Part shown: positions 1 to 64,000 of the stretch, piece by piece | Numbering within the stretch: the first letter of the stretch is position 1 | How the letters are laid out: every line of letters begins with the position of its first letter | Assembly: GCA_905178155.1 (NCBI GenBank) | Contig: CAJINV010000020.1 | Coordinates: forward strand, 558,001 to 622,000 | Direction: 5' to 3' | Source: Amoebophrya sp. A120 | Taxonomy: Eukaryota > Protista > Dinoflagellata | Length of the DNA: 64,000 bases | Notes under the pieces: model-generated | Told to the model about the DNA's origin: nothing | Seen by the model: the letters and a program-made list of their open reading frames with translations, nothing else | Database searches by the model: none | Translations under genes and position numbers: made by a program

Positions 1-1433
1 AACGTATCTTCACGCAGGACTCGCCGCGGAGCGCCGGGGCCGCCGCCGCGGGAAGCTGGATTGGGTATAAGTACTTACTCTCACAGCTCGTATGGGTGGC
101 AATTTAAATTCTGCAACACATTGCGGTTCGTCGTCTATCGAACCTTCTATGTACAATTTCAGGATCAGGTCACCTGTACTCGAGGCCGTGTTCTTGTTTT
201 GTTGATAAGTAGTTTTTGGAAGCCACGTTGTCGTTGAAACACGATTTGACGAAAACGAAAATCGAAACCAATTCTCCAGTTCTGTGGCTGGCGCGAGCCT
301 TGGCGCGAGCGTTGCCTCCACGACCGGCACAGCGGCCGCCGCGAGCTACAGCGCCACCGCGTCCGCGCACTTTGGGGCCGCGGCGTACACTATCGAATGC
401 AAATATGTCTGGGTCTGGAAACTTGTGATGCTGAATGGTCGTGATTGACTGCGCCTCAAAGTGCAGTATAGCATGACAAATGTTTCATACGCTTTGTCAT
501 GCGCAGAACGCATTACAAACTGCGCTTTCATTGCATGACGAAATTCTGGCGCTTTATTTGCTGCTTATGCATTACAGATTTTCATTACGAATGCGAAACA
601 TCCAATACAGGTTCAACCTTTCCAGACCCAGACACACTTGCATTTGATATACACGCTCGGGGCGGTGGAGGGCGGGTCGATCGCCACCAGCATCTATCAA
701 ATGCAAATATCCCTGGATCATGTCTGGAAGGATGCAACTTGTCATGCTGTCCTTGGATTCGAAAAAAATCTGTATTGCGTAAGCACCAAAGAGGCATCTA
801 CTTCATGAGGCCCTGCCTCAGAAAATCTGTGATGCTACCGCATACATCACAGACGTCATGGGTCATACAAAAGCTGCATGACAAGTCTTCCCATCTTCCA
901 GACCTCCAGACACATTTGCATTTGATAGCATCCTTGCCGCCACGTCGCTGGGGGCGGCCGGGGCCGTGGTTGGCGCGGGTATCCTCTGCAAAAGTAGCGT
1001 ATTCGTATTGCAATCATGCATTACAAATCTTTTTGTTAAGTCAAATCCGCATTACAAATTTTCTTTCTCATGCGGAGGGAATTTGTAATGCATTTATACG
1101 AGTACGATACTTTTGCAGTGTATAGCGGGCGCGGCGCTGCTGATCAAGAACCACCTGCTCGCGCACGAGGCCGGTAAAGCAGACCGGACGAGCCAGTACT
1201 TGGAATCCGCTCTACACCTGTTCGAGGACTCCCAGGATCCGTTTGGGCACCTGGACGTCATCCTGGGCTTCGACGATGTGGAAGAAAATCGTCAAGCCGC
1301 GCCGAACACCAGTACAACTAGCGAAACTTCCGCTCCTCCGCAAGTGGCGCTGGGCTGGTACGCGATACCCATTTCGCCCGCGGAAGCTGAACGGAGCCAC
1401 AACACAGGGGCAGCTGCACAACCTGGTGGTTGA
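1..1433 (+). CDS. 5'-partial gene, Ala/Gly-rich hydrophobic (glycine-zipper-like) protein; exons ~1-64, 280-390, 655-694, 933-979, 1130-1433
   Basis: One GT-AG intron (65-279) and three introners. The spliced frame is open: ...SWIGSVAGASLG...AAAYTLGAVEGGSIATSILAATSLGAAGAVVGAGAALLIKNH...PGG*. Confidence 0.7.
391..649. mobile_element. Introner element, family A
   Basis: TIR tatcgaatgcaaatatgtctgggtctggaa ... ttccagacccagacacacttgcatttgata; direct repeat tacac at 386-390 and 650-654. Confidence 0.9.
695..927. mobile_element. Introner element, family A
   Basis: TIR tatcaaatgcaaat ... atttgcatttgata; direct repeat gcatc at 690-694 and 928-932. Confidence 0.9.
980..1124. mobile_element. Introner element, family B
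   Basis: TIR tatcctctgcaaaagtagcgtattcgta ... tacgagtacgatacttttgcagtgtata; direct repeat gcggg. Confidence 0.9.
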
Positions 1434-2146
1434 GCTGCAAGTTATTGGACGTCGTTCTCTCTGTCGATAGAAATAATAGAATGGAGTTGTATAAAAATGC
1501 AAATGGCTCGCATGATCATCGATGTACATCTGTGTCGAAAGAAGAGGCACGACTAGGTTTTCTTGTGACCACCTCGAGTCGACTTTTTCTTGATTAAGCA
1601 GTGCACAGTGAGCACGACAGACATTCCTGCCAGTCAATCGCTTATCGTCCATCCAATGTTGCGTCGTCAACGTATCGTACATGGTATTTTTTGTTGCAGA
1701 AACCATAAAGAACATGCACATGGCTTCAAGTATGCAATTCGTTCGTAGGAGTAGGGCAAATATTTGCAGCGTCGCGATGAATCGTATATATTCGTTTCCG
1801 TTCGTGATAGTGATTGACGTTGACAGTGAGCTGCCTGCGTGCCCAAGGAAGATACTCATACGGATGTGTTCCACAACTATTGCAATCCTAAGAAAGTATT
1901 TTGTATTCCACATTTATCCATACCACAGGATCTTTTGAATTTCTTACACTTGGGCTTTGTACAAGTAGTTCAGGATTTGTACTCTTCTAGGTTTCACCTC
2001 CACCACCTCGCTCAAGCATTGTTTCTTGGTTTCAGTCTTTCCAGGGTCGATTGTTTTAAGTCCTCGGATTCGGAAAATCCTCGTGATATACCAGCCCGTC
2101 GAACCTGCCGTCATCGTCATTGAAGGAGGGCACTCACATAGAAAAC

Positions 2147-5100
2147 ATGTCGGGGCAGCTGTCGCGCAAGAATTTCTCCGTCGGCTTTGGCATCGACGAG
2201 CCAGGTTATGGTTTGCTGATTTACATGCAACCGGGATTGCGGAAAGGCTACCGACAGTTCGTTCGGCAAGTTTTTGACCCCAGCAACAGTGATTTCGAGG
2301 CATGGAACGGGAATGCGCTTCTGGGTAGTTTCGAGTTTGTCGAGATACAAAATCAGCGTCGGCCCGGCGACGAGGGATCTCGGGTTGTTTATGAGCCGAG
2401 CATCGGAAGGGCGATATTGAATGACATGACTTCGTGGCTCGGGAATAATGGGCTGTCCGAGAAAAGAAAGAGGGATGCAGTGCGGACAAAAGCTACGGCA
2501 ACAGCAAGGGCTGCCGCGCAGCGACGTGAAGATACCAACCAAACTCCTGCTAACGCAGGTCGGGCGTTCGATCCCTTGCAAGTACCGACGAATCAAGCCC
2601 AGAAATCTTCACCTGAACAGCCGGCTGCCTCGTCAGAAGCAATTTGTCCGGCTTCTCCCCTGCCGCCATGCAGTCATGATGCAGAGCCGGTGTCGGAATA
2701 CTCCTACGATCGCACCGAGCGGTTCTACGCCCGGGTGCCTGTGAGTGTTAGAATTACGGGCGACATCCCGATAAAGCCTCGCGAAGTGTCGCTCATACCG
2801 CGAGGCGGGTGGATTGTGGACAAGAAAAGCAACTACGCTGTTGCTCAGATCGCGGATCCTCTCATCGCGGGGTCCGTGGAGCAGCTCTGCTGGATGCCGA
2901 ACGTGCGGATTGACCCCGAGCACTCCAAAACGACGGCCCTCCTCGACGTTTGTGGCACACCCTGCATTTTGTCTGACTGGGAGGAGCAGTTGCTCCGCGA
3001 ACAAAAATTTAATGACGAGGAGTCAGAAGAAGCCTGGATTCGCAAAAACTGCGAACCGAGCCTGCTGAACTTGCAGGAGCTGGATCAGTGCTTGAAGCAG
3101 TTGCAGACGCAGCTTGGAACCAATTTTCCGTACGCCACGACGGGGCTTCCCAACAAGTACCTGGAAAACCAAAAAGACAAATTTAAATTTTCACCCCGCG
3201 ACCGGCCGGAAACGAAAGAAAAAAAGACGCCCAAGGCGAAGGCGAAAAGTTCAGCGCGATCCAGGTCTTCCGATTCTTTGGAGGCAGAGTTTGACACGAT
3301 ATTGCGGCAAGTGATACCCTTGCAGCAACCCAGCTATAACGACATGCCTTCGCTGAGCGTGCGTTTGGGCAAACCTTTTGATGTGCTGGCGGAGTACCAA
3401 CAAAAAGCTTTGTGGTGGATGGTCGAGCATGAGTTGCGCTGGCCGCATTTGAGTGGTGGAATCTTGGCCGATGATATGGGGCTCGGGAAGACTGTCACCT
3501 GTGCTGCCCTGCTCCACCACACAGAATACTTACTCGAGCAGGCAGGAGATGCAAACGCCCAGAAAGTGCAGCACGCCCTAGCGGAGAAGATCAAAATGTG
3601 CATCGATCCCGCCCAGGAAATCAGTCGCAGGACGCTCGTCGTGGCACCAAAAAGCGTACTTGAGGTGTGGAAGTCAACACTGGAAAGAGCACTGCGCATT
3701 TCCCCGCAACAAATTAACGTCTACCACGAAAAAACAAAGCGGCGACCAGCCGATACCCCGACTTTCTCAATTACAATCACCACGTATACAACGTTCAGGA
3801 TGAACTGCGCGGACCTGGACGGCTCAGATCTCAACGGCGGGTGGCAGCGCGTCATTCTTGACGAAGGGCATGAGATTCGGAACGAAACAACGCTAGCTGC
3901 CATGTGTCTTACGAAATCACTAAAGGCGAGAACGCGTTGGGTCGTTTCTGGGACGCCGGTTGTCAACAATGTCAAAGACCTCCGATCAATCTTCAAGTTC
4001 CTTCACTATGAACCCTTCAACTCGGATGAATTTTTCCGAGACTTCGTGCCGATCAACGCAAAAGGTGAGGCCACCCGCGACGGGCTGCTGCGAATGCACC
4101 GTCTTGTCCAAGCTATCATGCTCCGCCGGTCGAAAACCCAGCTGAAAAAATGGGGGCTCTTTCCGGTTCCCGAAAAGATTGAGCGCAAGGAACTGGTGAC
4201 GCTTAACGACAAAGAGCAGCAGTGTTATGAGTTGTTGACCTGTGAGGACGGCAATGCAGCCAAAAACGTGCTCGCTTTGATGACCTACGCTCGTCAGTCG
4301 GTGCTACACCCCGGGCTGCCGTCGTTAAAAGACCACCTCCACGGCGAAGAGGACTTGCTGCAAGCCGTGCAGCCCGGAGGGCCACAGGGCCTGGTTTCCT
4401 CCAAGATGAAGAAGGTCGCGGAGATTGTGTTCGACCGCCATGATCCAAAAGCCACCCAGGGCGAGCCCGTCGTCGTTTTCTCCTTCTTCAAGTCCTTTTT
4501 CCCCTTGTTGCGGTCGTTCCTCGAGAAATGTGCGGAGGAGCGTGGACTTGCGTCCTTTCGAGTCGCCGTGATTGACGGGGACACGCCCGTGGCGAAGAGG
4601 GAGACTACGGTGCGGGACTTCCAGAGCGGGGACGTCGCTGTTCTGCTCTGCACGCTGAAGACGGGTGGTGTTGGCTTGACGCTGACCCGCGGCCGGACCG
4701 CGATTCTGTGCGACCCCTGGTGGAATCGCCCCATGGAGACCCAGGCAATCGACCGCATCCATCGTCGCGGATCCATCTATCCGAGCATCAACGTGTACCG
4801 CTTGATCGCGAAGGGCACAATCGAGGAACGAATTTTGGAACTGCAAGAAATGAAGAATTTTCAGAAGGAAGGGCTCATTGACGCCAAGGACCAGCGGTAC
4901 TTGGAAAGCATTCCCGAGCGCCAGCGGAACAAACTCTTCACGCCAATGAACGACGAAGAACGTCGAGCTCTGCAGGTCGAGGATGACGCCACGACAAGAC
5001 AAGCGACAGAATCCGACGATGCGAATCCGCAGTGGGCAGCGTATGACGACAATGTTGTGATGATGAGCGACGTTGACAACAGCGACGGCGACTCGGAGTC

Positions 5101-5206
5101 AGGGAGTTACCGCACCCAGCGACCAATGGTCATACAGGACCCAAGATCCTACATAGCTGCGAATCTTGTTGACTTCTTGCGCACTCACTTTTTCCCGCAG
5201 GGGTAG
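2147..5206 (+). CDS. SNF2-family (Rad5/Rad16/TTF2-like) helicase/ATPase, apparently intronless
   Basis: Motifs GGILADDMGLGKT, TLVVAPKSVL, RVILDEGH, SGTPVVN, MLRRSK, VVVFSFF, GGVGLTLT, DPWWN and QAIDRIHR. First in-frame ATG is at 2147. Confidence 0.92.
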   Translation: MSGQLSRKNFSVGFGIDEPGYGLLIYMQPGLRKGYRQFVRQVFDPSNSDFEAWNGNALLGSFEFVEIQNQRRPGDEGSRVVYEPSIGRAILNDMTSWLGNNGLSEKRKRDAVRTKATATARAAAQRREDTNQTPANAGRAFDPLQVPTNQAQKSSPEQPAASSEAICPASPLPPCSHDAEPVSEYSYDRTERFYARVPVSVRITGDIPIKPREVSLIPRGGWIVDKKSNYAVAQIADPLIAGSVEQLCWMPNVRIDPEHSKTTALLDVCGTPCILSDWEEQLLREQKFNDEESEEAWIRKNCEPSLLNLQELDQCLKQLQTQLGTNFPYATTGLPNKYLENQKDKFKFSPRDRPETKEKKTPKAKAKSSARSRSSDSLEAEFDTILRQVIPLQQPSYNDMPSLSVRLGKPFDVLAEYQQKALWWMVEHELRWPHLSGGILADDMGLGKTVTCAALLHHTEYLLEQAGDANAQKVQHALAEKIKMCIDPAQEISRRTLVVAPKSVLEVWKSTLERALRISPQQINVYHEKTKRRPADTPTFSITITTYTTFRMNCADLDGSDLNGGWQRVILDEGHEIRNETTLAAMCLTKSLKARTRWVVSGTPVVNNVKDLRSIFKFLHYEPFNSDEFFRDFVPINAKGEATRDGLLRMHRLVQAIMLRRSKTQLKKWGLFPVPEKIERKELVTLNDKEQQCYELLTCEDGNAAKNVLALMTYARQSVLHPGLPSLKDHLHGEEDLLQAVQPGGPQGLVSSKMKKVAEIVFDRHDPKATQGEPVVVFSFFKSFFPLLRSFLEKCAEERGLASFRVAVIDGDTPVAKRETTVRDFQSGDVAVLLCTLKTGGVGLTLTRGRTAILCDPWWNRPMETQAIDRIHRRGSIYPSINVYRLIAKGTIEERILELQEMKNFQKEGLIDAKDQRYLESIPERQRNKLFTPMNDEERRALQVEDDATTRQATESDDANPQWAAYDDNVVMMSDVDNSDGDSESGSYRTQRPMVIQDPRSYIAANLVDFLRTHFFPQG

Positions 5207-5865
5207 CAGGAACACGTTTTTTCTGATCGAGAATTACAGTTAGTGTTAGATAGAACTATGAGGAAAAACAGGAGTCCTGTTTTCGTTTCACTGGAGAGTT
5301 GCAAAAGTAACATATACCTTCCCTTGAGACGGACCCGCGCCGTAGTCTAGTTGACCAAGCTGGTCCTGCCGCCCAAACCTCATCAATACAACTCCGGGAG
5401 GTTTTTCATAAATTCGAATGTGCGCTTCCACAATCCACATTATGACGCAGAATAAAAATCATGATGATGAACTAAAGCTACTCTCCTAGTTGCGCTCTGA
5501 TGTGCTCGATCAGACAAACCGATGTGGATCTATTAGCCAGGCAAGAATCTGAATCTTTTGCTAAGCCAATGCCATTTCAGCTATAATAAAAATACTTACG
5601 TAACTCCGTGTCGAAGAGGAGAATCCAACGCGGATGTGGCAAAGCATTTAAAAAATGTGTTCGTGATAGCCGCCTTTCTGCCAGGCCTAGATCACTTTTC
5701 GTTTTTTGCGGCCCACAGTTTTCGGTATCAGAGGATCCACCCGAGGATCCAGCTGTGTTCTGCAGCAAAGATATATTCATCCTGTACTACCTGTTCCTTT
5801 GTTGCGACAACCAACCGGGGCTGCTTGTAGTTGTACCTAATGCAACATCTTGCAACTGTAGCGTC

Positions 5866-8690
5866 ATGTTGGACTATCATTGGGTTTGGGAGGCCTATGT
5901 CGTCTGTTGTGTTATTGTGTCTGTGATCGTTTTCGTCTTCGTGGCGCAAACACCTTTGTCAACATCGCAAATCGTATCGTGGGTCCTCGGGACGACTCAT
6001 AGCCGACAAGGTTTGCAGATAGCAGCGGACTGCTCGTCCAATTTGCGTGACGTCAATACGTGGCCCAGTCTGGATGGAGCACGCGCACGCGCACAGAGGG
6101 AGAAAGGAGAGCAAGATGAACGGAGTGTGAATCTGGCATCTCGCCCCTCGCATCCCGGAACCGGAAGTGATTTTGACGAGGAGACAAAATTACAAGACGG
6201 TATTTTACTCGGTGGTACACGTGCTGAGTCACGCTTTCCACCAAGTCGCAGCGACACAACGGAAAGAGATGACGGCTCCCCGGGGCTGCGGCAGAATTCA
6301 ACATCGCTCTACGAATCCTTCGACACGTCCCGTCTTGAAGACGACCTCGGCGAGAACGAGTGGAGCAGAGGTGACGCGGGCAGTCTCAGTCAAGCAGGTG
6401 ACGATCTAAATGGTCGACCACACAGAGATGCGGAGTCCTCAAAAAAACCGTGTAAGTCAAACACCTCGCCCGACATGGTCTCCTTCAGCGCAGGTGAATA
6501 TGACCACGCCGCGCTTCCAAGGGGAGCCGCCTCAGACAAACTGAAAGCGAGCCTGAGGCAGTTTTGGGAAAGCGCGGAGGGCCTCGCGTTGCGATCTCGG
6601 CTGCAGATGGAGGCTCTGGAGGAAAAAACAACCGAGCCATACCTGATACGCGACCTGGACCACGCTCTGTGCTTGCGCTACGCCTGGCAGCTGGACGCCA
6701 CGGACCGAAAGGCCGCGCTTGGACCGTTTTTTCCGGCCAAGTACTTTCTTCAGGAGGAGGAGGATGCCAAAGGGGATGAACTCCAAGCACATGCGGCGAA
6801 GAAAATAAATGAGATGACCACAACGCGCAAGCTGAACAAAACCTCAGGTCTCCACCCTGCCTGCATCTACGCGCTGCGCTTGACGCACCGGGCTGGCCGG
6901 TGCGGGCGGGCGGTGTGCAAGCTAGACAACACTGACTGCGTCAAGCTCGGGATGACCAAGCATTTGGGGTTTTCCTGTCAGCATTGCGGGGTGAAAAACC
7001 TCGGAAAGAGAGCGAGAGTGGCCTTTTACATGGAAATGGACCCGGAAAACGTACATGGTGAAAGCGCATTTTTCTTTCGAAAGGAGTTGGACTGCGAGCT
7101 GACGGCAAACATTTACGAACGCTGGCTGAAAAAGCGCGCCTGGGAGGTGTACGGGTTCCCAGTGCAGCACTTGGAATACTTTCCCATTTGTTCAAGTTCG
7201 TCTTCCAGCTCCGGCGCGGCAAGTACTTCAAGTGCAGCCAGATTGTATTATCCGTCATCTTCATCGTCATCCTCGTCTTCTGCAAGCAGGCGTGAAGACC
7301 TATCGCTCATAGGAAAAAACAGCGTTGGTCTCAAGAACTCCAGTCGCAGCAGCAGACGCGGCCCCGCCTCGGTAAGCGAGTTCCAGGCCTATCTTTTACG
7401 AGAAATTGAGGCTCTGGAAACAAACGCGCGCGCCATCCCCGAGGGAGATCTCGACCTGCGGTTCCGGGCTTTTTACGACCATGGGATGTTTCTGCTGCAG
7501 CACGGCCGCTATCCTGTGCAAAAGTATCGCGTGAGTAGTGCCCGCGCTGCAAATTAGAAAACAAAGCGGGCAGGGGACTCGCATAGCGGACCCGTCAGGA
7601 ACGATGCCGCCCGGCTTCGTCCAGATAGTTGACAGCGGCCGCGTCGTTGGTGGCGATTCCGTCTGCGTATACTCGATGCCGGCGCACCTCGTCACCGACC
7701 TGCAGAAACAAAAACCGCGCGAAGGAGGCCTCGGGCTGGGCGGCAACGGAATCGGCTCGACTGTGGTGTTTCCACGCAGGCCGGAGACTGGGGGGCGCCG
7801 CGTTGCGCCTGCTCCCGGAGAACAGAGGGAGGACCCTCGCAGACCGCTGCGGCGGCAGTGACTGCGACGGGGCTGCTAGCCGATTTCGCCACCGCCGACG
7901 GATTCCAGCCGTCCGGCTCCGCCCGCCCGCGGGTTCTTCCTTCGAAGAGTTTGAGGGGCCGCACTTGGCAAAGCAGCAAGCGGCGTGCGCCGACGGCGCC
8001 AGCTTCGACCGCGGCCCCTTTGGCATTTGTCGCCAAGCGGGTGGCCTTCATCGGCGCCCCGTGGCATGCTGCGCCGCCATCGACCCAACTCGCGCCGGCC
8101 AAGCAAAGCGCGGAGGTAGAGCGCTGCCGGCCTGAAGCAATGCACTGCGTGCCCGACGCGTGGAAGATCCTCCGCGCGGTGCTGGACAGTAGTGCCCTGC
8201 CGCTCCTCGCCCTACCTGGAGGGCCTGAGAACTTTCCAGGGTGTTTTGGTCTGCGATGGGGATTTGTTTGCAGTGCAATTGCGCGCATAACTGCGTCTGC
8301 AATTGCGACGGGCGCGATACTTTTGCAACTCATAGCCGCCCGATCTTCCAAGACCACGCGGACCTCGACCTGTCGACGTGCTCATCTAGAGGTTGCACAC
8401 AACGCCTTGACAGATCGGGCGTTTTGGTTCCGGCCCTGCGGTTCGGGCGGAAGTACCGTCGCAGGGGACTGCTGGAGGACGACGATAGCTCTTCTGGCAC
8501 GGAGGCAGTTCGGGATGGGGAACCTCTTTGCGACGACGCTAACGCCGGGAATGATCATGATCCAACCGAACTACAACGCGAGAAGGGCGACGAACTAGTC
8601 CAAGACCACGATCGTGCACCAGGGCAAACTACCCGGAGGAAGATGGGCAAAGCTGCTGTTCGACGCCGGACAGGGTGGGCCGGGAACTAG
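5866..8690 (+). CDS. Hypothetical protein with N-terminal TM segment and a GIY-YIG/T5orf172-like region; exons ~5866-7509, 8340-8690
   Basis: Long ORF interrupted by introner 7510-8334; excision joins LLQHGR|PIFQDH in frame. Hydrophobic stretch YVVCCVIVSVIVFVFV; motif IYALR...VKLGMT...KR...YERWLK...EYF. Start codon uncertain. Confidence 0.65.
7510..8334. mobile_element. Oversized (825 bp) family-B introner carrying GC-rich cargo
   Basis: Left end tatcctgtgcaaaagtatcgcg, right end cgcgatacttttgcaactcata; direct repeat gccgc at 7505-7509 and 8335-8339. Confidence 0.85.
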
Positions 8691-9074
8691 GCAGGCTGGT
8701 GCTCCTGTTCAAAGTACTTAAGTGCTATATAATGCAGTGATATTCTTCGCTGTGAGAAGCAACCGGCTGTTCATCTACTTGTGCTGCGTGCTGAGGACGA
8801 GGAGCTGTGCGGCTCCGAAGGCTTATGAACCATAAAGCGCTTCCGTAGACGAGTGAGGCGGAGATCATGTAGAGGACGTTGAGGTAATCATACTAGGAGA
8901 CTAAGCTGCGACAGCACCAACCGCAGAACTAGCTGCGCTCGTCCATGATGATACTGAGTTTTACGCTGTTGTAGTTTTTGCACGGCACCGCCAGCACATT
9001 CTTGTTCACGCCGCATCAAGGTCGTCTAGCATTGATTTGTTCTGAAGGGTCGCGACGAGGATCGAAAAGAGACG

Positions 9075-12036
9075 ATGACAGCGCCCGCCTTCTCGCGCAG
9101 AATTTTCGACTGGCGCCGGCTCCGCGCAAAGGCGGAGCGGTTTCAGGCGGAGATGAAGTCTGGCGGACTTTTTACCCAGGAAACGGGCACGACCGGTAGT
9201 GCAAGAACCAGTAGCCCCCGCGTAGTACTACAAAGAACGCCGCCACGGCAGAAGTTCCAGTTGCCGAAGATGAGGGTTTACACGCACTCCTCCTACACGA
9301 TGCCCCTGCCCGCGAACCACCGATTCCCGATGCACCGTTACAAGGCGGTGCACGCGCACCTGGCCGAAATTTTGTCGACCAAGGGCGCTGCGTGGACGGT
9401 TCCACAGGAACTACTCGAAAATGGCACGGGAGGCCATGCAGCTGCTTTCAGTGGTCGTGAAGTCGTTGAAGATGAAGAGGAAGACCGCAACGCTGCGACC
9501 CTGCGGCGCGCGCTCATGTCCCCGTTGACTTCGTCCGTAGTGGAGGGCCGCGACTTGAAAAACGCAGGAACTACTACGCTTTCACCGGTAGAAGAAACAT
9601 GCCCGCTCGACGTAGTTCAGGGGCGTGAAAGAGATCCTGCTGCACAACTGCGAGAAGCGCTACCCTCCCCAGACGCGCTTCTCCGCATCGACACCGATGC
9701 GCGGCTTGCGACGCGCGAGGAGGCCGAGCTGATCCACGAGAAAAGTTACATCGACGCGTTTGAAGCGGGCGAGATCCCCACGCGGGCGCTCGGATTTCCC
9801 TGGTCGCCGGCGCTGGTGGAGCGCACCTACCGCATTCTGGGTGGGACGCTGGACGCCGTCGAGGACGTGCTGCTGCAAACAGGGCTGAAGAGGTTCAGCT
9901 TGTTGGGAGATCCTGTTGATACTACAGGAACTACAAGTCTTCACGAAACGAGGCGAGATGAACAAGCCTCCTCCTCCTTCTTCTTTGCCGGCGGCAACCT
10001 GGCCGGGGGAACCCACCACGCGTTTCCTGGCTCGGCGGAAGGTTTTTGTGTATACAACGATCTGGCGGTGGCTGCGCGCTACGCACAGGAATTGTTATTG
10101 GCTGTTCAATATGCATTGCAAAAGTATCGTACTAGTATAAATCGCAATACAAATTTTTCCAGAAGAAAGAATCGAATTTGTAATGCTGATTCGGCTAAGA
10201 AACAAGATTTGTCATGCATGATTGCGATTAGTTTTAGTACGAGTACGATACTTTTGCACAGGATATTCAACATTGGGACGAAGGCGAAGGTCGTGGTGGA
10301 GGAAATGAAACAAGAAGTGGAGACGATGAGGATGAAGCGCAAGCGTTTTGTCGAAGGGTACTTCTGGGAGGAAAAGGAGGACGACCAAGAGCAGCTGCCG
10401 CACCAACAGAGGGTGCACAATCAGAACGAAAAAGCATGAAGATGTTGACGAAGAGGAACAAGAAGCCACAAAAGTTACAGGTGGTTATCATCGACGTGGA
10501 CGTTCATCTATGCACTGCAAATGCATCGTACTCGTAGTAAGTATTGCAATACAAATTAGCTCAGCATGAGAAATGGAATTTGTCATGCTGATTTAGGTTG
10601 AAAAAGAAATTTGTCTTGCATGACTTTGACTGCGATTAGTACGACTACGATGCTTTTGCGCAGGATATCATCAGGGCAACGGCACCGCTGCCTGCGTCGC
10701 GGAAGACCCGTCGATTTTGACCTTTTCCCTGCACTACGAAGAGCAAATACAACTTCATGTCTGGGTCTGGAAAGTTGGAACTTGTCTAGTAGGCTAGCTT
10801 TACATACATAAACGTAATTCCTGAGTGGAAATCAATATTTATATTGCATCTGAAAACCAACAAAAGTCGCAGGAGCCTCTTCTGTGACGCAGTTTCTGTA
10901 TCTGTTTCCTTTCTTTGTGGACTGCCTGTGCTTTGTGGACCGCCTAAAAAGTTTTAGCGCTCTGCATAAAATGAGAAAGCGTTCTGAACAGAAGTTGTCA
11001 TGCTGGGCTGCTGCTGCATTCGGAAGTGTTTCCGTCATCCACATTTTTTGAGCATCACAGAATTCCAGACTCCAAGACGTATTTGCATGTGATATGCACG
11101 CCGAGCGCAACTACCCTTTCGGCGACCGGCGGCGGACCAGCGACGTGGAGCGCAACGTGGACAACACCGTGCGGGAGCGCGAGTATTTGCTCGCGCTGCA
11201 GGACGGACTGCGGGAAGTGGACGACAAACTCGCCGCGGTGGGTAAAGCGGGAGGCACGCTACTAGCAGATGATGGAAAAAGTGCGACCCCTGGTGCAGGA
11301 GATCAAGTACAACAAGAACAACCGCAGCTGCTCGTTCTCTTCCAGGCAGGTGTGGACCCGCTCGCGGAGGACCGGTTAGGGAAGCTAAAACTTTCCCGTG
11401 GCACTATGAAATGCAAAAGCATCGTACTAGTAGAAATCGCATCACAAATTTCCTCAGCATTACAAATTTGTAATGCTGATTTGCCTTGAGGAAGAAATTT
11501 GTAATGCATAAGGGCAATTACTACGAGCGCGATACTTTTGCACAGGATAGGGACCCTGTGGAAACGAAATCAGCTGGTGCTCGATTGGGTTCTACGCAAA
11601 AGTTCAAACGAATCTCGCTATTGCACACGTATCAATGAAGTTGTCCGGTCAAAAATTGAAATACGAAAAGTATTTATGATCTTTCAAGTTGAAAGAACAT
11701 GTACATGATGATGATCACGGAGCTGTAAAAAATTCTATATTTGATGCGTTCTACTTCGTGCCCCTCTGCACACCACCCCGTGAAGGTTCAATGAAAGGTT
11801 CAATTATGATGATGATGATGATGATGATTCTTGATCTCACCACGCAGAAGTCTTGGAATTTTTACGAATGCTGCGATAGTAGTTTTGCATAAGTATACCT
11901 CCGACGGAAGAACGCGCCAGTGGTGATCACGATGGGCGGAGGGTACTCTCGACCAATCGACTTCTCGGTGAAAGCCCATTGCGATGTGTACCTGCAAGCT
12001 GCGGCGGCAGCCTGGGGGTCGTCGTTTTCGTTATAA
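9075..12036 (+). CDS. Zn-dependent histone deacetylase-family protein (HDAC11/AcuC-like)
   Basis: Spliced motifs HRFPMHRY, AGGTHHA..EGFCVYND, IIDVDVHQGNGT, FSLHAERNYPF, FQAGVDPLAEDRLG and ITMGGGYS. Four introners plus one degenerate intron (~11589-11895, exact borders unclear). Confidence 0.9.
10110..10265. mobile_element. Introner element, family B
   Basis: tatgcattgcaaaagtatcgtac ... gtacgatacttttgcacaggata; direct repeat ttcaa. Confidence 0.9.
10509..10667. mobile_element. Introner element, family B, splitting the HDAC DVHQG motif
   Basis: tatgcactgcaaatgcatcgta ... tacgatgcttttgcgcaggata; direct repeat tcatc. Confidence 0.9.
10735..11094. mobile_element. Introner element, family A (diverged)
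   Basis: tacgaagagcaaatac...gtctgggtctggaa ... ttccagactccaagacgtatttgcatgtgata; direct repeat tgcac. Confidence 0.85.
11405..11549. mobile_element. Introner element, family B
   Basis: tatgaaatgcaaaagcatcgtac ... gcgatacttttgcacaggata; repeat ggcac/gggac. Confidence 0.88.
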
Positions 12037-12798
12037 GTGATTGTCTTGCTCTTGCTCTTGTCGGGTTTTAAGTAGTTTCTGTAGGAGTTGATGTGAACTA
12101 CCACACGACGGCATGCTCCGACATTAGGACCACGCGAAAGATGAAAAAGTGAAATTTGTGCTGAAGATGAAGCTCGTAAAAAGGAAAGAGCAACAGCATA
12201 GACATTAAAGCTGCAAGAGCGCAGTGTATAATTACCATCCTGCCACCAGACTAAAAAGCACAATCCGCCGCGGTGGTGTTTTGATCCGAGCTTCGCAATT
12301 AGTCATCGACAGCTTCGCACATGTTCCTCTTCTAGTCAAAGATCTACCTCCTTGTTTTAGAAGAAAAATAGCACCGCTGAACTTTCGCACCACCGTGCAA
12401 TGCTGTAGGAGACGACTCGAGGCGGAGATCTTGTACCGAAAATGTCATTTTTGACATAGCACGACCAAAATTTTATGAAGCAAACCACGAGTAGGAATAC
12501 GAATATTATATAAATATTTATAACTACCACGACAGATGAAGATGAACAAGGAAAAGGATGACGAGTTAGGATCAATCCACTTTCCGAAGTTCTCTAGTTT
12601 TTACATGTTCGTGATTGGTAAAAAAAAAGCAAACTTCATCAACATTGTCGTGACAAAACCACTGCACAACTTTCTCCCTCTGATGTGGCAGCCCGTAATT
12701 TGCGCGATTTTCGAAGATTTTTGAACAAACAAGTTCTCCTGTTCCTCTCGGTACTATTGAAACTTCTCGCCTTCTTGCAAGAACAACAGACACCTACC

Positions 12799-14693
12799 AT
12801 GGACGCGGCTTCGACCGAGCTGTGGATCGGCGTGGGTGTTGCCACAGCGGTGGTGATACGCACTGCAAAAAAATATCAGTCTGGGTCTGGAAAAGTTGTC
12901 CAGCACCATCTTATTGAGGTTTTTTGGGGACCACTACTATCTTCCCCACGTGTGACGCTGTAGACCACAGTCGCAATTTGGCTATGGCAAAATTACCCGG
13001 GATGATGATGATATTGGACGATCTTCTATGCAGCTACACAGATAATTTTCGTCTTAGCTCGAAGGACGCATGATGCGCATCTTCTTCACATCCAGACCCA
13101 GAGCACATGATTTTTTGCAGTTCATATTTCGCGGTAGTAGTTGGGTATCTTTTGTTCTTTCACGACAAGGCTGGCACTGCTCCCCTCCCTGGGAAACTTC
13201 TGCAGAGCGGAACGTTCCAGCTTCCGTTGGTAAATTTTGACGACGAAATATCCAAGAAAAAAACTGTGTAGGTGTAACTTTGTTGGAAGAGCGGCGTCAC
13301 AAATTCGCTTCGCATTACGGGGAAGACCTGTCATGGGCAGCTAATACGTGAAAACACGTATGAAAGTAGCCTAATATGTATGACGCAGACTGACCGGGCT
13401 GGCTGCATGACAAGTGTTATCAGATTTGCATTTTCTGCATCACAGGCTTACACTCGTCACACAGTTTTTTTCTTGCATACGAGAGTTTGGTCGAGGAACG
13501 GCAGCGGGATTTCATGCGCACCTGCGCGGCGCAAAAGGACTTGCACTTTCTGGTGCTGAAAAGAACAATAGAATACGGGAAAAATGAAGGGAAAGTATTA
13601 AAAACCGAGCTGAAACTGCTCGAGCTCAAGGACACGAGTTCCTTTGCCGCCTGTATGACTTCCTTGCGGGAAGCGGACTTCTTCCAGACCGAGGGCGCCA
13701 AGCTATTCCAGGAGAGCGGCGTCTACAGCTTAGTGTCTGCCACCACGCCGTTCGACTTCAGCATGAAATTTTATCAACTGTAAATATGTCTGGGTCTGGA
13801 AGGATGCAACTTGTCATGCTAAAAAGTCTGGACTGGTGTGAAAAAATCTGTGTTGCATGGTTATCAAAAGTTGTCCACTTTTGACCAATTTGCGAGGAAG
13901 CCTCTCAAACGGGCTCGGCACGACAGAGACCTCACAGAGTCTGTCATGCTTTGTCTCGCATTCCAGGCCTCATACGTCATGCAAAACCTGCTCCTGCATG
14001 ACAAGTTTACACTCTTCCAGACCCAGACATATTTGCAGTAGTTAGTTCCACCGGTGGACATAATAGCATGTTTTTAATCTCTCTCTACATAGTGCATCCA
14101 CGTAGTTCTCTTTTCTTTTCTTTCTTCAAAAAGTTCAAGTCGTTCTCTTCCCTGTGCTGTACCATGGTCTTGTTTCCAGACAAAACACCAGACATATTTG
14201 CAGTTGATAAATTTGGCGTCATACCCATGTTCCACGACCCAAAGTACGTGATCCTCTATCACGAAGACACTAAGCAGTTTCAGGTATATTTTGTAATGAA
14301 GAAAATTTTCTTTTTTTCATTTGAGATTTCACGTGGGATTCGGATTGTGAAAAAACTCATGATATGAATGTAGTGAACCTTCATGATGTAGTGAACAATT
14401 TGATTCGACTTTCGAATGCGCTACGGTTGCTTCCTTGTGACCATCAAAAAAGAAAATATTGTGTTGCAAAACTATGTAACAATTATGAAACCCAGATACT
14501 TTGGGGTGCGTGGATCAATGACAAAGCCGAGCCGGTTCCCGCCAACAAAAGATGGCCGTTTTTCGTGTGGTACGTGTCGCAGCCGCTCGGAATGAAGCCG
14601 CCAGCGGAAATCTCCTTTTCGTATGGAGCAATAAGAAATACCAAGGACAGTGTGATGAAAAACATTGAGGTGGTGTGTGCCGAGATGTTCTGA
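12799..14693 (+). CDS. Hypothetical membrane-anchored protein; three introners and one GT-AG intron (14284-14495)
   Basis: Spliced frame is open: MDAASTELWIGVGVATAV..AVVVGYLLFFHDK...NFDDE|SLVEERQ...SMKF|GVIPMF...QFQ|ILWGAW...CAEMF*. Confidence 0.7.
12857..13126. mobile_element. Introner element, family A, with decayed direct repeat
   Basis: tacgcactgcaaaa..gtctgggtctgg ... ccagacccaga..ttttttgcagttcata; flanks ggtga/tttcg; frame restored by removing element + 5 nt. Confidence 0.75.
13249..13479. mobile_element. Introner element, family E
   Basis: tatccaagaaaaaaactgtgt ... acacagtttttttcttgcata; repeat cgaaa/cgaga. Confidence 0.85.
13772..14209. mobile_element. Introner element, family A, with a second internal right end
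   Basis: tatcaactgtaaatatgtctgg ... ccagacatatttgcagttgata; direct repeat aattt; extra right-end copy at ~14015-14044. Confidence 0.85.
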
Positions 14694-15806
14694 TCGAAGA
14701 TACAAAAACAAAATGTTGAAAACAAGCAGTACGAAACGGAAAAAGAAAAACCTCGCAGTTGCCATTTTTTGAAAATGTCCCCACCAGCAAGAACTACATT
14801 GCTCGTTGTTCGAGATCTCCAAGGACGAAGTGAAGGGTTTTAAACCGAACGAAGAAAGAGTTATGCGTATGAATGAAAATTGTGGTTTTTTTTCTATATC
14901 GGGAAATAATAACTGGAAGATCTTCTCGTTCCTTGTGGACGATCTATCACTTTTTACATAAGAGAAAATGAAAAAGCAGGAGACCGTGCGTCTCTATGCC
15001 GGAGCGGTCGGCCGACGAGGACGACACCAAGGCGGGCTCATAGAACTAGTCTTCATTGAAAATAATTTGCGAGCTTCAGCTTTGTTTGTTTCAGCGAACC
15101 CTCCCCGCTCAATCAGAAGAACTAGCACCTGAAACGGAAAATAAGTCAGGACGAAGATCATTGTTTTAAAAAGCCTTTTTGTTGGGCGGGTCGTGGTCGC
15201 CTGCACGCCGGTCGTCTTCTTGTGCACGTGGTTGCTGTCTGCCGAGCAAAGCTTTTTTCACGAGGAGCTATCGGAGGTGCTGGAGCCATGAAACTAAGCT
15301 CTACTCGGGTCGACGACGACTTTTTCTTCCAGAAGTTGAGCCGCCTGCAAACGCCGGACGAGCACCAAGCGCTTGTCGTTCGGGCCTGTTACTTGGTTTC
15401 TGAGGCGGGCGCGGGTTGACACTGCTTCCCAAATTCGCGAGTCTGCTGTGTTGTAGATTGCCCACTTCCGCGCATAAGAAACTGGAATCGGAGAACACAG
15501 AACGGTGAGGGTAGAAAGACATTGCATTTCATATTCTGCGTCGGCAGGTCGTCGAGGTCGGCGTGTTGAATTTATTTTGTCGGCTCTGCTATTTTTTGGT
15601 TGCCAACGTGTGTGGTTCAGAAATTGGTCGAAGACTTATAATATACAGTGATTTCGTATATCAAAATCAAATCAGGTTCTCACGTCGGAACATTTTTAAC
15701 CAAGTATCGCCATCGAAGGATGCTGGGGAAGCGCTGCTCGCGCCAGCGGTTCCCGTGCTCACACTCAAGGTCGTGTTATGCTGACCAGGACTCTGCTCAA
15801 CAAAAA

Positions 15807-18800
15807 ATGTCGCGCGCAGCTGCGGTAGAACGGATGTTTACTAAGTTAGGAGTCGTGGTGTATATTACCGGGATACAACTTCTAGGGATCTTCATTTTAG
15901 CTCCTGAAGTACAGGCCGCACACATTTTGCTTCCCGAGGAGGAGCAGCCCGTGCAGAAGGGGAAGGTATGGGTTTGGCCCCCAATTGAGGAGATCGAACT
16001 CGGAGGGCACAATGCGACGTCGCAGCACTGCATCTGCACCAGCCCAAGGGTTCTGGAGGAAAAGGAGCGGCAGGTCCAGGCCATGTTGCAACGACGAAGC
16101 GCCCGGCGAGGCAGAGCGCTCGTCCGAACAACCGAAGAACGGCTAGTTCCCGCCGCGAGGACAAGGACCGCTAGTACACCCTCTGCAAGAAAAATACCAA
16201 GTGGCGCAGCAGCTGCTAGTGCTGGACATGATATGGTGCCAAGTGGGCGACCAAGTGGGGACGAGACCATTAACAAAGAGCATTGCTGTCCGTCTCCTGG
16301 TCGCACCGGTGTTACTGGGGATGTTGAACAGCAAGAAGTAGAAAGAGGCTTTGGCGGAATTTCTTCAGGTGGTCAACATGATCGCGCTGGCACTGAACAG
16401 AATTTCACACGACCGGCCCGCCACGACAACTCCTTGCTGCGTCAGATAATTCCTATTCCTCCGAGAACTACAGCGGAGAACGAGAACCACACTGAGGATC
16501 CTCTATTTCGAGCGAATAAACCCAGCGAACATTTACACATCATTTCTCCGCGCCGGGGCGGCCGGGGACATCAACAAACTGCCGGGGTTGTAGCAGGAGC
16601 ACCAGCAGGTCTCCTGCATGGGGCGCAGAACTACGACCACACTCCGCGGCCGGAGTCCGTATCAGAGGGAAGACCGAACCTGAAAAAAAGTAGCATTCTG
16701 TCGCTCGAGCACCGCGGCTTTGGATCCTTTGGTCCTGCTACTTCATCCTCTCAGCACCTTTTTGAACAAACAAAGGACCACGGTTTCTTCGGTGACACTA
16801 CTGCTGCTCCCAGCACGGCGCTACCCAGTTGCGTCCTGTCCAGTGCTTGTGATCATGCCTTAAGTGAGTGCAAGCGGCGACGTACTTCGGATGCGGACGC
16901 GGGGGCGGGCGCCGCAGCTGGTGGCACTACAGCCGCGACATCGCAGGCAGCGTTTGGATCCTCCACTACTTCGGCCGCCGCTGGGGTCGCTCCGCCGATT
17001 CACTTCTGTCTTGGTGAGCACGTCGGGGACCACAACACGGGTCATGTTCTGTTGCACCAGCACATGCACAGAGGTGCTGCTGGTCCACCCCGTGGAACAA
17101 CTCAATCATGCTCCACATCCACAATGTCGGCTCTGGGACACGAAATGCACCATATGCACCTATTTCGGGGCTGCTCTAGTGCCTCTCATAATTCCCTTCG
17201 AAACGAATCCAATGCGATGTCACGCGACCTGTTCGGACTTAGTAGCACCGATCCAGCACCCGGCGTTCACCTAGCTCTACAGCCGGCGGATGAGATTCAG
17301 AATAGTGCGCTGCAGCTTCGTACTCCATCACAACAGCATCAGCACCAGCAACGTCCGGTCGCAACTTCCACTACTGTACCAATACCACCAGCTGCGGAGC
17401 GGGGGCACCAGTCTGCTGAGGATCATTTGCAACTACAAGATCTGTCCGAGGAACAGGAGCGTCGCCTGCTCGCGCGGAGCCGGTCACCGCTTGGGCAGCC
17501 AAATGATAATCATGCTTCACAGAGCACTAGAGAGCAAAAGTCTTTTCTCAATACCGGGGCTATTATTCATCATGATCTTCTTCCACAGAGTTCCTCAGAA
17601 AAGGTAGGGCCGCCACACCACCACGCGCCGGATGATCATCATCGCGCTGGCCACGAAGCAAGAGCTGCAGCGGCACCAGAGAAGAACTACAACTACCCGC
17701 CGAAAGGTGAACATGCAGCTTATGCTGACGCAGCTTCCGAAGTTGTAGATGAGCAATCGCAGGCAGACGTAGAGATGTTACCGGCGGCCGCGTCTTCACC
17801 TGAACAGATTCCTGGGGTGGAGGTTCAGGACGAGCCACAAGGACGGGAGGCGCTTGCTGCGAGTACGAACAAGGATCATGGGTGCCACTTGATTTCATCT
17901 CTGCGCCGCGCCGATTATTGCGCCCTCAACATCGCTAGCGCTTCTTCTGGACACCCACCGATGTTGGCTCACCCCGGCTTCCTGATTTCATGCAAAAAAA
18001 ATCGTGGTAAAAATGTTAATGATCGTGGTGACAAGGTCGATGATCTGTCGTGCCAGCAGGGACAACATAATTTTCGTGCGCAGTCATTCCCTGTCGAGGT
18101 CGAGCAGGACGCGGATGTTGATCTTGAAGCTCTCCGAGCTGTGTGTGCGGCAGCTGCACTTACTAGAAGTAAATTGACGGACCGCGGCAAGATGAATGCC
18201 ACGACGGAGGAAGGTCCTCCTGCTCGACCACGTTATTCGCGACCTATCAAATGTAAAAATGTCTGGGTCTGGAAGATTGCAACTTGTTATGCTAAATCTG
18301 AAGCATGCAAAAATCTGTTTTGCATGCTTGGGTTACCCGGTCGGCAGAGCCGATCCACAACGAACGAATGCTTACCAAAAGCTGTCCACTTTTGACCTAC
18401 TCGAGAGGCAGTTTCTCATGCAGGGTAGGCATGATGGAACTCGCACAGAATCTGTCATGCTATGTCCTACATGCCAGACCTTATATATGGGTCATGGAAC
18501 ACCTGCATGACAAGTCTGGCACTCTTCCAGACCCAGACATTTTTACATTTGATACGACCAGAGGAAGTACAAGTAGAATGGGCCGCGAACAAGCAACTCT
18601 GGCTGAATTCGTGGCAGTTTTTGGATCAGCAGATGGATGCGAGAGCGGCCCGCCACTTTCCCACGAAGGACGACCACAGCCATAACATCAGGCCGCTGTA
18701 TAAGCTGCTCCGCTTCGGCCCCCAGCTGGTGCTTGGGGCCACCGCGTTGCCCGACAACGTACTGGCCCGGGAGGCCAAGGCGGAGATGCGGCGGGGGCTA

Positions 18801-21716
18801 CATCGAGCCTTCCCCGCGCCGGGGCGGGAGCCGCTACATCTGCAAAACCACGTCGCGAAAATCGCCGCGAACCCCCCGGCAGCCGGGCTGGTCGCCTGCG
18901 CCGAAGGGTACGCGCACCGGTTCCGCGACGCAGACAACCTGTTTCAGCGCAAGGAAGGCGACCAGGACATCAGCCATCATTCGATCTTATATTCAGCAAT
19001 CGGGCCGCAGCGGCACGGTTGGGTGATGCTGTGGAAAGATGGATTGCAGCGGATGCATGTGGTCGAGCCTAAAGACCCCGTTCGCGACGTGGGCCCGCTC
19101 GCCTGTCCACGAACTTTGTGGAGGTGTCCACCGCCCCGCAGCCGTTTATTCGCGACGAAAATTGAGAGTCGTGATGATGAGCTTGTGAGGATGATGAACC
19201 GAGGACAGAATGGCACCACGACTGGTGCGCCGCCCCCCACGTCGTCGACCCCGATGGGGAGGTCTTCATCAAATGAATGCCGCGAGGACCAGCACGAGGA
19301 CATCGCGTCCGCATGTCGCGGAGATCATGATGCAACATCCCCGGAGACCACCACCATGTTCGAAACTTTTTCTCTGCTGGAGATCCTGAAGACGGTGAGC
19401 ATGCTCGTGGTCCAAACGGCCTCCGCGCGCGTTGCGTCGCTGCACCGCGAATACGCCTTTTTCGACCGGCTGGCTTTCACAGATCTCGATGCGGACGAGC
19501 ATGAGGGAGATCATCTTCATGCAGGAGGTAGCTGTTCTTGTGCGGACGACGAGGAGGAAGATCAGGAGCATCATTCGGCGCGACCGCCTCATTATACCGC
19601 ATGCGCAAGTAGGAGCAGAGAGACCGAAACGCGAGGCACAGGAGACGTCGCGCGACAGAAGCCCCCGAGTAGATGCACGAAGAGGACCACTGCACAGGGG
19701 GAAGAGCAAAAATTTTCGGGACAAGAAGCAGCGGCAGCCGTTGTAAATGAAGGCGAGGATGATCATGAAGATGATCATGACGTGCCAACAACACCCATGT
19801 CACCCGCGGAGCTGAATTTTTTCGGATCACGCAGTAGTAGCTTCAACCAGGCTGCGCAGGGCTCGTCTGCCGCCGCGTCGCCTGTTCAACAACATAACGC
19901 GTGCTGTAGTGAACAACAAGGACCACCAGCACCGGCGCACACAGAAGGCACAAGAGCAACTGCAGGACCAGACTTTTTATCCTATGGACCCGTCCGCGGA
20001 ACTACAACTACTGGCGCAACAGCGGAGGAAATGAACTACAAGCAAGGGAACAACATCAAGAAGGTGTTCGACTTTAGCAAGAATTATGATCATAGCATGT
20101 CACAACTAGAAAGCAAGATACCACTCGAACTCGGAGCTTCCTCGAAAACGACCACTGTTCCGGGGATCCAGCCAGGCTTTGGAGCGGGCGGAATGAAAAA
20201 TAATAATAATGACAAACGCGATCGCGAGGACCACGACATTTCGGCCCAGCACCAGGACATCACTGTGGTCCTCTCCTGTGCGGGACACGATCAGGAAGAT
20301 GTGGCAATGGTCGTGAGAAACAAAAATGAGAACAACAGCATAGCTGACAGTGGTCCAGGCGGAGCGGGACAAATAAAAGGAATGCAATTGCCGCTTGATC
20401 TTCATCAAGGCGAAGGTGCAGCAGCTGCAACGACTATGTACAGCGACACGGCCTTTCTTTCCGCCTCGAGCTACTACTCGCCGCTCAATTTCAACGCCTC
20501 AACCTCGCCGCATTTCGCGACTTTATTAAACTTGAATCAGCAAAACGCAAATTCTACACGCAGAGAAGCAGTGGAACATGTTGACGGCGCGCCGCTTTTG
20601 ATGAGACGACCGGAGCATGCGGCCGAATTGGTCCTGCCGCGGCCGCCTTCGACGTCGGTGCCTGTTGGTCGAAGCACACGAGAAATAGACAGGGACGAAA
20701 GAAAAATTCCGATTGAGACGGGGGACGAGGTCATGAAGATCTTGTCAGTGGAGAAGAAAGGTTGCACTTCGACTTCTACTTGTTCTGGTGGCCCAGCAGG
20801 AGCTGTTCTTTCAGGCACATCTTCAAAAGCGTCTTCTTGTCCCGCCACTGGTACTACAGCTGAATTACAATCGAGTGAAAGAACTTCCGCCGCGAGAACG
20901 GGGACCTCTTCTAGTCATCAACATGAACAAAAGCAACCCACGACTTCCAAGCAGAAGAAAAAATGCAACCAGAAGAAGTTCCTGACGCTGGAGAAACTGT
21001 TATCGGACGTGCTCGCGCCGCACTGCGCGGATAGAAATAGTATTAACTATCGCGCGGCGCCCTGGGAGGAGGTAGCGACCCCGTTTGAAAAGTTGGGTTC
21101 CGAGGACTTCCTTCTGAAGAAACAGCCGCTCCCGGAAGACGGCCCGCTGTCGCCCGAGCAAATCAAAGCATTGCACGAAGCCGGGCAGACGAACGCGAAA
21201 GTACCGCCTCACCTGAGGAAAATTGTAATACCAGTGATACCTCCGAAGGAGCCGGGGCTGGAGCTGCAGCAGGAAGGCGCTCAGCAGGACGAGGAGAACT
21301 ACGACATGGATGTCGAGCCGCATGACCTTTTTTCTGCTAGTGAAAGAGGTGGTTCACAAGCAGCAGATGAAGAACCGCGTGTCGTGCGGGGCGACGAGCC
21401 CGTAAGTGATCGTAAAGAACCCCAGCAAGGCGAAGTAAGTAGAGAACAAAATCAAGTAACACCCCCTTCTCCTCCACAGGACGATAGCTACGGTCTCCTG
21501 TCTCTCCTCGCGACCCTGCTTGTGTGCCCTGCTGCTGACCACGTGCAAGAAGACCATGATGAGTCTTTATTTACAAGCTCCCCCTCGAGCGGGAGGACGA
21601 CAGAAGCCGATCGTGCTGCTCCTTTGAAGAATAAAAAGAAGAACAAGAAGAACATCAGCCCCAGGTTCCAGTTAGTGCAGATTGAACAGGAACGGACGCG
21701 CACGGTACGAAACTGA
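15807..21716 (+). CDS. Large (~1860 aa) low-complexity protein with signal peptide/N-terminal TM; exons 15807-18244, 18560-21716
   Basis: Two long ORFs joined in frame (YSRP|EEVQ) after removing introner 18245-18554. Hydrophobic N-terminus LGVVVYITGIQLLGIFILA. No family recognised. Confidence 0.75.
18245..18554. mobile_element. Introner element, family A
   Basis: Perfect TIR tatcaaatgtaaaaatgtctgggtctggaaga ... tcttccagacccagacatttttacatttgata; direct repeat cgacc. Confidence 0.93.
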
Positions 21717-22009
21717 AAAGTTGTAGTGTCCCACCTACTTCCCCAGAAATGCTTGGAACGTGGTAGACGCGCACTTCCAGAATGCCCGCTGTTGCAGTCG
21801 TGCCTTGTTTATTTTGCATAAGATCTACTTACCCAAATCTTTGCTATTTTGCTGCACTGTGAATTTGATGTGTCCCTGGTGCTGGCATACGCATACGCAA
21901 GATGGGACGTCGTGTACTAGCTTCCTTTCGGGCAACATCAAAGCTTTGCGCTACACATGCAGCTTCCAAGTTTGTTTCGGGTAAGTAGTTTTCCTCTCGA
22001 AAAGCGGAG

Positions 22010-23489
22010 TTGCAGAATCGCATCGAGGATGACGGATTTCCTGAAGACTACCCAAGGTCGCCCGGGCAGGTGCACCTGCAGGCCGAGAATTACCGGCGGG
22101 AGGTCATTCTTCCGTCGGAGGTCAACTGTCAGAAAATTGTGGCCAAGCCGTGTCGGTGCCCCTGGGAAGAGAAGCAGTTCAATGCGCTGTGCCGAGAGTT
22201 AGAGGAGGAACTACTAATAAAAAAGCTTCAAGAATTATGTCGGGAGCAGAGCAACAAGGGGTATGCGAAAAATGTCAATGAACATTCTTTTTGTTCTCAG
22301 CATCATCAAGAAAATCACTATCATCGTAGTACAACAACCATCAACCTAAGAATCCCCACCGTCGACCACACGACGAGAAGAACACAGCAAGCTACAGTGC
22401 CTCCAAGTGGACGATCACGTCGACAAGAGAATCCAGCCTTAATTCCAACGTACTCCTTTGACGCCCCACCGTCGCAGCAGGTGCAGTACTGCAGGGACAA
22501 GGGCCGGTGTGTGCGTACGCGCTTGGACCGAGCCCGGGGGGATTTCGTGCAGGAGATGTTCGCGGTGCACCCGAAATTCCTGGTATGAGAGTACAAAACC
22601 CCCCTGCTCCCCCTCGTCATTTGTCATGCAAAACCCCAAAAAATAAAAATCTAACTCTAAGACTAAGTGCATCCCTGTGGCACTGTTTATTGCATGACAG
22701 ATTCCGGAAGTAGCCAAAACAGTACGACACTCGGCGCATGAATTTGTCATGCATCCTCGGCTCCACGTGTACTGTACAGGTGTTTGTATTGCTGTTCATG
22801 CAAAATGTAGTAAATAACAAATGAGGGAAAAGGGGAGTTGTGCACTCTCATACCTGGGGAAGGGCATCTCGCTGGAGTACACCACTTACATCTTCGAGGA
22901 TATGGAGGTGTCAGAATCGAAATTGACAAAATCAAAAAATTTGTGATGCACAAAATCGACACCAGTTGGAGCCTCAGTTTGTAAGTGGCGCATGACAAAT
23001 TTCGGGAGCACCCAAATCCCGTCTGTCATGCTGTTTGGGCAAAGAACGCTGCTCCTGTCATGCTACTCGCGCAGCCCATTGCATACCCCTAAACAGGCTT
23101 CCAATCGGTCTCATTTGCCTGCTCCCCAACACAGGCCTTACGTGCCCTACATTTTATGCATCACAAATCATTTTGATTTTGTCGATTTCGATCCTGACAC
23201 ATCCATAGAGGAAAATAAAGACTCGTTTGAAAGTATTTTCCCCGGCGCAACCCCCCTGGAGCGGGAGAGCCGGAGCAGAACGTTTCAAGCCACGACACGA
23301 AAGCCGAACCGGCCGCGGTTGCAGATCGAGGTTACCTTACGGACCGAGCACGGGTCGCAGGCCCAATCCGTCCCGATCGTACGCAAGGATAACCCGAAAA
23401 AAACCGTGCTCAACCGACACAGCAGCGGGGTGCGAGTCCGGATAAAGGCAATTGGGGCGGAGATCGCGTTTGTGGACCTGCATTTGTGA
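22010..23489 (+). CDS. Hypothetical protein with two introners; start uncertain
   Basis: Spliced frame ...VHPKFLG|KGISLEYTTYIFEE|NKDSFESIF...FVDLHL*. Confidence 0.6.
22584..22852. mobile_element. Introner element, family C
   Basis: tatgagagtacaaaacccc ... ggggagttgtgcactctcata; direct repeat cctgg. Confidence 0.88.
22901..23207. mobile_element. Introner element, family D
   Basis: tatggaggtgtcagaatcgaaattgacaaaatc ... gattttgtcgatttcgatcctgacacatccata; direct repeat gagga. Confidence 0.92.
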
Positions 23490-24867
23490 TGAAAATGTAG
23501 TTGTAGCTGTAAGTGGTTGTAGAAACGAGCTCTCGTCGTAGTTGCGGATGCGGACCGTGTGCTGCGTGGAACAGGCTGGTGCTGCCCTGTATCGTTCTCA
23601 CCGGGGAGTTGAACAAACGTATGAATCCGAAAAAAAATCTTAATCGTTTTTTACAAAAAACTGAATCTACTTTGTCTTTGTCTTGTATCACATCTTCACC
23701 TTCAACTGTTAAACTATCTGAAATGGAATGTATACACATCTTCAGAGCTGCAAAAAGAAAAAGAATTCCTAGAGACTACAAATTTTTGTATACTACGGCC
23801 GCTCGTTGCCATCGGATTGCATCGAGAGTCTAATGAGTAATCAGCGGCTAATTTTAATGGCAATGTTTCTGTACACTAGCAGCAATGTAGTTGCATTGTA
23901 TTAATTTGTAGCACGCAAAAACGAAAGATGACACGACGCTATGAATTGATGTTGGCTGCGTGTTGCAGTGAAAATTCGAATGTAGGGGATATCTCGGTAG
24001 AGTAAAGTTGGAGCTGGGGGCGGAAAGGAAAACTGCCGCTCAATGGAAAAAACGCGATAAGAAAAGCACGAGCTGCGACGTGTAGACCGCAACTCTTGTT
24101 GCTCTTCTATCCTCATAACCGAAAGCATAAGCTGCATTCTCTCCATGTCTTCATCTTCTATCGGTGTTAGATTCTCTATTTCGGTTATTAGAACGCTGTG
24201 CCATTTTTTCGATGTGGACCGAGGGTAGTTACGCAATCGAGAGGACAAAGGTGAAACGGAATCGCATGTGTGAAAAGCTTACGATATTAAAATCATGATT
24301 TGTGGTTGAATGGTCACATGTTGATTGGTCAAGTATTCATGAAGCTTGTTATAGCCCTGTTTGTACGCTGTTATTGTGTTATTGTTTCGCTGTCGTCACC
24401 TTCCTAGGATTAAACTGAATTCTCCAGCTAGCTGCGGCCCCTCATTATTTTCGCGCACCCCTCTCTCTGTACTCGAATAATTTGAAACTGCTACTGTAGC
24501 AGCGCAGCTTATTTGCATCGCGGTTTCTCTTCTACTGAGCTGCTTGGTGTTACCACTGTACTATTATACTTTTTCCACCTGCGATTTGCATTTGACTATG
24601 CCGCGCCACACTCACTCCGCTCGTTGCTTTGATAATTCTCTGTTGCAAGAACAGCTGCACGTGCTCACCCGCAACATCGCTCCGCAAGTTCGGGTCAACA
24701 TGTCGTTTTCCCTATCTGGTTCCCGGAGCTCTTCGCCGAACTGCGAAAGCATTTACATCGAGCACGGGACGAACGAGGAGCCATTGAGATTACCAAGGAA
24801 TCTAGCAGCTTCTTCGAGCTTCTTTCCAGGACGTCAAAGAGCAGCCCCTGCGGGGAGTTCGTGATCG

Positions 24868-27790
24868 ATGGCCAAGCTTCGGGGTACCACATTCTCCTCA
24901 TTGACACCAGCAGCCGGTAATGGAAAGCATATTATCGGGGACGACGAGATATTTAGTTACCCACCAGTACTTCTAGGGGGTACAGCTATCCGCAATGTAG
25001 CAACATCAGATTCTTCGACTGCGGCATCCACGGGTACTAGTACGAGAAGCAAGATGCCGGCTGGTGGAGTATTAGGCGCAGGTAGTACCAGTACGTCGAG
25101 CTCCGTGTTGAAAAATGGAGCGAGCGGGGCAACCGGGAACACGAATAAACGTCAGCACCTGGATCCGCTGGACCCGCAAGTGGCTGCGGAAATCCCGTCC
25201 TTCGGCGAATGGTTTGACTGGCAAGAGGACGCGGATATTCTTGCCGACAATGTTGGGGACGAAACTTCAAAGAAGTCCGACTTGCCGGACAGTGTAATGA
25301 AGGAGATCATGCTCTCCTGGAGACTCAGAAAACCGTATGTTTTGTTGAATTCTGTTTCTTAATGAAATTTTTCGTTTCGAGGAGGTGTCGTTGTGCTGAC
25401 CTAAAGAAGTTTTTTGTGGTCCACAACAAACCAAAAATGAGGCTGGAATTATAAAAATGGTGCACTTGTTCGTTCATAAATTAATCACCACCTCCAGGTA
25501 CCTGATCTACTGTTGCATTCTTGGCGTGGCGTCCTTCGCTCTGCTCCTATTGACCGCGTATTCCAACATGTCCAGAAGCACGCAACAGGGAGGAGGTGCT
25601 GGTGCTGGCACCGGTACAACTGTTAGCGCGGTGGAACAACAGCAGCACCAGTCCTCCACCTCCAGCAATATTAAACTGCAGCCACACTACCACTGGGCAC
25701 TGGAGCTGGCGGAGATTATCATCGGCCTTTGCCTGGTCGTGGAAACGCTCGTCACCTGGTACACCCTGGGCAACCGCGCCTTCTTCGCGTCCCGGTGGTG
25801 CAGGTTCGATTTCGCGGTCAGCTTGGGGACCACGTGGATCGTATGAATTGTAAAAATGTCTGGGTGTGGTTCTGGAAGATTGCCAGATTTGTCATGCAGG
25901 TTTTCCATGACCCATGAGGTCTCGTATGTAGGACCCAGCGTGACAGATTCTGCGAGACCTTTCTAATGCCTGCTAACCTGCATGGGAAACTGCCTCTCGA
26001 TTAGGTCAAAAGTGCACAGCTTTTGGCAATCACGCAACACAGTTTTTTGCCTGATTCAGATTTAGCATGACAAGTCGCAACCATCCAGATCCAGACATGT
26101 TTGTAGTTGATAGATCGTGTTGCTGGAGTCCTGGGACCGGTTTGATTTCATCGAGGAGTACTTTGAAATGCCGATTTTGATCCTGCGGTTCGGCCTGCAA
26201 CCGCTGCGGTTGATCCAGACCGCGCACATTATCCGCAAAGCGAGGCAGATGCAAATCACGCAAAACAGCACACGGATTTTCTGGGAAAAGCTGCCCACGG
26301 AAGAGCCGCACTTTTCTTCGTCAACATCATCCTCTTCGGCGATGCATTCAGCCTCGTCGGGGATGAACAACAACAAAACGCTTTTCCGCGGCATGATCGG
26401 CGCGAAGTTTTTCTCTTCTGCTGGAGACGCGTCCTATGAGTACGAGCAGGTCGTTCCTGGGAACTCCAGTGGCAGACACGCGCCCAGCGACGTAGAGCCG
26501 GATGGCACGGGGCGGAGTCTGTTTTCCGCGACATCTGCATCAAGTGCTGGTCAGCACAAAAATAACTACCACCGAGGTCAACAACATCTGTTCAGCGACC
26601 ACCACGATATTACGAGGAGTGCGTCCTCCAGTAAGGACTCGCTTTCGACGCACCAGAGTCATGTGGGAAAAATTGTGGAGCTGCAAGAGGTAGTTGTGTC
26701 GTCAGCTTCCACTCCCCCAACGGTGGGCCCTGCTTCTTCTTCAAAAGGTGGCTTTTTTCTTGGCAGTTCAAGTTCTTCTGCTGGTGCAACTTCTACTGCA
26801 AGAAACAACAACGCTAAAGTAGAACACTACTCGTTTTCAGGTCCGGGGCCGTTCTTGAGCGGCGGCATCGAACACCAGGATCTCCTCGGGGCGGGGTCAG
26901 CTTCGAGTCCGGTGCAAGCTGAGCAGGACGACGGGCAGCACTGCAGCTTCCGGGCGTTTTTACCCGCGCTCATCGAGTTTCTGCCCCTGACGCTGCGGTT
27001 CGCAGAGTGGAGGTTACTTTTCAAGCCCCAAGTCCACGGGTTTTCGCACTTTCGCTTTCTCAAACTGCTGGAGGAGCACGACGGGGCGGTGGTGCTGCTG
27101 GTGCGCGACTCGCAAGGCTGCGTGTTCGGTGCATTCACCGAGCGGCTGAAACCACACTCGGAGCACAGGGAGCTCTCCTTTGTGTTTACATTTGGGAAAC
27201 AAGATACTAGTTTAGCTTCACCTCCGGGATCTACATCGTCCACCAACAGTCGCGTAAGTAGCGGCCGGCGCCAGCAGCACGCACACTTGAGTATCGAGAT
27301 CGAGGATGATAGCGGAGATACTACAGGAGCTACGTCTAGTAGTAGGCCTCCCGCAGCAACAGTCGCTTCTGATTCATTTCATACGACCGCGCCGGCGCTG
27401 CCTGGAAGTCCGCAGTTTGTCGCCGCCAGCCTGTTGAAGACCAACAAGAATTTTTCCCCGGGTACTAGTACTTCCTTCCTTCCGGGAGACCACCAAAATG
27501 CTGCATTCGCGCCGAGAATCCGCGTCGGATTCTACAACAGCGTGCCCGACCTCACGTCGAGTGCTTCGCAAAATCGCGTGGTCGGCCGAAGCACTTCCAA
27601 GGGAAACGAGCTACCGGCGGTCCTCTTCGAAGAGTCTCTGTTGTGCTTCGGGGAGGCCCTGATCCTGCAGATCGACCATTTGCTGCGCGGTGCGTCCAAG
27701 CCCTGCGCAGCGTACGGACTGAGCGAGGCCCTGACGGCGACGCAAGACTTCGTCATCCAAGACCTTGAGCTGTGGCGGTTCGAGAACTAG
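24868..27790 (+). CDS. Voltage-sensor-like 4-TM domain fused to a C-terminal TLDc domain; exons 24868-25334, 25498-25841, 26118-27790
   Basis: GT-AG intron 25335-25497 and introner 25842-26112. TM motifs LCLVVE, FFASRWCRFDFAV, LILRFGLQPLRL. TLDc motifs WRLLF..HGFS, VLLVRDSQGCVFGAF, SFVFTF, G.SKPC.AY, FVIQDLELW. Confidence 0.8.
25842..26112. mobile_element. Introner element, family A, inverted relative to 18245-18554
   Basis: tatgaattgtaaaaatgtctgg ... ccagacatgtttgtagttgata; direct repeat gatcg; interior is the reverse complement of the 18245 copy's interior. Confidence 0.9.
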
Positions 27791-28631
27791 GGTGGAAACT
27801 AGAGTTTTCGACGATATCGATATGGACGTGGTGGAATCTATCATGCCGCTTCTAGAAGTCAGTACGCATGTTTATGTCGCGTTGACGGCACCAGGAGCAA
27901 CGAGTAGCACTTTTGAAGTCACGATTTTGAACAATAACAAACCCTTCGCCGAAGTTCTTGTGTTTGATGCAATAAAAAGCAAGCACTACTAGGATGACCT
28001 TCGCGCGGTTCGTTCTACCAATGCAAAACAGGTGCAGGTGGCGTTTCCACCACTGCAAAACAGGTGATTCTTTCCACCAATGCAAAACTTATAGCAACTA
28101 CCTAGGCTTTTCGTCTTCTTGCTGTTTCTTTTCACTTCGCTTGTCATTCTATCCCTCCGGTTTCCTGTCAGTGTACTATAAAAGATGCAAGATTTGGACT
28201 TACTTGAAGTTGAAGCTAAGTAACAAGACTGAGCTGTTTCTCCTACTTGAGCGAGAGTAGTCTTCACTCTGTTTATCCAGTAGCAAAGATTGTATCTCTG
28301 GTCTTCATCTTGCTGAGAGAGCGAGCGCAATGTTGACGAGTGAGCATTTTTATATTCACGATGCTGTAGTTTCGGAGCTCTTTTTACGGCTTTCAAAATA
28401 AACCTGAATTTTCGACAATTCTAAAAAAAGCGTGTGAGTTCTTCAATTAACATAGTTGTTGGCTGTGAGTGCAATGACCGCTCGGCCGGCGTTCTGTTTA
28501 AGCATTTCTTCCGATGTGAATGTGATGAAACGTTAAATTGGGGCATTTGCTTGCCTTACACGAAACTCAAATCTATTCTTAAATCACGAGCTCTGTGAGG
28601 CACAACACCAAGAAAAGAGCAGCCCTTCGCA

Positions 28632-29434
28632 ATGTTGTCTCGTTTTCTCTCTTCAGCCTCCCGACCAGGAGGGCCGTCGCTGCGCTCGTTGCAGCTGCCC
28701 TTCGGGACGAATGGTGCTAATTTTACCGCCCGGTCCGCCGCGTCCAGGGAGGCAGTGTTGCGGTACTTGAAGCAGACGAGCGACGGTGCGGCGAAGCGCT
28801 TTTTTGCCTCCGCCGAGGCCCGGGCGCACAGCGGACAGGTGCTGGGGAATCCGCGGGGGCTGAGCACGTTCGGCGTCGGGTCTCGGGGCGGAAGAAACAG
28901 TCCGGATTGGAGTTTGCACCTGGTGGGCGGTTGCTTCACTGCCTGGTTCGCGATGGGCGGGGTGTCGGGGGTCGCGTTGGGAAACGCAGCGGTCGATGTC
29001 ACCCTGCACGATACCTATTACGTCGTCGGACACTTCCACATTATCATGGTATAGATACGAGTAAGTGAACTTCTTCTACGAATGCGAATCAATCTACAAA
29101 CACGTTTTGTCTACTGGTACAGCTACAGTAGTTCGCTGCAGGAGACGGAGATTACAGCGACAAGAAATTATTCGCGGACGTTCCATCATGTTAGTTATAG
29201 TTTGTCGAATGACGTGGTTTGTGGTTAACTCACTGTGCACGACATGGCCTTGCTGATTCAAATAACCCCCAGGTGAGTACCATCGCCCTGGCTATCGGGC
29301 TTGCCAACGCCGCAATTTTCGGGCCGGCAATCACGGTTTCAGCGGCGCGCGCTCTACCAACCACCACCAAGCGTGTGACGAGCCATCTTTTGGCCAAAGG
29401 TGCGAAAGGCGTAAACGGAATTCCCAAGATTTAG
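28632..29434 (+). CDS. cox1: Nucleus-encoded cytochrome c oxidase subunit 1 fragment (helices IX-X) with mitochondrial presequence; exons 28632-29048, 29273-29434
   Basis: [32 protein letters not shown] matches the COX1 signature GG.TG..L....[14 protein letters not shown]-terminus [11 protein letters not shown] is R/S-rich. Inferred GT-AG intron 29049-29272 continues the helix (HFHIIM|[11 protein letters not shown]). Confidence 0.88.
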
Positions 29435-30242
29435 CTGGATCCTACTTCAACTTCTAGGTCGTGTATGACACTTCTGACCCGACAAGCTGCCTATCGTAAA
29501 GCTCAAATAAAGCAGAAGGCGGAAGTCTGAGTTATCGTGCTCTGTAGTTGTACCACCACACCTGCTTCCGAGATCATATTAGATGTGGATTCAACGGACG
29601 CGAAGTCGAAAAAAAAAACAACTGAAACTGATTACCCTAGATGAAGTGCCTTCCCCATTTTTGGGGTAGAAATGAAGTACATGTAGTACCCTGGTGCACA
29701 AGATTTTAGCAGATGAGGCATTGTGATGTTTATGTCTTCACGCGGCCGCGGCGCTCCCAGTTGTTCATGTTCATTTTCAGCCAAGGTCAAAAGACAAGCA
29801 ACCGCCAGAGTACTTTTCTATTAGTCTTAATAGTTCTTTCATCTAGTTGTGTGTACATCATGTTGCGGCCCGATGAAGAACTACCCACATTTATCGGGGC
29901 TCTCATCTCTCCACTAGAATTCTTTCCTCGCCCACTTCTGTGGCTTAACGATCTTCACTTTTTTAGGAGCCCCACCCTGATTGTACATAAATTACCACAT
30001 GATTCTTCTTGGACATCATCACATGCAGGGTCGTGGTGGGATGTGATTTGCAGCTAGTACATCATCTTCTTCGTGGTCATTCCTTGCAGAGGGGTATTAC
30101 TTATAACACGTCTGAGGTTCATCTTGCAGCTGTGCCTTAAGTAGCACTCACATGCGGTCACTTTGCTGCCCGTTGCAGCCGTGTCGTGGTCTTCTTTCTT
30201 GGCAAAAATATTCCTGAACTTATCTCATCAAAATAAAACACA

Positions 30243-33200
30243 ATGCCGCTCGCCGACGCCCCCAGGGAGTTTAAATCTGGCACACTTGTGCTGCGCAACA
30301 AGCGAGACGAAAAGAATGGCAAGGTGGACAACTGGCCGGCGACACACGGTGTGCGCGGGTACGACTTCCTCCAGGTGTACGATAAAACGCCTTGTGTGGT
30401 GAGAATGGTGGTGAACAAACAGATATGCATTGCAAAAGTAATGTCGTACTCGTATAATATGTAAATTGCACCTATGGCTATGCAGCATGACAAATCGAAA
30501 TCTATTTCCTTTCCTGAATATATAGCATTTGAATTTTCTCCTGCTAGTGCGATACTTTTGCAACGCATACCAGACGAAGCTTCCACTCGAAGTCGGGCCA
30601 TGGCACGAGGGGAAAGGACTAAAAGGACGATCTACGTCATTGAAGGACAATATATTTAAAGAATGGGGAAGATACATAAAGAATGGTGTAGGGTTGACAA
30701 ATGGGAAATGGTCATTGGATCAACCTTCCACACTATTCCGAATGCGCAAAGAGACGCAACGGTACGTCCGAGAGAAGTTTCCACACCCGTTCCGGTTATC
30801 CTGTGCAAAAGTATCGCATTCGTATAAATGCAAGTCTTGCATTACAAATTTTTTTCTCAAGGTAAATCTGCATTACAAATTTCAATTCTCATGCTGAGGG
30901 AATTTGTCATGCATTTATACGTCGATCGCAAGAGAACTACGTGAATCGTATGGAAAGTTAAAGAGCGTAAAAGTTAAAAAGTTATGTTGTAGTTCTTGTC
31001 GTAGCGTCTTTTCGTATCTCTCAGTTCTCACTTCGGTCTACGTTGCAGAATCTATCATAAAAATTGGCTCGGTAAAAGATGTACGTGAAACCAAAATGGA
31101 AAAGAAAGCAAATTTCAATTGAGCAAACATGTTGAAATCGGTTCGTATCGTGTGCTCGTAGTCCGGAAAGGTAGTTCGTCTCGTCTCTTAGGAATTTTTT
31201 ACTTATTCACACCTCTGCCAGGTGTCAGCCCTGTGCCTACCAAATGGTAGGGGGAGGGCTGTTCTGTTTTTTGCGCTTTTTTGGGCATCATCTGTTGAAG
31301 TCTGCGATGGGAGTTTCCGCGGGTTTAGGTGAGCTAGCACCCACGGAGCTTTACCCGCTGGACCAGGATTCTCCCATGCGAGCACCTTCTTCGTTCCTCC
31401 AGGCTTTTCTCGGCGTCCTTGGTCGGACGCCCCTGTTCTTGGTTGAAGTTGGACCCCGTGTGGCGGTAGCAGCTTCTTCTTTGCCCTGCCTTAGTAGCTC
31501 GAGCCTCGTTGCACTTCGTAAACTCTGCTCTTCGTAAAAGTGAAGTCGTCTGGTGCTTTGTTGTCTTACCTTAGTACGGTAACCCCTTTCCCCGCCTGTG
31601 TAAGAAGCATTAGCTTCCCATGTCCCCTTGCGTTTCTCGGCTAAACAGTTATTCGGTTATTCTTCTTCTAATGTTTACTTCAGTTGCTTTTCATTTATCA
31701 GCTTTAGTAGGGCATGATGCCAAAAGGGACGGACTGCCCTTAGAGCTCCCATGTCATGAAGAGTGCGCTATTGCTGTGGTGGCAGTAATTAAGCGGCTCT
31801 ACATTCTTCCTTTCAAAAAATCACAGGGATTAAGTGAAAGCATTTCGTTCGTCGTACCCAAAGTCTCTCGACCTGTCGTACCGTTACACGTTTAAAGTTG
31901 CGTCATTTTTAGTACCGTGAAAATCGTAGACCGTGACAAAGGGCAACTAAAGAATTATATCTAAAAAGGACCACTGCGAACAAAGCGTTAAAGGGTAAAT
32001 TGCATTTGCCGGGTCGTACAAGCACCGACGGGTCGTATACACACCGGGTCAAAACGGGTGGTATGTAAGCCGAATGAGACGTGGATTTGGAACAACATCT
32101 ACCGCCTACGACCATACCAAGAGCAGTTTTTTCCACGACAAGTATCATCACGCCACAAATGACATCTACGGAACCACATGTGACTGCTGCGGCACAGCAT
32201 CATTTCGACGCACCGAACCAAGCACAGGACGATATTTCTAACCCCTTACCGATCCTACCTTCACCACCACCTGCACCTTATCTACATCGGGAAAGCCCGC
32301 GCTGTCTCCCTCTCACAACACAGGAGCAACCTCGGTCGACTAGGCAGTGCTCCGGAGTCCGGGCCTCAGTTTCAAATAACGGATTGAGATCTTCCTGGGC
32401 ACCGCTTGATTCTCTTCGCACGGATTGGAAAAAAGGTTCTTGCCAAGATGGCGATGGACAGGTAACAACACCTCGTCCACAACCTGCGACACGCCTACCG
32501 ATTCGCTTCTTGTCATCGGATTCACAAGTGGATCGTTGCAGCTGGAGTACAGGAAAGGAGTATTGGGCGTTCGGTTGGGGTACTCTCCGCTGGCATTACG
32601 ACTTCTACCGCGGGACGTGGCGGTACGAAGACTCGATTGATCGGGCTAACCACGAGCTACACTACTGGGAGGATGCGGGCTTTGTGGTCGAAAACGGAGA
32701 AATTCGGCCACGCTCGTAGTTCTACGTTTTACAAACTCTAGCTGGTTTACAGCTCAAAATTAGATAGAAGTGCGCTAACACTGGGCTTTAAAATGGTTTC
32801 ATCCGACATGCGACCCCAGCCTGACACTCAGCGCCAAAACCAGATTACGTCTAGCCCGAATGCTGCAGACTTCCCAGAGGTTATTAGCATTACACCTTCG
32901 TCCTCCGCATTACAGCTTCTGAAAAAACCATCCAGACCGCTGCTGCCAAACCCTCCTCGCGAAAACTTCCTCCACGCCGTGAGCAACTCGATAGTAGCTG
33001 TAGCGGAATACTGTGATGTGCAACAATTGTACACGAGCGACATCTTCGCCATTAAAACTGAGTACAAGAGCGAAGAGCTGCCGGTGGCCTGGATGGCGGA
33101 TTTCACGATACCGCTTCAGATGAAGTATGCGTCATTCAAAAAACACGTCCTCGACCCGAATGCTTGGTGCTCTGATCGCCTTAGGCCCGACGTTTTTACT

Positions 33201-36200
33201 CTCGACAGAGAGCACATGCTCCAGTGCTGTCGAGCGGCCAAGGGAAACCCGTGCAGCCTTTGCTCGTCGGCCTCCCCTGATCGTTTTCTACAAGTAAACG
33301 GCAAGCTACTAGAAGTCCGGGCAAGAGAACAAAGGTCGTGTGACGAGGCCGGTAACACTAGCCTCATCTACCTGCGCCGGTGCAGTTGCGGGTTGACGTA
33401 CGTAGGTAAGGCCCATACGGGTGCGGGGGCCGGAACGCGCTTCCACGCACACGCCAATAACGGTGAACGGGTAACGCTGGAATCCGAGGGTCGCCCGATG
33501 TACGATCATCAGAGGTTGTACTTGAGCCATGCGGTTACCACGGACATCAGTCGGAGAGGCCCGGGGCGGTGAAGTCGACTAAATATTTTCTATATTTTGC
33601 GGGATTTTTGAAAAATGAAAAGAACGGGGAGTGCGGCGCTGCCTGCGGCGCCACGGTTGGCAGGGACGCCATGTGTCCGGGCACCGCGGGGGTTTGGGCG
33701 CATTGCCTCCCGTCCGTGTGCCCGGCGGCAGTGTTTCCCCCCTGGTGTTCTCGCGTTGCCTTGCGAAAAAATTAAAATTTAAAAATTGGCAGCGTTTTGA
33801 GTGGTATTGCGTGTGCTAGGAGTTTCCCAATCCCGCAGCCTCGTGGGTTCCTCTGTGTTCATTTCCGATCGCACACACCGGGGAAGGTGTGCGTGGTGGG
33901 TTGTCCGTATTCTGCCTCCCGGGCGTGAGGTTGTTTCCAACATCGCGCTGACTTTCGTGAGTCAGTGCGATTTTGGGAAGGGATTGGGATATGTTTGAGT
34001 TGTCCGTCGGAAGGAAAGGTCGTGGGGCTTCGCGACCGACCTTCGGCAAGATCCGCGGTCGGGGTCGCGCAACGACCTTTCCTGCGGGAAAACCACCTTC
34101 CGGACCAACTCCGTTTTGATTTAGAGTCACCGGGGGGTGCATTTTCGGGAACGATTCCCGTGTTTTCGGGAATTTCGCCCGGTTTCGGGGTGGTCTGCTA
34201 AACCGTTTTCCCGCACGGTTTAGCAGGCTCATTTAGCATGCTGATTTAGCATGCGATTTAGCATGCTGATTTAGCATGCCAGATAGAGGGGTATTTAGAG
34301 CCCCCATTTAGCACCCCCATTTAGCACCCCCATTTAGAGGGGTGCATTTAGAGCCCCCATTTAGCACCCCCATTTAGAAGGGCTCGATTTAGAGCCCCCA
34401 TTTAGCACCCCCATTTAGAAGGGGTCGATTTAGAGCCCCCATTTAGCACCCCCATTTAGAGTGCCATTTAGAGCGCTTTTGGGCAGGTGCCCACCTCGTC
34501 TGCGAAATCGGCCCCATGATTTGCTTCTCCCCACCCCGCGACGCTTCTCCGGGTTTTTCCCCACCCGCAGTGCGTAGGGGGCCGCGCCGGAGTTTCTCCT
34601 ATGTCTTCTCTTCCTCGGTCCCACACCATTTGCCTCTGTGTTCCCCATTTCGTCTTTGCCTTTTTCCTTCTCGCCCCTTTTCAATTGAGGCGCCGTCCGC
34701 ATATTCCCCGGGAAGGCCGTTTTTGAAAAATCCCGCAAAATTTAGAAGCGATTTAGCAGCCACCACCGCCCCGGCCCCTCCGCCTGACGGACATCTTGTT
34801 CAGCATGGACAAAGTGGAAGCAAACCGCACGGCTACGCTTCCAGACGGCTCCACGATGTCACAAATAGATGCGTGGGAGTCGTTTTGGATAATCGTACTC
34901 CGGACGTATCTACCATGGGGTTTCAACTTAGAATTCAAGGACGTCACACATCCTTCGGCCCCTCGACGCCGCCCGAACCCCGAAGACTGCTCCAGCATGT
35001 GCCGACTTCTCTCCGAACAAGGGGACGTACTAAAAGTGCAGCGGCTACAACGTAACCTCAAGCGCTACGTGGCAGCGAAGCACGCGGGCAACCCAAACTT
35101 CTTCCCGACTGCTTTTCCTCCTTCCCGACACGGTGCAGTTGGTTCCGACCAGCATGACACCCACCAGAAGCGGTCACAGAGCGGACTCCTCGCGGACGCA
35201 TCGGGAATCCAGTGCACACAAGATGTAGAATGCACACTCCCCGGCGTGCAGTGCACGCAAGATGAGGGATTCCTACGCCCGAGCATACCGTGCCCGCAAG
35301 AGGAAGGGATTCTTTGTACGCAAGAGCGCGACGATCTGCTACCGGTTAGCTCCCATCCGTTGAAAACTGATGGCCAGTTGGTGGAGTTCTTTGTCGGCAA
35401 ACGCAAAGCACAGCGTGTAGTTTTGGAGGCCCCGGATCTGAAGCGTCGCAGTATAGTTCCTGCGGCCCATCCTCCTCGTTTAAGACCTTGCAGATTGTCT
35501 GACCGGCCTCGATTAGTAGAACTTCCAGCTACAGCGAAGACTCCGTTGCTACCAGTAGACCCGGCAGTAACTCCATCCCGCAAGAGCAGCATGGTTCAAG
35601 AACTTTTTCGCAAAAAGTTCAGTATGGTACGGGGAAGCGAAGATCGGAAAGCGGCGCAAAGCATGATTTTCACCCCGATGGCAAAAGAGTCTCCCCGCCC
35701 AGACCAGTCTAGCGCTCTAGCGGTCGCTTCTTCCACTAACCTCCTTCGCAAGCACCCAGACGAGGCATACACCACGAAACTTCCCAGCAACAGCTCCGAA
35801 GTTAAGAAGATACTTCTTGCAATAGTCTGGCTATTTTTTGCACTGGACCCCCCGCAGGACTTCGCGTCATCAGGACGGTGGCTGCCGGTGAAGTCGTGGC
35901 ATATCGGGGCTGCCAAGTTCAATACAATCTCTTGGCTCCTGAAGATTATTGCGGGCTGCAGCAAACAACTTCTCCGAGCGCTACGCCTCCACCTAACGAC
36001 GGCTTACGTGCTTCCGCAGCAGCAGTTGTTTTTGCTTCAGGAATTAGTAGAAAGCCGATTACGACTTACGAAAGTCGGTGGGGAAAAACAGTCGCGGGAC
36101 GGTAAAAAAGCTGTTATATTCTTCTACCACAACAAAGTCGTCGACGTGCTCAACTTGCGGTCCACCTTCCGCCAGGTGTTGAATGATAGATTCCTCGCAT

Positions 36201-39200
36201 TTACATACGGACCGCCCGTATGTTTAACTACATTCAACCTCCGACTCAAGGCCATCCCTCATGCATGCAGCGAGCTGAAGTGCGCGTGTGCGGATTATCG
36301 CCGCTACTTCACAGACGGCTGTACATGGGGAGGGCATCTTGCCATGCCAGCGACGGCAGACAACATACAGCTGCTGTGTGGACCGACCCTGGACTCTGTA
36401 GCGTCATCCAAGGTCGCGCTATTAATGAGACCAAAATTCCGGGTGGAGCAAAAGTTTTCGGCCACTAAACTGCTTGAACGCGTCAACATCGAAGAGCAAG
36501 AGTTGATTCAAGATGTAAGACACTTCTTCTGGTACAACACGGTGCCAGATGGTGCAGACAAGCAGGAAGAAGTGGACTGGAACACCGCTGACGGTTCTGC
36601 CGCTCCCGTTCCCGTCCCGGATGCTAATGGTAACGTGTACGACCGTGCTGCTAGCAACACTTTTGAGTGGGGCAAGTTCTCTACGGCATTCGAGATCGTT
36701 CGCAGTTTGCAACAGCTTTTTGTGTTCGGGTACTACGATAAGGCGACATCAACTACCTGGATGATGTGTAAAAGCCTTTACACGGCATTACTGATGGAGG
36801 ATTTGGGGTTAGCCGGCCGCGGGTCTTTCCCAACAGGCACCAGCACGGACTACCACCGGGCGGATTTCGTGCCGGCACCTACGGCACCCTACCAGGATCC
36901 GGCCTTGACCCAAGCTAATCCGATCCTACCTGCGCCCGCTCCTCCATCGGCGTTATCCCCGGGTAACACACCACCCCGAGATGCACTGCCAAGCGCTCAC
37001 TTGATACCAGCTTCCCAGCCTAGTCATGACCGGGGGCAGAACATCCTCCTGGACCCGCCCCGCGGCCTATTCCATGGCACTAGCACCGCGGCACCCTCCC
37101 GCTCGCGAGTTTCTGGCACGCAGTTACAGAAGCCGACCATCAAGCCACCGAGAAGTGGAGCGTCAGTAGTGGTGAGTAATTTTCGTAGTGCCGATTGTCC
37201 GTCTTCGCGGCAGCCTCGCGCGGGTAGTTCTGAAGTAGTGTCGCCTCCGATACTCGATGTCGTTCCGCCCACCTTCTTATCCCCGCAAGCGGCGCCCGGT
37301 AACAGCAGTTCCTCGTCCTCTTACGAACCCCAAGCTAATAGGGGCCTGTATCTAAAACGGAACAAGTACGGGTTGCCGGCATCATCTTCAGATAAAATCG
37401 AAGCACTAGACAGGGATCTAATAGACGAAACGAAAAAGGAACTACATGGCGTGCGGAACCTGATGCAGTTCGTGCTCCGGAAAAGCGAGAAGCTCTTGCA
37501 ACTGGGTAAAGTAAAGTCAACGGACCAGCCCCACGTTTTGTTGCAGGCGAAAATCAAGCTACATGCGGAGATAGATGCGGCCATCGAGATGGCACAAGAC
37601 GAAATGGAAAAAAGCAGGAAGCACACCAAATTACAACAGCAACTAGAACGTGCTGAAGCGGACCGGAAAGCAGTGCAGGCAGAGTTAAAGCAGTGTCTTC
37701 CGAAGTCCTCCGTACCGGTGGCGGCCTCGGTTAACACCCACCATGTCCGCCCGTTTCCCTCGGCACTGTCGGGCCGGCGGCAGTCGTTGCTGTGGAAACT
37801 CAGCACGCACGCCGGATGGAGAGTCATCTCCAGAAGCCTTTTAAAAGGAGTAAAAGGAGTGGGCTGTGCTCTAGATATGCAGCGCGCGGCTAATAGCGGT
37901 CTCGAAAAATTAGCTGTGTTCGACTTGCGGGCGGGGATTACACCTGGCATCACCTTGAAGGCGCTGGACTCGGTCCCGCAAGCCGGCAGCATCGTGGCCT
38001 TCCAGCATCAGAAACTGTATACGTCCACGGCGATTTTGTCCAAGGCCCCAATCCTACAGATGCAGGCTGGTCCAGAGAAATCACAGTGGTTGTCCCCGAT
38101 CTTCGTTTTGTCCAATGCCGCCGTGCAGATACTTTTCCGGGACGAAACGAAGAGGAACTTCTTACAATGGACCGCCGAATCAATTAACTTGGGTCCGTTC
38201 TCTGCCAAGTTAAAAGAGAACCCGCTGCCGGTCACAGTCCTCGATGCCTGGGTCAGCCGACATGAAGTCGCGGAGTTACTGCAAATGGGGATGAACCCGC
38301 ACAACGACCTAAATCCGCCCGCAAACAAAATGTCTAGTTTGCTGCTGGATGTGGACCCCCTTACTGCCTTCGAGATGTGGCTGGACGACGACACGGAGCA
38401 GGGCGAAAACCCACCGCCGGGGGACCTACTCGGGGCAGTTCCCGATCCGAACAGCAACTCCAGTCCAGATGTTCTCCAGCCGGGTCCACTGTTCGAGACG
38501 GCGGTCAACCTGCTGGACGTAGCGGCAGGGGTTGCAGAGGAGCCAGAAGATATGGATTTTCAACCGGAGCAGCAACTTTTGAATAGTATGGAAGTCGCAT
38601 CACAGCATGACTCTTCCTCACGAAATTTACCTAGCACTATTTTGGCAGCCGACGGCAAGATCAACATGGGGCGCTGGGTCGAAGGCCAACATGCTGCACT
38701 AAACATACCGTCGGGCTCTGCCGTGTCAGCCCGATCTGCCCGACCACCAGGTCCCCGCACTCCGTCACCTCGCTCAAGTACGTCTTCATCAAGTTCCGAC
38801 ACTAGCTCCAGCTCGTCTTCAACGCCGTTGTTGTCGGACTCGGAGTCGGACTGGTCACAGCAACCGCCACCGGTGGTTTCTGATCTGGCCAACTTAGCTA
38901 CGCAGATTCCAAACTTAAACTCGAAAGGAAATTGGATTCAACAGGGGGTAGACCATCGGGGTTGTAAAGTTCGACCGTTGCTACCAATTTGGCAGGCACG
39001 GCGCAATTTTTCGTTTTTAAAGTCCGAGTTTCCACCTGCTGATCAGTCGCTGCACGAAGTGTACAGGCCGACAACAGCGGGGCAGATTGATGAAATTGTC
39101 GAGCAGCTTAGCAGCTTCGCCCCGGCTCTGCATGCCCGGGTCAAGCAGAAACAAGCTTCAGCTCACCCGGCGTACTATGCAGTCATCAAGGGCCACAAGG

Positions 39201-42200
39201 CTCCGGCCTACAAGATGCGACTCATCGCAGCAGCTACGGACAAAACGGTCTTGCACGCTCCTGGTAAAGTCTTACACTTGATTCTATCGGCCGTGATGCA
39301 AGAATTCAAATCCCGGGTGTGGCCGGGAGCTTGGAGCGTCGAGAGTTCAGAAGAGGCGCTGTCCCGGGTTACCAAGGGCGGTTTCGCAGCTTTTGACGGT
39401 TATGATTTTGAAAGGTTGTACACGGGCCTCGAACACTCCTTCCTGTGCCACAACCTCCATCAGCTCAATTGCTGCGTCTTCCAGGCCGGGGGCTTCCAAT
39501 CTGTTGTCTTGGGGTACGACCGGAACCGCAAAGGCCCGAATAAAGAATTTGCTTTTCTTTCACGAGACGCTCCTACGTCCTCTTCTTGGTCTCTGTCCGA
39601 TATCGATTCCTTGGTCCGTTGGTGCTGTGCCAGTTGTTACATCGGCATCGCTGACTTGCTATTTTTGCAAGTCCGGGGGATGCCAATGGGCATTACCCCG
39701 GCCCCGCGGATGGCGGATGGCGGGTTGTCTTGGAGTGAATACGTCTTTATCACTTCTCCGGCGGGACAACAGTACCGGTTTTTGCAAATCCTTCGTTACC
39801 TCGACGATTTGCTGTCTCCTATCAGGCTGCCACTCCACCTGATTTATCCCAGAGCGTTAGCGTGCAAGCCTGAAACCCTCGGCACCGTCACGACAACCTT
39901 CTTGGACTTTTTCCTCGACGCTTCCATTCCAAAACGGTTGTTGTACTGTATGTACGACAAAACGAGAACTTTTCCTTTTTATTTGTCTAAGTTTTCCGCT
40001 GCTGCCAGTGCGGTGCACCCCGAAACGCACCAATCGGCTTTTAGTAGTGCGGTCATCAGGGCTTATAAAAGGAACTATCTAGTGGTTCACTTCCTGCGGG
40101 ATGTTGTCGAACTTCTAGTTAGGTTCACGTTGAACGGCACTTACCAAAGGTCGTTCCCGGTCAAGGCGTGCCGGCTGCTGGTGTCCCGCCACGAAATTCC
40201 AAAGTGGTTCACCACCGAAAAACTGGTGTCCACCATGGGGGATTGGATGAAGCAGATGCAGACTGAAACTCAGGCGATTCTGCACCCGTCTTGGCAACAG
40301 TTTCGGCAGAACAGTTCCGGTCCGGTTGCTCCGGCGACAGTCAGGTAAACAGTAATAAACAAGTAATCAGGACAAGGTCGAGCTTTTCCCTCTTTCGAAG
40401 ATTGAAGCACGCTTTCGAAGATTAACGCACGGTTGCAGATAGTGAACAAAACTCGCGATCTTATCCTTCGGGGAAGACAGGGTCTGAAGAAGCTCGATAA
40501 GGGTGAAAGTTGGTTTAAAGTAAAGCTTAAAGTTCAAACTACAAAGCACAAACTTGAGCTTCTACCTCCTGTAGAGTAGGCACCAGTCTAGACTAAGTAA
40601 AGTTAGCACAGAACTCGAGTAGTTCACAGTGCCAAAGGTAAAGTGTGTCTTTTGTTGACTTCCTGTTTTGTTGATGACTATCCTCGTTTTTACTTCCCAA
40701 TATTAAAGTAGATAAAGTAAAATCTTAGTAAGCAGGACAGCGTCAAACTTCTTCACAATTTTTACTGGTAGAGCCGGGAAAGGATTTGGAGGTAGGCGCC
40801 CTGCTACCAACAGGCAGCAGGTCAAAAACAAAAAAATATTCCGATAGCGAAAGACGCCACGGGAAACCTCAGGTAATCCATCCGTCGTAGATGCAATGCA
40901 GTGCTCCCGATCGTCCCCATCCTTGTTGTATTTTGTGTACGAGTCTTGGTAAACACGAATGTCACGTCCAAATAGTTCAAATTAAACTTGTTTTCACCGT
41001 ATAATTATACCTTATTACAGAAGCCAAAGAGTAAGCCATACACTTTCGTTATTATTTTTTCCTTTACACAAGCAGCTAAACACACTTTTTCAGGTTCGTT
41101 TAACTGTCCGTCCGCGAGGCCAAAGCCGCATTTTCAAGCAATTAACATTTACGAAATCACTAGTTTTATCTCCGTCTAGTTACTTCTTTTCCAGCTTTTG
41201 ACGCCTACACATTCATAATTAACTTTTTTGCGTTACGCTGAAGACATAAAGTTCACTGTGCCTCTCGTGAAGTTGGCGACAAACAACTAATAGCTTAACA
41301 CTGTACATATTTGACTATAGAACCAGGAGGAGCGTCGTTGAAGAAAACAATACAAAGCACGCTGGTCACCATTAAAGTTCTTGCCAAGGAACTAGTGTTG
41401 TCGAGGTCAATGCCGTAGAGTATCGAAATTCGCAGAGGATGGGCCGTGGCACGAAAGGGAAATAATCGCTAGTAGTCAGGATGTCGGTGGGTCGTGTAAA
41501 CTGATCTATCTTCGTCTATGATTATTATTATTGACAACCTAGCCTTCAAATAAAGAACAACGGGTACTAAATTACATCCACCGCTACGCTGTAGTAGATA
41601 AAAGCTATGGCTAGGCACCTTTTTACACAAGGTCGATACCGCGCGAAAGTATTAAGGTTTTCGGACTAAGAGATCTAGACTGGGCAGTAGCAGAAGAGCG
41701 TTATTTTTTAAGGACTAATTGCCAAAAGTTGTTTTTACACGGTCCCGTCGCCGTCTCGAGTATCGGGCATTTCGGAAGATTACGTGGCGTGGCAATCACC
41801 GCCTCCCCACAGACACCGCAGACCGGCCCCGCTGTTAGCCGAGCTTGGACCGGATCCGACGCTACTTCGAGCCCTACGTTTCCCAGAACAGTTACCCGGC
41901 AGAATCTCGCTCGACACAGCCTACACTCACGACATCCCACTTCCCTTCCACTCGCACGAATCCGGCCACGGGTGGTTCTCCGAAAGTAATTTTTACGGTA
42001 AACACCTGTTTTCAACCCCTCCGGAGGTACGTATCCGTAGGGAAGTTTTACGACAAGAACAGGCGAGGGTGGGGGCGTTTAACAAAGGACTAGCATCTCC
42101 GGACTGGTCAATCAGCTCCCCGTACCGAGATTACCAAAGCGGGGTGAAACCAGTACAAGCGCGTGCAGTTCGATTGACTACGGGTACTTCTAACCCGTTT

Positions 42201-44980
42201 TTACCGTCGTCACCAGAGAGGTTGCTAGTCCGCAGGGGTTGGTCAACCATCCAGATAGAAAAGGAGTGCTTCGGGTCCCCGTGCGCATTACGGGCAACGT
42301 CCTCGAAACAAAGAAGATAACCGCGCATCATCACTTTCTCAACACGATGGCACTTGCCCATAATAACGGGTCCATCTTCGCATTCAACCTGCAAGAGTGC
42401 CGGAGGATGCTAGCAGTGACGAACAACGCAGCTCCTGACACGCCTAGGCCACCGGTGCAGCTGCAGCCAGATTCAGCTTGCTCCTACCAATCCGCAAGAG
42501 AGTCACGGATCAGCAGCGAACGGTCGTTCGGAGAAAATGTCTGCGTGGTGTTGGATTTTGATAGGGACTTTCCTGTGCCGAACTACAACAATCCCGTGCG
42601 GTTCATCCCCAACAACCCGTTTGCTTGGGAGGGCCTTGCGGGTGCCCGCATGGACGAGGGAGTGGCGGAGCAGGATATAGTTTTACAAACGGCCCGCTCC
42701 CCGTTCTCCGATATCGAGCTGCTGGATTTTCCACCAAGTCCGCCATTTGGTCACAGCCCTTGCAGATACTTCGCCTACCTGCAACAGTTCCAAGAGGACA
42801 TGGACAACTTGCGGGCAGAACCAGAACCAGAACCGTGCAACCCCTTCCTGATGTCGCCCAGATCGCCGCTGCTTACAAATCCGTCGATCTTCCAAATCGA
42901 GCAGATCGAGCTCGATACTACTGGATCGTTGCCGTATACCCGCTACCCGAACCCCAGCCCCGAGAGCCTGAGCACATACGGCCTGTATGATCTCGACCTC
43001 CCTGTCCATCACCAGTTGGGCTCACCGCACCAGGCAACGCTGCAAATCAACTTTTCACAGGATTGCCAGCAGTTCCTGCAGTTCCATGACAACTTGGACA
43101 CCAACAACATTTTACGCCAAAACCGTATGCACTTGACGTTCTTGCAGGGTGACAATGCAGGCACGAACCCGAATCGCATTAGGGGGGACAACCAGGGGGA
43201 AAACCAGAGACGCACTTTCTCCCCATCCCCAACCCCATCGGAACTCTCACTGATGGCGGCCGGGCGCCTGTAAGGAAGAATAAATTACACGGATGCCCTT
43301 ATACCGGCTTTCCTCCACAAGCACCGGCGCGACACGACATCTTAACCGAAAGCGGCTCCATCTGCTACATCAACGCCTACACTTGAACTACTTCATCATC
43401 TACTTGTTACCATCAGTTTACAGCAAACGAACTACCACGGTATCAACCAGCAGTACAACGACACGCATATTCCGATACGACATCCAGAACGACTTCAAGT
43501 AGCATTTCTAAAACGACTTCGACCGACGAACCAAACACGACCATCATGATCAACAGCGGCATCTAATAGCATCTTCACTTTCTTCTGGTTTTCTTTTTTC
43601 ATTTTTCATTCTGAATCTGTATTGGCAATGGTAACTGCATATCTGACATCAGAACTGACAACGATAAATGCACAGTATAATGCGTACTTTCTATGTATAC
43701 TAAGGTCTTGGATATTACTGCCCAGAATGAAAAAAGAACAAAGAAAGTGATATTAGTTTCTTGGTTTTGTTCGCAGTCCTATCTATGTGGTCCTTCATTG
43801 CATGAGAGTTAACATGCTTTGAAATAACAATAAAAAGCCCTCCAGGTTGAAGAGAACTACGTGAATCGTATGGAAAGTTAAAGAGCGTAAAAGTTAAAAA
43901 GTTATGTTGTAGTTCTTGTCGTAGCGTCTTTTCGTATCTCTCAGTTCTCACTTCGGTCTACGTTGCAGAATCTATCATAAAAATTGGCTCGGTAAAAGAT
44001 GTACGTGAAACCAAAATGGAAAAGAAAGCAAATTTCAATTGAGCAAACATGTTGAAATCGGTTCGTGTCGTGTGCTCGTAGTCCGGAAAGGTAGTTCGTC
44101 TCGTCTCTTAGGAATTTTTTACTTATTCACACCTCTGCCAGGTGTCAGCCCTGTGCCTACCAAATGGTAGGGGGAGGGCTGTTCTGTTTTTTGCGCTTTT
44201 TTGGGCATCATCTGTTGAAGTCTGCGATGGGAGTTTCCGCGGGTTTAGGTGAGCTAGCACCCACGGAGCTTTACCCGCTGGACCAGGATTCTCCCATGCG
44301 AGCACCTTCTTCGTTCCTCCAGGCTTTTCTCGGCGTCCTTGGTCGGACGCCCCTGTTCTTGGTTGAAGTTGGACCCCGTGTGGCGGTAGCAGCTTCTTCT
44401 TTGCCCTGCCTTAGTAGCTCGAGCCTCGTTGCACTTCGTAAACTCTGCTCTTCGTAAAAGTGAAGTCGTCTGGTGCTTTGTTGTCTTACCTTAGTACGGT
44501 AACCCCTTTCCCCGCCTGTGTAAGAAGCATTAGCTTCCCATGTCCCCTTGCGTTTCTCGGCTAAACAGTTATTCGGTTATTCTTCTTCTAATGTTTACTT
44601 CAGTTGCTTTTCATTTATCAGTTTTAGTAGGGCATGATGCCAAAAGGGACGGACTGCCCTTAGAACTCCCATGTCATGCATTTATACGAGTGCGGTACTT
44701 TTGCAGTTCATACCGGTACCCGTTCCACGACATCACCCAGGATGAAAACTATCTGAAGGAGCAGCTCCGCGGCCAGGACCAGGACTGTTTCTACAGGCTG
44801 GGATACCACCTCCAGTACCAGTACGTGGTTTCGGCTGCGGAGGACCCGGAGCAAAACCTTGTGCAACGGTGGAGCGACTACCACGAAGTAGATGGGGGGT
44901 TTGGCCCGGGCGAGATGGTCCAGGTTCGAGATTTCGACATGTTCAGGTGGGCATTCGGGACGCGGTCCGGATGGGTATAA
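30243..44980 (+). CDS. Hypothetical protein whose second intron is 13.9 kb; exons 30243-30423, 30575-30796, 44718-44980
   Basis: Spliced frame is open: MPLADAPREF...VVNKQ|TKLPLEV...FPHPFR|YPFHDITQDEN...TRSGWV*. Confidence 0.75.
30424..30569. mobile_element. Introner element, family B
   Basis: tatgcattgcaaaagta ... tacttttgcaacgcata; repeat acaga/ccaga. Confidence 0.87.
30930..31758 (+). repeat. 5' pseudo-LTR of the Penelope-like element
   Basis: Matches 43850-44678; three substitutions seen by eye (near 31147, 31702 and 31745). Confidence 0.95.
32159..32719 (+). CDS. Possible accessory ORF upstream of the EN-RT ORF
   Basis: Co-oriented open frame, Pro-rich N-terminus and Trp/Tyr-rich C-terminus; no family recognised. 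Confidence 0.4.
   Translation: MTSTEPHVTAAAQHHFDAPNQAQDDISNPLPILPSPPPAPYLHRESPRCLPLTTQEQPRSTRQCSGVRASVSNNGLRSSWAPLDSLRTDWKKGSCQDGDGQVTTPRPQPATRLPIRFLSSDSQVDRCSWSTGKEYWAFGWGTLRWHYDFYRGTWRYEDSIDRANHELHYWEDAGFVVENGEIRPRS
32793..40348 (+). CDS. GIY-YIG endonuclease-reverse transcriptase polyprotein (~2100 aa), interrupted by MITE 33548-34786
   Basis: EN: LIYLRRCSCGLTYVGK...TRFHAH, completed after the MITE by ESFWIIVLRTYLPWGFN. CxC..GH and YDKA..MCKSLY motifs. RT: YAVIKGHK..MRLIAA, DFERLYT, QVRGMPMG, RYLDD, TFLD, YDK. Confidence 0.88.
33548..34786. mobile_element. Non-autonomous hAT-type TIR element (MITE)
   Basis: TIR cagtcggagaggcccggggcggtg ... caccgccccggcccctccgcctg; 8-bp TSD acggacat at 33540-33547 and 34787-34794. 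Confidence 0.9.
34219..34472. repeat. ATTTAG-based minisatellite inside the MITE
   Basis: Repeating atttagcatgctg, then atttagagccccc/atttagcaccccc units. Confidence 0.9.
42239..43273 (+). CDS. Possible accessory ORF downstream of the RT, inside the retroelement
   Basis: 344-codon co-oriented frame (first ATG ~42347), Pro/Gln/Asn-rich; no family recognised. Confidence 0.5.
   Translation: MVNHPDRKGVLRVPVRITGNVLETKKITAHHHFLNTMALAHNNGSIFAFNLQECRRMLAVTNNAAPDTPRPPVQLQPDSACSYQSARESRISSERSFGENVCVVLDFDRDFPVPNYNNPVRFIPNNPFAWEGLAGARMDEGVAEQDIVLQTARSPFSDIELLDFPPSPPFGHSPCRYFAYLQQFQEDMDNLRAEPEPEPCNPFLMSPRSPLLTNPSIFQIEQIELDTTGSLPYTRYPNPSPESLSTYGLYDLDLPVHHQLGSPHQATLQINFSQDCQQFLQFHDNLDTNNILRQNRMHLTFLQGDNAGTNPNRIRGDNQGENQRRTFSPSPTPSELSLMAAGRL
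43850..44678 (+). repeat. 3' pseudo-LTR of the Penelope-like element
   Basis: Direct repeat of 30930-31758 (offset 12920). Confidence 0.95.
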
Positions 44981-45534
44981 CAAATGAAAATAAATATAGG
45001 ACGCTCCATCACAGCCTCTGTTCAAGTAGAACATCAAAGCAAGGGCAAGAACTTCTGACTCTTGTTAATTGAGATTGAAAGTAAAATTATCCAAAAACAC
45101 TTGCCTTCTTGTCCATCTTCATCCTTGCTTCTTCGGGTTCTAGGCTACTACATTTTTCTGATCTTCATGATGATGATTTGTACCAAAATTTACAACCAAA
45201 AAAGCTGTCGGACAGCGAGTACCAAATCGTGGAATTGTATGAAAACGCCGAACGCTATCACAATCGTGTGTCATAGCGATCGCATTCCGAATAGACTGAG
45301 ATGAGAAAGCGTCCCCTTGAATGTGGTCAGTTTTATTTCATGCCTGCATGAAGAACATGAAGATCAACACATTACTTGTGTGCCTCGGTGTGACGCGTTG
45401 AGCAAAAACTTGTACCGCAGAAGATTGCTGCACTTCTACTTATAGCCGTGTCTTTATGTTTGTGAATGTGATGCAAAGTTGCGCCGCAATGTGAATAAAC
45501 TAACAGTGGTAGCGTCTATTGTCGTTGCGATAAA

Positions 45535-46272
45535 GTGGCTATTCAAGTGTGGTGCTCCGAGAAGCGCGATTGGATTCCCTGCGGCCGCGACTACATCCGT
45601 CATGACTCCGACTTGTGCGCCGACGGTAGTATTCTCGACTGGGTCACAAAAAATCCGAAGATGAACGAAAAAACAAAAAGCCAAAACAGCAGTACGTCAG
45701 CATCTTCATCCTCATCTTTTTCTACAACTGCTTCAAGAAGTGCTGGTGCTTCAGTTCTTCACAACAAGAACTCTTCTGGTCCACCTCCTGCTCGTCCTCA
45801 CGGTTCACAGGAGGCCGCAGTTGTAGAACCTGCTTCCAGTTCAAGTTCTTCTACTTCTTCCTTTTCGACATCTTCTCCGTCGCAGAAGGAGCTGATGAGG
45901 AAGCTGATGAGGTCGCTGTACGAAAGCCCGCGACTGGTCACGAAACTCGAGGAAAAGTTTGAGAAGCTGAAGGCTGCTGAGGCGGCCGGAGGGGGGCAGG
46001 AGCAACATTTGTACAAGGGCTGGTCTGTCCGCCTGATGGACCACGTGATCAAGCAGTACAAAAAAGAGAAGCCGCGGGACTACCAAATGGCGACAGCAGC
46101 GGAAAACCTATACAAGCACTGGAGACACCACCCAGGCGCCCGGGCAGAGGTCGAGGCCGCGGTCGCGAAGAAGGAAAGTTTGCGCATCGCCGGGACGACG
46201 TTCTCTTTCGAACAGTGCCAATTTGTACTGCGCGAAATCGACAAGAAGGAGGGAAAAATGTTGGAGAACTAG
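45535..46272 (+). CDS. Hypothetical protein, Ser-rich linker then helical charged C-terminus; start uncertain
   Basis: 245-codon ORF with GC3-rich codon usage like neighbouring genes. Confidence 0.6.
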   Translation: MAIQVWCSEKRDWIPCGRDYIRHDSDLCADGSILDWVTKNPKMNEKTKSQNSSTSASSSSSFSTTASRSAGASVLHNKNSSGPPPARPHGSQEAAVVEPASSSSSSTSSFSTSSPSQKELMRKLMRSLYESPRLVTKLEEKFEKLKAAEAAGGGQEQHLYKGWSVRLMDHVIKQYKKEKPRDYQMATAAENLYKHWRHHPGARAEVEAAVAKKESLRIAGTTFSFEQCQFVLREIDKKEGKMLEN

Positions 46273-47020
46273 TGTGATGTATGCCTAATTCCATCCCTAT
46301 GGTTTTATCCCTTTGCCAAAAAAAAAAACTACATTTATTAATCAGTGCCTTTGTTCTTCTACGCTAGTTTTGTCGCTTTTTTTTGTACATCTTTTTGTCC
46401 TCGCCGGAATACGAATAGGAATTCATTTTCTCCGACTTGCAGACGGCGCTGCATATTGTTTGCAATGTACGTGTCATGTAGATCTAGATTGTTCTTCGTC
46501 GAATACCGATATCACCGTCCCGATGATATACTTATTCCAGAATAGCGGAACAGTAACGACAAAAAGACCCATCAAGTTTGAAGGCGATTTTTGGGATCTA
46601 GTTCGCAGTCTCAGCACACGTCAGCCAGAACTCCAGTGACGACCACCAGCAACTGCTAGATGGCCTGCAACAGTTCAAAAAATAGTTGTTCCCAGGACCC
46701 GTTGAAGGTGGTTATCGTTCAACAGAAACAAAGGAAAAAAGATCCAGTTTTATTTCGCTTTTAGAATAAAACGTTTCTTCGTCTTCTTGCAGCACTGAAA
46801 GTCGTGGGTGTTTTTAGAAGTGTTCTCAGACGTCGTGTGTAGCTTCCTCACATCTGATCAGATCCGCACCGGAGGCTCCATCCGATAGTGTTTTCGCATC
46901 GCTACTCGTTCATTACGACTGCGAAGCTAGGTCTTGGTCTATCGGAGTTGTAGTAGCTGCAGCTACAACCAGTTTTCTTGTTCGCGACTCCACTCTCAAT
47001 TATCTTTATCATTGAACAAG

Positions 47021-50000
47021 ATGTCTTCGCTTCGCCGTTGGTTTCAGTTTCTTTCCCTTTGCACGAGTTCTTATGCCTTGATGTTCTTTTCAGCGTGTAG
47101 TGTTGCTTTCTTGTTCGGCGTAGCCACGCCCTCGACCAGCGCGGCTGCAACAACTCCGCCGTCGGAGAAAGGAGCAAGCACGGCGAAAAGTAAGAACACC
47201 AAGGAGATCAAAACTCCAGTAGTGGAGGACCACACGACCATCCTGCCCGACCTGGTCGCGCACCTGCGCAACGGCAGATGGGACAAGGCGCAGCAGGCCG
47301 CGCAGCGGGTGCACGCGCTGAAGAAGAACAAGCAGAAGATTGTGCAGGTGGTGCAGGACAGTGTGGCGGACACGAAGAAAAAGGCCGATGAGCTCCTGCT
47401 CTACCTAAACCGGCAGTTTGCCATCCCGGACGAGCTGCCCTGCGCGTCCCGGTGGGCGCAGAATGGCACGCACGTGCTGCTGCAAGTGCGGTTCGGAAAG
47501 TCGTGGCAGGGGCACTCCGCCCACTGGGGCCAGCGGTACAGCACGAAGGGCGGCGAGGGCTTGATCGAGCAGAACGCGCAGGGAATCCAGGAATTGTTGA
47601 AAATGGACCTGACTCCGATCAGCGGCAAGACCAACCACGCCTTCAGTCTATCCATCGTGGGGCAGATCGGCACCAAACGCTACAAGTTCGTGGTGCCCGA
47701 AACGGAGCTCTTCGCGGAGGTGCACAGCCGGTTCCGGCACGAGATAAGCTTTCGCAACGCGAAGGGGTCCATGCAGATGAGCCGGGGGGCGCAGCTGCCC
47801 GAGCTCAAGCTGTTTTTCCAGAAGAAATATGCGTTCGCAAAAGCATCGTACAACTCGTAGAAATTGCAGTCATGCATGACAAATCTCTTTCCAAATACTT
47901 AACCTGAAACAGCATCATAAATTCCATTTTTTTTCTTTCTGAAATTTGTGATGCGATTCATACGTAGTACGAGCATGCCTTTGCTGTGCATAAGACGGTC
48001 CGGAACTTCTTCTGGTCCCGCTTCTCCAAGGAGGAGCATCTCGTCCAAGAATACCTCGCCTCCACGAGCACCACGACCACCACGACGACGACAAAAAAGA
48101 AGAAGCGAAAAGGGAAGCAAACCACCGCCACGACCACCACGACCAAGTCACCGATGCCGCTACCGGAGTTTTCCATCGGTCTCCTCGACGTTGTGGAGGA
48201 CAATGTGGAGGAGAGCTTGGACCTCAGCGGCATCACGCCGGACGTGCACCTCGCGCGAAACAGCGGGCCCGTGTGCGCACCTCTAATCTACTGTCCGATG
48301 ACAGACATGTGTGTGGAGAAGTGCGAGCTGTGTACTAGTACTAGTAGCACAACAAGAACTTCTAGCACGTCGAACAAAGTGTTCCAGGGCGTGTGCGTGC
48401 CGAAGGAAAAGCCGAAAGTGGACTGCAGCAAGGCGAGGTTTGTGGATTGGAACCTGCAGGAAAAGAAGATCGCTGGCGTTCTCATGCTCGACGATGTTTT
48501 GGGCCGGGACGACATTTGGACCTCGAAGAGCGCGGTGGTGCGGGAGGGACAAACAACAAGGAGTTCTAAAGAATCACAAAAGGTAGAAAAGGCGGTAAAA
48601 CCAAGCCTCCTCCGTCTGGACACGCACACGCAGCACTTGTCTCGCGAATGGCTGCTGCAGACGGCGCAGTTCTCGCAAGAACAACTACCTCCGAAGAGCA
48701 GTGCGAACAGTGCCACTACAGAAAACGAGCAGAACCGTCTCCACACTGCATCTTCAGATGACAGGACCAAAGCCGGTCATGAAGTTGTTGTACTAGGCCA
48801 AGAGCAAGACACTAAGAAACTTCTCGTCCCTCCGTACGTTAGCCGAATCGGGCTGGAGGTGGAAAATGTTCCCTTCGTCAGTGTGGATCTGGAATTTTTG
48901 GAAGACGACCACCGCGTCTCTTGCGAGAGCATCCCTGTCCACGACCGGCTGGTGATGCAGCTCGGCATCGTGGAGCTCAACGCCTTCCACGACGAAAACC
49001 CGTTGGCGGACGCGCTGACGGGCAACCTCACCCTGCACGTCTCTGCTATGGAAGCGTCAGGTTTGAAATCGTCAAAGTTGAAAGAATTTGTAATGCATAA
49101 AATGCATGACCCGAGGCGCGTGTGTTGCAGAGCAGGCAAGTGAGGCCGACTGTAAGCCTGTTTGGGGTGACAGCTCGAGCTGCTAAAGTAGCACGAGAAA
49201 ATCGCTCTTCTTTGCCTAAACAGCATGACAAACTGGATTTAGGGACCGCCGAAATTTGTCATGCGCCACTTGAAAACTGGGCTCCAACTAGCATCCATTT
49301 TATGCATGACAAATTATTTCAACTTTGTCGATTTCAACTCTGACACATCCATATCTGACCGAAAAAACACGCACGGTGTTCACGTCTACTTCTCGCGCGG
49401 GGGGGCGGACGCCACGAAGATTGAGCTGCCGGAGCCGGAGAGCTTGTTCATCTTTGGGGATAAAGATGATGATGGGGAGAAAAAAAGTGAGCAGGAACAT
49501 CAAGCGCTTGAGGCGAAACAGCGGCAAGTCCAAAACATGCTCCTGCACCCCGAAGCGGCGGCGGCCGTCCGCGAAGACCAGGAGCAGCAAAATTCTGCGA
49601 GGAACTCGGCGGGCGACCAGTCTTCACCTCCCACGTGGCAGTACGCTCCCGGGGGCATGGATACCAGCGGGAGTAATTATGCGGGGACGAAAAAGGGAGG
49701 AAAAATGAACAACAGTAGCCCAAAAATTATGCCCGCGTTGCGATTCGAGCTCGTCGATAATGAAGCTGATGAGCAAGCAGATCGTAAAAATGCTTCTCCT
49801 CGCCGTCAGGACGTCCCGCAAGCTTTCAGCTTCTCCGGGGGAAAGGTGTCCTTTGTGTCAGAGGAAACCGACACACGCGGTCTCGGCTCGGCGACGCTCA
49901 CGTTCCGTCTGGAAAACGTAACCTTCGCGCGGGGTGCGACGCACTGGACGGCTTTGCCGTACCACCGAGACGTCGAGGGCGTGAACGAGCGCTCGGTCGC

Positions 50001-50909
50001 CTTAACCGACGCGCAGAAACCGAAACGCCTTGCTGCGCTCGTGGTATAGTGTGGAGTTGAATTATGATGTTGAAGAGGTTTGGCGATAATTTAGATTTTG
50101 TGCACGACCAGTTGTAGTTTTCTTTCTTTCATCTTTATCCACTCGTGGACGTACTTGTAATTGTATGAGTTTCCTTCGAAGTAGTCGTGAAATCAGATAG
50201 AGTTCAGGAGATGAAGTTACCTCTCGTCCTCGTCCAGGTAACGGAAGATGAATACCTCATCCCGACCGTGGTCTCCGTCGGCCTGACCCCCGCGTTTCGC
50301 GACAACTCCGCCACCGGTGTTGTCGTTTACGAAGCCGTGAACTGTGAGAAGCTTGAGAAGGGGGAGAGCCGGGTGCTGCAGGTAGACAAAGCGGCTATGG
50401 AAAAACGTTGCTTGGACACGAAGGAGGCCGTTAAAGTCCATTTCGAAGCAGGGAAGGACAATGACGCGCTGACCGCGGCGCAGAAAATGTACAGCACGTC
50501 GCAAGTCGTCCGCGGCCGGAAACTGACGCAGTCCAGCCACCGGAGCCCGCTGCGGTACGCCGGGCGGGAGGTGGACGGGTTTTTGGTGCACGCACTCAAC
50601 GACATTGGAGAGTCGGAGGATCCGTTCTTCCGCGCCGGAGTGGTGGATAAAAAGATGAGTCAGCTGGACCACGGCCGGAAAGACCACCGGGAAGACGAGT
50701 TGAAGCGGTACCTGAAGCACGCCGAGTCGTTGTACGTGGAGAAATCGAAACATTACGCCAACGCGGAAAGTTTGATCAACATGCGCCAGTTGGCGTTGAC
50801 GGCGGAGCCGGAGCTGGGGCTCTTGCTGGCGGGATTCACCGAGGAAGAAAACAAGGCCGCTGGTAGGGGCGGGGCAGACGCGTCACAGTCTCACGCAGGT
50901 GACCTTTGA
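47021..50909 (+). CDS. Large secreted/ER protein with a CS (p23/HSP20-like) domain; two introners and a probable GT-AG intron (~50044-50207)
   Basis: Hydrophobic N-terminus; motif PCASRWAQNGTHVLLQVRF resembles the CS-domain WxQ motif; four ORF blocks join in frame. Confidence 0.65.
47828..47992. mobile_element. Introner element, family B (diverged)
   Basis: tatgcgttcgcaaaagcatcgtac ... gtacgagcatgcctttgctgtgcata; repeat agaaa/agacg. Confidence 0.8.
49047..49353. mobile_element. Introner element, family D, inverted relative to 22901-23207
   Basis: tatggaagcgtcaggtttgaaatcg ... cgatttcaactctgacacatccata; repeat tctgc/tctga. Confidence 0.9.
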
Positions 50910-51667
50910 CAAGAATAAAGTTCGTGCACGACGAGAAGCAGAAGCACCGCTGTGCGTCATGCTGCTAGCTTGAAAAATGCAGTCGAGCAAGGAAGTAATT
51001 CCAAGAAATGAAACTGTACGGCTACGGCCATAATGATTATGATGTGGCTCACCAAACCTAATAAAAACCTTTCTTTTGCCGATTCGTCGCATTCGGATGA
51101 AACGATGCCGACATGCTCTGGACCGTCGTTGGGCAGCAGCCTGATAAGAATGACAAATTTTGGTACTTAAGAAGATTAAAACCCTTCCCGGACGAAGCAG
51201 CAATGCGGCTTCTTATTCAGCGGCGCAGCGCGCCGAAACAGCTGCTGGAAATTTCGTAATGTACCACTCTTCCTTTTGTGCTTATGTCTGGTGTTTTTGG
51301 GAGCGATAGAGTGTCAACAATAAACTGATCGAGGCTCCTTCTTGCGTACATAACGAAAGAAAGATATCTGTTGCAGGCAAAGAACTACCCTGGCTTCGAA
51401 GTGAGAGAACACAACAAGGAGTGGCAAAATGGCAAAGGACCATACGTAATCCCACTTCGCGGAAGAAGAAACAAAATGAGCGGCGGTGGTCGTGTGGCCT
51501 TGTCCACGTCTTGGTGTACCAGCACAACGACTCGCAGCGTCAACGCGGCCGCTCGCCGAATCGAGGACGCAGGAGCAAGAACAACTCCGAGTCGTTCTTG
51601 TCTTTGGTGCGCTACTTGTTCTACTTGAGCCAGTCCGCAACAACGTCAGTCAAGAGCGGACGACACG

Positions 51668-54600
51668 ATGTCCTCTACGTCGACTTTCGACCAAGGCGTG
51701 GTCCCGGGCAGCGGGGCGACCCAGACGACGTCCTCAGGCCCTCCTCCATCGGGAGGCGGTGGTGGAGCGACTCCGCCCGGAAACTCCAATTCCTTCCAAG
51801 GCGAGCAGCCGACACTGTTGACAACCCCTGGAACCTATGCATTGCAAATATGTCGGGGTCTGGAAACTTGTGATGCAAGGAAGGGAATGGTGCGCACATT
51901 GTAATGCGCTGCCCAGCATGACAGGTTTTTCCGTGGTTCTGAGTTGCGTAATCCGCATTAGAAACTGCGTTTTTGCGTGGCAGACCAGAGGAGCTCTTCG
52001 CGGCCATGCAGTACAAAGTTCAGAGTCATGCCAGACTAGCATGATAAATCTCGCAGTCTCCCAGACCAAGACACATTTGCAATGCATACAACATCGGCGC
52101 CGTCGAGAAGGTCCATGTTGGGGGACCCGACCCGGTCGGGCCACCCAGGGCACTTACTGCGGGACAGCAGTAATGCGATGGACAATGACAAAGATTTTCT
52201 GCGCAGATCACGCTCCTCCGCCAGAAACCTGGCAGTCGTCCATGTCATGTCGAATGCCAGCGAGGGTGTCGGCAGTCTGCCCAGCTTTCAGCCCGGGTTG
52301 TTAAACAGCACCACGGTGGGGGACCATCATCATCTTCACGCAGGAGACCACTTGCATAGTCCTCCAGTGAAATTGACGCCGCGGGAGCGCATGCTGGCCG
52401 TGATGGACGGGAAGGTGGTGCAGACGGTGATGACGTTGCTCACGGTTTTTGCCCTGTATGGTGACGATTTGAGGATGAAGTTTTTCTTTCTCCGGCACGA
52501 CATTGGGTTCTACGTGCTGTACACAATCACCTTTTTTCTTTTTTCCGCGGAACTGACCATTTTCTCCGTCTGCAAAGAGGATTACAAGTACAGAGAAAAT
52601 GTTTTTGTTTCATTCTGATTTTGCTGTTGAAGATGTTGGACCATTATGATTTTCGCGAAGCTCAAGAATTTTTTCATCAGAAGATTGATCATTCCGATGC
52701 CGATCTCTCATACATTGTCACGATGAAAAATTTCTTCACAAAAACGTAAATCAAAAGGTACTCTTTCTTCTTCTGGCTCGACATGGTCGCGTCCATGAGT
52801 ATCCTCCCCGACATTAAATGGGTAATGGATTTCGTTTCCGGCCTTTTTGACGACAGCCAGGGCGGGGCCGGCAGCGGGCAAACGGGCGTCGCGCGCGCGG
52901 GGCGCGCAAGTCGGGCCGGGACCAGGGCGGGAAGGATTGTTCGTATCCCACGAAAAAAGTGTTACAGTTACACATTTGCTGTAGCTTCAGCATCACAAGT
53001 TTTCTCTGCATGACAAAGAAAACTTGCAATGCAAAGATCATAAGGGAAAACGGGAAGAAAACGAGGCTCCAAAGCATTTCCTGCATGAGAAAGGTTGTCT
53101 GTGTTGCGGATCTTGCAACACAATGTGTAACTGTAACACTTTTTTCTTCCCATAGTTCGGTTGATTCGTCTAGTGCGGTTACTCCGCGTAGTGAACATTG
53201 CGAAATTCTTTTCGAAGGAGGAGCAATCCGCTTTGGATAAGATGAAGTCCAGCAAGGGCGGCATCACCCGCGAGGGGATGCAGCACAGCATGAGCAAAAA
53301 TGCTCAGACTAGTAGTCCCGGGTCGAATAGCAATGAGAAGCGCGTGGAGGCGAGCCGGTTGGGGAAGATTCTGTCCGAGCAGACCACGCGTACCGTGATT
53401 CTGGGCGTGCTTTGCATGATGCTGGTCCTACCCATGATCGAGTTGGAAGAGCCGAACCGTACCCCGACCTTCGGGCTGGAGCAAATTTTCTGGATCGGCC
53501 GCAGTTCCTGCAGTCCGTACGCGGATTTCGTTTCCGCGGGCCTGCAAAGTGACGCCGCTTTGCAGTGCAGCACGACCATACCCACCGCGACGGCCAACGC
53601 CACCGTGTCCGCCTCCACCTGGATGGCGGTGGAGGGGTTCAGCTATCTGCTCTACGCGTACACAGAGCAATCTAGGTTCTATTTGGGCGAGCTCACGGCC
53701 GCGCTGGCCCGACCCATTTTGTACATGGCGGTGCCGAACACGCTCGGCGCGCCGATCCGCTCGCTCGACTACGTGGTGACGAAAAGGTGCGACAACAACG
53801 GAAATCTAGAGTACCCCTTTCTCGGCTGGCAAGAGGACTTTGACGCGCAGGGGGGATGGGTAAGGAGAGACACTGCAGCATAAGAATAGACACTGGGGCT
53901 TCTGGCATAGAATTTCAGTTAGAAACGACATTGAGGACTACATCATTGATGACGCTGAAGTTATGAATATGTTGCTTTCAAAATGAGCAAAAAATAAACT
54001 TCACACTTGAACTCAAAGACCGCCGATTGCCAAGCGGCGCGCGCCCAGGGTAAGTGCTGCTTATCAAATGTAAAAGTGTCTGGGTCTGGAAGAATTCACG
54101 TTTGTCATGCTTGTCTGGCATGACTCTTAAATCTGTCATGCACGTTACCCAAGAGCTCCGTTTTTCTGTGCTGCAGAAGCGCAGTTTGTCATGTAGACTA
54201 GGCAGCACCTAGGAGCTCAGAAACTTCCTTGTCATGCTGAGCCAGCATTTGTAGCCTCATCATGAGACGCCACCCAGCATCACAAGTTTCCAGACCCAGA
54301 CATTTTTACATTTGATACTGCTGGCAGAGGCACAAATACTGTGGTATCGGGGAGGACCAGGAGAACTGTCCCTGGCGGGATACAGAAATGGAGGACGTTA
54401 TGGATGAGTCAGGATCGAAATCGACAAAATCGAAAAATTTGTGATGCATGAAATGTAGGCCACTGAAGGCCTGTATTGGGGAGCAGGCAATAAACGAGAC
54501 CGATTGTAAGCCTGTTTAGGGGTAATATACAATGTGCTGCCAGACGAGTAGCACGACAGGAGCAGTCTCATTTGCCCAAACAGCATGACAGACTGGCTTT

Positions 54601-56482
54601 GGGTGCTCCCGATAAAACTTGTCATGCGCCCCTTGGAAACTGAGACTCCAACTGCCATCGATTTTGTGCATCGCAAATTTTCCGACTTTGACAATTTTGA
54701 TTCTGACACTTCCATAGCCGTGGCTTTTTCGCCGGCGGAAACCTGCCCAGACGGAAGCTCCGAAAAACCGACGGAGCTGAGCTCCTCCTGCACCCACGTG
54801 ACGGTCTATGCGAAGGTTATATGCATTGCAAAAGCATCGCACTCGTCGTCGTCGCTTGATTTGTAGTAGTGGTGCAGGAGCATGACAAATCTGGCTTTCA
54901 ACTTGAATCTGCATGACAAGCTCGAGTTCAGCTTTTGCGGTGAATAATTGCTGAACCGGAGCAAGACGGAAACGACCGCGGAGTACTCCATGATCCAAAC
55001 GACGTTCATTGTCTTTCTCCTTTATGCAATGCAAAAGCATTGTACTAGTACAAATCGCATTTACAAATTTTCTCAAGAAGAAAAATGGAATTTGTAATGC
55101 TGTTTTACCTTTGGAGGAAGATTTGTCATGCATATTTGCTGCAATTAGTACGAGTACGATACTGTTGCACAGCATATCCTCGGCATTGGGGCGATGATGT
55201 TCTCGAAAGACACCCAGCAACTGGTCATTTCCCCGATCGAGAAGATGGTGAACATAGTGAAACAACTCGCCGATGTATTCAAGAAAAAAACGTTGTTAGT
55301 GTAAATTTGTGATGCTCAACATGCAAGATGATTGCTTCTGTCATGCTTGGCATGCGTCGCAGGGTCCATTAAAGGCCTTTTTCACGTACTATCTGCGCAT
55401 GACAGGTTTTTGCTGTCATGTCAGACAAACTTGCAATGCTGTTCCTCCAAAAAAGTTACACCTACAATGTTTTTTTCTTTGATACGATGACCCCTTGTCC
55501 AAGCCGAGCACGCAATCTGGCGGCTACATGGATGACGGGGAAGACCACACCTCCGGAGCTGCACATGCCGCTGCGGCGCAGAAGAAGCAGCAGTCGTCCG
55601 GGAATTCCCAGCTTGAAACTAACATGCTGGAGACGACGATCCTGAAGATCGGAGGGCTCCTCCAGGTCGGGTTCGGGGAGGCGGGCGCGCAGATCATAGG
55701 GAAAAACATGAGCAGCCAGGATGGGGAACTCAACATCCTGATTCCGGGACGGATATGCAGATTGCAAGAGCATCGCTTAATCGTACTGTACGTAGAGTTT
55801 GCATCATCTTCACAGACGTTTGTGAATAGGAAAGCTACGGAATTTGTGATGCGGAATCGCGTATAAAGAGCACATTTGTCTTGCCAGAGCGCACAATCCA
55901 ATTTATATATAAAACTACCAATGCGCTACTTTTGCAATGCATAGCGGAAGATCTACGGCATTTTTGGTTTTTGCTTCATCCGCGAATTCACCGACACGAC
56001 CGAGTGCTTGCTGGAGGAGGTGATGGTGTTCGTCTATCCTCTGTGCAAAAGTAGTGTATAGGTGCTAATTGGAATTTTTGAAGGACAGCATGACAGATCT
56101 GGTTTCCTTCGTTTTTTCAGAATTACAAATCGAATTTTTCCTACTTTTGAAAAATTGTGATGTTGCAGCTCGCAGTAGTACCCGAGACAACTTTTACTTT
56201 TGCAATGCATATCGTGAACAAGATCGCCCGCATCGTCCACATCTGCGTTCACGAGTGGGCGGGCGCGGCGAACAAAAACATCGGGGACTCCTTTTTGTTA
56301 ACCTGGATCGTGAACGATCTCGAGGAGCAGAAACAGATGGCGCGGTACGGCTACGACAAGAACGAAAAGATGCAGGACTTGAGCGACAAAGCCTTGATTT
56401 CCTTCGTCAAAGTCATGGCGGAACTCCGACGAGCCTCCGACCTACGCGCCTACACCAGCCACCCCAAGATTCAGCAGAAGTT
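51668..56482 (+). CDS. Ion-channel-type (AC-alpha-like) class III nucleotidyl cyclase, 3'-partial
   Basis: Spliced motifs ALYGDD, FFFWLD, RAGRASRAGTRAGRIVRLIRLVRLLR (S4), PIEKMV, KIGGLLQVGFGEAGAQII, IPGRK..IFGFC, ANKNIGD. Nine complete introners and GT-AG introns 52588-52757 and 53860-54018. Remainder lies beyond the insertion starting at 56483. Confidence 0.88.
51836..52088. mobile_element. Introner element, family A
   Basis: tatgcattgcaaatatgtcggggtctgg ... ccagaccaagacacatttgcaatgcata; repeat gaacc/caaca. Confidence 0.87.
52944..53154. mobile_element. Introner element, family E, splitting the S4 helix
   Basis: tatcccacgaaaaaagtgttacagttacacatt ... aatgtgtaactgtaacacttttttcttcccata; direct repeat gttcg. 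Confidence 0.92.
54062..54317. mobile_element. Introner element, family A
   Basis: tatcaaatgtaaaagtgtctgggtctggaa ... ttccagacccagacatttttacatttgata; direct repeat ctgct. Confidence 0.92.
54399..54716. mobile_element. Introner element, family D
   Basis: tatggatgagtcaggatcgaaatcg ... gattctgacacttccata; repeat gacgt/gccgt. Confidence 0.9.
54820..54946. mobile_element. Introner element, family B (decayed)
   Basis: tatgcattgcaaaagc ... gcttttgcggtgaata; flanks ggtta/attgc; frame restored by removing element + 5 nt. Confidence 0.72.
55023..55176. mobile_element. Introner element, family B
   Basis: tatgcaatgcaaaagcattgtac ... gtacgatactgttgcacagcata; repeat tcctt/tcctc. Confidence 0.88.
55276..55484. 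mobile_element. Introner element, family E
   Basis: tattcaagaaaaaaacgttgt ... acaatgtttttttctttgata; direct repeat cgatg. Confidence 0.9.
55754..55943. mobile_element. Introner element, family B (diverged)
   Basis: tatgcagattgcaagagcatcgc ... gcgctacttttgcaatgcata; repeat acgga/gcgga. Confidence 0.85.
56035..56211. mobile_element. Introner element, family B (diverged)
   Basis: tatcctctgtgcaaaagta ... tacttttgcaatgcata; repeat tcgtc/tcgtg. Confidence 0.85.
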
Positions 56483-57204
56483 TATGGCGCTCTCAAACGT
56501 TACATTCTCAACTGTTACATGATTTTTGGGGAGAAATATGCCCTAAGGAATATCGAAATCACAAATTTCATTTTTTTATAGTTTCAATTGGTGCTTTCTC
56601 TCAAGTCTGTCATGCTCGCGCTCATTGTTGAAACGAAGAAGGAAAGCGAGGAGAGGAGTAGGTAGGCAAAATAGGACTCAGAGGGCGCTGGCGCGCAGGG
56701 CGTTTGCGTTTCTACGAACGTTGCCCATGGTTCGTCTTGACACTGCAGCTCTGCATCCTTTGAAAAAGAATGGGGCGCCCCAAAACTCAGAAAAAAAAAG
56801 CCCTTCTCTGCACCATGCGAGAAACCCTGCGCGCCATTTGAGGAATATGTGCTAGCGCGCACAGGCCGGCAGGACAGATCGAAGAGGAGAGACGAGGAGA
56901 GAGCAGGCCGAAGTAAAGAAACAATCGCTACGGACATGGGCTAGTCAAGGCGGATGGGAGGCGAGGCCCCCCGCGAAAGCGGGTTGGTTAGCAGAAAAAG
57001 GCCCAGCAGCGCCACACCCGCGTGCAGGGGTGCGGCACTAAGAGATGTACACACCCAGACCCACCCCGAAGGGGCCGATGCCCCGCACTGTCAGTGGTGG
57101 CGCAGCGAGTTTACGAGCAGCCCCGGCGCCCCGGCAGCGGCGGGGAGAAGCGCGAACCAAAACAGGCGTGGCCGCCCGGGGGGCCGAGGCTTCAAAAAAG
57201 CTGT

Positions 57205-59705
57205 CAGTCAGAGGCCCCCGGGGCGGTGTCTGGCGTTATTGGCTGGCTATCGGATTCGGGATTTTCGAAAATTCCAGAGCTGTAGCGGCTTGGCTTTGGG
57301 CCAGGCATGTGCCCCCTGCCCGGATTCCCCCTTCCCGGGCTCGTGTGTCCCTTTATAGGCGCCCCGCCGGTGTTTCTCTTAGCGCCGCCGTTTGTTTGGT
57401 CCCCGGGCTTTGTGCAACGTCGGCCCCCCGGAAGGCGTCCGGCGGAGCCCAGGGCGACAGGTTCCCGGGATGGGTTTCGCGCTGCGATTTTTCGAAGCGT
57501 GGCGCGCCGGTCTTCTCTGGTATTTCGCAGCCCCCCGGGCCGGGTCCCGCAAGGGCTCGGCGCGCGCCCTCTTTCGTGGTGGTTCTGTTTGGTTTGGGTT
57601 TCGTTGCGCCCCCGATTTGCGACGTCATCCGGGCACTTGCAGGCGGCTCGAGTTGCTCCGGCCGTTTTCTCGTTTCGGGAACCCGGCCACCGATTCGGAC
57701 GGATGAACCCATCCCACGGAAGCACCCGGATGGGCCCAAAATTTTCGGGATTTCGCCGGGCCCGGCAGGGGGGAGCGTCTTCTATTCGGCGGGGGGGGTT
57801 CTGTTTTCCCGTGGAAAACATGGGAAAAGGGCCCCCGGCGGGCCAATAGAAGGGCCTCGATAGAAGTCGGGAGAGCGACAAAAAAGTCGCAATCCCGATC
57901 TGAATAGAACCCCAATAGAAGGGGTTCAATAGACCCCTGAATAGAAGGCCCAATAGAAGCCTGAATAGAAGCCCCAATAGCAGCCCCAATAGAAGGACTT
58001 CCCGGAATTTGCTTCGTTTTTCCCTGTGCCGTGTTTTGCTGGCGGCTTTTGGGTTTCTGTTTTTGGGGGTCGGTTTTTTGAAATTTGGCCGGCAAATTTC
58101 GTCGGGCGTCCCGGCTTCTCGCCCTTAGCTTCGGCGAGCAATCACCCGCAGAAGAAAGCACATGGGCGAAAGGCGTCGGGACATTGAGCCGCGCCGCCCG
58201 CGGTCTTCCCAATTCTTCGCCGCCCCGGCCCTTCTTCAGTCTGTCAGGCAGCCGGCCCGAGGCATTTTCCGCTAGTAAAATTTTTTAAAATGTCACTAAT
58301 TCCGGGAATCGCGGGCCGGCTGGCTGGGTGCGGCACCCTTTGGGCACGCGCCGCATTCGGGGAGGGGGGCGCGGCATAGTGTGGCGCCCCCGCTTTTTGT
58401 TTTCCCGGGTGCCGTAAGCTTCCGGGCCGTCTCCCCTGGTTGTGTGTTCTCCCCCGTCCTCTTGGGGATGGGGGCCGCTTATCGTTGGGCCTTTTCGCGC
58501 GCGCGGCGCCTTGGCTTTTGGTGGTGGCCTGCCCTCGGGCGCTCTTTTCCCTTACCTCAGGGAATGACTCGGGTCGGGCCCTTGCCCGGGCCTTCGGTTT
58601 TTCTTTGTCCGGTATCTTTGCAAGGGAGGGGGGTCCTGTGGTGTGGTTTGGCACACAGGGGCTGCTCCTCGTGGCCATGGCTCAAATCCACCGGGGCCCG
58701 GCGCCTTTGCATTTATGGGGGGCAGCGCGCAGTGGGCCCGGCTCTGGAAATCAGGCAGGCGCGAGGCCGGGGCTTTTTGGTCTTTCAAGCACCACCCCGA
58801 TCCCGGGCGGCTAATGAAGAGGGTAATCCCGGCGGTAATTTCCGGGGTTAATCTGAACACAACGAAATCGGGAAGGTTTCGTTGGTTTTGAAATTAGAGC
58901 AAAAATTAGACTACGGATTAGACTATAAATTAGACCACAAATTACCCCAAAAACCCAAGGAATTAACCTGCCCCCGGGGGGCAGTCACTCCGCCAGAGCA
59001 TTGGGCTTTCAGTTGGCGCCATTTGCCGCCACTTGTCCTGCTTTTTCTCGGCAGGCCGCCCGCCCGCAGTTCCCGCCCGCCCGTGGCCTTTGCGTCTTTG
59101 AATGGATTCCCCCCGCCCGGTGCCTTTCCCAATTTGCCCCGAAGATTGAAGGGGTGGCGCTCTGGAAACCCACAAACAACAGGCCCGCCGGGGTCGCGTT
59201 CCGGCCTCCGTTGTGATTTGGTGGAGGCCCGCCGCGCGCAGGCTTCGCAGGCTCCTAGGCCTTTCTTCGGTGCCGGGGCACCCTTTGGCGCCTTTCCCGG
59301 CGCGCGCCCGCCTCCCCTTCAGGGGGGCGCGGGGGGGGGGCGCCCGGAGGGCGGCGCCCGCGATGGCTATGCGCCCCCGGAAGTATGGCGGCACCCCCGG
59401 CGCGCTTTCTAGTCGGGCCCCTCTTGCGCCTGCCCTCCTTTGCTTTGGGGATTAGCCGAACTTCAGCCAGGAATTAGCGAAATAGCTTGCCACGGGCCGG
59501 CTGCCTGACTTCAGGTTTTGGCAAGAGATCCGGAATGTGCAAAACGCCCGCCCGCCAGTCTCCCCGTTGGTTCTTCGCTTGCCCGGGGGGTCAGCCGTGT
59601 GTTAAGCGGGGCCGGCCTCTTTTCCTTGGGTTCCGTGTTTTTGCCAAATCCCGAAACCGATAGCCAATCGATAACCCACCGCCACCGCCCCGGGGCCTCT
59701 GACTG
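57205..59705. mobile_element. Non-autonomous hAT-type TIR element, related to 33548-34786
   Basis: TIR cagtcagaggcccccggggcggtg ... caccgccccggggcctctgactg; 8-bp TSD aaagctgt at 57197-57204 and 59706-59713. Confidence 0.92.
57844..57993. repeat. AATAGA-based minisatellite inside the MITE
   Basis: Repeated caatagaag/aatagaa units with short C/G spacers; related aaattaga units at ~58890-58945. Confidence 0.8.
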
Positions 59706-60168
59706 AAAGCTGTGCCCGGCCCCGAAAAATGTCCCGACTGAAATCTTCGCTCAAAACCGGAAGAATAGAAGTTGTCTCTCAGCACACAGACGCGAGCACT
59801 TGCTGTCACATGCACATCATTAACAGCGCCACACATGCGCAAACGGGTCGGGAAGAATGCAGCGAAGAAATGCAAGCCCTTGAACAGGTCGAGGCCCGAA
59901 GCTCATGCGCTGTTCTTTCAGCTTGTGCGTCAAGGTTTTTTTTTTTTCAAAGCAAAGAAGATTCACAGTCATGCATCTTGGAGTCGTTCCACGACATGCA
60001 TCTTGGTGGTTCAGTAGTTTTCTCAAAGGTTTAGGCTTGGTCTCAAGCTTTGTAAAATTCCGTGTTTGGTGATAGTGGTAGAAGTCGTTGCCCGACCCCG
60101 AGCATCAGTAATCCCTGGCCCAGTTTTAAAAATCCCGCGTTACAATCCAGCTTTCAGCCATCGTTTAC

Positions 60169-61294
60169 TTACAAATCGTCATCCAAGTTGACGCCGCCCA
60201 TGTTGGCCCCCAATTCCTTCACGTTCTCCAGCCGCGTGTGCAGCGCGAGGAGGTGCTCGGATTGCAAAAGCCCCCACGGCTGGATCAAATTGAAGTTGTC
60301 CTCCGCGATCTTGGCGTTACCTGTTATTTGGATCATATACGAAATCTGTCATGCGCATTTCTTCCAAAATCCTTGCTGTGTGCATGTTGTTTGTGGGGTT
60401 TGGTGTTGCGAGCATGTTTTTCAAAAAATTTGTCATGCGCAAAACCCGGCCGCCCCCTTTGGCAAATCTAACATGCAAAAACCGGCAGGCGTGGCTTGTT
60501 TGCGAAGATCGAAAAAGGGTTAAGAAATGCACTGCACCATCGCGGCAGGCAGTAAAAAACCGATTCTCCGCGTCCTTGGCCAAGTGCTCGAGCAGATGCT
60601 TGCAGATTTTCATCGACCACTCTTCGAGACCGTCCAGGGCAGTAATCTTTTCCAGGACATTCACCCGCAACTCCTGCCGGTACTCGTCCCCGTAGCGCAA
60701 CACTTTCAGGACCACGTCGGAGAATTTTAACGCAGCTTCCTCCTCTTGTAGCAGTTTCGTGCCCAGCGGCTTCGCATTGTCAAAAATCGGCATTAACTGA
60801 GCCACCTCGGCAGCGGTTTCGGTGTAGATCGCGGCCCCCTGGTTGAAGTTACGTGTGTTGGCCATGACCCGGGCACGGAGCGTCTGGAAGGATTTGCTCT
60901 TTTTCTTCAACTCCATCTCGACGTAGTGGCTCGCGACCTTGAGCGTTTTCGTTCCGCGCGGCAGGACCGGGCGGCCTCCGGCCGACAGCACGCGCACGTC
61001 GGCAAAAGCGGCAAGGTCTTTAGCCATGGGGATGATGATCTCGAGCGCGCGGGCCGCCCCGAGGCAGTGCGTGTCAATACTTTTCTTCACTTGCTCAGCA
61101 CGGGTCTCCACCTTACAAGGGAAAACGGGTAATTGAAACGGGATAGCGACTTTTCCAAAACTTTTACTTTGACTTTTGGCAAAGTCGCTATTTTGATCGT
61201 CGGCAATCCATGCTTTGCGAAAATTGTTTGGACCGTGCTGCCTGTTGCTGGTAAGTCCGCACTTTGGGAGTGGCAGAGCATGAAAGGGCGGCAC
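60169..61294 (-). CDS. Antisense hypothetical gene inside the large insertion; intron at ~60321-60537; start unknown
   Basis: 325-codon ORF with helical, protein-like composition. A second exon, ..NAKIAEDNFNLIQPWGLLQSEHLLALHTRLENVKELGANMGGVNLDDDL*, can be joined in frame. Confidence 0.5.
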
Positions 61295-63584
61295 CTCTTC
61301 GCCGCGGCGTGTGCCCGCCAGCTGCCTGCCATTTTGATCGACGCCTCCAAGCAGGCTGCGGGAAATGCCACCCGCCGCGCATCGGACGGGCAGCGCCTCC
61401 GTGGTCGGTTGTTCGCGATTATTCGCGAGCGCTGTGGGGCCCTGTGCGCATTTTGTGCACCTTTTGAAGTGGTGCGCGGGCGCTGGCCTTTGGCCTTTCA
61501 GTATCCGCCCGGATGTTGATCGCCGCCTCGCGCTTCGGAAATGCCGGGGCGCGTCGGCCCTCTTCGCCCTGAGCGCCTTTTAAATAAGCAATGGCACTGG
61601 CTGCCACTGCCAGGGCCCGAATGGGCGCGCCGCCCCGCCGCGGTGTCTTGGATGGCACGCCGGCCGCGCGCTGTCCGACGTACCTTCGGCCCCCTACATT
61701 CTGGCCCGCCGCTTGCCCATTCTTACAAAATAGAGGCCGTCGCGCCCCGGCCGTCTGTTTCCTGCCCGCCTTTCCGCGGTTACGCGACGCGGCCGAAGCG
61801 TGCGCCAAAGGCGCCCCCCTTTTGCAACCAACGGGCAGAGGCGGCTCCTCCGCTCGTCTCGCTAGCGGTGGCAGAAGTGTCAAGGGCCTGCGGTCGGGGG
61901 GCCACCCCGATGGCCGGCGCGTGATGTGGGTCTGTGGCGCGCTGTGGTGGCGCCACCTGTCTATTTCGGTTGCCCGTCTATTCTGCTTCGCCTGCTTGAA
62001 CGAGAGAAGCAAAGAGGCAGCATACCATGCGGTCCGACGTCGGACCGCATGGTATGGCGCGCGATGGTGGGCCGGCCTCTCGCGCCAGGCCGTCCGTGCG
62101 TGCGGCATGCATCGCGATGTGGGGCCGACCCCCCCCGGTTGGGTGGGCTTCCCCGGCGGGGTGTTCTTTGGTTCAGGAAATGGATAACGCAACTCCCCCG
62201 GGTGGCCCGCCCCACAAGCGAGCCGGCGGGCGGGGCCCCGTGGCCCCTCTGGTATGTTGCCCTCCAGCACGAGCCTGTGTGCCTGGGTGGTTTGCCTTCT
62301 CTTGTAAGATGTACCGCAGCGACCCCGTGAGCCGGCTCTATCTCTGCAGCTTTCCTGACAAGAACCGCCAAAAACGGCCGGGGGCTTGGGGCGTTGGCTC
62401 GCATTTTTTCGCATGTTGAAGATGAAAAAAACCCAAGCGCGCCCGCCTGTTTGGTTTTGTCTTCAATGAATGCAGTCGCCGGTGGGCTCAGTCGGCCGCC
62501 GGTGGAAAGACTGTCTGAAAAAATGACGTAGGGGGGTCGGCAAACGTGGCACCCTTCTCAGGCGCCGGCCGCGTGGGATTCTGGCGCGCGACTTGGGGCG
62601 CCCAAAAGGGCGCCCCAAAAAACCCGCCCGAAGCCAGAACAGCGAAGCCGTAAGTATGGCAGGGCCGCGAAACCGGTCGCGAATCGAAAGCGGCCGCCCT
62701 TTTGCCGGGTTCTCAGCGGGGGGGCGCTAGCTTTGCAAAAGGCGCGGGCGCGAAAAATAACACACAACGCAAAAAAGAAGAAACGCGCCAAGCGCGCGAA
62801 GCCAGCCCGCATTCTATGGGCCCGCTTTTCCCTCGGTTTTTGGGCGCCCCCCGCGGTGCCCGGGCCGGCCCGATAGCATCGGGGTTGGCTTTCGGGAAGG
62901 CGTTTTGGCAAGTTGCCCAACGTCTGCCATTTTCCCCAACCGGCCGCCATACCGTGCGGCATAACCTTACCCACCCCGGCACGGCGGGCCCAGAAAAAGC
63001 AAAAAAGTGGTGTGGGCCAAGGTCGGCGGGCAAAGAAGCGGCGCCGGCCTCATTATCTCCGCCCCGGCGGCCATATTTGGCGCATTGAAGTAGGCGCGCA
63101 GCACGCCGCGCGGGCGGCCCGGCCTCGCACGTTCGGGCCGCATGGCGTGGCGCGCTACGCTTCGGTGGAGCTGCCCGCGCCTCACGTTTTGGCTCGGCGC
63201 CTTTCTTTGGGCGCTAGCTAGAGGCCGTCCGGCCTGCCCCTTTCTCTTTCATATTCGCCGCCCCCCCGCACTTACATACAAAGCGCCGAGACCATGCCGC
63301 CGCTCCCGAGTGCTCCGCCTCGGTCGCGGCGGCCTTGCGCGGCCGGCTTTTCGCGAGTAGAAAGGGCGCCGGCGCAGCAGGGGCGCGCGCGGGGCGCCAC
63401 TCACATGCTGCCCCGCCGGCGCGCGCAATAAGTTCGCCCAGGAGGCTCTGTCCCCATTTTCGGGGAGACCGCCTCAGCCATGTAGAAAAGGGGGGGGGCA
63501 GCAGGATTCTTCGCAAGCCTGGCGGATGCGCAAGCCTTCAGGCTTTTCGGCTTTTGAGGGCGCGGCGAAGTCTTCTGCTTGAGT

Positions 63585-63800
63585 GCCGAAAACTTGCCGA
63601 AAACTTTCCCCCGAACTTTCCCGAAACTTTCCCGCTTCGGGATCATTTTCGGACTCGAAAACTTTTGGCTGACTTTTCAACTCCCGGTCTGTAACTTTTG
63701 GTCGACTTTTCAACGGGAGAATTTTTCGGGAAGGTTTCGCGGAAGGTTTTCGCCGACTTTTCGGGAAAGTTCGGGGGAAAGTTTTCGGCAAGTTCTCGGC
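63585..63800. repeat. 42-bp inverted repeat built from ccgaaaactt-like units
   Basis: 63585-63626 is the reverse complement of 63759-63800 with one mismatch. Confidence 0.85.
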
Positions 63801-64000
63801 AAAGTTTCCGGCAGAGTTTTCGGTAGAGGGGCGGAAAAGTTTCGCCGCCCGGCGCCTGCACTTTGTTCCTGCCCGCCAGCCGGGCCGCCCTCGGGCGGCT
63901 GCCTTGCGCCCGAAAAGAGGCAGGCACAGCCCCCCGGCAGGCACGCCTGCGGTTATTGCGCACGTAGCCAGGCAAGCGGCCGGCCCCGCCCCGGCGGGCG

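Follow-up and report, generated by a model that had tools for sequence, protein, structure and literature searches.

Non-canonical introns have already been described in Amoebophrya sp. A120 and A25. In their account of its introns, Farhat et al. 2021 (PMC7789003) report RNA-seq-validated non-GT-AG borders for more than 60% of introns, A120 inverted-repeat motifs that start with TAT and form hairpins, a mean size of ∼240 nt, strain-specific families and direct repeats of 3-5 nt, with a 5-bp example shown. According to the same account, U1 snRNA is absent from an otherwise near-complete spliceosome, no minor-spliceosome snRNAs are reported for Amoebophrya, and where the intron border lies with respect to the hairpin is left open (1-5 nt in Fig. 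S23). The family descriptions of Gozashti et al. (PMC12130899) comprise 58 A120 families, mostly labeled ‘TIR DNA, superfamily unknown’; most of their splice sites were scored as non-canonical, and TSDs of 2-5 nt were detected automatically. In euglenids, circular products and late removal have been shown for nonconventional introns, as summarized in PMC11282704.

We analyzed a 64,000-nt stretch of the Amoebophrya sp. A120 genome (the window), in which elements span positions 391-56211. The sequence was scanned for elements with TAT..ATA ends whose arms scored 10 or more with gaps allowed and whose flanks agreed at 3/5 positions or better. The scan yielded 24 hits, corresponding to 23 distinct elements, while 10 first-order Markov resamples gave 0-2 hits each (4 in total). 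Six further elements (10735-11094, 12857-13126, 45238-45532, 54820-54946, 56035-56211 and 30797-44712) were identified via RNA joints or by eye. Altogether, 29 TIR elements interrupt coding sequence between 391 and 56211 (Table 1). The first-pass annotation had described 28 complete insertions in five TIR families; the insertions and families A-E are indeed present, but the count becomes 29 and at least one further type (45238-45532) has to be added.

The transcripts were represented by RNA contigs from runs X3-X6, which derive from one sample, and the genomic DNA by contigs from run X1. The locus is present only in assembled contigs, the raw RNA runs X9 and X10 giving 3 and 2 reads, respectively. 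The RNA contigs have zero cover over 37000-44336 and skip ordinary introns, and are therefore RNA-like. In addition, P0001, a public protein under the name of Amoebophrya sp. A120, matches the product of the window with 100% identity; over 53623-56483 it can be aligned exon by exon and shows exactly the element junctions.

Table 1. TIR elements in the window, with flanking repeats (left/right copy where both are given) and supporting evidence; a slash within protein motifs marks a junction.
Family	Position	Strand	Length (nt)	Flanking repeat	Support
A	391..649	+	259	TACAC/TACAC	scan; junction in 190-codon ORF
A	695..927	+	233	GCATC/GCATC	scan; ORF continuity only
B	980..1124	+	145	GCGGG/GCGGG	scan; ORF continuity only
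B ends, 825-nt body	7510..8334	+	825	GCCGC/GCCGC	scan; junction in 756-codon ORF
B, HDAC gene	10110..10265	+	156	TTCAA	scan; junction in 610-codon ORF; RNA contig piece ends at 10104, just before repeat
B, splits HDAC DVDVH/QGNGT	10509..10667	+	159	TCATC	restored stretch, Pfam
A-like, TAC start, HDAC gene	10735..11094	+	360	TGCAC/TGCAC	ORF, fold
B	11405..11549	+	145	GGCAC/GGGAC	scan, ORF
A-like, TAC start	12857..13126	+	270	decayed (1/5)	frame kept only with +5
C	13249..13479	+	231	CGAAA/CGAGA	scan, ORF
A; second A-type right end inside, at 14044	13772..14209	+	438	AATTT	scan, ORF
A	18245..18554	+	310	CGACC	links 917- and 1093-codon ORFs; RNA contig piece ends at 18239; DNA contigs cross both borders
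E	22584..22852	+	269	CCTGG	scan; wholly inside a DNA contig; RNA record length fits loss of 269+5 nt
D	22901..23207	+	307	GAGGA	scan; RNA contig piece begins at 23208
A, orientation opposite to 18245	25842..26112	+	271	GATCG	scan; RNA piece begins at 26113; record length fits 271+5 nt
B	30424..30569	+	146	ACAGA/CCAGA	scan, ORF
Composite, B left and right ends	30797..44712	+	13,916	CCGGT/CCGGT	RNA joint; 477-codon ORF
Sixth type, weak TIR	45238..45532	+	295	AATTG/AAGTG	RNA joint 45235>45536, 4 runs; registers 3-5
B	47828..47992	+	165	AGAAA/AGACG	RNA joint 47826>47997, unambiguous, 4 runs; register 4
D	49047..49353	+	307	TCTGC/TCTGA	RNA joint 49041>49354, 4 runs
A	51836..52088	+	253	GAACC/CAACA	RNA joint 51831>52090, 2 runs; registers 1-4
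C, splits S4-like RIV/R/LIRLVR	52944..53154	+	211	GTTCG	RNA joint 52938>53155, 1 run
A	54062..54317	+	256	CTGCT	RNA joint, 3 runs; P0001 spans
D	54399..54716	+	318	GACGT/GCCGT	RNA joint, 3 runs; registers 2-5; P0001
B, repeat lost	54820..54946	+	127	GGTTA/ATTGC	RNA joint 54818>54951, unambiguous, 3 runs; register 4; P0001
B	55023..55176	+	154	TCCTT/TCCTC	RNA joint, 3 runs; P0001
C	55276..55484	+	209	CGATG	RNA joint, 2 runs; P0001
B	55754..55943	+	190	ACGGA/GCGGA	RNA joint, 3 runs; P0001
B, in cyclase catalytic domain	56035..56211	+	177	TCGTC/TCGTG	RNA joint, 3 runs; P0001

The previously claimed TA(T)..ATA ends and 5-bp direct repeat, decayed in some copies, were recovered: all 58 termini start with TA and 56 of them with TAT, position 4 being C or G in 55, and the flanking 5-nt repeat is perfect in 16 elements, matches at 4/5 positions in 9 and is reduced to 3/5 and 1/5 in two elements each. 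The TIR arms of the scanned elements have at least 15/20 matches. In predicted folds, all 28 elements folded have 10-20 of their 20 initial nt paired to the terminal 25 nt, compared with 0-3 in five other introns. Families A-E have clearly distinct arms; the A120 IR motif (TAT, ∼7 variable bases, at least three A) fits families A, B and C, while for families D and E the agreement is limited to TAT(G). Elements of 127-438 nt contain no long ORF of their own, and the set combines the MITE traits of TIRs, a fixed-length target duplication, many copies, both orientations and lack of an ORF. No transposase domain was detected in the window ORFs scanned. The constant 5-bp duplication and the TAT ends could plausibly reflect a single type of transposase that cuts with a 5-bp stagger.

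The elements were said to lie in coding sequence, with the frame restored by removal of the element and 5 nt, and this description holds throughout: when the 29 elements (+5 nt) and five other introns are removed, all 29 junctions fall inside long plus-strand ORFs (190-2214 codons). In a cruder one-at-a-time removal, +5 beats +4 or +6 in 24 of 28 cases; the misses at 51836, 55754 and 56035 are resolved by RNA joints, and that at 10509 by the restored ...DVDVH/QGNGT... stretch. The junctions inside the HDAC motif DVH/QG and the S4 motif IVR/LIR are likewise as described. The HDAC exons are collinear by Pfam (profile positions 26-137, 153-172 and 226-252), with E-values of only 0.06 and 0.03 for the two short exons. 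The junction at 56035 corresponds to residues 323/324 of P0001, inside its Pfam Guanylate_cyc match (302-498).

All 13 readable RNA joints (12 joints and the loose end 30791>44713) skip exactly the element and 5 nt. The removed elements span both orientations, five or six families and sizes from 127 nt to 13.9 kb, and in families A, B and D the copies lying in opposite orientations are removed without exception. The GT..AG introns 44975-45204, 50044-50237 and 53860-54018 are absent from the same contigs. For 11 of the 29 elements (391, 695, 980, 7510, 10509, 10735, 11405, 12857, 13249, 13772 and 30424) the support comes from ORFs or homology only, and for four (10110, 18245, 22901 and 25842) a single side of the joint is displayed. 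At the RNA level, the elements behave as introns, without GT-AG and under a common end rule in both orientations. Three findings named beforehand as refuting this reading did not materialize: RNA contigs lacking the elements stand in place of mature mRNAs retaining them, these contigs reveal no cryptic GT-AG use, and, instead of being untranscribed pseudogenes, the host genes have transcripts and an annotation. A contig of run X5 keeps the whole 45236-45535 region at a depth of 5.6, compared with 27-66 for spliced contigs, which indicates that the elements are transcribed.

Sequences eliminated from ciliate genomes have TA...TA ends and are excised exactly with one repeat copy. The elements resemble them in both respects, which would be in line with DNA-level excision in the expressing cells, the RNA mirroring a rearranged template. 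Such excision is very improbable, however, since X1 DNA contigs cross the element borders at the depth of the unique flanks (∼42-48), element-retaining RNA contigs exist, and there is no empty-site DNA contig among the joints listed. Direct repeats around a stable hairpin are also a classic substrate of template switching, and the elements have this very layout; the joints could then be artefacts of reverse transcriptase switching between repeat copies across the hairpin, or assembly jumps, with mRNAs keeping the elements. This explanation is scarcely credible, because the joints 47826>47997 and 54818>54951 share zero letters and still have the same register, the spliced contigs are deeper, and retention would disrupt every ORF along with the conserved domains of HDAC and cyclase.

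The borders themselves agree with the earlier claim that no register gives GT-AG, as GT..AG was found in 0/29 elements across all six registers, and the U2-type GT-AG class was rejected on this ground. Among other border pairs, GC..AG, GA..AG and AT..AC occur in one register each, and the sole GC..AG register belongs to an element supported without RNA. U12-type introns have RTATCCTT as their 5' site, with a branch-site box close to the 3' end. An assignment to the U12-type AT-AC class was also rejected, as only some ends read N-TATCCT and the opposite ends (TATGCA..) are spliced too.

The decayed repeats made it possible to place the cut. We denote as register 4 an intron of 1 nt, the element and 4 nt (-1/+4). 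Mismatched repeat copies permit only this register at 47828 and 54820; seven other joints permit registers 3-5, 2-5, 1-4, 1-5 and 0-4 (the last in three cases), leaving register 4 as the sole one common to all 13 joints. The elements are thus probably cut in a single register, 1 nt ahead of the initial T and 4 nt past the final A, as judged from one window and one RNA sample with two exact and four uninformative joints among the 13. Identity of the repeat copies is not needed for splicing. Register-4 introns start with N-T-A-T-(G/C), which sets the TAT of the element at intron positions +2 to +4, and the normal introns of the window start with GTATAA, GTATAG, GTAAGG and GTATGT. Nothing conserved marks the 3' site besides its distance from ATA, and no AG, polypyrimidine tract or branch signal emerged on non-systematic inspection. 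At 52944, 56035 and 45238 the outermost arm bases are unpaired in the predicted fold and the cut position is unchanged, so the base of the hairpin as such may not be the ruler. As both orientations are spliced, the symmetric ends must carry the signals. The -1/+4 register is also the one in which insertion at nnAGG would give a perfect AG/GTAT...AG/G intron.

These are copies of the published A120 introner elements, TAT...ATA TIR sequences with a 5-bp target duplication, which are lost from RNA as the element and 5 nt; that this occurs through cuts at fixed offsets, with a U1-less spliceosome as the predicted machinery, we consider reasonably probable. In the proposed scheme, a non-coding TIR transposon copy would insert into a coding exon and generate the 5-bp duplication, the U1-less spliceosome of the parasite, being less strict about intron ends, would remove the element and 5 nt, and the terminal hairpin may aid removal. 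For spliceosomal chemistry as such, we see an even chance. The TAT occupies the same positions as in normal GTAT.. starts, hence a relaxed spliceosome that reads some of the sequence is no less likely than pure geometry, while the absent 3' mark is awkward for a spliceosome.

The introns could instead be removed by dedicated non-spliceosomal machinery: guided either by the hairpin at the termini or by the TAT/ATA ends, an endonuclease and a ligase would cleave at set distances and seal the exons. Its tRNA-type version was rejected: in a bulge-helix-bulge the exon flanks pair as a helix between two 3-nt bulges, but the flanks here are direct, not inverted, repeats, and the -1 and +4 offsets are asymmetric. 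In favor of dedicated machinery are the lack of GT-AG in any register, removal independent of orientation, the fixed offsets with no need for repeat identity, and the strong terminal pairing of all folded elements. In addition, PMC7789003 concludes that another mechanism than the standard one should be at work, and the TIR-bearing introns of euglenids leave as circles by an unknown route (PMC11282704). This possibility is nevertheless rather unlikely. Such machinery would need to handle introns in the tens of thousands, as PMC7789003 counts 29,850 repeated introns in A120, and the -1 offset puts TAT where normal 5' splice sites have TAT or TAA. Moreover, the same IR/DR layout is given there for 15% of A120 GT-AG introns, which suggests that one machinery handles both.

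Returning to the spliceosomal reading, it is conceivable, though we hold this tentatively, that one ruler on the TAT/ATA termini cuts all A120 introners (1 nt upstream and 4 nt downstream) regardless of family, orientation and size, that the target duplication plays no part, and that the U1-less spliceosome reads N/UAU(G/C) as the 5' site and finds the 3' site by distance rather than by AG. If true, this would turn the splicing mechanism into a concrete rule testable with mutants. Of the first-pass annotation's central inference, the common end rule without GT-AG in both orientations is borne out by the RNA joints and is already covered in PMC7789003; a single mobilizing enzyme and a single excision machinery reading end geometry rather than the conserved TAT/ATA sequence would reach beyond the joints seen.

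The longest intron is a composite: 30797-44712 holds a 13.8-kb nested insertion (30922-44678), and 30791 is followed directly by 44713 in RNA contigs of X3, X4 and X5. Its removal with only two element ends intact is a clue to the mechanism, although this RNA could derive from cells without the nested insertion.

By comparison with known systems, the elements are the introner elements of Farhat et al. 2021, found in the same organism. They share with them the A120 genome, hairpin-forming IRs of 8-20 nt or more, direct repeats and loss of non-GT-AG introns from RNA. Since the TAT start, 5-bp repeats, hairpins and non-canonical splicing are already presented in PMC7789003, the finding was known, and there is no difference in kind from the elements described there; here, decayed repeats point to one register. 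About two thirds of the parasite's introns are removed without GT-AG, and three clues from the window narrow down how this may happen: one register fits all 13 joints, including two without repeat identity, both orientations are spliced, and a 13.9-kb composite is removed. Among the families detailed in PMC12130899, those of ∼150, 255 and 305 bp agree in length with B, A and D; fam160, whose intron begins 1 nt ahead of the element and extends 4 nt past it, corresponds to register 4, whereas fam183 (3 nt before, 2 nt after) corresponds to register 2 and differs.

The nonconventional introns of euglenids, as characterized in PMC11282704, share non-canonical borders, TIR end pairing, TSD-like repeats, a likely MITE origin and lengths of tens to thousands of nt, but differ in lineage and in their end motifs (CAG/CTG at +4..+6 and -8..-6). 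In Fritillaria borealis, as outlined in PMC11282704 and PMC7789003, many introns are non-GT-AG, thought to be MITE-derived and removed by an adapted spliceosome, which by analogy is the model we lean towards for A120; its introns mostly have one border pattern, AG-A(N) (PMC7789003), whereas in the A120 elements the two bases at either end of the intron are free to vary. Finally, canonical introners (Micromonas, Aureococcus, Polarella and others) are likewise intron-creating transposons, several of them with TIRs and TSDs, but they carry or co-opt GT-AG sites, unlike the A120 elements described here.

The + strand genes of the window (64 kb, about 52% G+C) are split by short elements with terminal inverted repeats (TIRs), which confirms the first-pass annotation in its observation of such elements in coding sequence. 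Scanning for TAT...ATA ends with a gapped arm score of 10 or more and flanks equal at three or more of five bases yielded 24 matches, representing 23 distinct elements; in ten resamples of the window from a first-order Markov model the counts were 0, 0, 0, 0, 2, 0, 0, 0, 1 and 1, and at a stricter setting 10 Markov resamples yielded none. The reversed sequence (7 matches) was dropped as a null in favor of these resamples, because reversal preserves inverted repeats. Six further elements came from RNA joints or inspection (see table). The final list thus contains 29 elements between 391 and 56211, one more than the 28 counted earlier. Among the 58 termini, all start with TA, 56 start with TAT, and 55 have C or G as the fourth base. 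The two 5-nt flanks are fully identical in 16 elements, and agree at 4/5 positions in nine, 3/5 in two and 1/5 in two. The five proposed families (A to E) were recovered by arm and body similarity, together with at least one further type at 45238. No Rfam match was found over the window.

Elements added to the scan results, and lengths of the element families
Feature	Position in window	Length	Remark
Added element	10735-11094		starts TAC
Added element	12857-13126		starts TAC
Added element	45238-45532		weak arms
Added element	54820-54946
Added element	56035-56211
Added element	30797-44712	13.9 kb	composite
Family A		about 230-440 nt
Family B		about 127-190 nt
Family C		about 210-230 nt
Family D		about 307-318 nt
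Family E		269 nt

All 29 elements lie in the coding sequence of + strand genes, and self-comparison revealed no copies of families A to E in the few intergenic stretches of the window, which suggests that genes are favored or that copies outside them have been lost. Two elements depart from the simple layout: a 438-nt family A element (13772-14209) contains an additional A-type right end, at 14044, and the B arms of an 825-nt family B element (7510-8334) flank an extended, unrelated body. Nesting or rearrangement probably explains both copies; removal with +5 preserves the reading frame in each.

When the 29 elements, each with 5 nt, were taken out together with five other introns, all 29 junctions fell within + strand ORFs of 190 to 2214 codons, including nine within one 643-codon ORF and four within one 610-codon ORF, in line with the frame restoration claimed for element plus 5 nt. 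With elements tested one at a time, a procedure too crude at short exons, +5 was preferred over +4 and +6 in 24 of 28. Three of the four exceptions carry direct RNA joints; in the fourth, 10509, the string ...DVDVHQGNGT... is produced by +5 and destroyed by +4. Both motifs cited in the first-pass annotation, HDAC DVH^QG and cyclase S4 IVR^LIR (^, junction), are as described. The HDAC exons match the Pfam profile at 26-137, 153-172 and 226-252 in collinear order, two short exons being individually weak (E 0.06 and 0.03). GT-AG borders, likewise said to be missing, occur in none of the 29 elements in any of the six repeat registers; GC..AG, GA..AG and AT..AC are found in one register each.

Removal from transcripts was analyzed in four contig sets of one sample (X3-X6), guessed to be RNA from their behavior only; none of the listed contig sets is on record as RNA. 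These sets have zero cover across 37000-44336 and skip three GT..AG introns (44975-45204, 50044-50237 and 53860-54018). Twelve further X3-X6 joints in 37000-56999 each remove an element plus exactly 5 nt, as expected from the proposal that the elements act as non-canonical introns. In X3, X4 and X5 contigs, thirty letters matching 30762-30791 precede 44713, hence the RNA joins 30791 to 44713; this skip equals the entire 13,916-nt composite plus 5 nt, and a 477-codon ORF crosses the joint. In 9000-28999, repeat-driven joints of X1, a DNA-like set as is X2, dominate among the joints listed, and X3 joints are visible only as piece ends: X3 pieces end or begin at 10104, 18239, 23208 and 26113, in each case at the repeat beside one of four elements. 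The lengths of RNA records 12 and 13 fit the loss of E+5, D+5 and A+5 plus introns of 302 nt and 163 nt. Eleven elements (391, 695, 980, 7510, 10509, 10735, 11405, 12857, 13249, 13772 and 30424) have ORF or homology support without RNA. The raw RNA-seq runs X9-X11, dated 2026, carry the same species label; over 20 kb, X9 contributed 3 reads and X10 contributed 2, a scarcity probably due to another strain or to dominating host reads.

RNA record 12, by its length, and the reading frame suggest that the 302-nt intron occupies 21703-22004. GT and AG are present but 2 nt out of register, leaving CG..AG, GG..GC or GT..CG as border options; it may be a decayed element with a TAC start.

The same joints could arise if the elements were excised from DNA, a reading we disfavor: X1 contigs cross element borders at a depth of about 42-48, one of them holding a whole E element, so the DNA keeps the elements, and RNA contigs with elements exist. 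Introns are still present in lower-depth RNA contigs, X5 record 11 covering all of 45236-45535. Among low-depth RNA contigs, 44945-45233 (7.1) retains a GT-AG intron and 45227-45565 (5.6, X5 record 11) the 45238 element, spliced contigs having depths of 27-66; both are likely unspliced precursors.

A public A120 protein, P0001 ('unnamed protein product [Amoebophrya sp. A120]'), was found by searching with the 233-aa exon 53161-53859, to which it is 100% identical. Its first 412 residues align mismatch-free to nine exons between 53623 and 56483, whose borders coincide exactly with the RNA joints; in the public annotation the elements are therefore introns already. The cyclase assignment rests on P0001, where the Pfam catalytic domain occupies residues 302-498 and spans the 56035 junction; none of five single exons of this gene had a Pfam match, and a PDB sequence search with a 101-aa exon gave none. 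The remaining 234 residues are encoded nowhere in the window, which implies an intron of more than 7.5 kb at 56483. Another TAT-start element begins there, directly after the last mapped exon, and the intron includes a G+C-rich region (56-64%) that has inverted repeats of its own at 63584-63813.

Where the repeat copies differ, the RNA shows from which copy each base came. We define the register as the number of repeat bases left from the upstream copy. Elements 47828 and 54820 permit a single register, with four upstream-copy bases and one downstream-copy base; seven others permit registers 3-5, 2-5, 1-4, 1-5 and, three times, 0-4, and four are uninformative. Register 4 is the only one common to all 13 joints; by a rough hand estimate, such agreement would arise under random registers with a chance of 0.01-0.02. 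At 11405 and 13249 both register alternatives are synonymous in protein. Reverse-transcription artefacts as the source of the joints are disfavored, given that the 47828 and 54820 joints lack shared letters; for the same reason, the duplication itself appears unused. Families A, B and D each include copies in opposite orientation, all of which are removed, so the signals must lie in the symmetric ends.

The TIR observation and the shared end rule are already in print. The parts of Farhat et al. 2021 available to us (PMC7789003) give 66,565 RNA-validated introns for A120, about two thirds non-GT-AG, and 29,850 repeated introns in 1954 families; its introner elements have 8-20 nt inverted repeats, with motifs of TAT, seven variable bases and then A's, and 3-5 nt direct repeats (5 bp in Fig. 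S19). The same text reports that U1 snRNA and a minor spliceosome are absent and concludes that the splicing mechanism is unknown; according to its Fig. 3 legend, where the border lies relative to the hairpin 'remains unknown'. Gozashti et al. 2025 (PMC12130899, likewise in part) list 58 A120 families, of which most are classed as 'TIR DNA, unknown'; their splice sites are predominantly non-canonical, and the automatically called TSDs measure 2-5 nt. Our literature search, with most subscription papers outside its scope, found no later mechanistic study. A small, testable addition, from one window and one RNA sample, is that the intron probably consists of 1 nt + TAT...ATA + 4 nt.

In register 4 the introns start N-T-A-T-(G/C); ordinary introns of the same transcripts start GTATAA, GTATAG, GTAAGG and GTATGT. 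Insertion into nnAGG would, in register 4, create a textbook AG^GTAT...AG^G intron. We favor, at roughly even odds, a relaxed, U1-less spliceosome that would read N^UAU(G/C) as the 5' site and would place the 3' site according to how far it lies from the ATA end or the hairpin. A serious, though less likely, alternative is a dedicated endonuclease plus ligase that would read the hairpin, a route suspected for the nonconventional introns of euglenids in the accessible part of PMC11282704; the lack of a conserved 3' signal supports it. The termini pair in predicted folds of 28 of 28 elements, compared with 0-3 of 20 bases in the five other introns. Elements with unpaired outermost bases in the predicted fold are cut at the same offsets nonetheless, and sequence and structure are thus not separable here. 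The earlier interpretation, that one mobilizing and one excision machinery read end geometry rather than splice dinucleotides, is partly supported: the elements are removed from RNA without GT-AG and under one common end rule, and the single machineries and a reading of geometry apart from end sequence are conjectural.

The composite at 30797-44712 is a family B element with a nested 13.8-kb insertion (30922-44678), bounded by a 10-nt duplication. The insertion has 829-bp direct repeats (30930-31758 and 43850-44678, 99.6% identical) and a 1863-codon ORF at 34757-40345, whose product has no Pfam or PDB match up to E = 1. Its Atlas neighbors are weak (0.91, 146-162 shared features), with GIY-YIG and RVT clusters weakly among them, on which basis the insertion may be a Penelope-like retroelement.

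Family B (and C) elements have one end reading TATCCT or TATCCC, as at the starts 980, 7510, 30797, 52944 and 56035. Taken with its preceding base, this end resembles the U12-type 5' splice site, whose consensus is RTATCCTT. The elements differ from U12-type introns in that A120 has no minor spliceosome according to the available part of PMC7789003, and the opposite element end, TATGCA, is spliced too.

Follow-up and report, generated by a model that had tools for sequence, protein, structure and literature searches.

The window that we analysed, a 64,000-nt stretch of the genome of Amoebophrya sp. A120, carries introner elements bounded by terminal inverted repeats (TIRs) and three canonical GT-AG introns. 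RNA-derived contigs skip elements precisely at the TSD/TIR borders, without GT-AG ends, in 22 cases. Since the same contigs skip canonical GT-AG introns, we regard the joined forms as RNA. TSDs of the RNA-skipped introns are mostly 4–5 nt long. Skipping at such borders matches the introners published for A120, whose ends, according to the text of Farhat et al. (2021, BMC Biol 19:1, PMC7789003), read TAT-N7-AAA. Those elements likewise have inverted repeats at both ends (TAT, seven variable nucleotides, an A-run), short direct repeats over non-GT/AG borders, a mean length of ~240–250 nt, many families and no coding capacity, as that text describes them.

Exact matches to TGTNATGC number 79 on both strands of the window against 7.24 ± 2.83 expected from 100 dinucleotide-preserving shuffles, none of which reached 79 (maximum 14). 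Inside the 7,238 nt of TIR-bounded elements there are 71 matches, 48 of them in RNA-validated non-canonical introns (5,498 nt) and 23 in TIR-predicted elements (1,740 nt). The three GT-AG introns (636 nt) contain no exact match and the other 56,126 nt of the window contain eight, a density of 0.14 per kb that is close to chance. Shuffling within the elements yields 2.4 ± 1.5 motifs (maximum 7 among 300 shuffles) as compared to the 71 observed, which means that the excess is not a matter of base composition. Above background level, the motif occurs in TIR-bounded introner elements only. The original prediction had noted that the motif recurs in the introner families and looks rare in exons, and this observation is real. 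An exact match lies within 1 nt of 14 of the 15 places that it named (424, 471, 495, 510, 569, 22622, 22692, 22745, 22942, 22990, 52990, 53008, 55308 and 55339); the remaining place, near 533, has GCATGACG, with one mismatch. Two more matches, at 60347 and 60431, lie past the end of the range then given. Elements and introns are listed below with the position and orientation of their motifs; F1 to F5 are families.

391..649, no strand: F1 introner element, TIR TATCGAATGCAAATATGTCTGGGTCTGGAAA, outside read coverage; exact motifs 424+, 471-, 495+, 510-, 569-, near copy 533
695..927, no strand: F1 element; motifs 740+, 828+, 876-
980..1124, no strand: F2 element, TIR TATCCTCTGCAAAAGTAGCG...; motifs 1018-, 1049- (31 nt apart), 1084+
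10105..10265, + strand: F2 introner, skipped by RNA contigs, TSD TTCAA; motifs 10179+, 10210+ (31 nt apart), sense only
10504..10667, + strand: F2 introner, skipped by RNA contigs, TSD TCATC; motif 10581+
10730..11094, + strand: F1-like introner, skipped by RNA contigs, TSD TGCAC; motifs 10996+, 11052-
11403..11552, + strand: F2 introner, skipped by RNA contigs; motifs 11439-, 11457-, 11469+, 11500+, of which 11457/11469 together form a perfect 20-nt palindrome
11592..11901, + strand: non-canonical intron, counter-example, skipped by RNA contigs; no exact or one-mismatch motif
12856..13130, + strand: F1-like introner with intact GTCTGGGTCTGGAA TIRs, counter-example, skipped by RNA contigs; no exact or one-mismatch motif
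13248..13483, + strand: F5 introner, TIR TATCCAAGAAAAAAACTGTG..., skipped by RNA contigs; motifs 13405-, 13437- (32 nt apart), antisense only
13766..14208, + strand: F1 introner with an additional right-hand segment, skipped by RNA contigs, TSD AAATTT; motifs 13812+, 13942+, 13996-
14281..14492, + strand: canonical GT..AG intron, control, cut +3; no exact motif
18245..18554, no strand: F1 element, 36-nt TIR at 97%, joint not among the 15 listed RNA joints; motifs 18285+, 18453+, 18505-
21703..22004, + strand: decayed non-canonical intron, counter-example, skipped by RNA contigs, TSD CGG; motif-free
22579..22852, + strand: F4 introner, TIR TATGAGAGTACAAAACCCC..., skipped by RNA contigs, TSD CCTGG; motifs 22622+, 22692-, 22745+
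22896..23207, + strand: F3 introner, TIR TATGGAGGTGTCAGAATCGAAATT..., skipped by RNA contigs, TSD GAGGA; motifs 22942+, 22990-, 23024+ and 23056+ (32 nt apart), 23158-
25842..26112, no strand: F1 element; motifs 25890+, 26065-
30424..30569, no strand: F2 element; motif 30485-
30798..30921, no strand: left part of an F2 element interrupted by a 13.76-kb insert, right end at 44679-44712, TSD CCGGT at the outer borders of the whole; motifs 30839-, 30870-, 30905+
44974-45203 and 50043-50236: the other two GT-AG control introns
45236..45535, + strand: non-canonical intron, skipped by RNA contigs; single core match 45467+ with poor flanks
47827..47996, + strand: F2 introner, skipped by RNA contigs; motifs 47874-, 47947+
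49042..49353, + strand: F3 introner with 67-nt arms, skipped by RNA contigs; motifs 49089+, 49223-, 49257+, 49304-
51832..52089, + strand: F1 introner, skipped by RNA contigs; motifs 51869+, 51900+ (31 nt apart), 51916-
52944..53154, no strand: F5 element; motifs 52990-, 53008-
54057..54317, + strand: F1 introner, skipped by RNA contigs, TSD CTGCT; motifs 54103+, 54134+ (31 nt apart), 54230+, 54277-
54396..54718, + strand: F3 introner, skipped by RNA contigs; motifs 54440+, 54583-, 54620+
54819..54950, + strand: truncated F2 introner, skipped by RNA contigs; motifs 54880-, 54911- (31 nt apart), antisense only
55018..55176, + strand: F2 introner, skipped by RNA contigs; motifs 55093+, 55124+ (31 nt apart), sense only
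55271..55484, + strand: F5 introner, skipped by RNA contigs, TSD CGATG; motifs 55308+, 55339+ (31 nt apart), 55397-
55750..55944, + strand: F2-like introner, skipped by RNA contigs; motif 55845+ and near copies
56030..56211, + strand: F2-like introner, skipped by RNA contigs; motif 56088- and near copies

Form, conservation and spacing of the motif

The flank profile of the 79 sites lengthens the core to a 13-base word, AAAYTTGTNATGC(not C). On the 5' side A is found at positions −5/−4/−3 in 41/53/58 of the 79 sites and T at −2/−1 in 51/55; the base 3' of the motif is C in none of them, and the free position N is C in 45, A in 16, G in 16 and T in 2. When the 7-mers of element interiors are counted without bias, sub-words of AAATTTGTCATGCA rank first, and GTCATGC is present in 22 of 30 elements, enriched 52-fold. 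One to five motifs occur per element copy, in both orientations, and 3–7 slots per family consensus.

The families had been described as having unrelated TIRs, which is overstated: 50 element ends have T1 A2 T3 ... T8 G9 C10 A11–A14 in common. These shared tips, together with the mostly 4–5-nt TSDs, suggest that a single kind of enzyme mobilises the families, and it is likely from the tips and the similar build that the families share ancestry as a superfamily. The motif would be simply inherited if the families were alignable along their length, but they no longer align when it is masked; local scores drop from 18–34 to 12–26 and, with the motif masked, 45 of the 56 pairs between families stay under z = 4. 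In F1 (0.78 vs 0.64), F2 (0.85 vs 0.65), F3 (0.97 vs 0.88) and F5 (0.90 vs 0.75), conservation is higher in the motif columns than in the other columns of the interior, with Mann-Whitney p ≤ 4e-4 for each on the few copies per family in the window. The free N column is conserved at background level in the same comparison. The same conserved islands recur in 15 independent F1 copies, and in the flanks of metagenome loci, a sample ascertained via an F2 dyad, 39 of another 41 TIR elements, from ~11 TIR classes, carry the motif.

A spacing of 31–32 nt is found for 11 of 28 same-orientation pairs (≤150 nt apart) in the window, in four of five families, and for 31 of 162 such pairs (≤120 nt) when metagenome copies beyond the ascertained elements are counted. 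Spacers between the phased motifs are unrelated to one another and form 19 classes. Three turns of B-DNA correspond to 31.5 bp. Confinement, flanks, conservation, phase and the failure of the families to align fit a sequence-specific site better than passive inheritance; AAAYTTGTNATGC forms a cis-element of TIR-bounded introner transposons that is both conserved and repeated. If all families go back to one ancestor, as their TAT-N7-AAA tips and similar build allow, the motif could be its slowest-decaying, functionless leftover. Neutral decay, however, would not hold seven fixed positions while N and the spacers drift, nor would it preserve the 31–32-nt spacing over 19 spacer classes, and apart from the motif there is no alignment between families. 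We consider such a relic very unlikely.

The motif and removal from RNA

All 19 motif-bearing validated introners are excised at non-GT/AG borders and the three GT-AG introns are motif-free, as would be expected if a sequence-specific RNA-binding factor or guide RNA on the pre-mRNA motif helped U1-less splicing to locate and cut out the introner, which is bounded by a hairpin. The text of Farhat et al. (2021, PMC7789003) describes A120 as lacking U1, with an unknown splicing mechanism. Both motif orientations are present in each family consensus, which would provide a sense copy whichever way the element was inserted. When the RNAs are folded at minimum free energy, pairing involves 81% of motif nucleotides as compared to 59% of other interior nucleotides, which would be compatible with a role in a hairpin or at the RNA level too. 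Known intronic RNA-protein sites include Rbfox (U)GCAUG and PUF UGUANAUA. The commonest reverse-strand form of the motif contains GCAUGA, and its 8-nt UGU-led core with one free position presumably resembles PUF-type sites. Rbfox and PUF sites work in a single orientation on single-stranded RNA, whereas the introner motif has no strand bias and introners without it are removed too. Specifically, 3 of the 22 introners validated by RNA lack both exact and one-mismatch motifs and yet are removed from RNA. Motif copies are antisense only in three introns and sense only in five. Over the RNA-skipped introns, with transcript strand assigned separately, 29 matches are sense and 19 antisense, and slots are intact in 31 of 66 sense (47%) and 27 of 63 antisense (43%) cases (p = 0.72), which suggests that it does not matter which way the motif faces with respect to the transcript. 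At the 3' border the nearest motif has + orientation in F2 and − orientation in F1 and F3, and thus no position is constant in the manner of a branch point. It is important to note that RNA contigs show joins and not splicing efficiency, and an enhancer effect of the motif stays compatible with them. The suggestion that the motif marks the element for removal is weakened by the motif-free introners and the equal treatment of strands, and an RNA-level mark, although the main rival explanation, seems to us rather unlikely.

The same folds pair 42% of motif nucleotides, about half of the paired ones, with another motif copy, and inverted motifs have preferred spacings (convergent 16 and 47–48 nt; divergent 34–35 and 66 nt). 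Motifs and their inverted copies could be purely structural modules that form stems in single-stranded DNA or RNA without a sequence-specific reader. This would leave unexplained the same 13-mer across unalignable families, the direct repeats at 31–32 nt and the single-orientation elements (10105-10265, 54819-54950). Moreover, no covariation is seen at the free N of motif copies that pair with each other; the two share their N in 10 of 32 and 6 of 14 cases vs 0.35 expected. We give this explanation the least weight of all.

A putative docking site for a mobilising protein

Several DNA transposons have subterminal transposase-binding repeats, e.g. the AAACGG hexamers of Ac/Ds, the 12-bp TNPA sites of En/Spm, and the internal repeats of Tol2 and piggyBac. 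Like these, the introner motif is short, lies in several copies and both orientations inside the ends, stands out from its surroundings by stronger conservation and is common to non-autonomous derivatives. Unlike these, it is a putative binding site only, spans ~11 TIR classes, fills the whole 130–440-nt element and not just subterminal zones, and has a sharp 31–32-nt direct phase. We know of no cognate transposase. In the IR/DR ends of Sleeping Beauty-type Tc1/mariner elements and the multi-site ends of Mu and Tn7, fixed spacing of the sites is important if the synaptic complex is to assemble. Each end there likewise has several copies of one site at intervals, but those sites are 15–30 bp long with a constant orientation towards the tip, whereas the introner motif is 13 nt and its polarity depends on the family. 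According to the consensus maps the outermost motif reads TGTNATGC inward in F1 and F3 and GCATNACA inward in F2, and is asymmetric in F5, an arrangement not expected of a strictly architectural role. Paramecium internal eliminated sequences are TA-bounded, have a short TIR consensus and are excised precisely by a domesticated transposase. They too are transposon-derived gene inserts running from TA... to ...TA whose precise removal leaves one flanking repeat; their removal takes place at the DNA level in the somatic nucleus, whereas the introner joins here are taken as RNA.

In its text, the published description of A120 introners gives terminal inverted and direct repeats as the only signals and reports a family-specific inverted repeat motif as undetectable (Farhat et al. 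2021, PMC7789003). The 13-nt internal motif, its multiplicity and its 31–32-nt phase were not found in the searched passages and supplement text of that paper, nor was the motif found in the introner literature as far as this is searchable. The same text states that no transposase was found in A120, and A120 introner families are described as TIR-flanked, with integrase-like ORFs, in the accessible part of Gozashti et al. (2025, PMC12130899).

A host protein related to chromatin, silencing or transcription might bind the arrays on DNA and favour tolerance of the elements in genes. The duplex-type, orientation-independent features and the helical phasing would agree with this, and the higher motif conservation among resident copies could equally reflect host-level selection. 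Outside the elements, however, there are only eight background-level matches in 56 kb and no link to host sites, which makes a host site improbable.

We tentatively favour the explanation that AAAYTTGTNATGC is a repeated putative docking site, on introner double-stranded DNA, for a mobilising protein (a transposase or its partner), although we hold this at slightly less than an even call. Docking of a protein that aids removal is less likely. The earlier idea of a common trans factor is supported in part, by confinement, the 13-nt length with one free position, conservation, phasing and the unalignable families, and its transposase branch fits the element anatomy. A single mobilisation system would recognise the common tips and the array of internal sites, which may act like the subterminal repeats of other DNA transposons. 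For the removal of inserted copies from RNA, the hairpin at the ends and the direct repeat would be the main requirements and not the motif, and element lineages without the sites would stop spreading.

The internal motif and its distribution in the window

The core of the motif, TGTNATGC, matches 79 times when both strands of the window are counted, as compared to 7.24 ± 2.83 matches in dinucleotide-preserving shuffles, none of which reached 79 (0/100). Of the 15 positions named in the original prediction, 14 are exact matches to within one base; the exception, GCATGACG near 533, is motif-like, but it differs by one mismatch and is not an exact copy. Alignment of the 79 sites shows A at position −5 in 41 of them, at −4 in 53 and at −3 in 58, and T at −2 in 51 and at −1 in 55, the remainder of these last two being mostly C. 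At the single free position (N), C predominates (45 sites), with A and G in 16 sites each and T in 2, and the core is never followed by C. Thus, the full motif unit is AAAYTTGTNATGC followed by A, T or G: the word predicted originally is real, but it is longer than was stated.

The motif is concentrated in the transposon-like elements, with 71 of the 79 matches, and it occurs elsewhere at about the chance rate.

Motif matches by sequence class in the window
RNA-validated non-canonical introns: 5,498 nt, 48 matches (among the joints listed)
TIR-predicted elements: 1,740 nt, 23 matches
Three GT..AG introns: 636 nt, 0 matches
Rest of the window: 56,126 nt, 8 matches, about the chance rate

Shuffles of the element sequences themselves have 2.4 ± 1.5 matches, as compared to the 71 observed. 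In an unbiased 7-mer count on element interiors (25 nt trimmed off each end), every one of the leading 7-mers by element count is a fragment of AAATTTGTCATGCA. More specifically, 22 of the 30 elements contain GTCATGC, which has 46 copies inside and 9 outside. Two well-flanked motif copies (gaaatcTGTCATGCg and aaaattTGTCATGCg), 84 nt apart, lie at 60347-60438 outside any definable element; this region has no RNA cover and may be a decayed or atypical element.

Anatomy of the elements and their removal from RNA

Elements were defined by a scan for TAT...ATA arm pairs, of which the window has 28, together with an inverted-repeat search. They are short (132-443 nt) and were grouped into five families, F1-F5, by the arm sequence of their terminal inverted repeats (TIRs).

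Arm sequences of the five element families
F1: ...TGYAAAWATGTCTGGGTCTGGAA
F2: ...TGCAAAAGTATCGTACT
F3: TATGGAGGTGTCAGAATCGAAATT
F4: TATGAGAGTACAAAACCCC
F5: TATCCAAGAAAAAAAC...

The TIRs were originally described as unrelated. Among 50 element ends, positions 1-3 are T in 49, A in 48 and T in 45, and positions 11-14 are A in 37, 42, 47 and 32. This tip signature is common to the families, and their TIRs are therefore not unrelated. The idea that the internal motif is the binding part of the TIR was rejected, the two having only a CAAA stretch in common across the 50 ends compared. The elements have the features of MITEs or other non-autonomous TIR transposons, namely TIRs, target-site duplications (TSDs) and many dispersed copies without coding capacity; an Rfam search of the window returned no family.

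According to the text of Farhat et al. (2021, PMC7789003), A120 introners average about 240 nt in length and have inverted repeats made of TAT, seven variable bases and an A-run of at least 3; their borders are non-canonical and overlap direct repeats of 3-5 nt. The window elements are alike in their TAT-N7-A-run tips, border direct repeats and non-GT/AG removal, and their anatomy matches that of the A120 introners. In other Amoebophrya strains the inverted repeats begin in another way (TTA-RR...G in A25). Elements of this kind are already published, but no mention of the internal motif was found in the searched text of Farhat et al. (main and supplement text), Gozashti et al. (2025, PMC12130899) or the Roy et al. 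preprint. In Supplement S2 of PMC12130899 there are neither sequences nor an Amoebophrya label. A text search of openly accessible papers never found the motif string joined with Amoebophrya or introner.

Contigs from four RNA-like runs (X1-X4, where the label 'RNA?' is a guess) were aligned to 4001-24000 and 44001-64000. At least 22 elements are skipped exactly in these contigs, with borders that are not GT..AG, and each skip takes one copy of a flanking direct repeat of 3-6 nt; 0-6 letters at the joints fit both sides. Repeats read at the borders include TTCAA, TCATC, TGCAC, CCTGG, GAGGA, CTGCT and CGATG, and the mean length of the 22 introns listed is 250 nt. Three ordinary GT..AG introns are also skipped in these contigs, and removal of the introns gives long ORFs on the + strand only.

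Long spliced ORFs (introns removed)
19002-23486, + strand, 1,199 aa
46931-50906, + strand, 1,100 aa

Since canonical introns are skipped and the long spliced ORFs lie on the + strand, we infer that the joined forms are spliced RNA and that the host genes are on the + strand. At 22579-22852 and 51832-52089, moving the cut by 1 or 3 nt gives CT..AC, formally a minus-strand GT..AG; the + strand spliced ORFs argue against minus-strand introns at these two places. The canonical introns at 14281-14495, 44974-45204 and 50043-50237 start with GTATA after an allowed cut shift (GTATAT, GTATAA and GTATAG), which is possibly an extended 5' splice signal of this organism. About 76-77 raw RNA reads of the 2026 run X7 match only at the F1 right TIR, 54288-54317, and run into other flanks on both sides; therefore another F1 copy elsewhere is abundant in X7 RNA and the window genes are without X7 coverage. 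Raw RNA run X8 gave 0 matching reads in the region searched.

One F2 introner, at 30798-44712 (TSD CCGGT), is interrupted at 30922-44678 by an insert of 13.76 kb, with 10 bp of F2 sequence duplicated at its two ends. This duplication at the inner junctions shows that the insert entered an ordinary F2 copy later, and the F2-tipped 13.9-kb unit was therefore rejected as an autonomous element.

Features of the insert
30930-31758 and 43850-44678: direct repeats of 829 bp, 99.6% identical
34757-40348: ORF of 1,863 aa
33558-33615 and 34720-34777: 58-nt inverted repeat, 81% (region 33547-34787), enclosing 1.1 kb with tandem-like repeats at 34219-34474

ORFs of the window at 31-43 kb, including the 1,863-aa one, have no Pfam or PDB match; feature matches at 0.91 relate this ORF weakly, as a lead only, to GIY-YIG and reverse transcriptase domain clusters, perhaps Penelope-like. 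An RNA contig piece begins exactly at 44713, which hints that the whole unit 30798-44712 may be spliced out. Elsewhere, an F2-type arm pair at 7510-8334 (18/24 matches, 825 nt apart) has no motif between its arms; it could be an old composite or a pair of half elements. The 43-nt inverted arms at 63584-63813 (63584-63626 and 63759-63801, 98%, in a region of 64% GC) are made of short GAAAACTT- and CCCGAAACTTT-like units, unrelated to the motif.

Constraint and spacing of the motif

A motif found in several families could simply be inherited if the families were alignable along their length. Within families, local alignment gives z between 9 and 135 for nine of ten pairs, the exception being two F5 copies, F5a and F5c, with z = 2.0. 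Pairs from different families reach local scores of 18-34 at best, corresponding to about the motif length, and masking of the exact motif copies lowers these to 12-26. After masking, 11 of 56 between-family pairs have z >= 4 at raw scores of only 18-26; inexact copies were left in, and z comes from 40 simple shuffles. Because the between-family alignment fades when the motif is masked, the families are not alignable along their length.

In every one of these families, conservation is higher in the seven fixed columns of the motif than in other interior columns (Mann-Whitney p 2e-5 to 4e-4), and the N column stays at the background level.

Column conservation in family alignments
F1: motif columns 0.78, other interior columns 0.64
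F2: motif columns 0.85, other interior columns 0.65
F3: motif columns 0.97, other interior columns 0.88
F5: motif columns 0.90, other interior columns 0.75

The consensus sequences hold 7 motif positions, or slots, in F1, 3 in F2, 5-6 in F3 and 6 in F5, and every family consensus map has both orientations. Spacing is also regular. Of the same-orientation pairs within 150 nt in the window, 11 of 28 are 31 or 32 nt apart (in F1, F2, F3 and F5), and inverted pairs favour 47-48 nt when convergent and 34-35 nt when divergent. Motifs acting as TIRs of a nested mini-MITE would leave the direct pairs at 31 nt unexplained, and this explanation was rejected.

Independent copies came from a metagenome scan with an F2-type dyad, which gave at least 147 loci, nearly all from a single assembly. 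The elements at these loci lie on more than 100 other contigs and have 77-88% identity to the window elements; at least 373 further motif matches were present at these loci outside the ascertained F2 elements. Among the matches listed, with ascertained F2 excluded, a spacing of 31-32 nt is found in 31 of the 162 same-orientation pairs that lie within 120 nt, and inverted pairs listed peak at 16 and 47-48 nt (convergent) and at 34-35 and 66 nt (divergent). Greedy clustering placed the 196 direct pairs at 31-32 nt from the window and the listed metagenome loci in 19 spacer classes, 16 of which, comprising 36 pairs, are non-F2. The motif is present in 39 of 41 flank TIR pairs at the listed loci, counted after dropping nine adjacent-F2-arm artefacts and two chance loci. 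TIR classes absent from the window are among them (TACATTCTCAACTG..., TATCCTGCGTAAAAACG..., TATCCACAGTAAATTTCC... and TATCCCCTGAAAATTAACC...). In 15 F1 copies from metagenome flanks the conserved islands are the TIRs together with GCATGACAGATTT, GCATGAGAAACTG, GCAATACAGATTTTT and GCATGACAAGTT. Three Ga-named loci (L088, L109 and L119) were set aside as low-GC chance matches. On viral contigs, six dyad matches (a tandem repeat and phage iteron-like repeats) and 68 matches to a 16-nt F1 TIR word (2 motifs in 55 kb) were likewise attributed to chance.

Duplex DNA or transcript as the possible site of recognition

All validated introns are in + strand genes, and the orientation of the motif can be read against the transcript. 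Insertions go both ways, 5 forward and 5 reverse in F2 and 3 and 6 in F1. Among the joints listed, the validated introns have 29 sense and 19 antisense copies, five introns having sense copies only and three antisense only. In 129 consensus slots, the motif is intact in 31 of 66 reading TGTNATGC in RNA and in 27 of 63 reading GCATNACA (Fisher p = 0.72), a count that includes seven unvalidated elements whose host-gene strand was assumed to be +. The sense-orientation enrichment or preservation of a strand-specific intronic RNA element was not seen. Neither is the motif present in every intron that would depend on it as a splicing enhancer or RNA-binding-protein site: three of the 22 listed validated non-canonical introns are without it, yet the RNA contigs, which show joints and not efficiency, skip them all the same.

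Skipped introns with no exact or one-mismatch motif copy
11592-11901
12856-13130, with good F1 TIRs
21703-22004

The original suggestion that the motif marks the element for removal is weakened by the three motif-less introners, the 29:19 count and the similar intactness. A branch-point-like signal (yUnAy; GCATNACA) would have a fixed orientation and distance upstream of the 3' border; it was rejected on orientation, as the motif copy closest to that border is '+' in F2 but '-' in F1 and F3, and the elements are inserted both ways in + strand genes. RNA folding places 81% of motif nucleotides in pairs versus 59% of other interior nucleotides, and 42% of motif nucleotides pair with another motif. 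There is no covariation at the free position of inverted pairs, the same N being found in 10/32 and 6/14 versus 0.35 expected; therefore pairing itself is not the conserved property. An RNA-level enhancer or mark is a live rival because the polarity of the outermost site varies between families and the contigs carry no readout of splicing efficiency.

Sequence-specific constraint, strand indifference, helical-turn phasing and dispensability for removal from RNA together fit best with the motif array being a set of candidate protein docking sites on duplex element DNA, which would be needed for spread. Subterminal repeats needed for spread are carried by Ac/Ds, En/Spm, Tol2 and piggyBac. The introner array can be likened to these transposase-binding repeats: the motif is short, recurs in both orientations within the element ends and is more conserved than the sequence around it. 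The shared tips and the TSDs of about 5 bp suggest that the mobilising enzyme is of one kind. In the text of Farhat et al. (2021, PMC7789003) no transposase was found in A120, and that of Gozashti et al. (2025, PMC12130899) describes TIR-flanked A120 introner families with integrase-like ORFs.

A more daring and rather unlikely reading is that the phased array is a landing platform by which a dedicated factor recognises the introner hairpins of all families and licenses exact, U1-independent excision from transcripts; the organism is without U1 according to the text of Farhat et al. (2021, PMC7789003). If this is true, the process would parallel IES removal in ciliates, but at the RNA level, and the motif would supply the common signal, long sought, by which genes tolerate about 30,000 introns without splice sites.

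Amoebophrya-type introners are the extreme case of transposon-made introns, with tens of thousands of copies in hundreds to thousands of families, and without a splice-site consensus in a cell lacking U1. One 13-nt word, common to all families seen and strictly phased, can serve directly as bait in pull-downs with DNA and RNA and is a simple genome-wide classifier for these elements. The protein that binds it, whichever it is, would be a leading candidate for the machinery still missing, be it for mobilisation or for removal.

Follow-up and report, generated by a model that had tools for sequence, protein, structure and literature searches.

Can a retroelement home to mobile introns (introners) through a sequence written into its own 3' end? 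The question is raised by a locus in the window (the whole stretch of 64,000 nt of DNA analysed here), where a Penelope-like element (PLE) lies within an introner at a heptamer, TGTCATG, that also forms the last seven bases of the element. Our best explanation is that of a Naiad-type PLE inserted in an introner, whose family homes to TGTCATG|C by nicking and RNA-end pairing, a composite reading to which we give about an even chance. Within it, motif-directed insertion of the family is likely, and pairing as the priming step, once motif-directed insertion is granted, is moderately favoured. Papers cited by PMC identifier were available in part, and what is said of them is limited to those parts.

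A retroelement within an introner

The host introner, its sister and the two ends of the insertion are arranged as follows:

980..1124, + strand: sister introner without insertion, with a TGTAATG variant at 1084
30792..30796, + strand: CCGGT, the 5-nt direct repeat to the left of the host introner, where the host reading frame is open
30797..30921, + strand: left part of the host introner, with the left terminal inverted repeat and internal TGT[A/C]ATGC motifs
30905..30921, + strand: left copy of the duplicated target, a 17-mer inside the left part of the host introner
30922..30929, + strand: filler of 8 nt at the 5' junction
30930..31758, + strand: 5' pseudo-LTR (pLTR1) of the PLE, with TGTCATG at its end and the body start AAGAG directly after it
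43850..44678, + strand: 3' pseudo-LTR (pLTR2), ending in TGTCATG, its final ~65 nt being the part conserved among relatives
44672..44688, + strand: second (right) copy of the duplicated target, which shares 7 nt at its start with the element end
44679..44712, + strand: right end of the host introner, with the right terminal inverted repeat
44713..44973, + strand: host exon downstream, with the right CCGGT repeat at its start and a GT..AG intron after it

Without the element, the host introner measures 149 nt (30797-30921 plus 44689-44712); its termini are complementary at 32 of 40 positions, CCGGT stands on both sides, and precise removal of the introner leaves 158 codons of uninterrupted host frame. 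The joint of the downstream GT..AG intron (44973 to 45204) was seen in run X3 only. Contigs of the public DNA run X1 that leave the reference at 44712-44714 (140+58+11) have mixed flanks, corresponding to many introner copies. The sister introner is 84% identical to the host introner over 129 nt and agrees with the target site at 16 of 17 positions; the empty site that an earlier note on this DNA had placed there is confirmed as a sister without insertion, but it reads TGTAATG and not TGTCATG. The host introner is similar to the Amoebophrya introners of PMC7789003 in its inverted repeats, its 5-nt direct repeat and its non-canonical ends for precise removal, whereas a shared internal TGT[C/A/G]ATGC motif, a nested retroelement or a PLE is not described in the available part of that paper. 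Some Amoebophrya introners have been attributed to non-LTR retrotransposons (PMC12130899, in its available part).

The PLE is 13.7 kb long, with a body of 12.1 kb and pseudo-LTRs of 829 nt that differ from each other by 3 mismatches. As the earlier note had reported, both pseudo-LTRs have the same end, CCCATGTCATG terminating each of them, and an 8-nt filler is present at the 5' junction. An exact second copy of the 17-mer at 30905-30921 lies at 44672-44688, again as reported, and the match extends neither way. However, because TGTCATG belongs to both element and target, only 10 nt of the duplication are certain, with 17 nt as the upper limit; the heptamer shared by element and target stands. 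The heptamer is encoded by the element, since tandem pLTR/body junctions end in TGTCATG too; the junction of the pLTR end with the body start (TGTCATG|AAGAG) is found in 3 X1 contigs, one of which is that of the window copy (agreement 0.94). A random breakpoint would meet TGTCATG with a probability of ~5e-4, given 46 sites in 43,233 nt of motif-rich host sequence, both strands.

The exact window element appears to be single-copy, because the depth of its body equals that of the single-copy flank (41.9 vs 42.5). A 45-nt contig identical to the end of the window copy plus C has ~2x single-copy depth, a hint of a second identical element end elsewhere.

The window copy has none of the optional 30-40 bp tail of Penelope-like elements, and a stable 3' hairpin at the element end is not supported (z -0.09). 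A hammerhead in the pLTR was rejected: no Rfam hammerhead family matched up to E 5, and no core motif was found in the pLTR on either strand. The TG...CA ends might suggest an LTR retroelement, but this reading was dropped in view of the PLE-type enzymes. Derivation of the filler from a spliced leader was likewise rejected, since its resemblance to the leader is limited to CAAG. The 7-mer TGAAGAG straddles both pLTR boundaries, at the start of pLTR2 (43848-43854) and at the end of pLTR1 (31757-31763), and may be a template-switch mark or an RNA start.

The enzymes of the element and its relatives

The body of the element contains the following features:

32742..33572, + strand: 5' part of the endonuclease, with a Cys-rich motif at 33225, a GIY-YIG core with two internal Cys at 33363, and the catalytic R and H
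33548..34786, + strand: inner inverted-repeat element of 1239 nt (CAG...CTG), with arms of ~70 nt and an internal minisatellite, splitting the GIY-YIG
34795..40348, + strand: rest of the ORF, with the endonuclease E and N motifs at 34874-34927, CxC at 36281, DKA at 36737, and the reverse transcriptase (RT)
42194..43273, + strand: open frame of 359 codons in the 3' region of the element, its nature unassigned by search

The endonuclease frame has its first ATG at 32793, and the RT core occupies 39056-40345 with YLDD at 39797. Pfam gave no match for the ORFs of the element. A HMMER search with the last 430 residues of the ORF retrieved 426 relatives at E up to 0.001. We scanned 20 of these: GIY-YIG lies ahead of the RT region in all 13 that have at least 900 residues, and RVT_1 was detected in 14 of the 20, mostly below the curated cut-off. 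A profile built from 43 near-full-length homologues (880-1110 residues) aligns along the ORF over GIY-YIG, DKA and RT core (E 1.6e-77), CxC precedes DKA, and the endonuclease motif comes before the RT motif in 38 of the 43. The spacing of the RT3-RT4 fingers is similar to that of this homologue profile, the one comparison made. The endonuclease carries a CCHH arrangement with the Cys pair inside GIY-YIG (LIYLRRCSCGLTYVG, then RFHAH and YDHQ), and an upstream Cys motif, CX7CxxC, whose spacing is longer than the CX2-5CxxC of Naiads.

The window element thus combines a PLE-type RT, a GIY-YIG endonuclease, pseudo-LTRs and the variable target duplication by which Penelope-like elements are recognized. 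Among 10 hits that were looked up, 5 have Amoebophrya names, the top three included. A quick tree with 43 RT cores (search hits only, most of them unnamed, 3 short rows omitted) places the window RT in a set of six rows that includes all 3 Amoebophrya rows (SH-aLRT 99), on long branches. Together with the introner architecture, which agrees with PMC7789003, these relationships suggest an Amoebophrya-like host. On its sequence features, we file the element as a putative member of the Naiad/Chlamys clade, and not as a Naiad in the strict sense.

A word-index search for the RT among longer proteins and a search of PDB sequences gave no match, and a structure predicted from the single sequence of the endonuclease piece had too low a confidence to be informative (pLDDT 31.5). 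Metagenome contigs held 0 matches to the 24-nt end pattern and no RT relative, and no RT relative was found in viral contigs. The 359-codon frame (42194-43273) had neither a Pfam match nor a homologue in sequence search.

Between DKA and the RT core, the ORF carries an in-frame low-complexity insert of ~745 aa (36821-39055); no repeats of at least 8 nt bounding it were found. The relative P0002 likewise has a long low-complexity stretch ahead of its RT core.

An inner element splits the endonuclease

The inner inverted-repeat element is flanked by an 8-nt duplication (at 33540 and 34787). One DNA contig of 1862 nt that starts at the equivalent of 31715 ends at 33576, and another of 9553 nt that ends at 44310 starts at 34758. 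Because DNA contigs break at both of its ends, these ends are likely shared with other loci, and the inner element is likely a repeated (multicopy) family. Its CAG ends and 8-nt duplication presumably recall hAT elements. The GIY-YIG profile scores 42 bits when the inner element is left out, and 23 + 8 bits as two pieces in the actual DNA; precise removal, or a splice from GT 33569 to AG 34803, would each give one open frame. The inner element is younger than the retroelement copy, and since it splits the endonuclease, this copy is disabled or splicing-dependent.

The target motif is concentrated in introners

We scanned the 43,233 nt of host sequence in the window, both strands, against a set of 23 introners, consisting of 19 inverted-repeat elements found by script (mostly TAT...ATA-bounded) and 4 found by eye. 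Host sequence contains 41 TGTCATGC sites, and 37 of these are in the 23 elements, which make up 13% of host DNA; the 19 script-found elements (11% of host DNA) hold 32 of the 41. The degenerate form TGT[ACG]ATGC occurs at 70 sites in ~86,000 strand-positions, with 56 in the 19 elements and 64 in the 23. Where TGTCATG occurs in host DNA, C is the next base at 41 of 46 sites. The motif is present in both orientations and in several families of introners, which are distributed across 391-55485, have TAT...ATA ends and often a 5-nt direct repeat. It is a candidate for a common binding site of a transposase or a splicing factor.

The motif is concentrated in introners, and therefore anything that targets it would mostly land in introners. 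Judging from these sequences, it would be more accurate to see the target as a motif that several families of introners have in common than as a single family.

Other junctions of the family lie at the motif, with one exception

Public contigs were aligned on 44596-44692, giving 22 contigs in X1; run X2 comes from the same sample and is not independent. The counts that follow are of contigs and not of mapped insertions, and concern right junctions only. Summed X1 contig depth is 593 in bin 44676-44679 and 100 in bin 44680-44683. Because depth drops across 44679/44680, the relatives share one fixed 3' end, and the variable 3' truncation points that the earlier note had named as speaking against targeting are not what X1 displays. 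Relatives keep the heptamer as their very last bases despite up to 11 differences in the last 67.

The earlier note had also proposed tabulating the flanks. All 7 non-self flank junctions listed in X1 read TGTCATG and then C, with contigs leaving the reference after 44679 (5), 44680 (1) and 44691 (1). The pattern is broken by one X4 contig (36 nt, 4 differences) that leaves at TGTCAT|TG, without GC; a contig sharing its upstream flank is also present in X1. As only right junctions are seen, the C after TGTCATG could be the element's own.

Three C-flanks are readable singly: two are introners in register, from two families, and one is unplaced. The first belongs to a relative with 5 differences in 47 nt; its sequence continues into a terminal repeat from the window copy's own introner family, beyond which a different exon follows. 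Since the aligned stretch included 14 nt of introner, flanks of that family were more likely to be recovered. The second, from X4, aligns with the introner at 694-928 of the window, keeping register with that introner's motif at 828, and includes an exact 15-mer at 840-854 (0.07 matches expected). It is probably among the five X1 contigs that diverge after 44679, whose consensus has CATCACA at the same offset. The third found no placement in window introners (3 matches at 3 mismatches, 0.86 expected). That relatives insert at this same motif makes it likely that introners are what the family aims at. The earlier idea of homing to introners gains support from the TGTCATG-C junctions of relatives and from two of three flanks, but has to be reworded in that the target is a motif of several families.

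How the element may find its target

According to the explanation that we prefer, insertion would begin with an endonuclease nick in the bottom strand, placed at the motif's left edge, after which the UGUCAUG end of the RNA would pair with the cut target, forming a 7-bp RNA-DNA hybrid that would prime the telomerase-like RT. A second nick, on the top strand 17 nt away, would lead to the duplication, and the 8-nt filler would arise during joining of the 5' junction.

The junction data fit equally well a mechanism based on recognition of DNA by protein alone, in which GIY-YIG and zinc fingers nick TGTCATG|C without any pairing and the duplication is 10 nt; it predicts the same sequence at the window site, and the heptamer of the element would then represent a site of self-insertion or a remnant picked up from an earlier target. 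PAc, the only full-length PLE system in vitro, makes its nick where its ORF meets the pLTR, and its reverse transcription begins on the RNA at a position without homology to the cut DNA (PMC11167929, in its available part), and Cys motifs have been proposed to steer targeting in Naiads and Chlamys (PMC8557442, in part). Because PAc starts without homology, the earlier note went too far in calling priming through complementarity of 3' end and target established where PLEs are concerned. However, recognition alone needs a separate reason for a heptamer held at the last base in diverged relatives, and we consider it possible but unlikely.

Accounts with less targeting fare worse. Loose nicking, chance microhomology and selection against copies in exons might leave survivors in introners with no active homing, a scenario favoured by the fact that introners form the bulk of the dispensable DNA and contain the majority of motifs, and by a family that is low-copy, with one exception contig and one unplaced flank. 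Survival would explain introners but not an exact register, and two non-self flanks are in register although TGT[ACG]ATGC takes up 70 of ~86,000 strand-positions, which makes this scenario improbable. It would be more surprising still if the match were incidental to a single site, the true element end being TGTCATGC and the flanks random. The data for relatives consist of right junctions only and are compatible with C as a 1-nt tail, yet the left junction of the window copy has TGTCATGC in its target and two of the three readable flanks are introners in register, so that we find this reading hardly credible.

Possible removal from host mRNA

Both arms of the introner are intact, and the enlarged introner would still leave the host mRNA. 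That the insertion is spliced out with its introner is, in our estimate, only marginally favoured. The RNA status of run X3 is a guess, and the element body is uncovered in it. An X3 contig (44389-44712) bridges the junction between pLTR and introner with no differences, and another X3 contig starts exactly at 44713, where DNA contigs continue unbroken. This boundary hints at a precisely spliced mRNA; an empty allele in that sample would fit equally. The evidence around it is a 60-nt piece over 44712/44713 with 30 letters per side, whose upstream partner lies outside the aligned stretch. The notion of introners as a safe site rests on this X3 boundary and stays a hint.

The contig 44389-44712 spans the 3' portion of pLTR2 and continues to the end of the introner. 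It may come from transcription that leaves the pLTR in the direction of the host exon; contigs reveal neither its strand nor its start.

We regard as doubtful the fuller picture of three nested layers, in which the RNA end guides homing, the element is spliced out with its introner, and a spliceable inverted-repeat element lies within the endonuclease. If true, a retroelement would carry the address of its target in the end of its RNA. For the question of how Amoebophrya removes its non-canonical introns, the growth of this introner from 149 nt to 13.9 kb, with its arms intact, provides a natural test of hairpin-defined splicing.

Comparison with known systems

In the available part of PMC8557442, Naiad PLEs share with the window element an N-terminal GIY-YIG with two internal Cys, CxC and DKA, as well as pseudo-LTRs in partial tandem and the absence of a canonical hammerhead. 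Naiads are described there from animal hosts, with lengths of 3.4-4.4 kb and a preference for (TA)n. The window element differs from them by its alveolate-type host, its 12-kb body, its 745-aa insert and its non-repetitive heptamer target.

Chlamys, including Chlamys-9_cRei, and the spike-moss PLE-X have the same domain order and sequence-directed insertion (PMC8557442; PMC9977147, both in part). In the available part of PMC8557442, Chlamys endonucleases are without the internal Cys pair, whereas the window element has that of its CCHH. Since the (C)n target of Chlamys-9 is located in introns, so is every new insertion, and PLE-X families insert at one 28S rDNA site (PMC8557442; PMC9977147, same parts). 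Targets of Chlamys and PLE-X are therefore microsatellites or rDNA, while that of the window element is a mobile intron.

Element ends that match the target and aid attachment are likewise described, in the available part of PMC8557442, for the endonuclease-less PLEs Athena and Coprina. These target the telomeric overhang and have no endonuclease, whereas the window site is internal and carries a duplication.

Transposons that prefer another transposon offer a further parallel. One of them, Tx1L, carries an AP endonuclease. Tx1L in Tx1D (Xenopus) and Tourist in Tourist (PMC6719617, in its available part) are, like the window element, cases of a transposon that prefers another, non-coding transposon. 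Tx1L is a non-LTR element with one host family, whereas the window PLE has a motif of several families, and its host elements are introns.

Sequence-directed PLEs and transposon-targeting transposons are already known, and the probable homing of a PLE to an introner motif is the new part; a full-text literature search, which covered few subscription papers, returned nothing on introner targeting or on PLEs in Amoebophrya. If true, it would extend endonuclease-bearing PLEs to alveolates, and introners would be the niche in which a second parasite lives. TGT[C/A/G]ATGC also emerges as a motif that several introner families have in common. Target choice and priming in these relatives of telomerase become testable here, as a unique heptamer exposes both junctions, which microsatellite targets hide.

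Other features of the window

The region 57000-64000 is GC-rich, has few TGTCATGC motifs and is possibly another mobile element; long inverted repeats lie at 57199-57271/59639-59711 and at 63584-63626/63759-63801. The interval 52040-56900 contains an introner-riddled gene, the pieces of which gave no Pfam match; we take it to resemble alveolate channel-adenylyl cyclase fusions. Further host genes, at 2087-5203 and 9036-10436, encode SNF2 helicase and histone deacetylase domains.

Follow-up and report, generated by a model that had tools for sequence, protein, structure and literature searches.

In the dinoflagellate parasite genus Amoebophrya, tens of thousands of introns lack GT-AG borders and no U1 snRNA was detected, according to the part of Farhat et al., 2021 (PMC7789003) considered here. 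There, the introners of Amoebophrya sp. A120 are described as ending in TAT followed by seven variable bases and at least three A, with inverted repeats (8–20 nt or more) at both ends of the same intron and a 3–5-nt direct repeat overlapping the exon/intron borders; a transposase is, in the same part of that work, reported as lacking from A120. Both introners and long introns derived from transposons have already been published for this strain (PMC7789003; Gozashti et al., 2025, PMC12130899). We analyzed a 64-kb stretch of A120 DNA (hereafter the window), in which an introner of the published type (TAT-N7-AAA termini, 5-nt direct repeat) occupies the second intron of a gene and has itself been invaded. 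Our preferred reading, which we consider probable, is that intron 2 is a 149-nt introner holding a 13.8-kb Penelope-like retroelement with a 1.2-kb inverted-repeat element, and that its removal is likely directed by the introner termini alone.

The host gene (30243–46272; positions are those of the window, and features lie on the + strand unless noted otherwise) is an orphan gene of five exons with its ATG at 30243. Exon 1 (30243–30423) was placed by tblastn of the public protein P0001 (‘unnamed protein product [Amoebophrya sp. A120]’), an exact CDS check and the RNA-like contig joint 30419>30571, and exon 4 (45205–45237) by the same protein search and check together with contig joints. Exon 2 (30575–30796) ends in ...HPFR, exon 3 (44718–44974) starts with YPFHD..., and exon 5 (45538–46272) includes the stop codon. 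The five-exon translation agrees with P0001 at 475 of 475 residues, which upholds the in-frame joining of PFR to YPF proposed by the first-pass annotation, and P0001 thus carries ...HPFR joined to YPFH... across 13,921 bases. Transcriptomes, perhaps the very data of the runs X3 and X5 described below, were the basis of the public gene model, which is therefore not independent of those runs. The exon 3 end at 44980 given by the first-pass annotation had to be moved to 44974: the TAA at 44978–44980 lies inside intron 3 (44975–45204, GT-AG), and the gene continues with two more exons, to 46272. Intron 4 (45238–45537) is non-canonical. Intron 1 (30424–30574, 151 nt) consists of another introner copy (copy F, 30424–30569) together with a single copy of the 5-nt repeat that flanks it; the two repeats, ACAGA and CCAGA, are alike at four of five letters, the exon 1 border has a 4-nt ambiguity (CAGA), and a GT-AG reading is impossible. 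A GT-AG model of this intron (30375–30573) was contradicted by both the RNA joint and P0001. A homologue search with the host protein returned P0001 alone, and neither the host protein nor a 359-codon frame of the retroelement had a usable match in the ESM Atlas. No Pfam family was matched at E≤0.01 by the host protein, the retroelement ORF pieces or the 213- and 359-codon frames, and at E≤10 the same set gave two chance-level rows only.

Intron 2 (13,921 nt between exons 2 and 3) holds the introner, copy L, and everything nested within it. The introner, 149 nt in all, is flanked by the 5-nt direct repeat ccggt, whose left copy (30792–30796) is the last five nucleotides of exon 2 and whose right copy (44713–44717) lies directly upstream of exon 3. 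Its left 125 nt (30797–30921), placed by family alignment, TIR pairing and a motif scan, include the left TIR (TATCCTGTGCAAAAGTATCG...) and end in the left copy of the retroelement’s target duplication (30905–30921; 10-nt core 30912–30921). On the other side (44672–44712), the right copy of that duplication (44672–44688) and the last 24 nt of the introner (44689–44712) jointly restore a complete right TIR beside exon 3. The TIR arms (30804–30839 and 44670–44705) are 36 nt long and 86% complementary, and the termini, TATCCTGTGCAAAAG and, reverse-complemented, TATGAACTGCAAAAG, have the form TAT-N7-AAAA and fit the A120 motif of TAT, seven bases and at least three A. When copy L was aligned over its full length with six further members of the family, its two halves complemented each other exactly, overlapping in the duplicated letters only. 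Given this exact complementarity, and three matches to the TIR pattern against 0.00 expected (100 shuffles), the nesting is not due to chance.

In the 64-kb window, the introner family comprised ten end pairs out of 26 terminus-like matches, and 8 of the 10 were flanked by 5-nt repeats with at most one mismatch. Among seven end pairs checked, four had perfect repeats and three had repeats alike at 4/5 letters; the pair 7510–8334 was perfect too, and the pairs 54820–54946 and 56037–56211, which have no flanking repeat, may be mispaired. Introner ends were also shared with RNA and DNA contigs of other loci. The reading frame was open across the excised site in six of seven copies, a result that carries no information, because 49.6% of 2,000 random excisions passed likewise. 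The predicted terminal pairing was −45.7 kcal/mol (z −10.6) for intron 2, −30.5 kcal/mol (z −7.1) for intron 1 and −8.8 kcal/mol (z −1.5) for the GT-AG intron 3; such pairing potential belongs to any TIR element and is no proof that pairing drives removal.

The retroelement points the same way as the host gene; its body (31759–43849) lies between two 829-nt pseudo-LTRs (5′, 30930–31758; 3′, 43850–44678). The 5′ pseudo-LTR is the tail of a 5′-truncated tandem copy, in that the upstream 829-nt direct repeat stops exactly at the unit start (a pseudo-LTR by partial tandem insertion). By repeat spacing the unit measures 12,920 nt with its 3′ pseudo-LTR, or 11,673 nt once the inner element and its duplication are subtracted. 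The pseudo-LTRs are 99.64% identical, and where the first-pass annotation had put their differences at about 3 of 829 positions, exactly three were counted (31147/44067, 31702/44622 and 31745/44665). It had also assigned the retroelement a 17-nt duplication, tgtcatgcatttatacg. The repeat is present at both ends (30905–30921 and 44672–44688), but its first seven letters are also the last seven of the internal pseudo-LTR copy (31752–31758), so that the true target duplication measures 10 to 17 nt; the repeat is partly element-derived, and maybe 10 nt of it are true duplication. Between the left copy and the 5′ pseudo-LTR sits an 8-nt filler, tcgatcgc (30922–30929), which is absent from the introner family and from the sequence upstream of the 3′ pseudo-LTR. 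The target was the introner’s inverted repeat (TTTGTCATG/CATTTATACG) and not a microsatellite, in this single insertion.

Two ORF parts encode the retroelement protein. Part 1 (32742–33547; first ATG 32793) carries the N-terminal half of a GIY-YIG endonuclease (..LIYLRRCSCGLTYVGKA..RFHAH..), and part 2 (34787–40348; TAA at 40346–40348) carries the rest of that domain (E..WI, GFN), the CxC and DKA motifs, a long low-complexity stretch and, after it, a reverse transcriptase (RT) with the motifs YDFERLY, GMPMG, YLDD and FLD. When the inner element and one copy of its duplication were removed, a single 2,119-codon ORF without a stop resulted, the inner element being its only break. The 3.5-kb region 3′ of the ORF (40349–43849) holds the 359-codon open frame (42194–43273), which has no recognizable relatives. 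The RT piece had 414 relatives at E≤1e-3. Among 20 long relatives sampled, an N-terminal GIY-YIG domain (PF01541) was found in 15 and RVT_1 in 10, one of these above the Pfam cut-off. The read-through ORF aligned to the GIY-YIG region of nine relatives across the break (best domain E 1.7e-7), with the GIY-YIG positions Y, YVG, R, H, E and N all present; C765-x-C767 aligned with the CxC invariant in 14/14 relatives, and YDKAT aligned with IDKAS of the relatives. Against the PDB, the family profile matched I-TevI in its GIY-YIG domain (E 1.8e-4) as well as the RT of a group II intron (E 2.1e-4), and the single RT piece gave no match; searched by word index, the RT piece had P0002 as its one weak match, a protein for which a Pfam scan found no family. 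An Rfam search of 29500–46500 (E≤1) gave 0 matches and no hammerhead ribozyme. This level is a Penelope-like retroelement, its GIY-YIG endonuclease lying at the N-terminus and its RT at the C-terminus.

The innermost insertion (33548–34786, no strand assigned) is a non-autonomous TIR element of 1,239 nt with termini CAGTCGGAG.../...CTCCGCCTG, TIRs of ~58–69 nt that are 81% alike, and an interior of 13/41-nt tandem repeats. It splits the GIY-YIG endonuclease domain and is bounded by an 8-bp duplication, acggacat (33540–33547 and 34787–34794). DNA contigs over it had ~2–2.6x single-copy depth, some with mismatches, and further copies of the element therefore exist. Its earlier label as a ‘hAT’ element is unproven, having as its only basis the 8-bp duplication and the TIRs; several superfamilies besides hAT also make 8-bp duplications. 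As a whole, the order of gene, introner, retroelement and TIR element put forward by the first-pass annotation was borne out: insertions at this locus are nested three deep, and every one of them has a separate target duplication (ccggt, tgtcatgcatttatacg and acggacat).

We then examined two runs, X3 and X5, which come from one sample of one study and were analyzed as contigs; they were taken to be RNA from their joints at all four introns and their near-zero depth over the 13-kb element. An 825-nt contig in X3 and a 775-nt contig in X5 matched with 0 mismatches, each with the joints 30419>30571, which skips 151 nt, and 30791>44713, which skips 13,921 nt with five ambiguous letters (ccggt). 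The joined exon 2–exon 3 sequence reads ...CCGTTCCGGTACCCG.... The check that the first-pass annotation had set itself, the lack of a spliced transcript, thus did not refute its reading: the exon 2–exon 3 join stands in the RNA-like contigs of X3 and X5 and in the public gene model. The borders of intron 2 are non-canonical, as had been proposed: the possible cuts are CC..TA, CG..AC, GG..CC, GT..CG, TT..GG and TA..GT (GT-AG in 0/6). A GT-AG version (GT at 30795, AG at 44705, +9 nt) was rejected, its three extra codons being missing from the RNA joint and from P0001. Between 31094 and 44221, every bin in X3 and X5 had a depth of 0 apart from the inner TIR element (0.49/0.51), where a contig of another locus overlaps (loose end 33770). 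The RNA contig ran unbroken over the exon 2 border, whereas it broke at the end of exon 3, where a retained-intron contig stood at ~1/5 depth; transcripts that continue from exon 2 into the introner are therefore rare. Retention of intron 2 would end the frame at 30895–30897.

In the DNA contigs the retroelement has the depth of a single-copy sequence, close to that of its flanks. In X1 the retroelement contigs had depths of 38.4 and 41.9 against 45 and 42.5 for the flanks (ratio 0.85–0.99), and in X2 18.9 and 20.7 against 22.5 and 26 (ratio 0.73–0.92), ratios that leave room for a minority empty allele. Single-copy contigs covered 31715–33576 and 34758–44310 (the latter 9,553 nt), and a collapsed pseudo-LTR contig (44281–44651) stood at ~2x single-copy depth (91.6 vs 41.9 in X1; 47.8 vs 20.7 in X2). 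An mRNA made from a minority allele carrying the introner only, or from a slightly different stock, with the filled allele left unspliced, would account for the joined contigs, an explanation that we regard as unlikely. The RNA and DNA runs are indeed different samples from different studies, the X2 ratio falls as low as 0.73, and a DNA joint, 30898>44690, might conceivably mark an empty site. The shorter side of that joint is just 24 letters, and it stands at single-copy depth (39.6), at which the flanks of an empty allele would double; in X1 they did not (41.9 vs 42.5/45), and since flank depth is not doubled the joint is more simply read as a paralogous introner copy. The rarity of read-through from exon 2 also counts against an unspliced filled allele, and from the 3/829 pseudo-LTR differences we infer an insertion much older than laboratory culture.

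The contigs are blind to whether the exons were joined in cis or in trans. Under a trans route, an RNA with exons 1 and 2 ending in the retroelement and an RNA with exons 3 to 5 started from a promoter in the 3′ pseudo-LTR would be joined after pairing of the introner termini, between which a strong duplex is possible; Penelope-like pseudo-LTRs can hold a transcription start (Chlamys-3_cRei, Penelope), as the part of Craig et al., 2021 (PMC8557442) considered here describes. We judge this improbable: no RNA contig begins in or covers the 3′ pseudo-LTR (weak evidence), the part of Farhat et al., 2021 (PMC7789003) considered here offers no precedent, and removal in cis makes fewer assumptions.

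A reverse transcriptase jump over the base of the hairpin, between the ccggt copies, would give the same joint in cDNA from an RNA that still contains the insert. None of the six possible borders is canonical, and a short direct repeat around a strong inverted repeat is a classic setting for template switching. Such an artifact has, in our estimate, an equally small chance, as the 475-residue frame arises from the joined form only (retention leads to the stop at 30895–30897), the joined form is the sole path assembled at the exon 2–exon 3 border in both X3 and X5, and jumping a loop of 13.8 kb would probably not be quantitative where the poly(A) RNA is >15 kb long. Farhat et al., 2021 (PMC7789003), in the part considered here, moreover validated tens of thousands of such introns by RNA-seq and used them in gene models.

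The short-read DNA contigs listed include none that bridges the introner/retroelement junctions (the flank contigs end at 30824 and begin at 44683), so the linkage there rests on the published long-read-guided assembly and on duplication logic. That a retroelement from elsewhere was set between the two introner halves by the assembler is the least probable account, even with short-read contigs that break within the introner on both sides and with Illumina scaffolds that, as far as the published description considered here goes, were ordered along Nanopore contigs: a misjoin would yield neither a 10–17-nt introner duplication at both retroelement ends nor halves that exactly rebuild one family member, the single-copy body and 2x-depth pseudo-LTR are what the nested structure predicts, and the window contains no N.

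Under our preferred reading, that of a nested introner removed in cis by way of its termini, the retroelement would have entered the introner’s right inverted repeat by target-primed reverse transcription, making use of seven nucleotides (TGTCATG) that its 3′ end shares with the target. This would have duplicated 10 nt and so re-made the right inverted repeat next to exon 3. The pre-mRNA would be transcribed through the entire 13.9 kb, and the two 29-nt termini would then meet through long-range pairing or end-specific recognition, with removal proceeding as for a 154-nt intron. From this one locus, and from contigs, we infer that removal depends only on the ends.

The introner at this locus grew ~90-fold, from 154 to 13,921 nt; its interior is now foreign, and the RNA-like contigs join at the same letters. 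Its termini were kept solely because the target duplication re-made one of them. This counts against models in which the loop must be short, sequence from the introner interior is required or the two ends have to be close together during transcription, and it makes the locus a defined substrate and a natural experiment for models of end recognition. More tentatively, and with the balance against it, a joint reading may be offered in which the termini alone set removal over at least 13.9 kb, introners serve as cost-free safe harbors for retroelements, and composites explain the A120 introners that combine DNA-transposon ends with retroelement genes. If it were true, any insertion within an introner would be spliced away together with the introner, and composites later moved by their inverted repeats would explain the puzzling ‘introners’ of A120. 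The same reading would allow the inner element to be spliced likewise from the retroelement transcript, which may leave the 2,119-codon frame usable.

We compared each layer of the locus with known systems. The inner element shares with hAT-type MITEs an 8-bp duplication, TIRs, a lack of coding capacity and subterminal short repeats. The non-conventional introns of euglenids resemble intron 2 in their variable non-GT-AG borders and in pairing ends that bring the exons together, a likeness that we take as a lead only; to our knowledge they are not known as copies of TIR transposons, and the lineage differs. Among the papers listed by our literature search, none describes a nested introner of this kind or an Amoebophrya Penelope-like element, although supplements of the key papers may list this intron or this element. 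With the A120 introners in the part of Farhat et al., 2021 (PMC7789003) considered here, copy L has in common the inverted repeats at its ends, the direct repeat, the TAT motif, non-canonical borders, many copies and RNA-validated removal. Whereas that analysis kept introns of 40–1,000 nt under a 10-kb mapping limit and drew its hairpin model for short elements, the intron described here reaches 13,921 nt through its nested cargo; because it exceeds both the 1-kb analysis limit and the 10-kb mapping limit, similar cases may be missed genome-wide.

The long or autonomous TE-derived introners of A120, including ‘family 38’, place retroelement-type ORFs between DNA-transposon-like TIRs as this locus does (Gozashti et al., 2025; PMC12130899, in the part considered here). 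There each family has many copies and is interpreted as one unusual transposon, whereas here the layers are separable by their own duplications, and the retroelement is single-copy and Penelope-like, a class outside the five treated in that work (TIR, LTR, non-LTR, helitron and crypton). The nearest counterparts in organization are Naiad and Chlamys, as described in the part of Craig et al., 2021 (PMC8557442) considered here, with which the element shares the N-terminal GIY-YIG, CxC, DKA and C-terminal RT, partial-tandem pseudo-LTRs, a short extra ‘tail’ at one end and the lack of a canonical hammerhead ribozyme. Naiad and Chlamys show a microsatellite insertion bias, a tendency and not a rule; the target here is no microsatellite, for one insertion. 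At ~11.7 kb, the present unit is longer than Chlamys (3.3–8.2 kb) and Naiad (3.4–4.4 kb), and it has ~700 extra residues between the DKA motif and the RT (PMC8557442). The host is an alveolate, and neither ‘alveolate’ nor ‘dinoflagellate’ occurs in the text of Craig et al., 2021 considered here; an unusually large N-terminal-endonuclease Penelope-like element is now placed in an alveolate.

In contigs from one RNA sample, we observe exact joining of exons 2 and 3 of the host gene across a layered interval, in which an introner (copy L) holds a retroelement that in turn holds an inner element with terminal inverted repeats (TIRs). Amoebophrya is a parasitic syndinian dinoflagellate, and the public A120 protein for this gene, P0001 (475 residues, 'unnamed protein product [Amoebophrya sp. 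A120]'), matched the exon 3 translation at 99% over the whole exon length. The five exons of the window, all on the + strand (30243-30423, 30575-30796, 44718-44974, 45205-45237 and 45538-46272), together encode all 475 residues of P0001 with 0 differences. Exons 2 and 3 meet within it as ...EKFPHPFR/YPFHDITQ..., bearing out the in-frame PFR/YPF join claimed by the first-pass annotation, and since P0001 reads across this join, the public gene model already unites the two exons over 13,921 bases. No Pfam family, no relative in a word-index protein library and no usable ESM Atlas neighbour were found for P0001, which by these searches appears to be an orphan.

The RNA contigs come from two runs of one sample, X3 and X5, whose 'RNA?' label is an automated guess. 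One contig in each (825 nt and 775 nt; 0 mismatches) covers 30078 or 30128, respectively, to 30419, 30571-30791 and 44713-44974, omitting 151 nt and 13,921 nt. These joints are ambiguous by 4 and 5 letters, exactly those that the two copies of the direct repeat have in common in each introner (introns 1 and 2). Both runs also join the other two introns, and their depth stayed at 0 in every bin between 31094 and 44221 apart from the inner TIR element (0.49/0.51), which is overlapped by a contig of another locus; because all introns are joined and retroelement depth is essentially nil, we took X3 and X5 as RNA. A spliced exon 2/exon 3 joint was seen in the contigs of both runs, and the 13.9-kb intron is non-canonical as first annotated, with none of six equivalent cuts being GT-AG. 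A GT...AG reading from a nearby pair would add 9 nt and is unused in the X3/X5 joints. The contig crosses the exon 2 border intact and breaks at the end of exon 3, which suggests, as a soft inference from contigs, little unspliced RNA at the exon 2 border; no retained form of introns 1 or 2 was found among the X3/X5 contigs listed. Retention of GT-AG intron 3 is seen in a 289-nt contig (44945-45233), whose depth is about one fifth that of the spliced form (3.5 vs 18.7 in X3; 7.1 vs 36.5 in X5). Intron 4 (45238-45537, 300 nt) is likewise non-canonical, its 2 ambiguous letters allowing the readings TA..TG, GT..GT or TG..AG. It begins with TAT, its terminal pairing is weak (-20.8 kcal/mol, z -2.2), and it possibly represents an introner that is older or of another kind.

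We then considered whether the retroelement is present in genomic DNA, using two DNA runs of one sample, X1 and X2, probably the assembly's own. Contig depths (X1, X2) were 45 and 22.5 in the left flank (30000-30824), 42.5 and 26 in the right flank (44683-46400), 38.4 and 18.9 (31715-33576) and 41.9 and 20.7 (34758-44310) in the retroelement, and 91.6 and 47.8 in the collapsed pseudo-LTR (44281-44651). These depths indicate a single-copy retroelement that most, if not all, genomes of the sample carry, and would still accommodate an empty allele in a minority of them. One short DNA joint, from 30898 to 44690, has a shorter side of 24 letters and is best explained as a paralogous introner copy. 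As none of the listed DNA contigs bridges the introner/retroelement junctions, their linkage rests on the Nanopore-guided assembly and the logic of the duplications. At 31923 and 31954, a single-copy contig reads T in both runs vs A in the window, probably residual consensus errors of the assembly.

Copy L begins with TATCCTGTGCAAAAGTATCG... at 30797 and ends with ...CGGTACTTTTGCAGTTCATA at 44712, has 36-nt inverted arms (86% complementary) and is flanked on either side by ccggt. BLAST with its left part returned full-length relatives at about 980-1124, 10110-10265, 10509-10667, 11405-11549 and 55023-55176, as well as copy F (30424-30569, + strand), which constitutes intron 1 of the same gene. 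A terminus-motif scan of the window gave 26 matches forming 10 end pairs, 8 of them with 5-nt flanking repeats (at most 1 mismatch). When several copies are aligned together, the left part tracks the family as far as ...ATGCATTTATACG and then departs, and the right part enters at ATGCATTTATACGAGTGCGG...; the halves thus make up one 149-nt member, overlapping only in the duplicated letters. Copy L is a member of an abundant introner family. Copies are clustered, three inside 1.5 kb (10110-11549) and three or four inside 1.4 kb (54820-56211), in agreement with the published report of many introners per single gene. An 825-nt element (7510-8334) shares the introner termini (TATCCTGTGCAAAAGTATCG... 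and ...CGATACTTTTGCAACTCATA) and has GCCGC as its 5-nt repeat, without mismatch; the interior, of 66% GC, is unrelated: equal ends with different cargo. An RNA contig from another locus carries the last 38 nt of copy L (44675-44712) with 0 mismatches before a different flank, so very close copies exist elsewhere, which hints at recent activity of the family.

The retroelement lies within the right inverted repeat of copy L. The annotated duplication, tgtcatgcatttatacg, is indeed present at 30905-30921 and 44672-44688, and because the target was duplicated, the full 29-nt right repeat (44677-44705) again adjoins exon 3. The first seven letters of tgtcatgcatttatacg recur at the close of the internal pseudo-LTR copy (31752-31758), right before the first bases of the unit, and so belong to the 3' end of the retroelement itself. 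What was truly duplicated from the target may amount to just 10 nt, catttatacg, with a 7-nt match of element end and target; annealing over these 7 nt would fit target-primed reverse transcription. Eight extra bases stand at the 5' junction. The pseudo-LTRs (829-nt direct repeats at 30930-31758 and 43850-44678, + strand) differ at 3 of 829 positions, in line with the earlier estimate.

Spanning 1,239 nt (33548-34786), the inner element is bounded by termini (CAGTCGGAGAGGCCCGGGGCGG...) that agree at 81% over 58-69 nt. Tandem repeats of 13/41 nt occur in its interior, and it is flanked by a mismatch-free 8-bp duplication, acggacat. Its earlier description as a hAT MITE holds for the TIRs and duplication; the hAT label itself derives from the 8-bp duplication alone. 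DNA contigs over it reached about 2-2.6x single-copy depth, some with mismatches, indicating further copies.

Open frames of 276 codons (32742-33572) and 1,863 codons (34757-40348), both +, lie upstream and downstream of this element, and removing it in silico with one duplication copy gave a single stop-free frame of 2,119 codons. Neither piece alone matched Pfam. The C-terminal 563 residues, used as query in an exhaustive HMMER search, found 414 relatives (E<=1e-3), of which 90 reached E<=1e-10 and 4 reached E<=1e-30; among 20 long relatives scanned, 15 had an N-terminal GIY-YIG domain and 10 had RVT_1 near the C-terminus, three had no family and one had UCH only. A UCH (ubiquitin hydrolase) domain follows the reverse transcriptase (RT) in 3 of the 20 (P0016, P0052 and P0065, relatives outside the window), an unusual addition for a Penelope-like protein. 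The read-through frame aligns with the relatives' GIY-YIG region across the break, retains its conserved tyrosines, arginine, histidine, glutamate and asparagine, and contains the DKA motif and a CxC motif invariant in 14 of 14 relatives. Among solved structures, a profile built from 22 family members matched the GIY-YIG domain of I-TevI (E 1.8e-4) and the RT of a group II intron maturase (E 2.1e-4). An Rfam search found no hammerhead ribozyme.

Transcription of the host gene would pass through the sense-oriented retroelement, and the introner termini would direct removal. Between its outermost 40 nt on either side, intron 2 can form a duplex of -45.7 kcal/mol (z -10.6 vs shuffles) and intron 1 one of -30.5 (z -7.1); GT-AG intron 3 lacks such pairing (-8.8, z -1.5). 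The left repeat of copy L also has a weaker local partner (-19.9), the retained left copy of the duplication. The locus shows that introner removal requires neither a short loop nor the introner interior, as does the 825-nt copy with its unrelated GC-rich interior, and is compatible with either end pairing or protein recognition of the ends as the driver. On the evidence of contigs from a single RNA sample, it is a natural experiment of real value.

The retroelement shares the features listed, in the available text of Craig et al. 2021 (PMC8557442), for Naiad/Chlamys, the Penelope-like clade with an N-terminal endonuclease: besides the domains and motifs above, partial-tandem pseudo-LTRs, one end extended by a short tail, and the lack of a canonical hammerhead. 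It differs in its alveolate host, a group without mention in that text, in a unit of ~11.7 kb before the inner insertion, in ~700 extra residues between DKA and RT, and in an unexplained 3.5-kb stretch 3' of the ORF. The extra stretch between DKA and RT (36800-39700, ORF residues about 955-1660) is proline/serine-rich and of low complexity, with the frame open throughout, whereas in relatives of 900-1,000 residues the DKA part and RT are almost adjacent. The 3.5-kb stretch (40349-43849), 3' of the stop codon, is single-copy; its 359-codon open frame (42194-43273) has no Pfam family and no Atlas relative.

Literature searches, limited to main articles, turned up no earlier account of either a nested introner that is still spliced or a Penelope-like element in Amoebophrya. 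Introners with copy L's motif are already published for A120: in the available text of Farhat et al. 2021 (PMC7789003), their termini read TAT, then seven less-conserved bases and three A or more; a 3-5-nt direct repeat lies across the borders, and the splice sites are non-canonical. The termini of copy L agree with this. That intron analysis kept introns of 40-1,000 nt, with a mapping limit of 10 kb. For A120, introners derived from LTR, non-LTR and TIR elements are also reported, one family combining DNA-transposon ends with retroelement-like ORFs (Gozashti et al. 2025, PMC12130899, available text); speculatively, nesting as at copy L could be one source of such composite introners.

Follow-up and report, generated by a model that had tools for sequence, protein, structure and literature searches.

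Craig et al. (2021, PMC8557442) divide the Penelope-like elements (PLEs) with an N-terminal nuclease (EN) into Naiad, found in animals and carrying a zinc-finger nuclease, and Chlamys, found in algae and protists, whose nuclease lacks both zinc fingers (Fig. S2 therein); the origin of the zinc-finger nuclease was left open. Naiad elements are 3.4-4.4 kb long, code for ~1,000 aa and target (TA)n. Their GIY-YIG domain contains a linker zinc finger (CX2-5CxxC) and a CCHH zinc finger, and they have CxC and DKA motifs, a reverse transcriptase (RT) with an IFD and pseudo-LTRs (pLTRs) that arise from partial tandems, and lack a canonical hammerhead. Chlamys elements are long and structurally varied, with ORFs of up to ~1,800 aa, a longest listed element of 8.2 kb, insertions between the DK motif and RT1 and, in Chlamys-1_bBra, an upstream ORF without domains; no alveolate host is listed (PMC8557442). 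Terminons/Athena, too, are PLEs of giant size, whose ORFs include accessory and coiled-coil ones; they have an EN-deficient RT, a telomeric location, a 3′ hammerhead and sizes of up to 40 kb (PMC6431247). Poseidon PAc from Anolis, the only PLE tested in vitro, joins a C-terminal GIY-YIG nuclease to a telomerase-like RT, forms tandem pLTRs, has a hammerhead, is predicted to dimerize via a long helix and primes without homology to its target (PMC11167929).

The window analysed here (64,000 nucleotides of Amoebophrya sp. A120, contig CAJINV010000020.1, positions 558,001 to 622,000) contains what is probably a single EN-first PLE of 11.7 kb, interrupted by a MITE, likely inserted by target-primed reverse transcription in a repeated host intron and likely placed, within the Naiad/Chlamys group, on a branch specific to Amoebophrya. 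The locus displays the corresponding domain order, intact catalytic residues, pLTRs, a target duplication, a later MITE insertion and a single copy (Table 1). The element shares with Naiad each of the nuclease, motif, IFD, pLTR and hammerhead features given above, and differs in its CX7CxxC linker variant, its 11,673-bp unit, two large inserts, an alveolate host and an intron-repeat target. The first-pass annotation had remarked that typical Penelope ORFs are far shorter; the protein here has 2,102 aa. Length, a protist host, insertions between DK and RT1 and an upstream frame recall Chlamys, in contrast to which both zinc fingers are present; the size range listed for nuclease-bearing PLEs, 8.2 kb and ~1,800 aa, is exceeded. 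It differs from Terminons/Athena in having a fused nuclease and an internal site. The new features are its size, its host, an alveolate, and the occurrence of a double zinc-finger nuclease of Naiad type in a non-animal.

Table 1. Features of the element and its surroundings (window positions)
Feature	Coordinates	Strand	Remarks
Host gene exon 1 (from ATG)	30243..30423	+	inferred gene model
Host gene exon 2, 5′ of element-bearing intron	30575..30796	+	
Introner-like repeated intron, left part	30797..30921	.	insertion target
Left target-site duplication	30905..30921	+	17 bp; first 7 also the element's 3′ end
Left pLTR	30930..31758	+	829 bp; 5′-truncated tandem copy of 3′ end
Upstream open frame	32078..32719	+	213 codons; Trp-rich C-terminus; possible accessory ORF
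ORF pieces	32742-33572 and 34757-40348	+	ATG at 32793
Main ORF, 5′ part	32793..33547	+	N-terminal extension, then GIY-YIG first half from aa 140
Nuclease first-half residues			C146, C154xxC157, C183, C197, C199, YVG, R216, H220, H239
MITE-like non-autonomous TIR element	33548..34786	.	1,239 bp
Nuclease second half	34795..34945	+	E280, N296
Insert 1	34946..35929	+	aa 303-630; exceeds relatives by ~250-270 aa
Naiad/Chlamys diagnostic region	35930..36814	+	CxC+H (36278-36337), PKF (36431), DKA helix (36737)
Insert 2, DK helix to RT1	36815..39052	+	aa 926-1671, 746 aa
Coiled-coil hairpin in insert 2	37385..37696	+	AF2 helices, pLDDT 60-74
Orphan segment, 220 aa	37706..38374	+	globular composition; AF2 pLDDT ~30 without alignment
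Telomerase-like RT with IFD and thumb	39053..40348	+	ORF stop at 40348
3′-region open frame	41712..42320	+	202 codons, no Met; overlaps 42194..43273
3′-region open frame	42194..43273	+	359 codons; possible accessory or captured ORF
Right pLTR	43850..44678	+	3′ end of unit
Predicted 3′-terminal RNA hairpin	44620..44667	+	left copy 31700-31747
Right target-site duplication	44672..44688	+	
Interrupted intron remainder	44689..44717	.	
Host gene exon 3 to stop	44718..44980	+	

A MITE-like element splits the nuclease

The first-pass annotation had proposed that the two ORF pieces fuse once a MITE is deleted. Removal of 33548-34794 in silico gave 6,309 nt coding for 2,102 aa and a stop, with no internal stop and VTTDI followed directly by LFSMD at the junction. 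It also united the GIY-YIG halves, as claimed there: against a profile of 45 full-length relatives, the joined nuclease scored 41.0 bits in a single block, compared to 22.2 and 7.5 bits for the separate halves. With its real C-terminal half the nuclease reached 45.6 bits, whereas 200 shuffled halves gave a mean of 22.0 and a maximum of 25.7. Pfam returned no match for the split ORFs, GIY-YIG halves included. Neither a MITE-free copy nor a transcript of the element was seen, which leaves the 2,102-aa protein as a reconstruction from one MITE-broken copy; raw RNA runs X4 and X5 gave 0 and 1 read, too few to bear on expression.

Identical 8-bp sequences lie on either side of the interrupting element (33540-33547 and 34787-34794; flanks of equal length compared at 5-13 bp matched at 8 only). 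Its termini are imperfect inverted repeats of 58 nt with 81% identity, and its interior contains 13/41-bp tandem repeats. Its depth in the contigs of run X1 is 2-4 times that of the flanks, and a related element at 57205-59705 provides a second example of an 8-bp duplication with short terminal inverted repeats. An 8-bp duplication and CAG ends are typical of hAT-type elements. The interrupting element shares with the non-autonomous elements and MITEs of this type the duplication, inverted ends beginning with CAG and the lack of a long ORF, and it probably belongs to the hAT-type superfamily.

The MITE likely inserted after the element and killed this copy. We consider it very unlikely that a host rich in non-canonical introns removes the MITE from the transcript by splicing, restores the frame and so keeps this copy alive. 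Ten GT/GC..AG pairs near the MITE ends do give an open frame of 2,086-2,106 aa, but chance alone predicts such pairs. IR/DR-bounded introners are spliced in Amoebophrya (PMC7789003), but the direct repeats of introners are described as 3-5 nt long, with which an 8-bp duplication and a length of 1.2 kb do not agree. The ORF is without sign of decay, for which recency of the insertion accounts.

Reverse transcriptase and clade placement

With the MITE removed, the R, H, E and N residues of the GIY-YIG nuclease and the RT lie in one ORF, as in PLEs, and the profile blocks of the nuclease, the diagnostic region (18.6 bits) and the RT (189.5 bits) are colinear. Its residues mark the nuclease as one of the Naiad/Neptune zinc-finger kind and not of the Chlamys type (linker C146, C154, C157; CCHH C197, C199, H220, H239). 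It lies N-terminal to the RT, and between them are the CxC (aa 748-750), H (H766), PKF (798, G replaced) and DKA (900) motifs of the Naiad/Chlamys group, the DK-motif profile scoring 19.3 bits (E 3e-6); an IFD and the lack of a canonical hammerhead agree with this group too. The catalytic residues D1789, D1922 and D1923 are intact (RT1 KGHK at 39188, YLDD at 39797).

Searching 1.84 billion representatives with the RT yielded 382 matches, most of them Naiad-like proteins of ~950 aa, and the best stretch fell within the RT part in all 150 listed. GIY-YIG preceded the RT in 56 of these 150 and followed it in none; it was N-terminal in 45 of the 46 matches of at least 880 aa. The best RT relatives are N-terminal-EN PLEs, in agreement with the first-pass annotation, which had read the N-terminal EN together with CxC and DKA as signs of a Naiad/Chlamys-related PLE. 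A sequence search of the PDB gave no match, and word-seeded protein searches, both weak blanks, found no relative for the RT among 1,024-3,261-aa proteins nor, with alignment, among 1,317-3,760-aa proteins. The RT model (pLDDT 87.7, built on an alignment of PLE-type matches) had telomerases as its first 11 Foldseek and first 4 VIA matches, with Z 17.4 and rmsd 4.7 over 372 aa; the best non-telomerase reached Z 13.6. Its IFD (motif A to B span) measures 91, compared to a median of 85 in 124 matches and, counted by eye in Fig. S1 of PMC8557442, 84 in Naiad-Amil and 61 in Penelope.

Five of the six best named RT matches are Amoebophrya proteins, and P0034 is from Amoebophrya as well. Together with the RT of the window they form a 6-row branch supported at 100/100 in a tree of 46 hand-picked rows and at SH 99 in a 130-row tree (130 of 151 sequences, an RT piece of at least 280 aa being required), both unrooted, their rows including neither canonical PLEs nor TERT nor published sequences of Chlamys. 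On these trees the branch, found in three Amoebophrya strains, is long and separate (stem 0.67; members 25-39% identical). The divergent dinoflagellate lineage proposed by the first-pass annotation stands as to clade, domain order and host type; the large inserted domain that went with it needs qualifying, since the insert is a mosaic.

The branch might be a Naiad gained horizontally from a marine animal and not an old protist lineage that retained or acquired the zinc-finger nuclease, which we find rather doubtful. Naiad-like nuclease, DKA and IFD length, and the predominance of Naiad-like RT matches, speak for such a transfer, whereas the depth and length of the branch and its presence in three strains speak against it; it is also not nested in the starred Naiad-like groups, a weak point, taken from a midpoint-rooted tree.

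Two inserts of about 1,000 residues in total

The enzyme carries ~1,000 extra residues. Insert 1, which brings the nuclease-to-CxC distance to 454 (median 203 in 42 relatives), contains four short CTQD-like repeats and Pro/Ser-rich parts; by eye, it also shows Arg/Lys patches, Naiad having a KR-rich block between nuclease and RT. In insert 2, 9 profile positions are stretched over 747 aa, so that DK and RT1 lie ~815 aa apart, compared to a median of 74 in 77 relatives (61-81 in 72 of them). The position of insert 2 is not new, since insertions there are already listed for Chlamys (PMC8557442). As a loop adjoining the telomerase-shared region, it shows how far this part of the protein can be stretched.

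We consider it highly improbable that a retained intron underlies insert 2 (or insert 1), with an ordinary protein of ~1,100-1,350 aa left after its splicing. Intron retention occurs in PLEs and non-canonical introns in the host lineage, but the 746 codons of insert 2 are free of stops (chance ~5e-13) while the other two forward frames contain 29 and 28, and introner arms are absent from the insert.

The expectation of Pro/Ser-rich, coiled-coil and orphan sequence between DKA and the RT core was borne out. Insert 2 is a mosaic, about half of it Pro/Ser-rich, with a coiled-coil hairpin and a 220-aa orphan segment, and its status as one domain is not supported. Homologs of insert 2 were found neither in the RT search nor in family libraries, and a word-seeded search, a weak blank, gave no relative of aa 1090-1470 among 209-667-aa proteins. 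Structure prediction of the insert, run on aa 1090-1470, recovered the hairpin helices and no fold for the 220-aa segment (mean pLDDT of the single-sequence model, 42.8); fold search returned generic helical hairpins only (best Z 9.4, rmsd 2.7, 95 aligned).

Modelled as a homodimer, the hairpin segment (aa 1098-1228) scored 0.33 compared to 0.00 for the best control, with pLDDT of at least 72 and at least 95% of contacts agreeing between runs. The mark it exceeded by 0.01, one of three runs falling below it (0.31), was passed by 17 of 29 eukaryotic homodimers, by none of 30 single chains and by one of seven eukaryotic pairs without an older solved relative; coiled coils pair easily. On this modelling the hairpin may, tentatively, be a self-association module, comparable to the helix of Poseidon PAc.

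The orphan segment could instead be the point of insert 2, as a captured accessory enzyme or binding domain resembling DUF8422, a reading that we hold to be fairly unlikely. Of 30 atlas matches, 29 carry one common family set, the top ones at 0.90-0.91, but these share just 119-123 of 256 features where true family members mostly share at least 170, a score of 0.9 is also attained with shuffled proteins in 4-10 of 100 trials, and the DUF8422 family occurs in only 34-46% of the members of the matched clusters. The globular composition of the segment and its GC3 of 0.68, the highest of the ORF, would suit a captured domain, as would the frequency of accessory domains in the Naiad/Chlamys group (PHD, SAP and Josephin in Chlamys; USP domains on relatives), whereas AF2 yields no fold for it. 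No mention of DUF8422 was found in the literature searched. A SET-like or ULP-like identity, considered by eye, found no support in Pfam. Capture of a domain is compatible with a linker that also self-associates.

We regard as quite unlikely a further possibility, that insert 2 arose by accident in this copy or its immediate family, when a captured fragment of a gene, or a nested element, landed in frame; it would then have no role and perhaps cripple the RT. The missing homologs and the single copy would fit this, as would the lack of alignment with the stretch upstream of the RT in the Amoebophrya relative P0002 (best E 0.47), a stretch that is possibly a gene-model artefact. Against it, the codon-position GC of the open 746 codons equals that of the RT, the insert is not bounded by any repeat pair, Chlamys elements are known to have insertions at the DK-RT1 site, and a recent transposition took place with the insert inside. 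In P0002, too, the DK motif is missing from the 315 aa that precede the RT block, a stretch likewise rich in Pro/Ser.

Insert 2 is most likely a flexible linker carrying the hairpin, as a possible self-association module, and an orphan domain of unassigned function, and both inserts likely loop out at insertion-tolerant positions, so that the core still folds.

Ends, insertion site and proposed mechanism

The pLTRs differ by 3 mismatches (99.6% identity), run X1 having the left-copy letter at one of these, and the ORF is free of stops, indicating that the insertion is recent. Partial tandem structure and a target duplication of variable length, here 10-17 bp, are those of PLEs. The first-pass annotation had overlooked the pLTRs and this duplication, as well as insert 1 and the zinc-finger type of the nuclease. 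Eight extra bases (30922-30929) separate the left duplication from the left pLTR. A run X1 contig spans the junction between the left pLTR and the 5′ start of the unit; the outer junction is spanned by none of the contigs listed, and a loose end in run X1 behind 30921 resembles 44689 onward. Copy number was estimated from contig depth: in run X1, which may be the window's own sample, depth is ~19-23 over the ORF and 22.5 on the flank. The element is single-copy, and by the same measure no MITE-free copy was seen. As to the optional 30-40-bp tail of PLEs, the comparison covered this one copy and a run X7 contig that shares just 31722-31757. Scans of viral and metagenome contigs gave no related loci. 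An LTR retrotransposon was rejected as a reading, since neither integrase nor gag could be recognised and both enzyme domains are of PLE type; a domesticated gene was rejected in view of the pLTRs, the target duplication and the MITE break.

Two of the three pLTR mismatches turn a C-G pair of the predicted 3′ hairpin into U-A. In stability this hairpin does not stand out from shuffled sequences, of which 52 and 58 in 500 do equally well, and it disappears when at least 500 nt are folded. Rfam gave no hammerhead match in 29000-46000, and the hammerhead core pattern is absent from both pLTRs (6 matches across the window, 5.2 by chance).

The target intron is bordered by a 5-nt direct repeat and has inverted-repeat arms. 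Its empty site would be 152 nt long, 75-84% identical to 5 other full-length copies within the window, and the summed depth of the repeat in run X1 exceeds 30,000. Host exons 1-3 join in frame into a 221-aa ORF, and a run X7 contig matches 30571-30796 with 0 differences. The intron type, like the nearest relatives, points to Amoebophrya as the host. That the element sits in an introner arm suggests that such introns serve as a safe haven in a genome invaded by introns.

With Poseidon PAc (PMC11167929) as template, the 2,102-aa protein would bind the RNA that encodes it, with the 3′ hairpin as a possible binding site, and the zinc-finger GIY-YIG domain would nick an inverted-repeat arm of the intron. 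The freed 3′ end could then prime the RT, possibly via the 7-nt match of the element end to the target; this match may be due to chance, since priming by Poseidon PAc in vitro takes place without such homology. Copying of one full unit plus 829 nt of its tandem partner would leave the left pLTR, and a second, staggered nick would produce the 10-17-bp duplication.

Wider implications and further open frames

We think it unlikely that the element represents an old Amoebophrya lineage forming a third N-terminal-nuclease PLE branch, which would unite the double zinc-finger nuclease of Naiad with gigantism as in Chlamys, a conserved oligomerisation-plus-accessory module in the RT N-terminal region, extra ORFs, a ribozyme-free 3′ hairpin and introner-arm targeting that allows harmless splicing out of host genes. 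If so, the zinc-finger nuclease type would predate animals or have moved between kingdoms. An alveolate branch with this nuclease breaks the Naiad/Chlamys split and adds a taxon for testing the scenarios of Craig et al. (PMC8557442); its significance is limited by there being one dead copy and by the precedent for DK-RT1 inserts.

Three further open frames lie outside the main ORF. Family searches gave no match for the 359-codon frame, nor for the 213-codon frame at curated or E<0.05 level. The length of the 213-codon frame was matched in 2 of 300 Markov shuffles, that of the 202-codon frame in 5 of 300 shuffles, and that of the 359-codon frame in 0 of 300.

Reconstruction of the Penelope-like protein

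The first-pass annotation had proposed that two ORFs, 32793-33572 and 34796-40348, could be fused into a single Penelope-like (PLE) protein by removing a MITE. Both ORFs are present, separated by a 1,239-bp element that has imperfect inverted ends and lies between two identical 8-bp target copies. Removal of this element together with one copy of the duplication yielded a 2,102-aa frame with zero stops. The MITE reading is supported by a like-ended non-autonomous TIR element elsewhere in the window (2,501 bp, 8-bp duplication, MITE-type ends), which also contains internal short tandem repeats. We take the interrupting MITE to belong to the hAT type. Since it sits within the ORF of a copy without other damage, it arrived later than the PLE.

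A profile made from 45 full-length relatives was run on the joined protein and on the separate nuclease halves. The joined protein matched in three blocks, all colinear with the profile: aa 140-302 (41.0 bits), aa 631-925 (18.6 bits) and aa 1672-2058 (189.5 bits). The first block brings together the proposed GIY-YIG halves, which score 22.2 and 7.5 bits when separate. When aa 1-330 served as a control, the true join reached 45.6 bits compared to a maximum of 25.7 in 200 shuffled second halves.

Coordinates of features in the window and of the parts of insert 2
Feature	Position	Description
SNF2 helicase	2087-5206	ordinary host gene
Histone deacetylase	9036-10439	ordinary host gene
TLDc protein	26114-27790	ordinary host gene
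Left pseudo-LTR (pLTR)	30930-31758	direct repeat
MITE	33548-34786	interrupts the PLE ORF
Right pLTR	43850-44678	direct repeat
Second TIR element	57205-59705	non-autonomous
Insert 2, part 1	aa 926-1100	Pro/Ser-rich
Insert 2, part 2	about aa 1116-1219	predicted two-helix hairpin, pLDDT 60-74
Insert 2, part 3	aa 1223-1445	segment without fold prediction
Insert 2, part 4	aa 1446-1671	Pro/Ser/acidic

Relationships of the reverse transcriptase and type of nuclease

A search of 1.84 billion representative proteins with aa 903-2102 returned 382 matches, the best 150 of which all align within the RT; none of these 150 matched insert 2, the stretch between the DK helix and RT1, at E<0.01. The GIY-YIG domain lies upstream of the RT in 56 of the 150 matches listed and downstream in none. 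Among 30 matches looked up, seven have a named source: six are Amoebophrya proteins and one is from Diplonema. In two RT trees, both unrooted and without reference clades, the window protein shares a branch with the relatives P0001, P0002, P0003 and P0034 and an unnamed ENA protein (support 100/100 in one tree, SH 99 in the other). The RT structure was modeled with confidence (pLDDT 87.7) and resembles telomerases most, and the three catalytic aspartates are invariant across a 114-row alignment. The CxC, PKF and DKA motifs and the IFD are all present, and no canonical hammerhead was found in the element. The N-terminal nuclease, CxC and DKA motifs bear out the earlier placement in the Naiad/Chlamys-related Penelope group taken jointly. 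We conclude that the element is a recent, MITE-broken, oversized member of this group from a distinct branch, which is probably an Amoebophrya branch.

According to PMC8557442 (Fig. S2), a C..CxxC linker together with CCHH residues characterizes Naiad and Neptune nucleases, and both are missing from Chlamys. The window nuclease shares both with Naiad and Neptune and therefore, having zinc fingers, falls outside Chlamys in the strict sense; it also departs from strict Naiad in host and size. Full-length matches carry the linker in 38/45 cases and CCHH in 45/45. In the sections of that paper covered here, Chlamys elements measure 3.3-8.2 kb with ORFs of up to about 1,800 aa, and the hosts listed include no alveolate. 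No paper describing PLEs of Amoebophrya, dinoflagellates, alveolates or Symbiodiniaceae was found in listings of the open literature, and 'Penelope' does not occur in the Amoebophrya genome paper. The most useful novelty is a Naiad-type nuclease outside animals, together with the element's size.

Three N-terminal-nuclease PLE proteins among the relatives, P0174 and P0149 from Diplonema papillatum and P0014, end in a C-terminal ubiquitin-specific protease domain. The nuclease of P0174 is of Chlamys type, without zinc fingers. Neither a Diplonema host nor such a protease domain was found in the sections of PMC8557442 covered.

Two large inserts in the PLE protein

Insert 1 (aa 303-630), which follows the nuclease, extends the nuclease-to-CxC stretch to 454 aa compared to a median of 203 in relatives. 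The long separation noticed between DKA and the RT is likewise real, as insert 2 brings the DK-RT1 distance to about 815 aa against a median of 74. Insert 2 is coding: its 746 codons contain no stop in the reading frame, whereas the two alternative forward frames hold 29 and 28. The 'large inserted domain' of the first-pass annotation stands as a large insert made up of four parts (see table).

Protein searches and family libraries revealed no homologs of insert 2. For the segment aa 1223-1445, the atlas points to DUF8422 (PF28514) clusters; they score 0.90-0.91 but share few features with it, so this likeness is a lead only. The hairpin is predicted to dimerise, as a marginal pass: the dimer model scored 0.33 versus 0.00 for the best control, with contacts agreeing at ≥95% and pLDDT ≥72, a mark reached by 21/30 microbial and 17/29 eukaryotic homodimers and by 0/23 and 0/30 single chains. 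In the Amoebophrya relative P0002, the 315 residues ahead of the RT block contain no DK motif and are similarly Pro/Ser-rich, yet no alignment with insert 2 was found; an insert common to the whole lineage is therefore only hinted at.

Ends, insertion site and copy number

The PLE lies between direct repeats of 829 bp that differ at three positions, which fits the partial-tandem pLTR that PLEs carry (PMC8557442). The unit spans 12,920 bp, or 11,673 bp after subtracting the MITE. The whole is bounded by a 17-bp target duplication, the first 7 bases of which equal the last 7 of the element, and 8 extra bases occur at the 5′ junction. The element sits in the inverted-repeat arm of a repeated intron of 152 nt, which has five further full-length copies in the window and a summed depth >30,000 in sequencing run X1; the exons flanking the interrupted copy join in frame into a 221-aa ORF. 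Amoebophrya is reported to have introns that carry inverted repeats as well as short direct ones (PMC7789003). Many introner-like inverted-arm repeats break host ORFs across the window (e.g. 980-1127, 10110-10265, 10509-10667, 11405-11549 and 55023-55176).

In X1, which may be the sample from which the window itself derives, depth is 19-23 on the ORF versus 22.5 on the flank, contigs continue into the MITE at both ends, and no MITE-free joint occurs among the 15 joints listed out of 44; therefore, one copy is seen. No X1 contig among those listed crosses the outer junction of the left pLTR, and one of the three pLTR mismatches is absent from X1. Depth rises to 113 at 31298-31746, with variant contigs near 31450, which suggests short extra copies of the pLTR 3′ half elsewhere in the genome. 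Positions 31923 and 31954 are T at full depth in X1 and A in the window, possibly window errors or strain differences.

Proposed mechanism and the predicted 3′ hairpin

The architecture, intact catalytic residues, pLTRs, duplication and order of events are observed directly. By analogy with the group and with in vitro work on PAc, the Poseidon PLE of Anolis (PMC11167929), the GIY-YIG domain would nick the target, tandem RNA would be copied by target priming, and a staggered second nick would follow. Priming may have been helped by the 7-nt match between element end and target, but PAc priming needs no homology, according to the same source.

Two of the three pLTR mismatches turn a C-G pair into U-A in a predicted 3′ hairpin (31700-31747 and 44620-44667); by a post hoc estimate, a base pair would be included by chance in about 0.002 of random mismatch triples. 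Hairpin stability is ordinary (52 and 58 of 500 shuffles are as stable), and the prediction varies with the folding window. Its possible role as an RNA recognition signal is a lead, as is the copying of the left and right pLTRs from slightly different templates. The loop of the predicted terminal hairpin holds a partial hammerhead-like core. A contig of sequencing run X7 has 31722-31757 alone in common with the element, which suggests other loci with the same 3′ end.

Other features of the window

Two overlapping open frames (0 and -1) occupy 41712-43273 in the element's 3′ region, for which no family matches were found. A G-TTT-TTA run at 42197-42203, directly past the upstream stop of the -1 frame, is a possible slippery site. 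The GC-rich stretch 60317-64000, which contains a minus-strand 420-aa ORF without family matches and a 43-nt inverted repeat (63584-63801), is possibly another mobile element.
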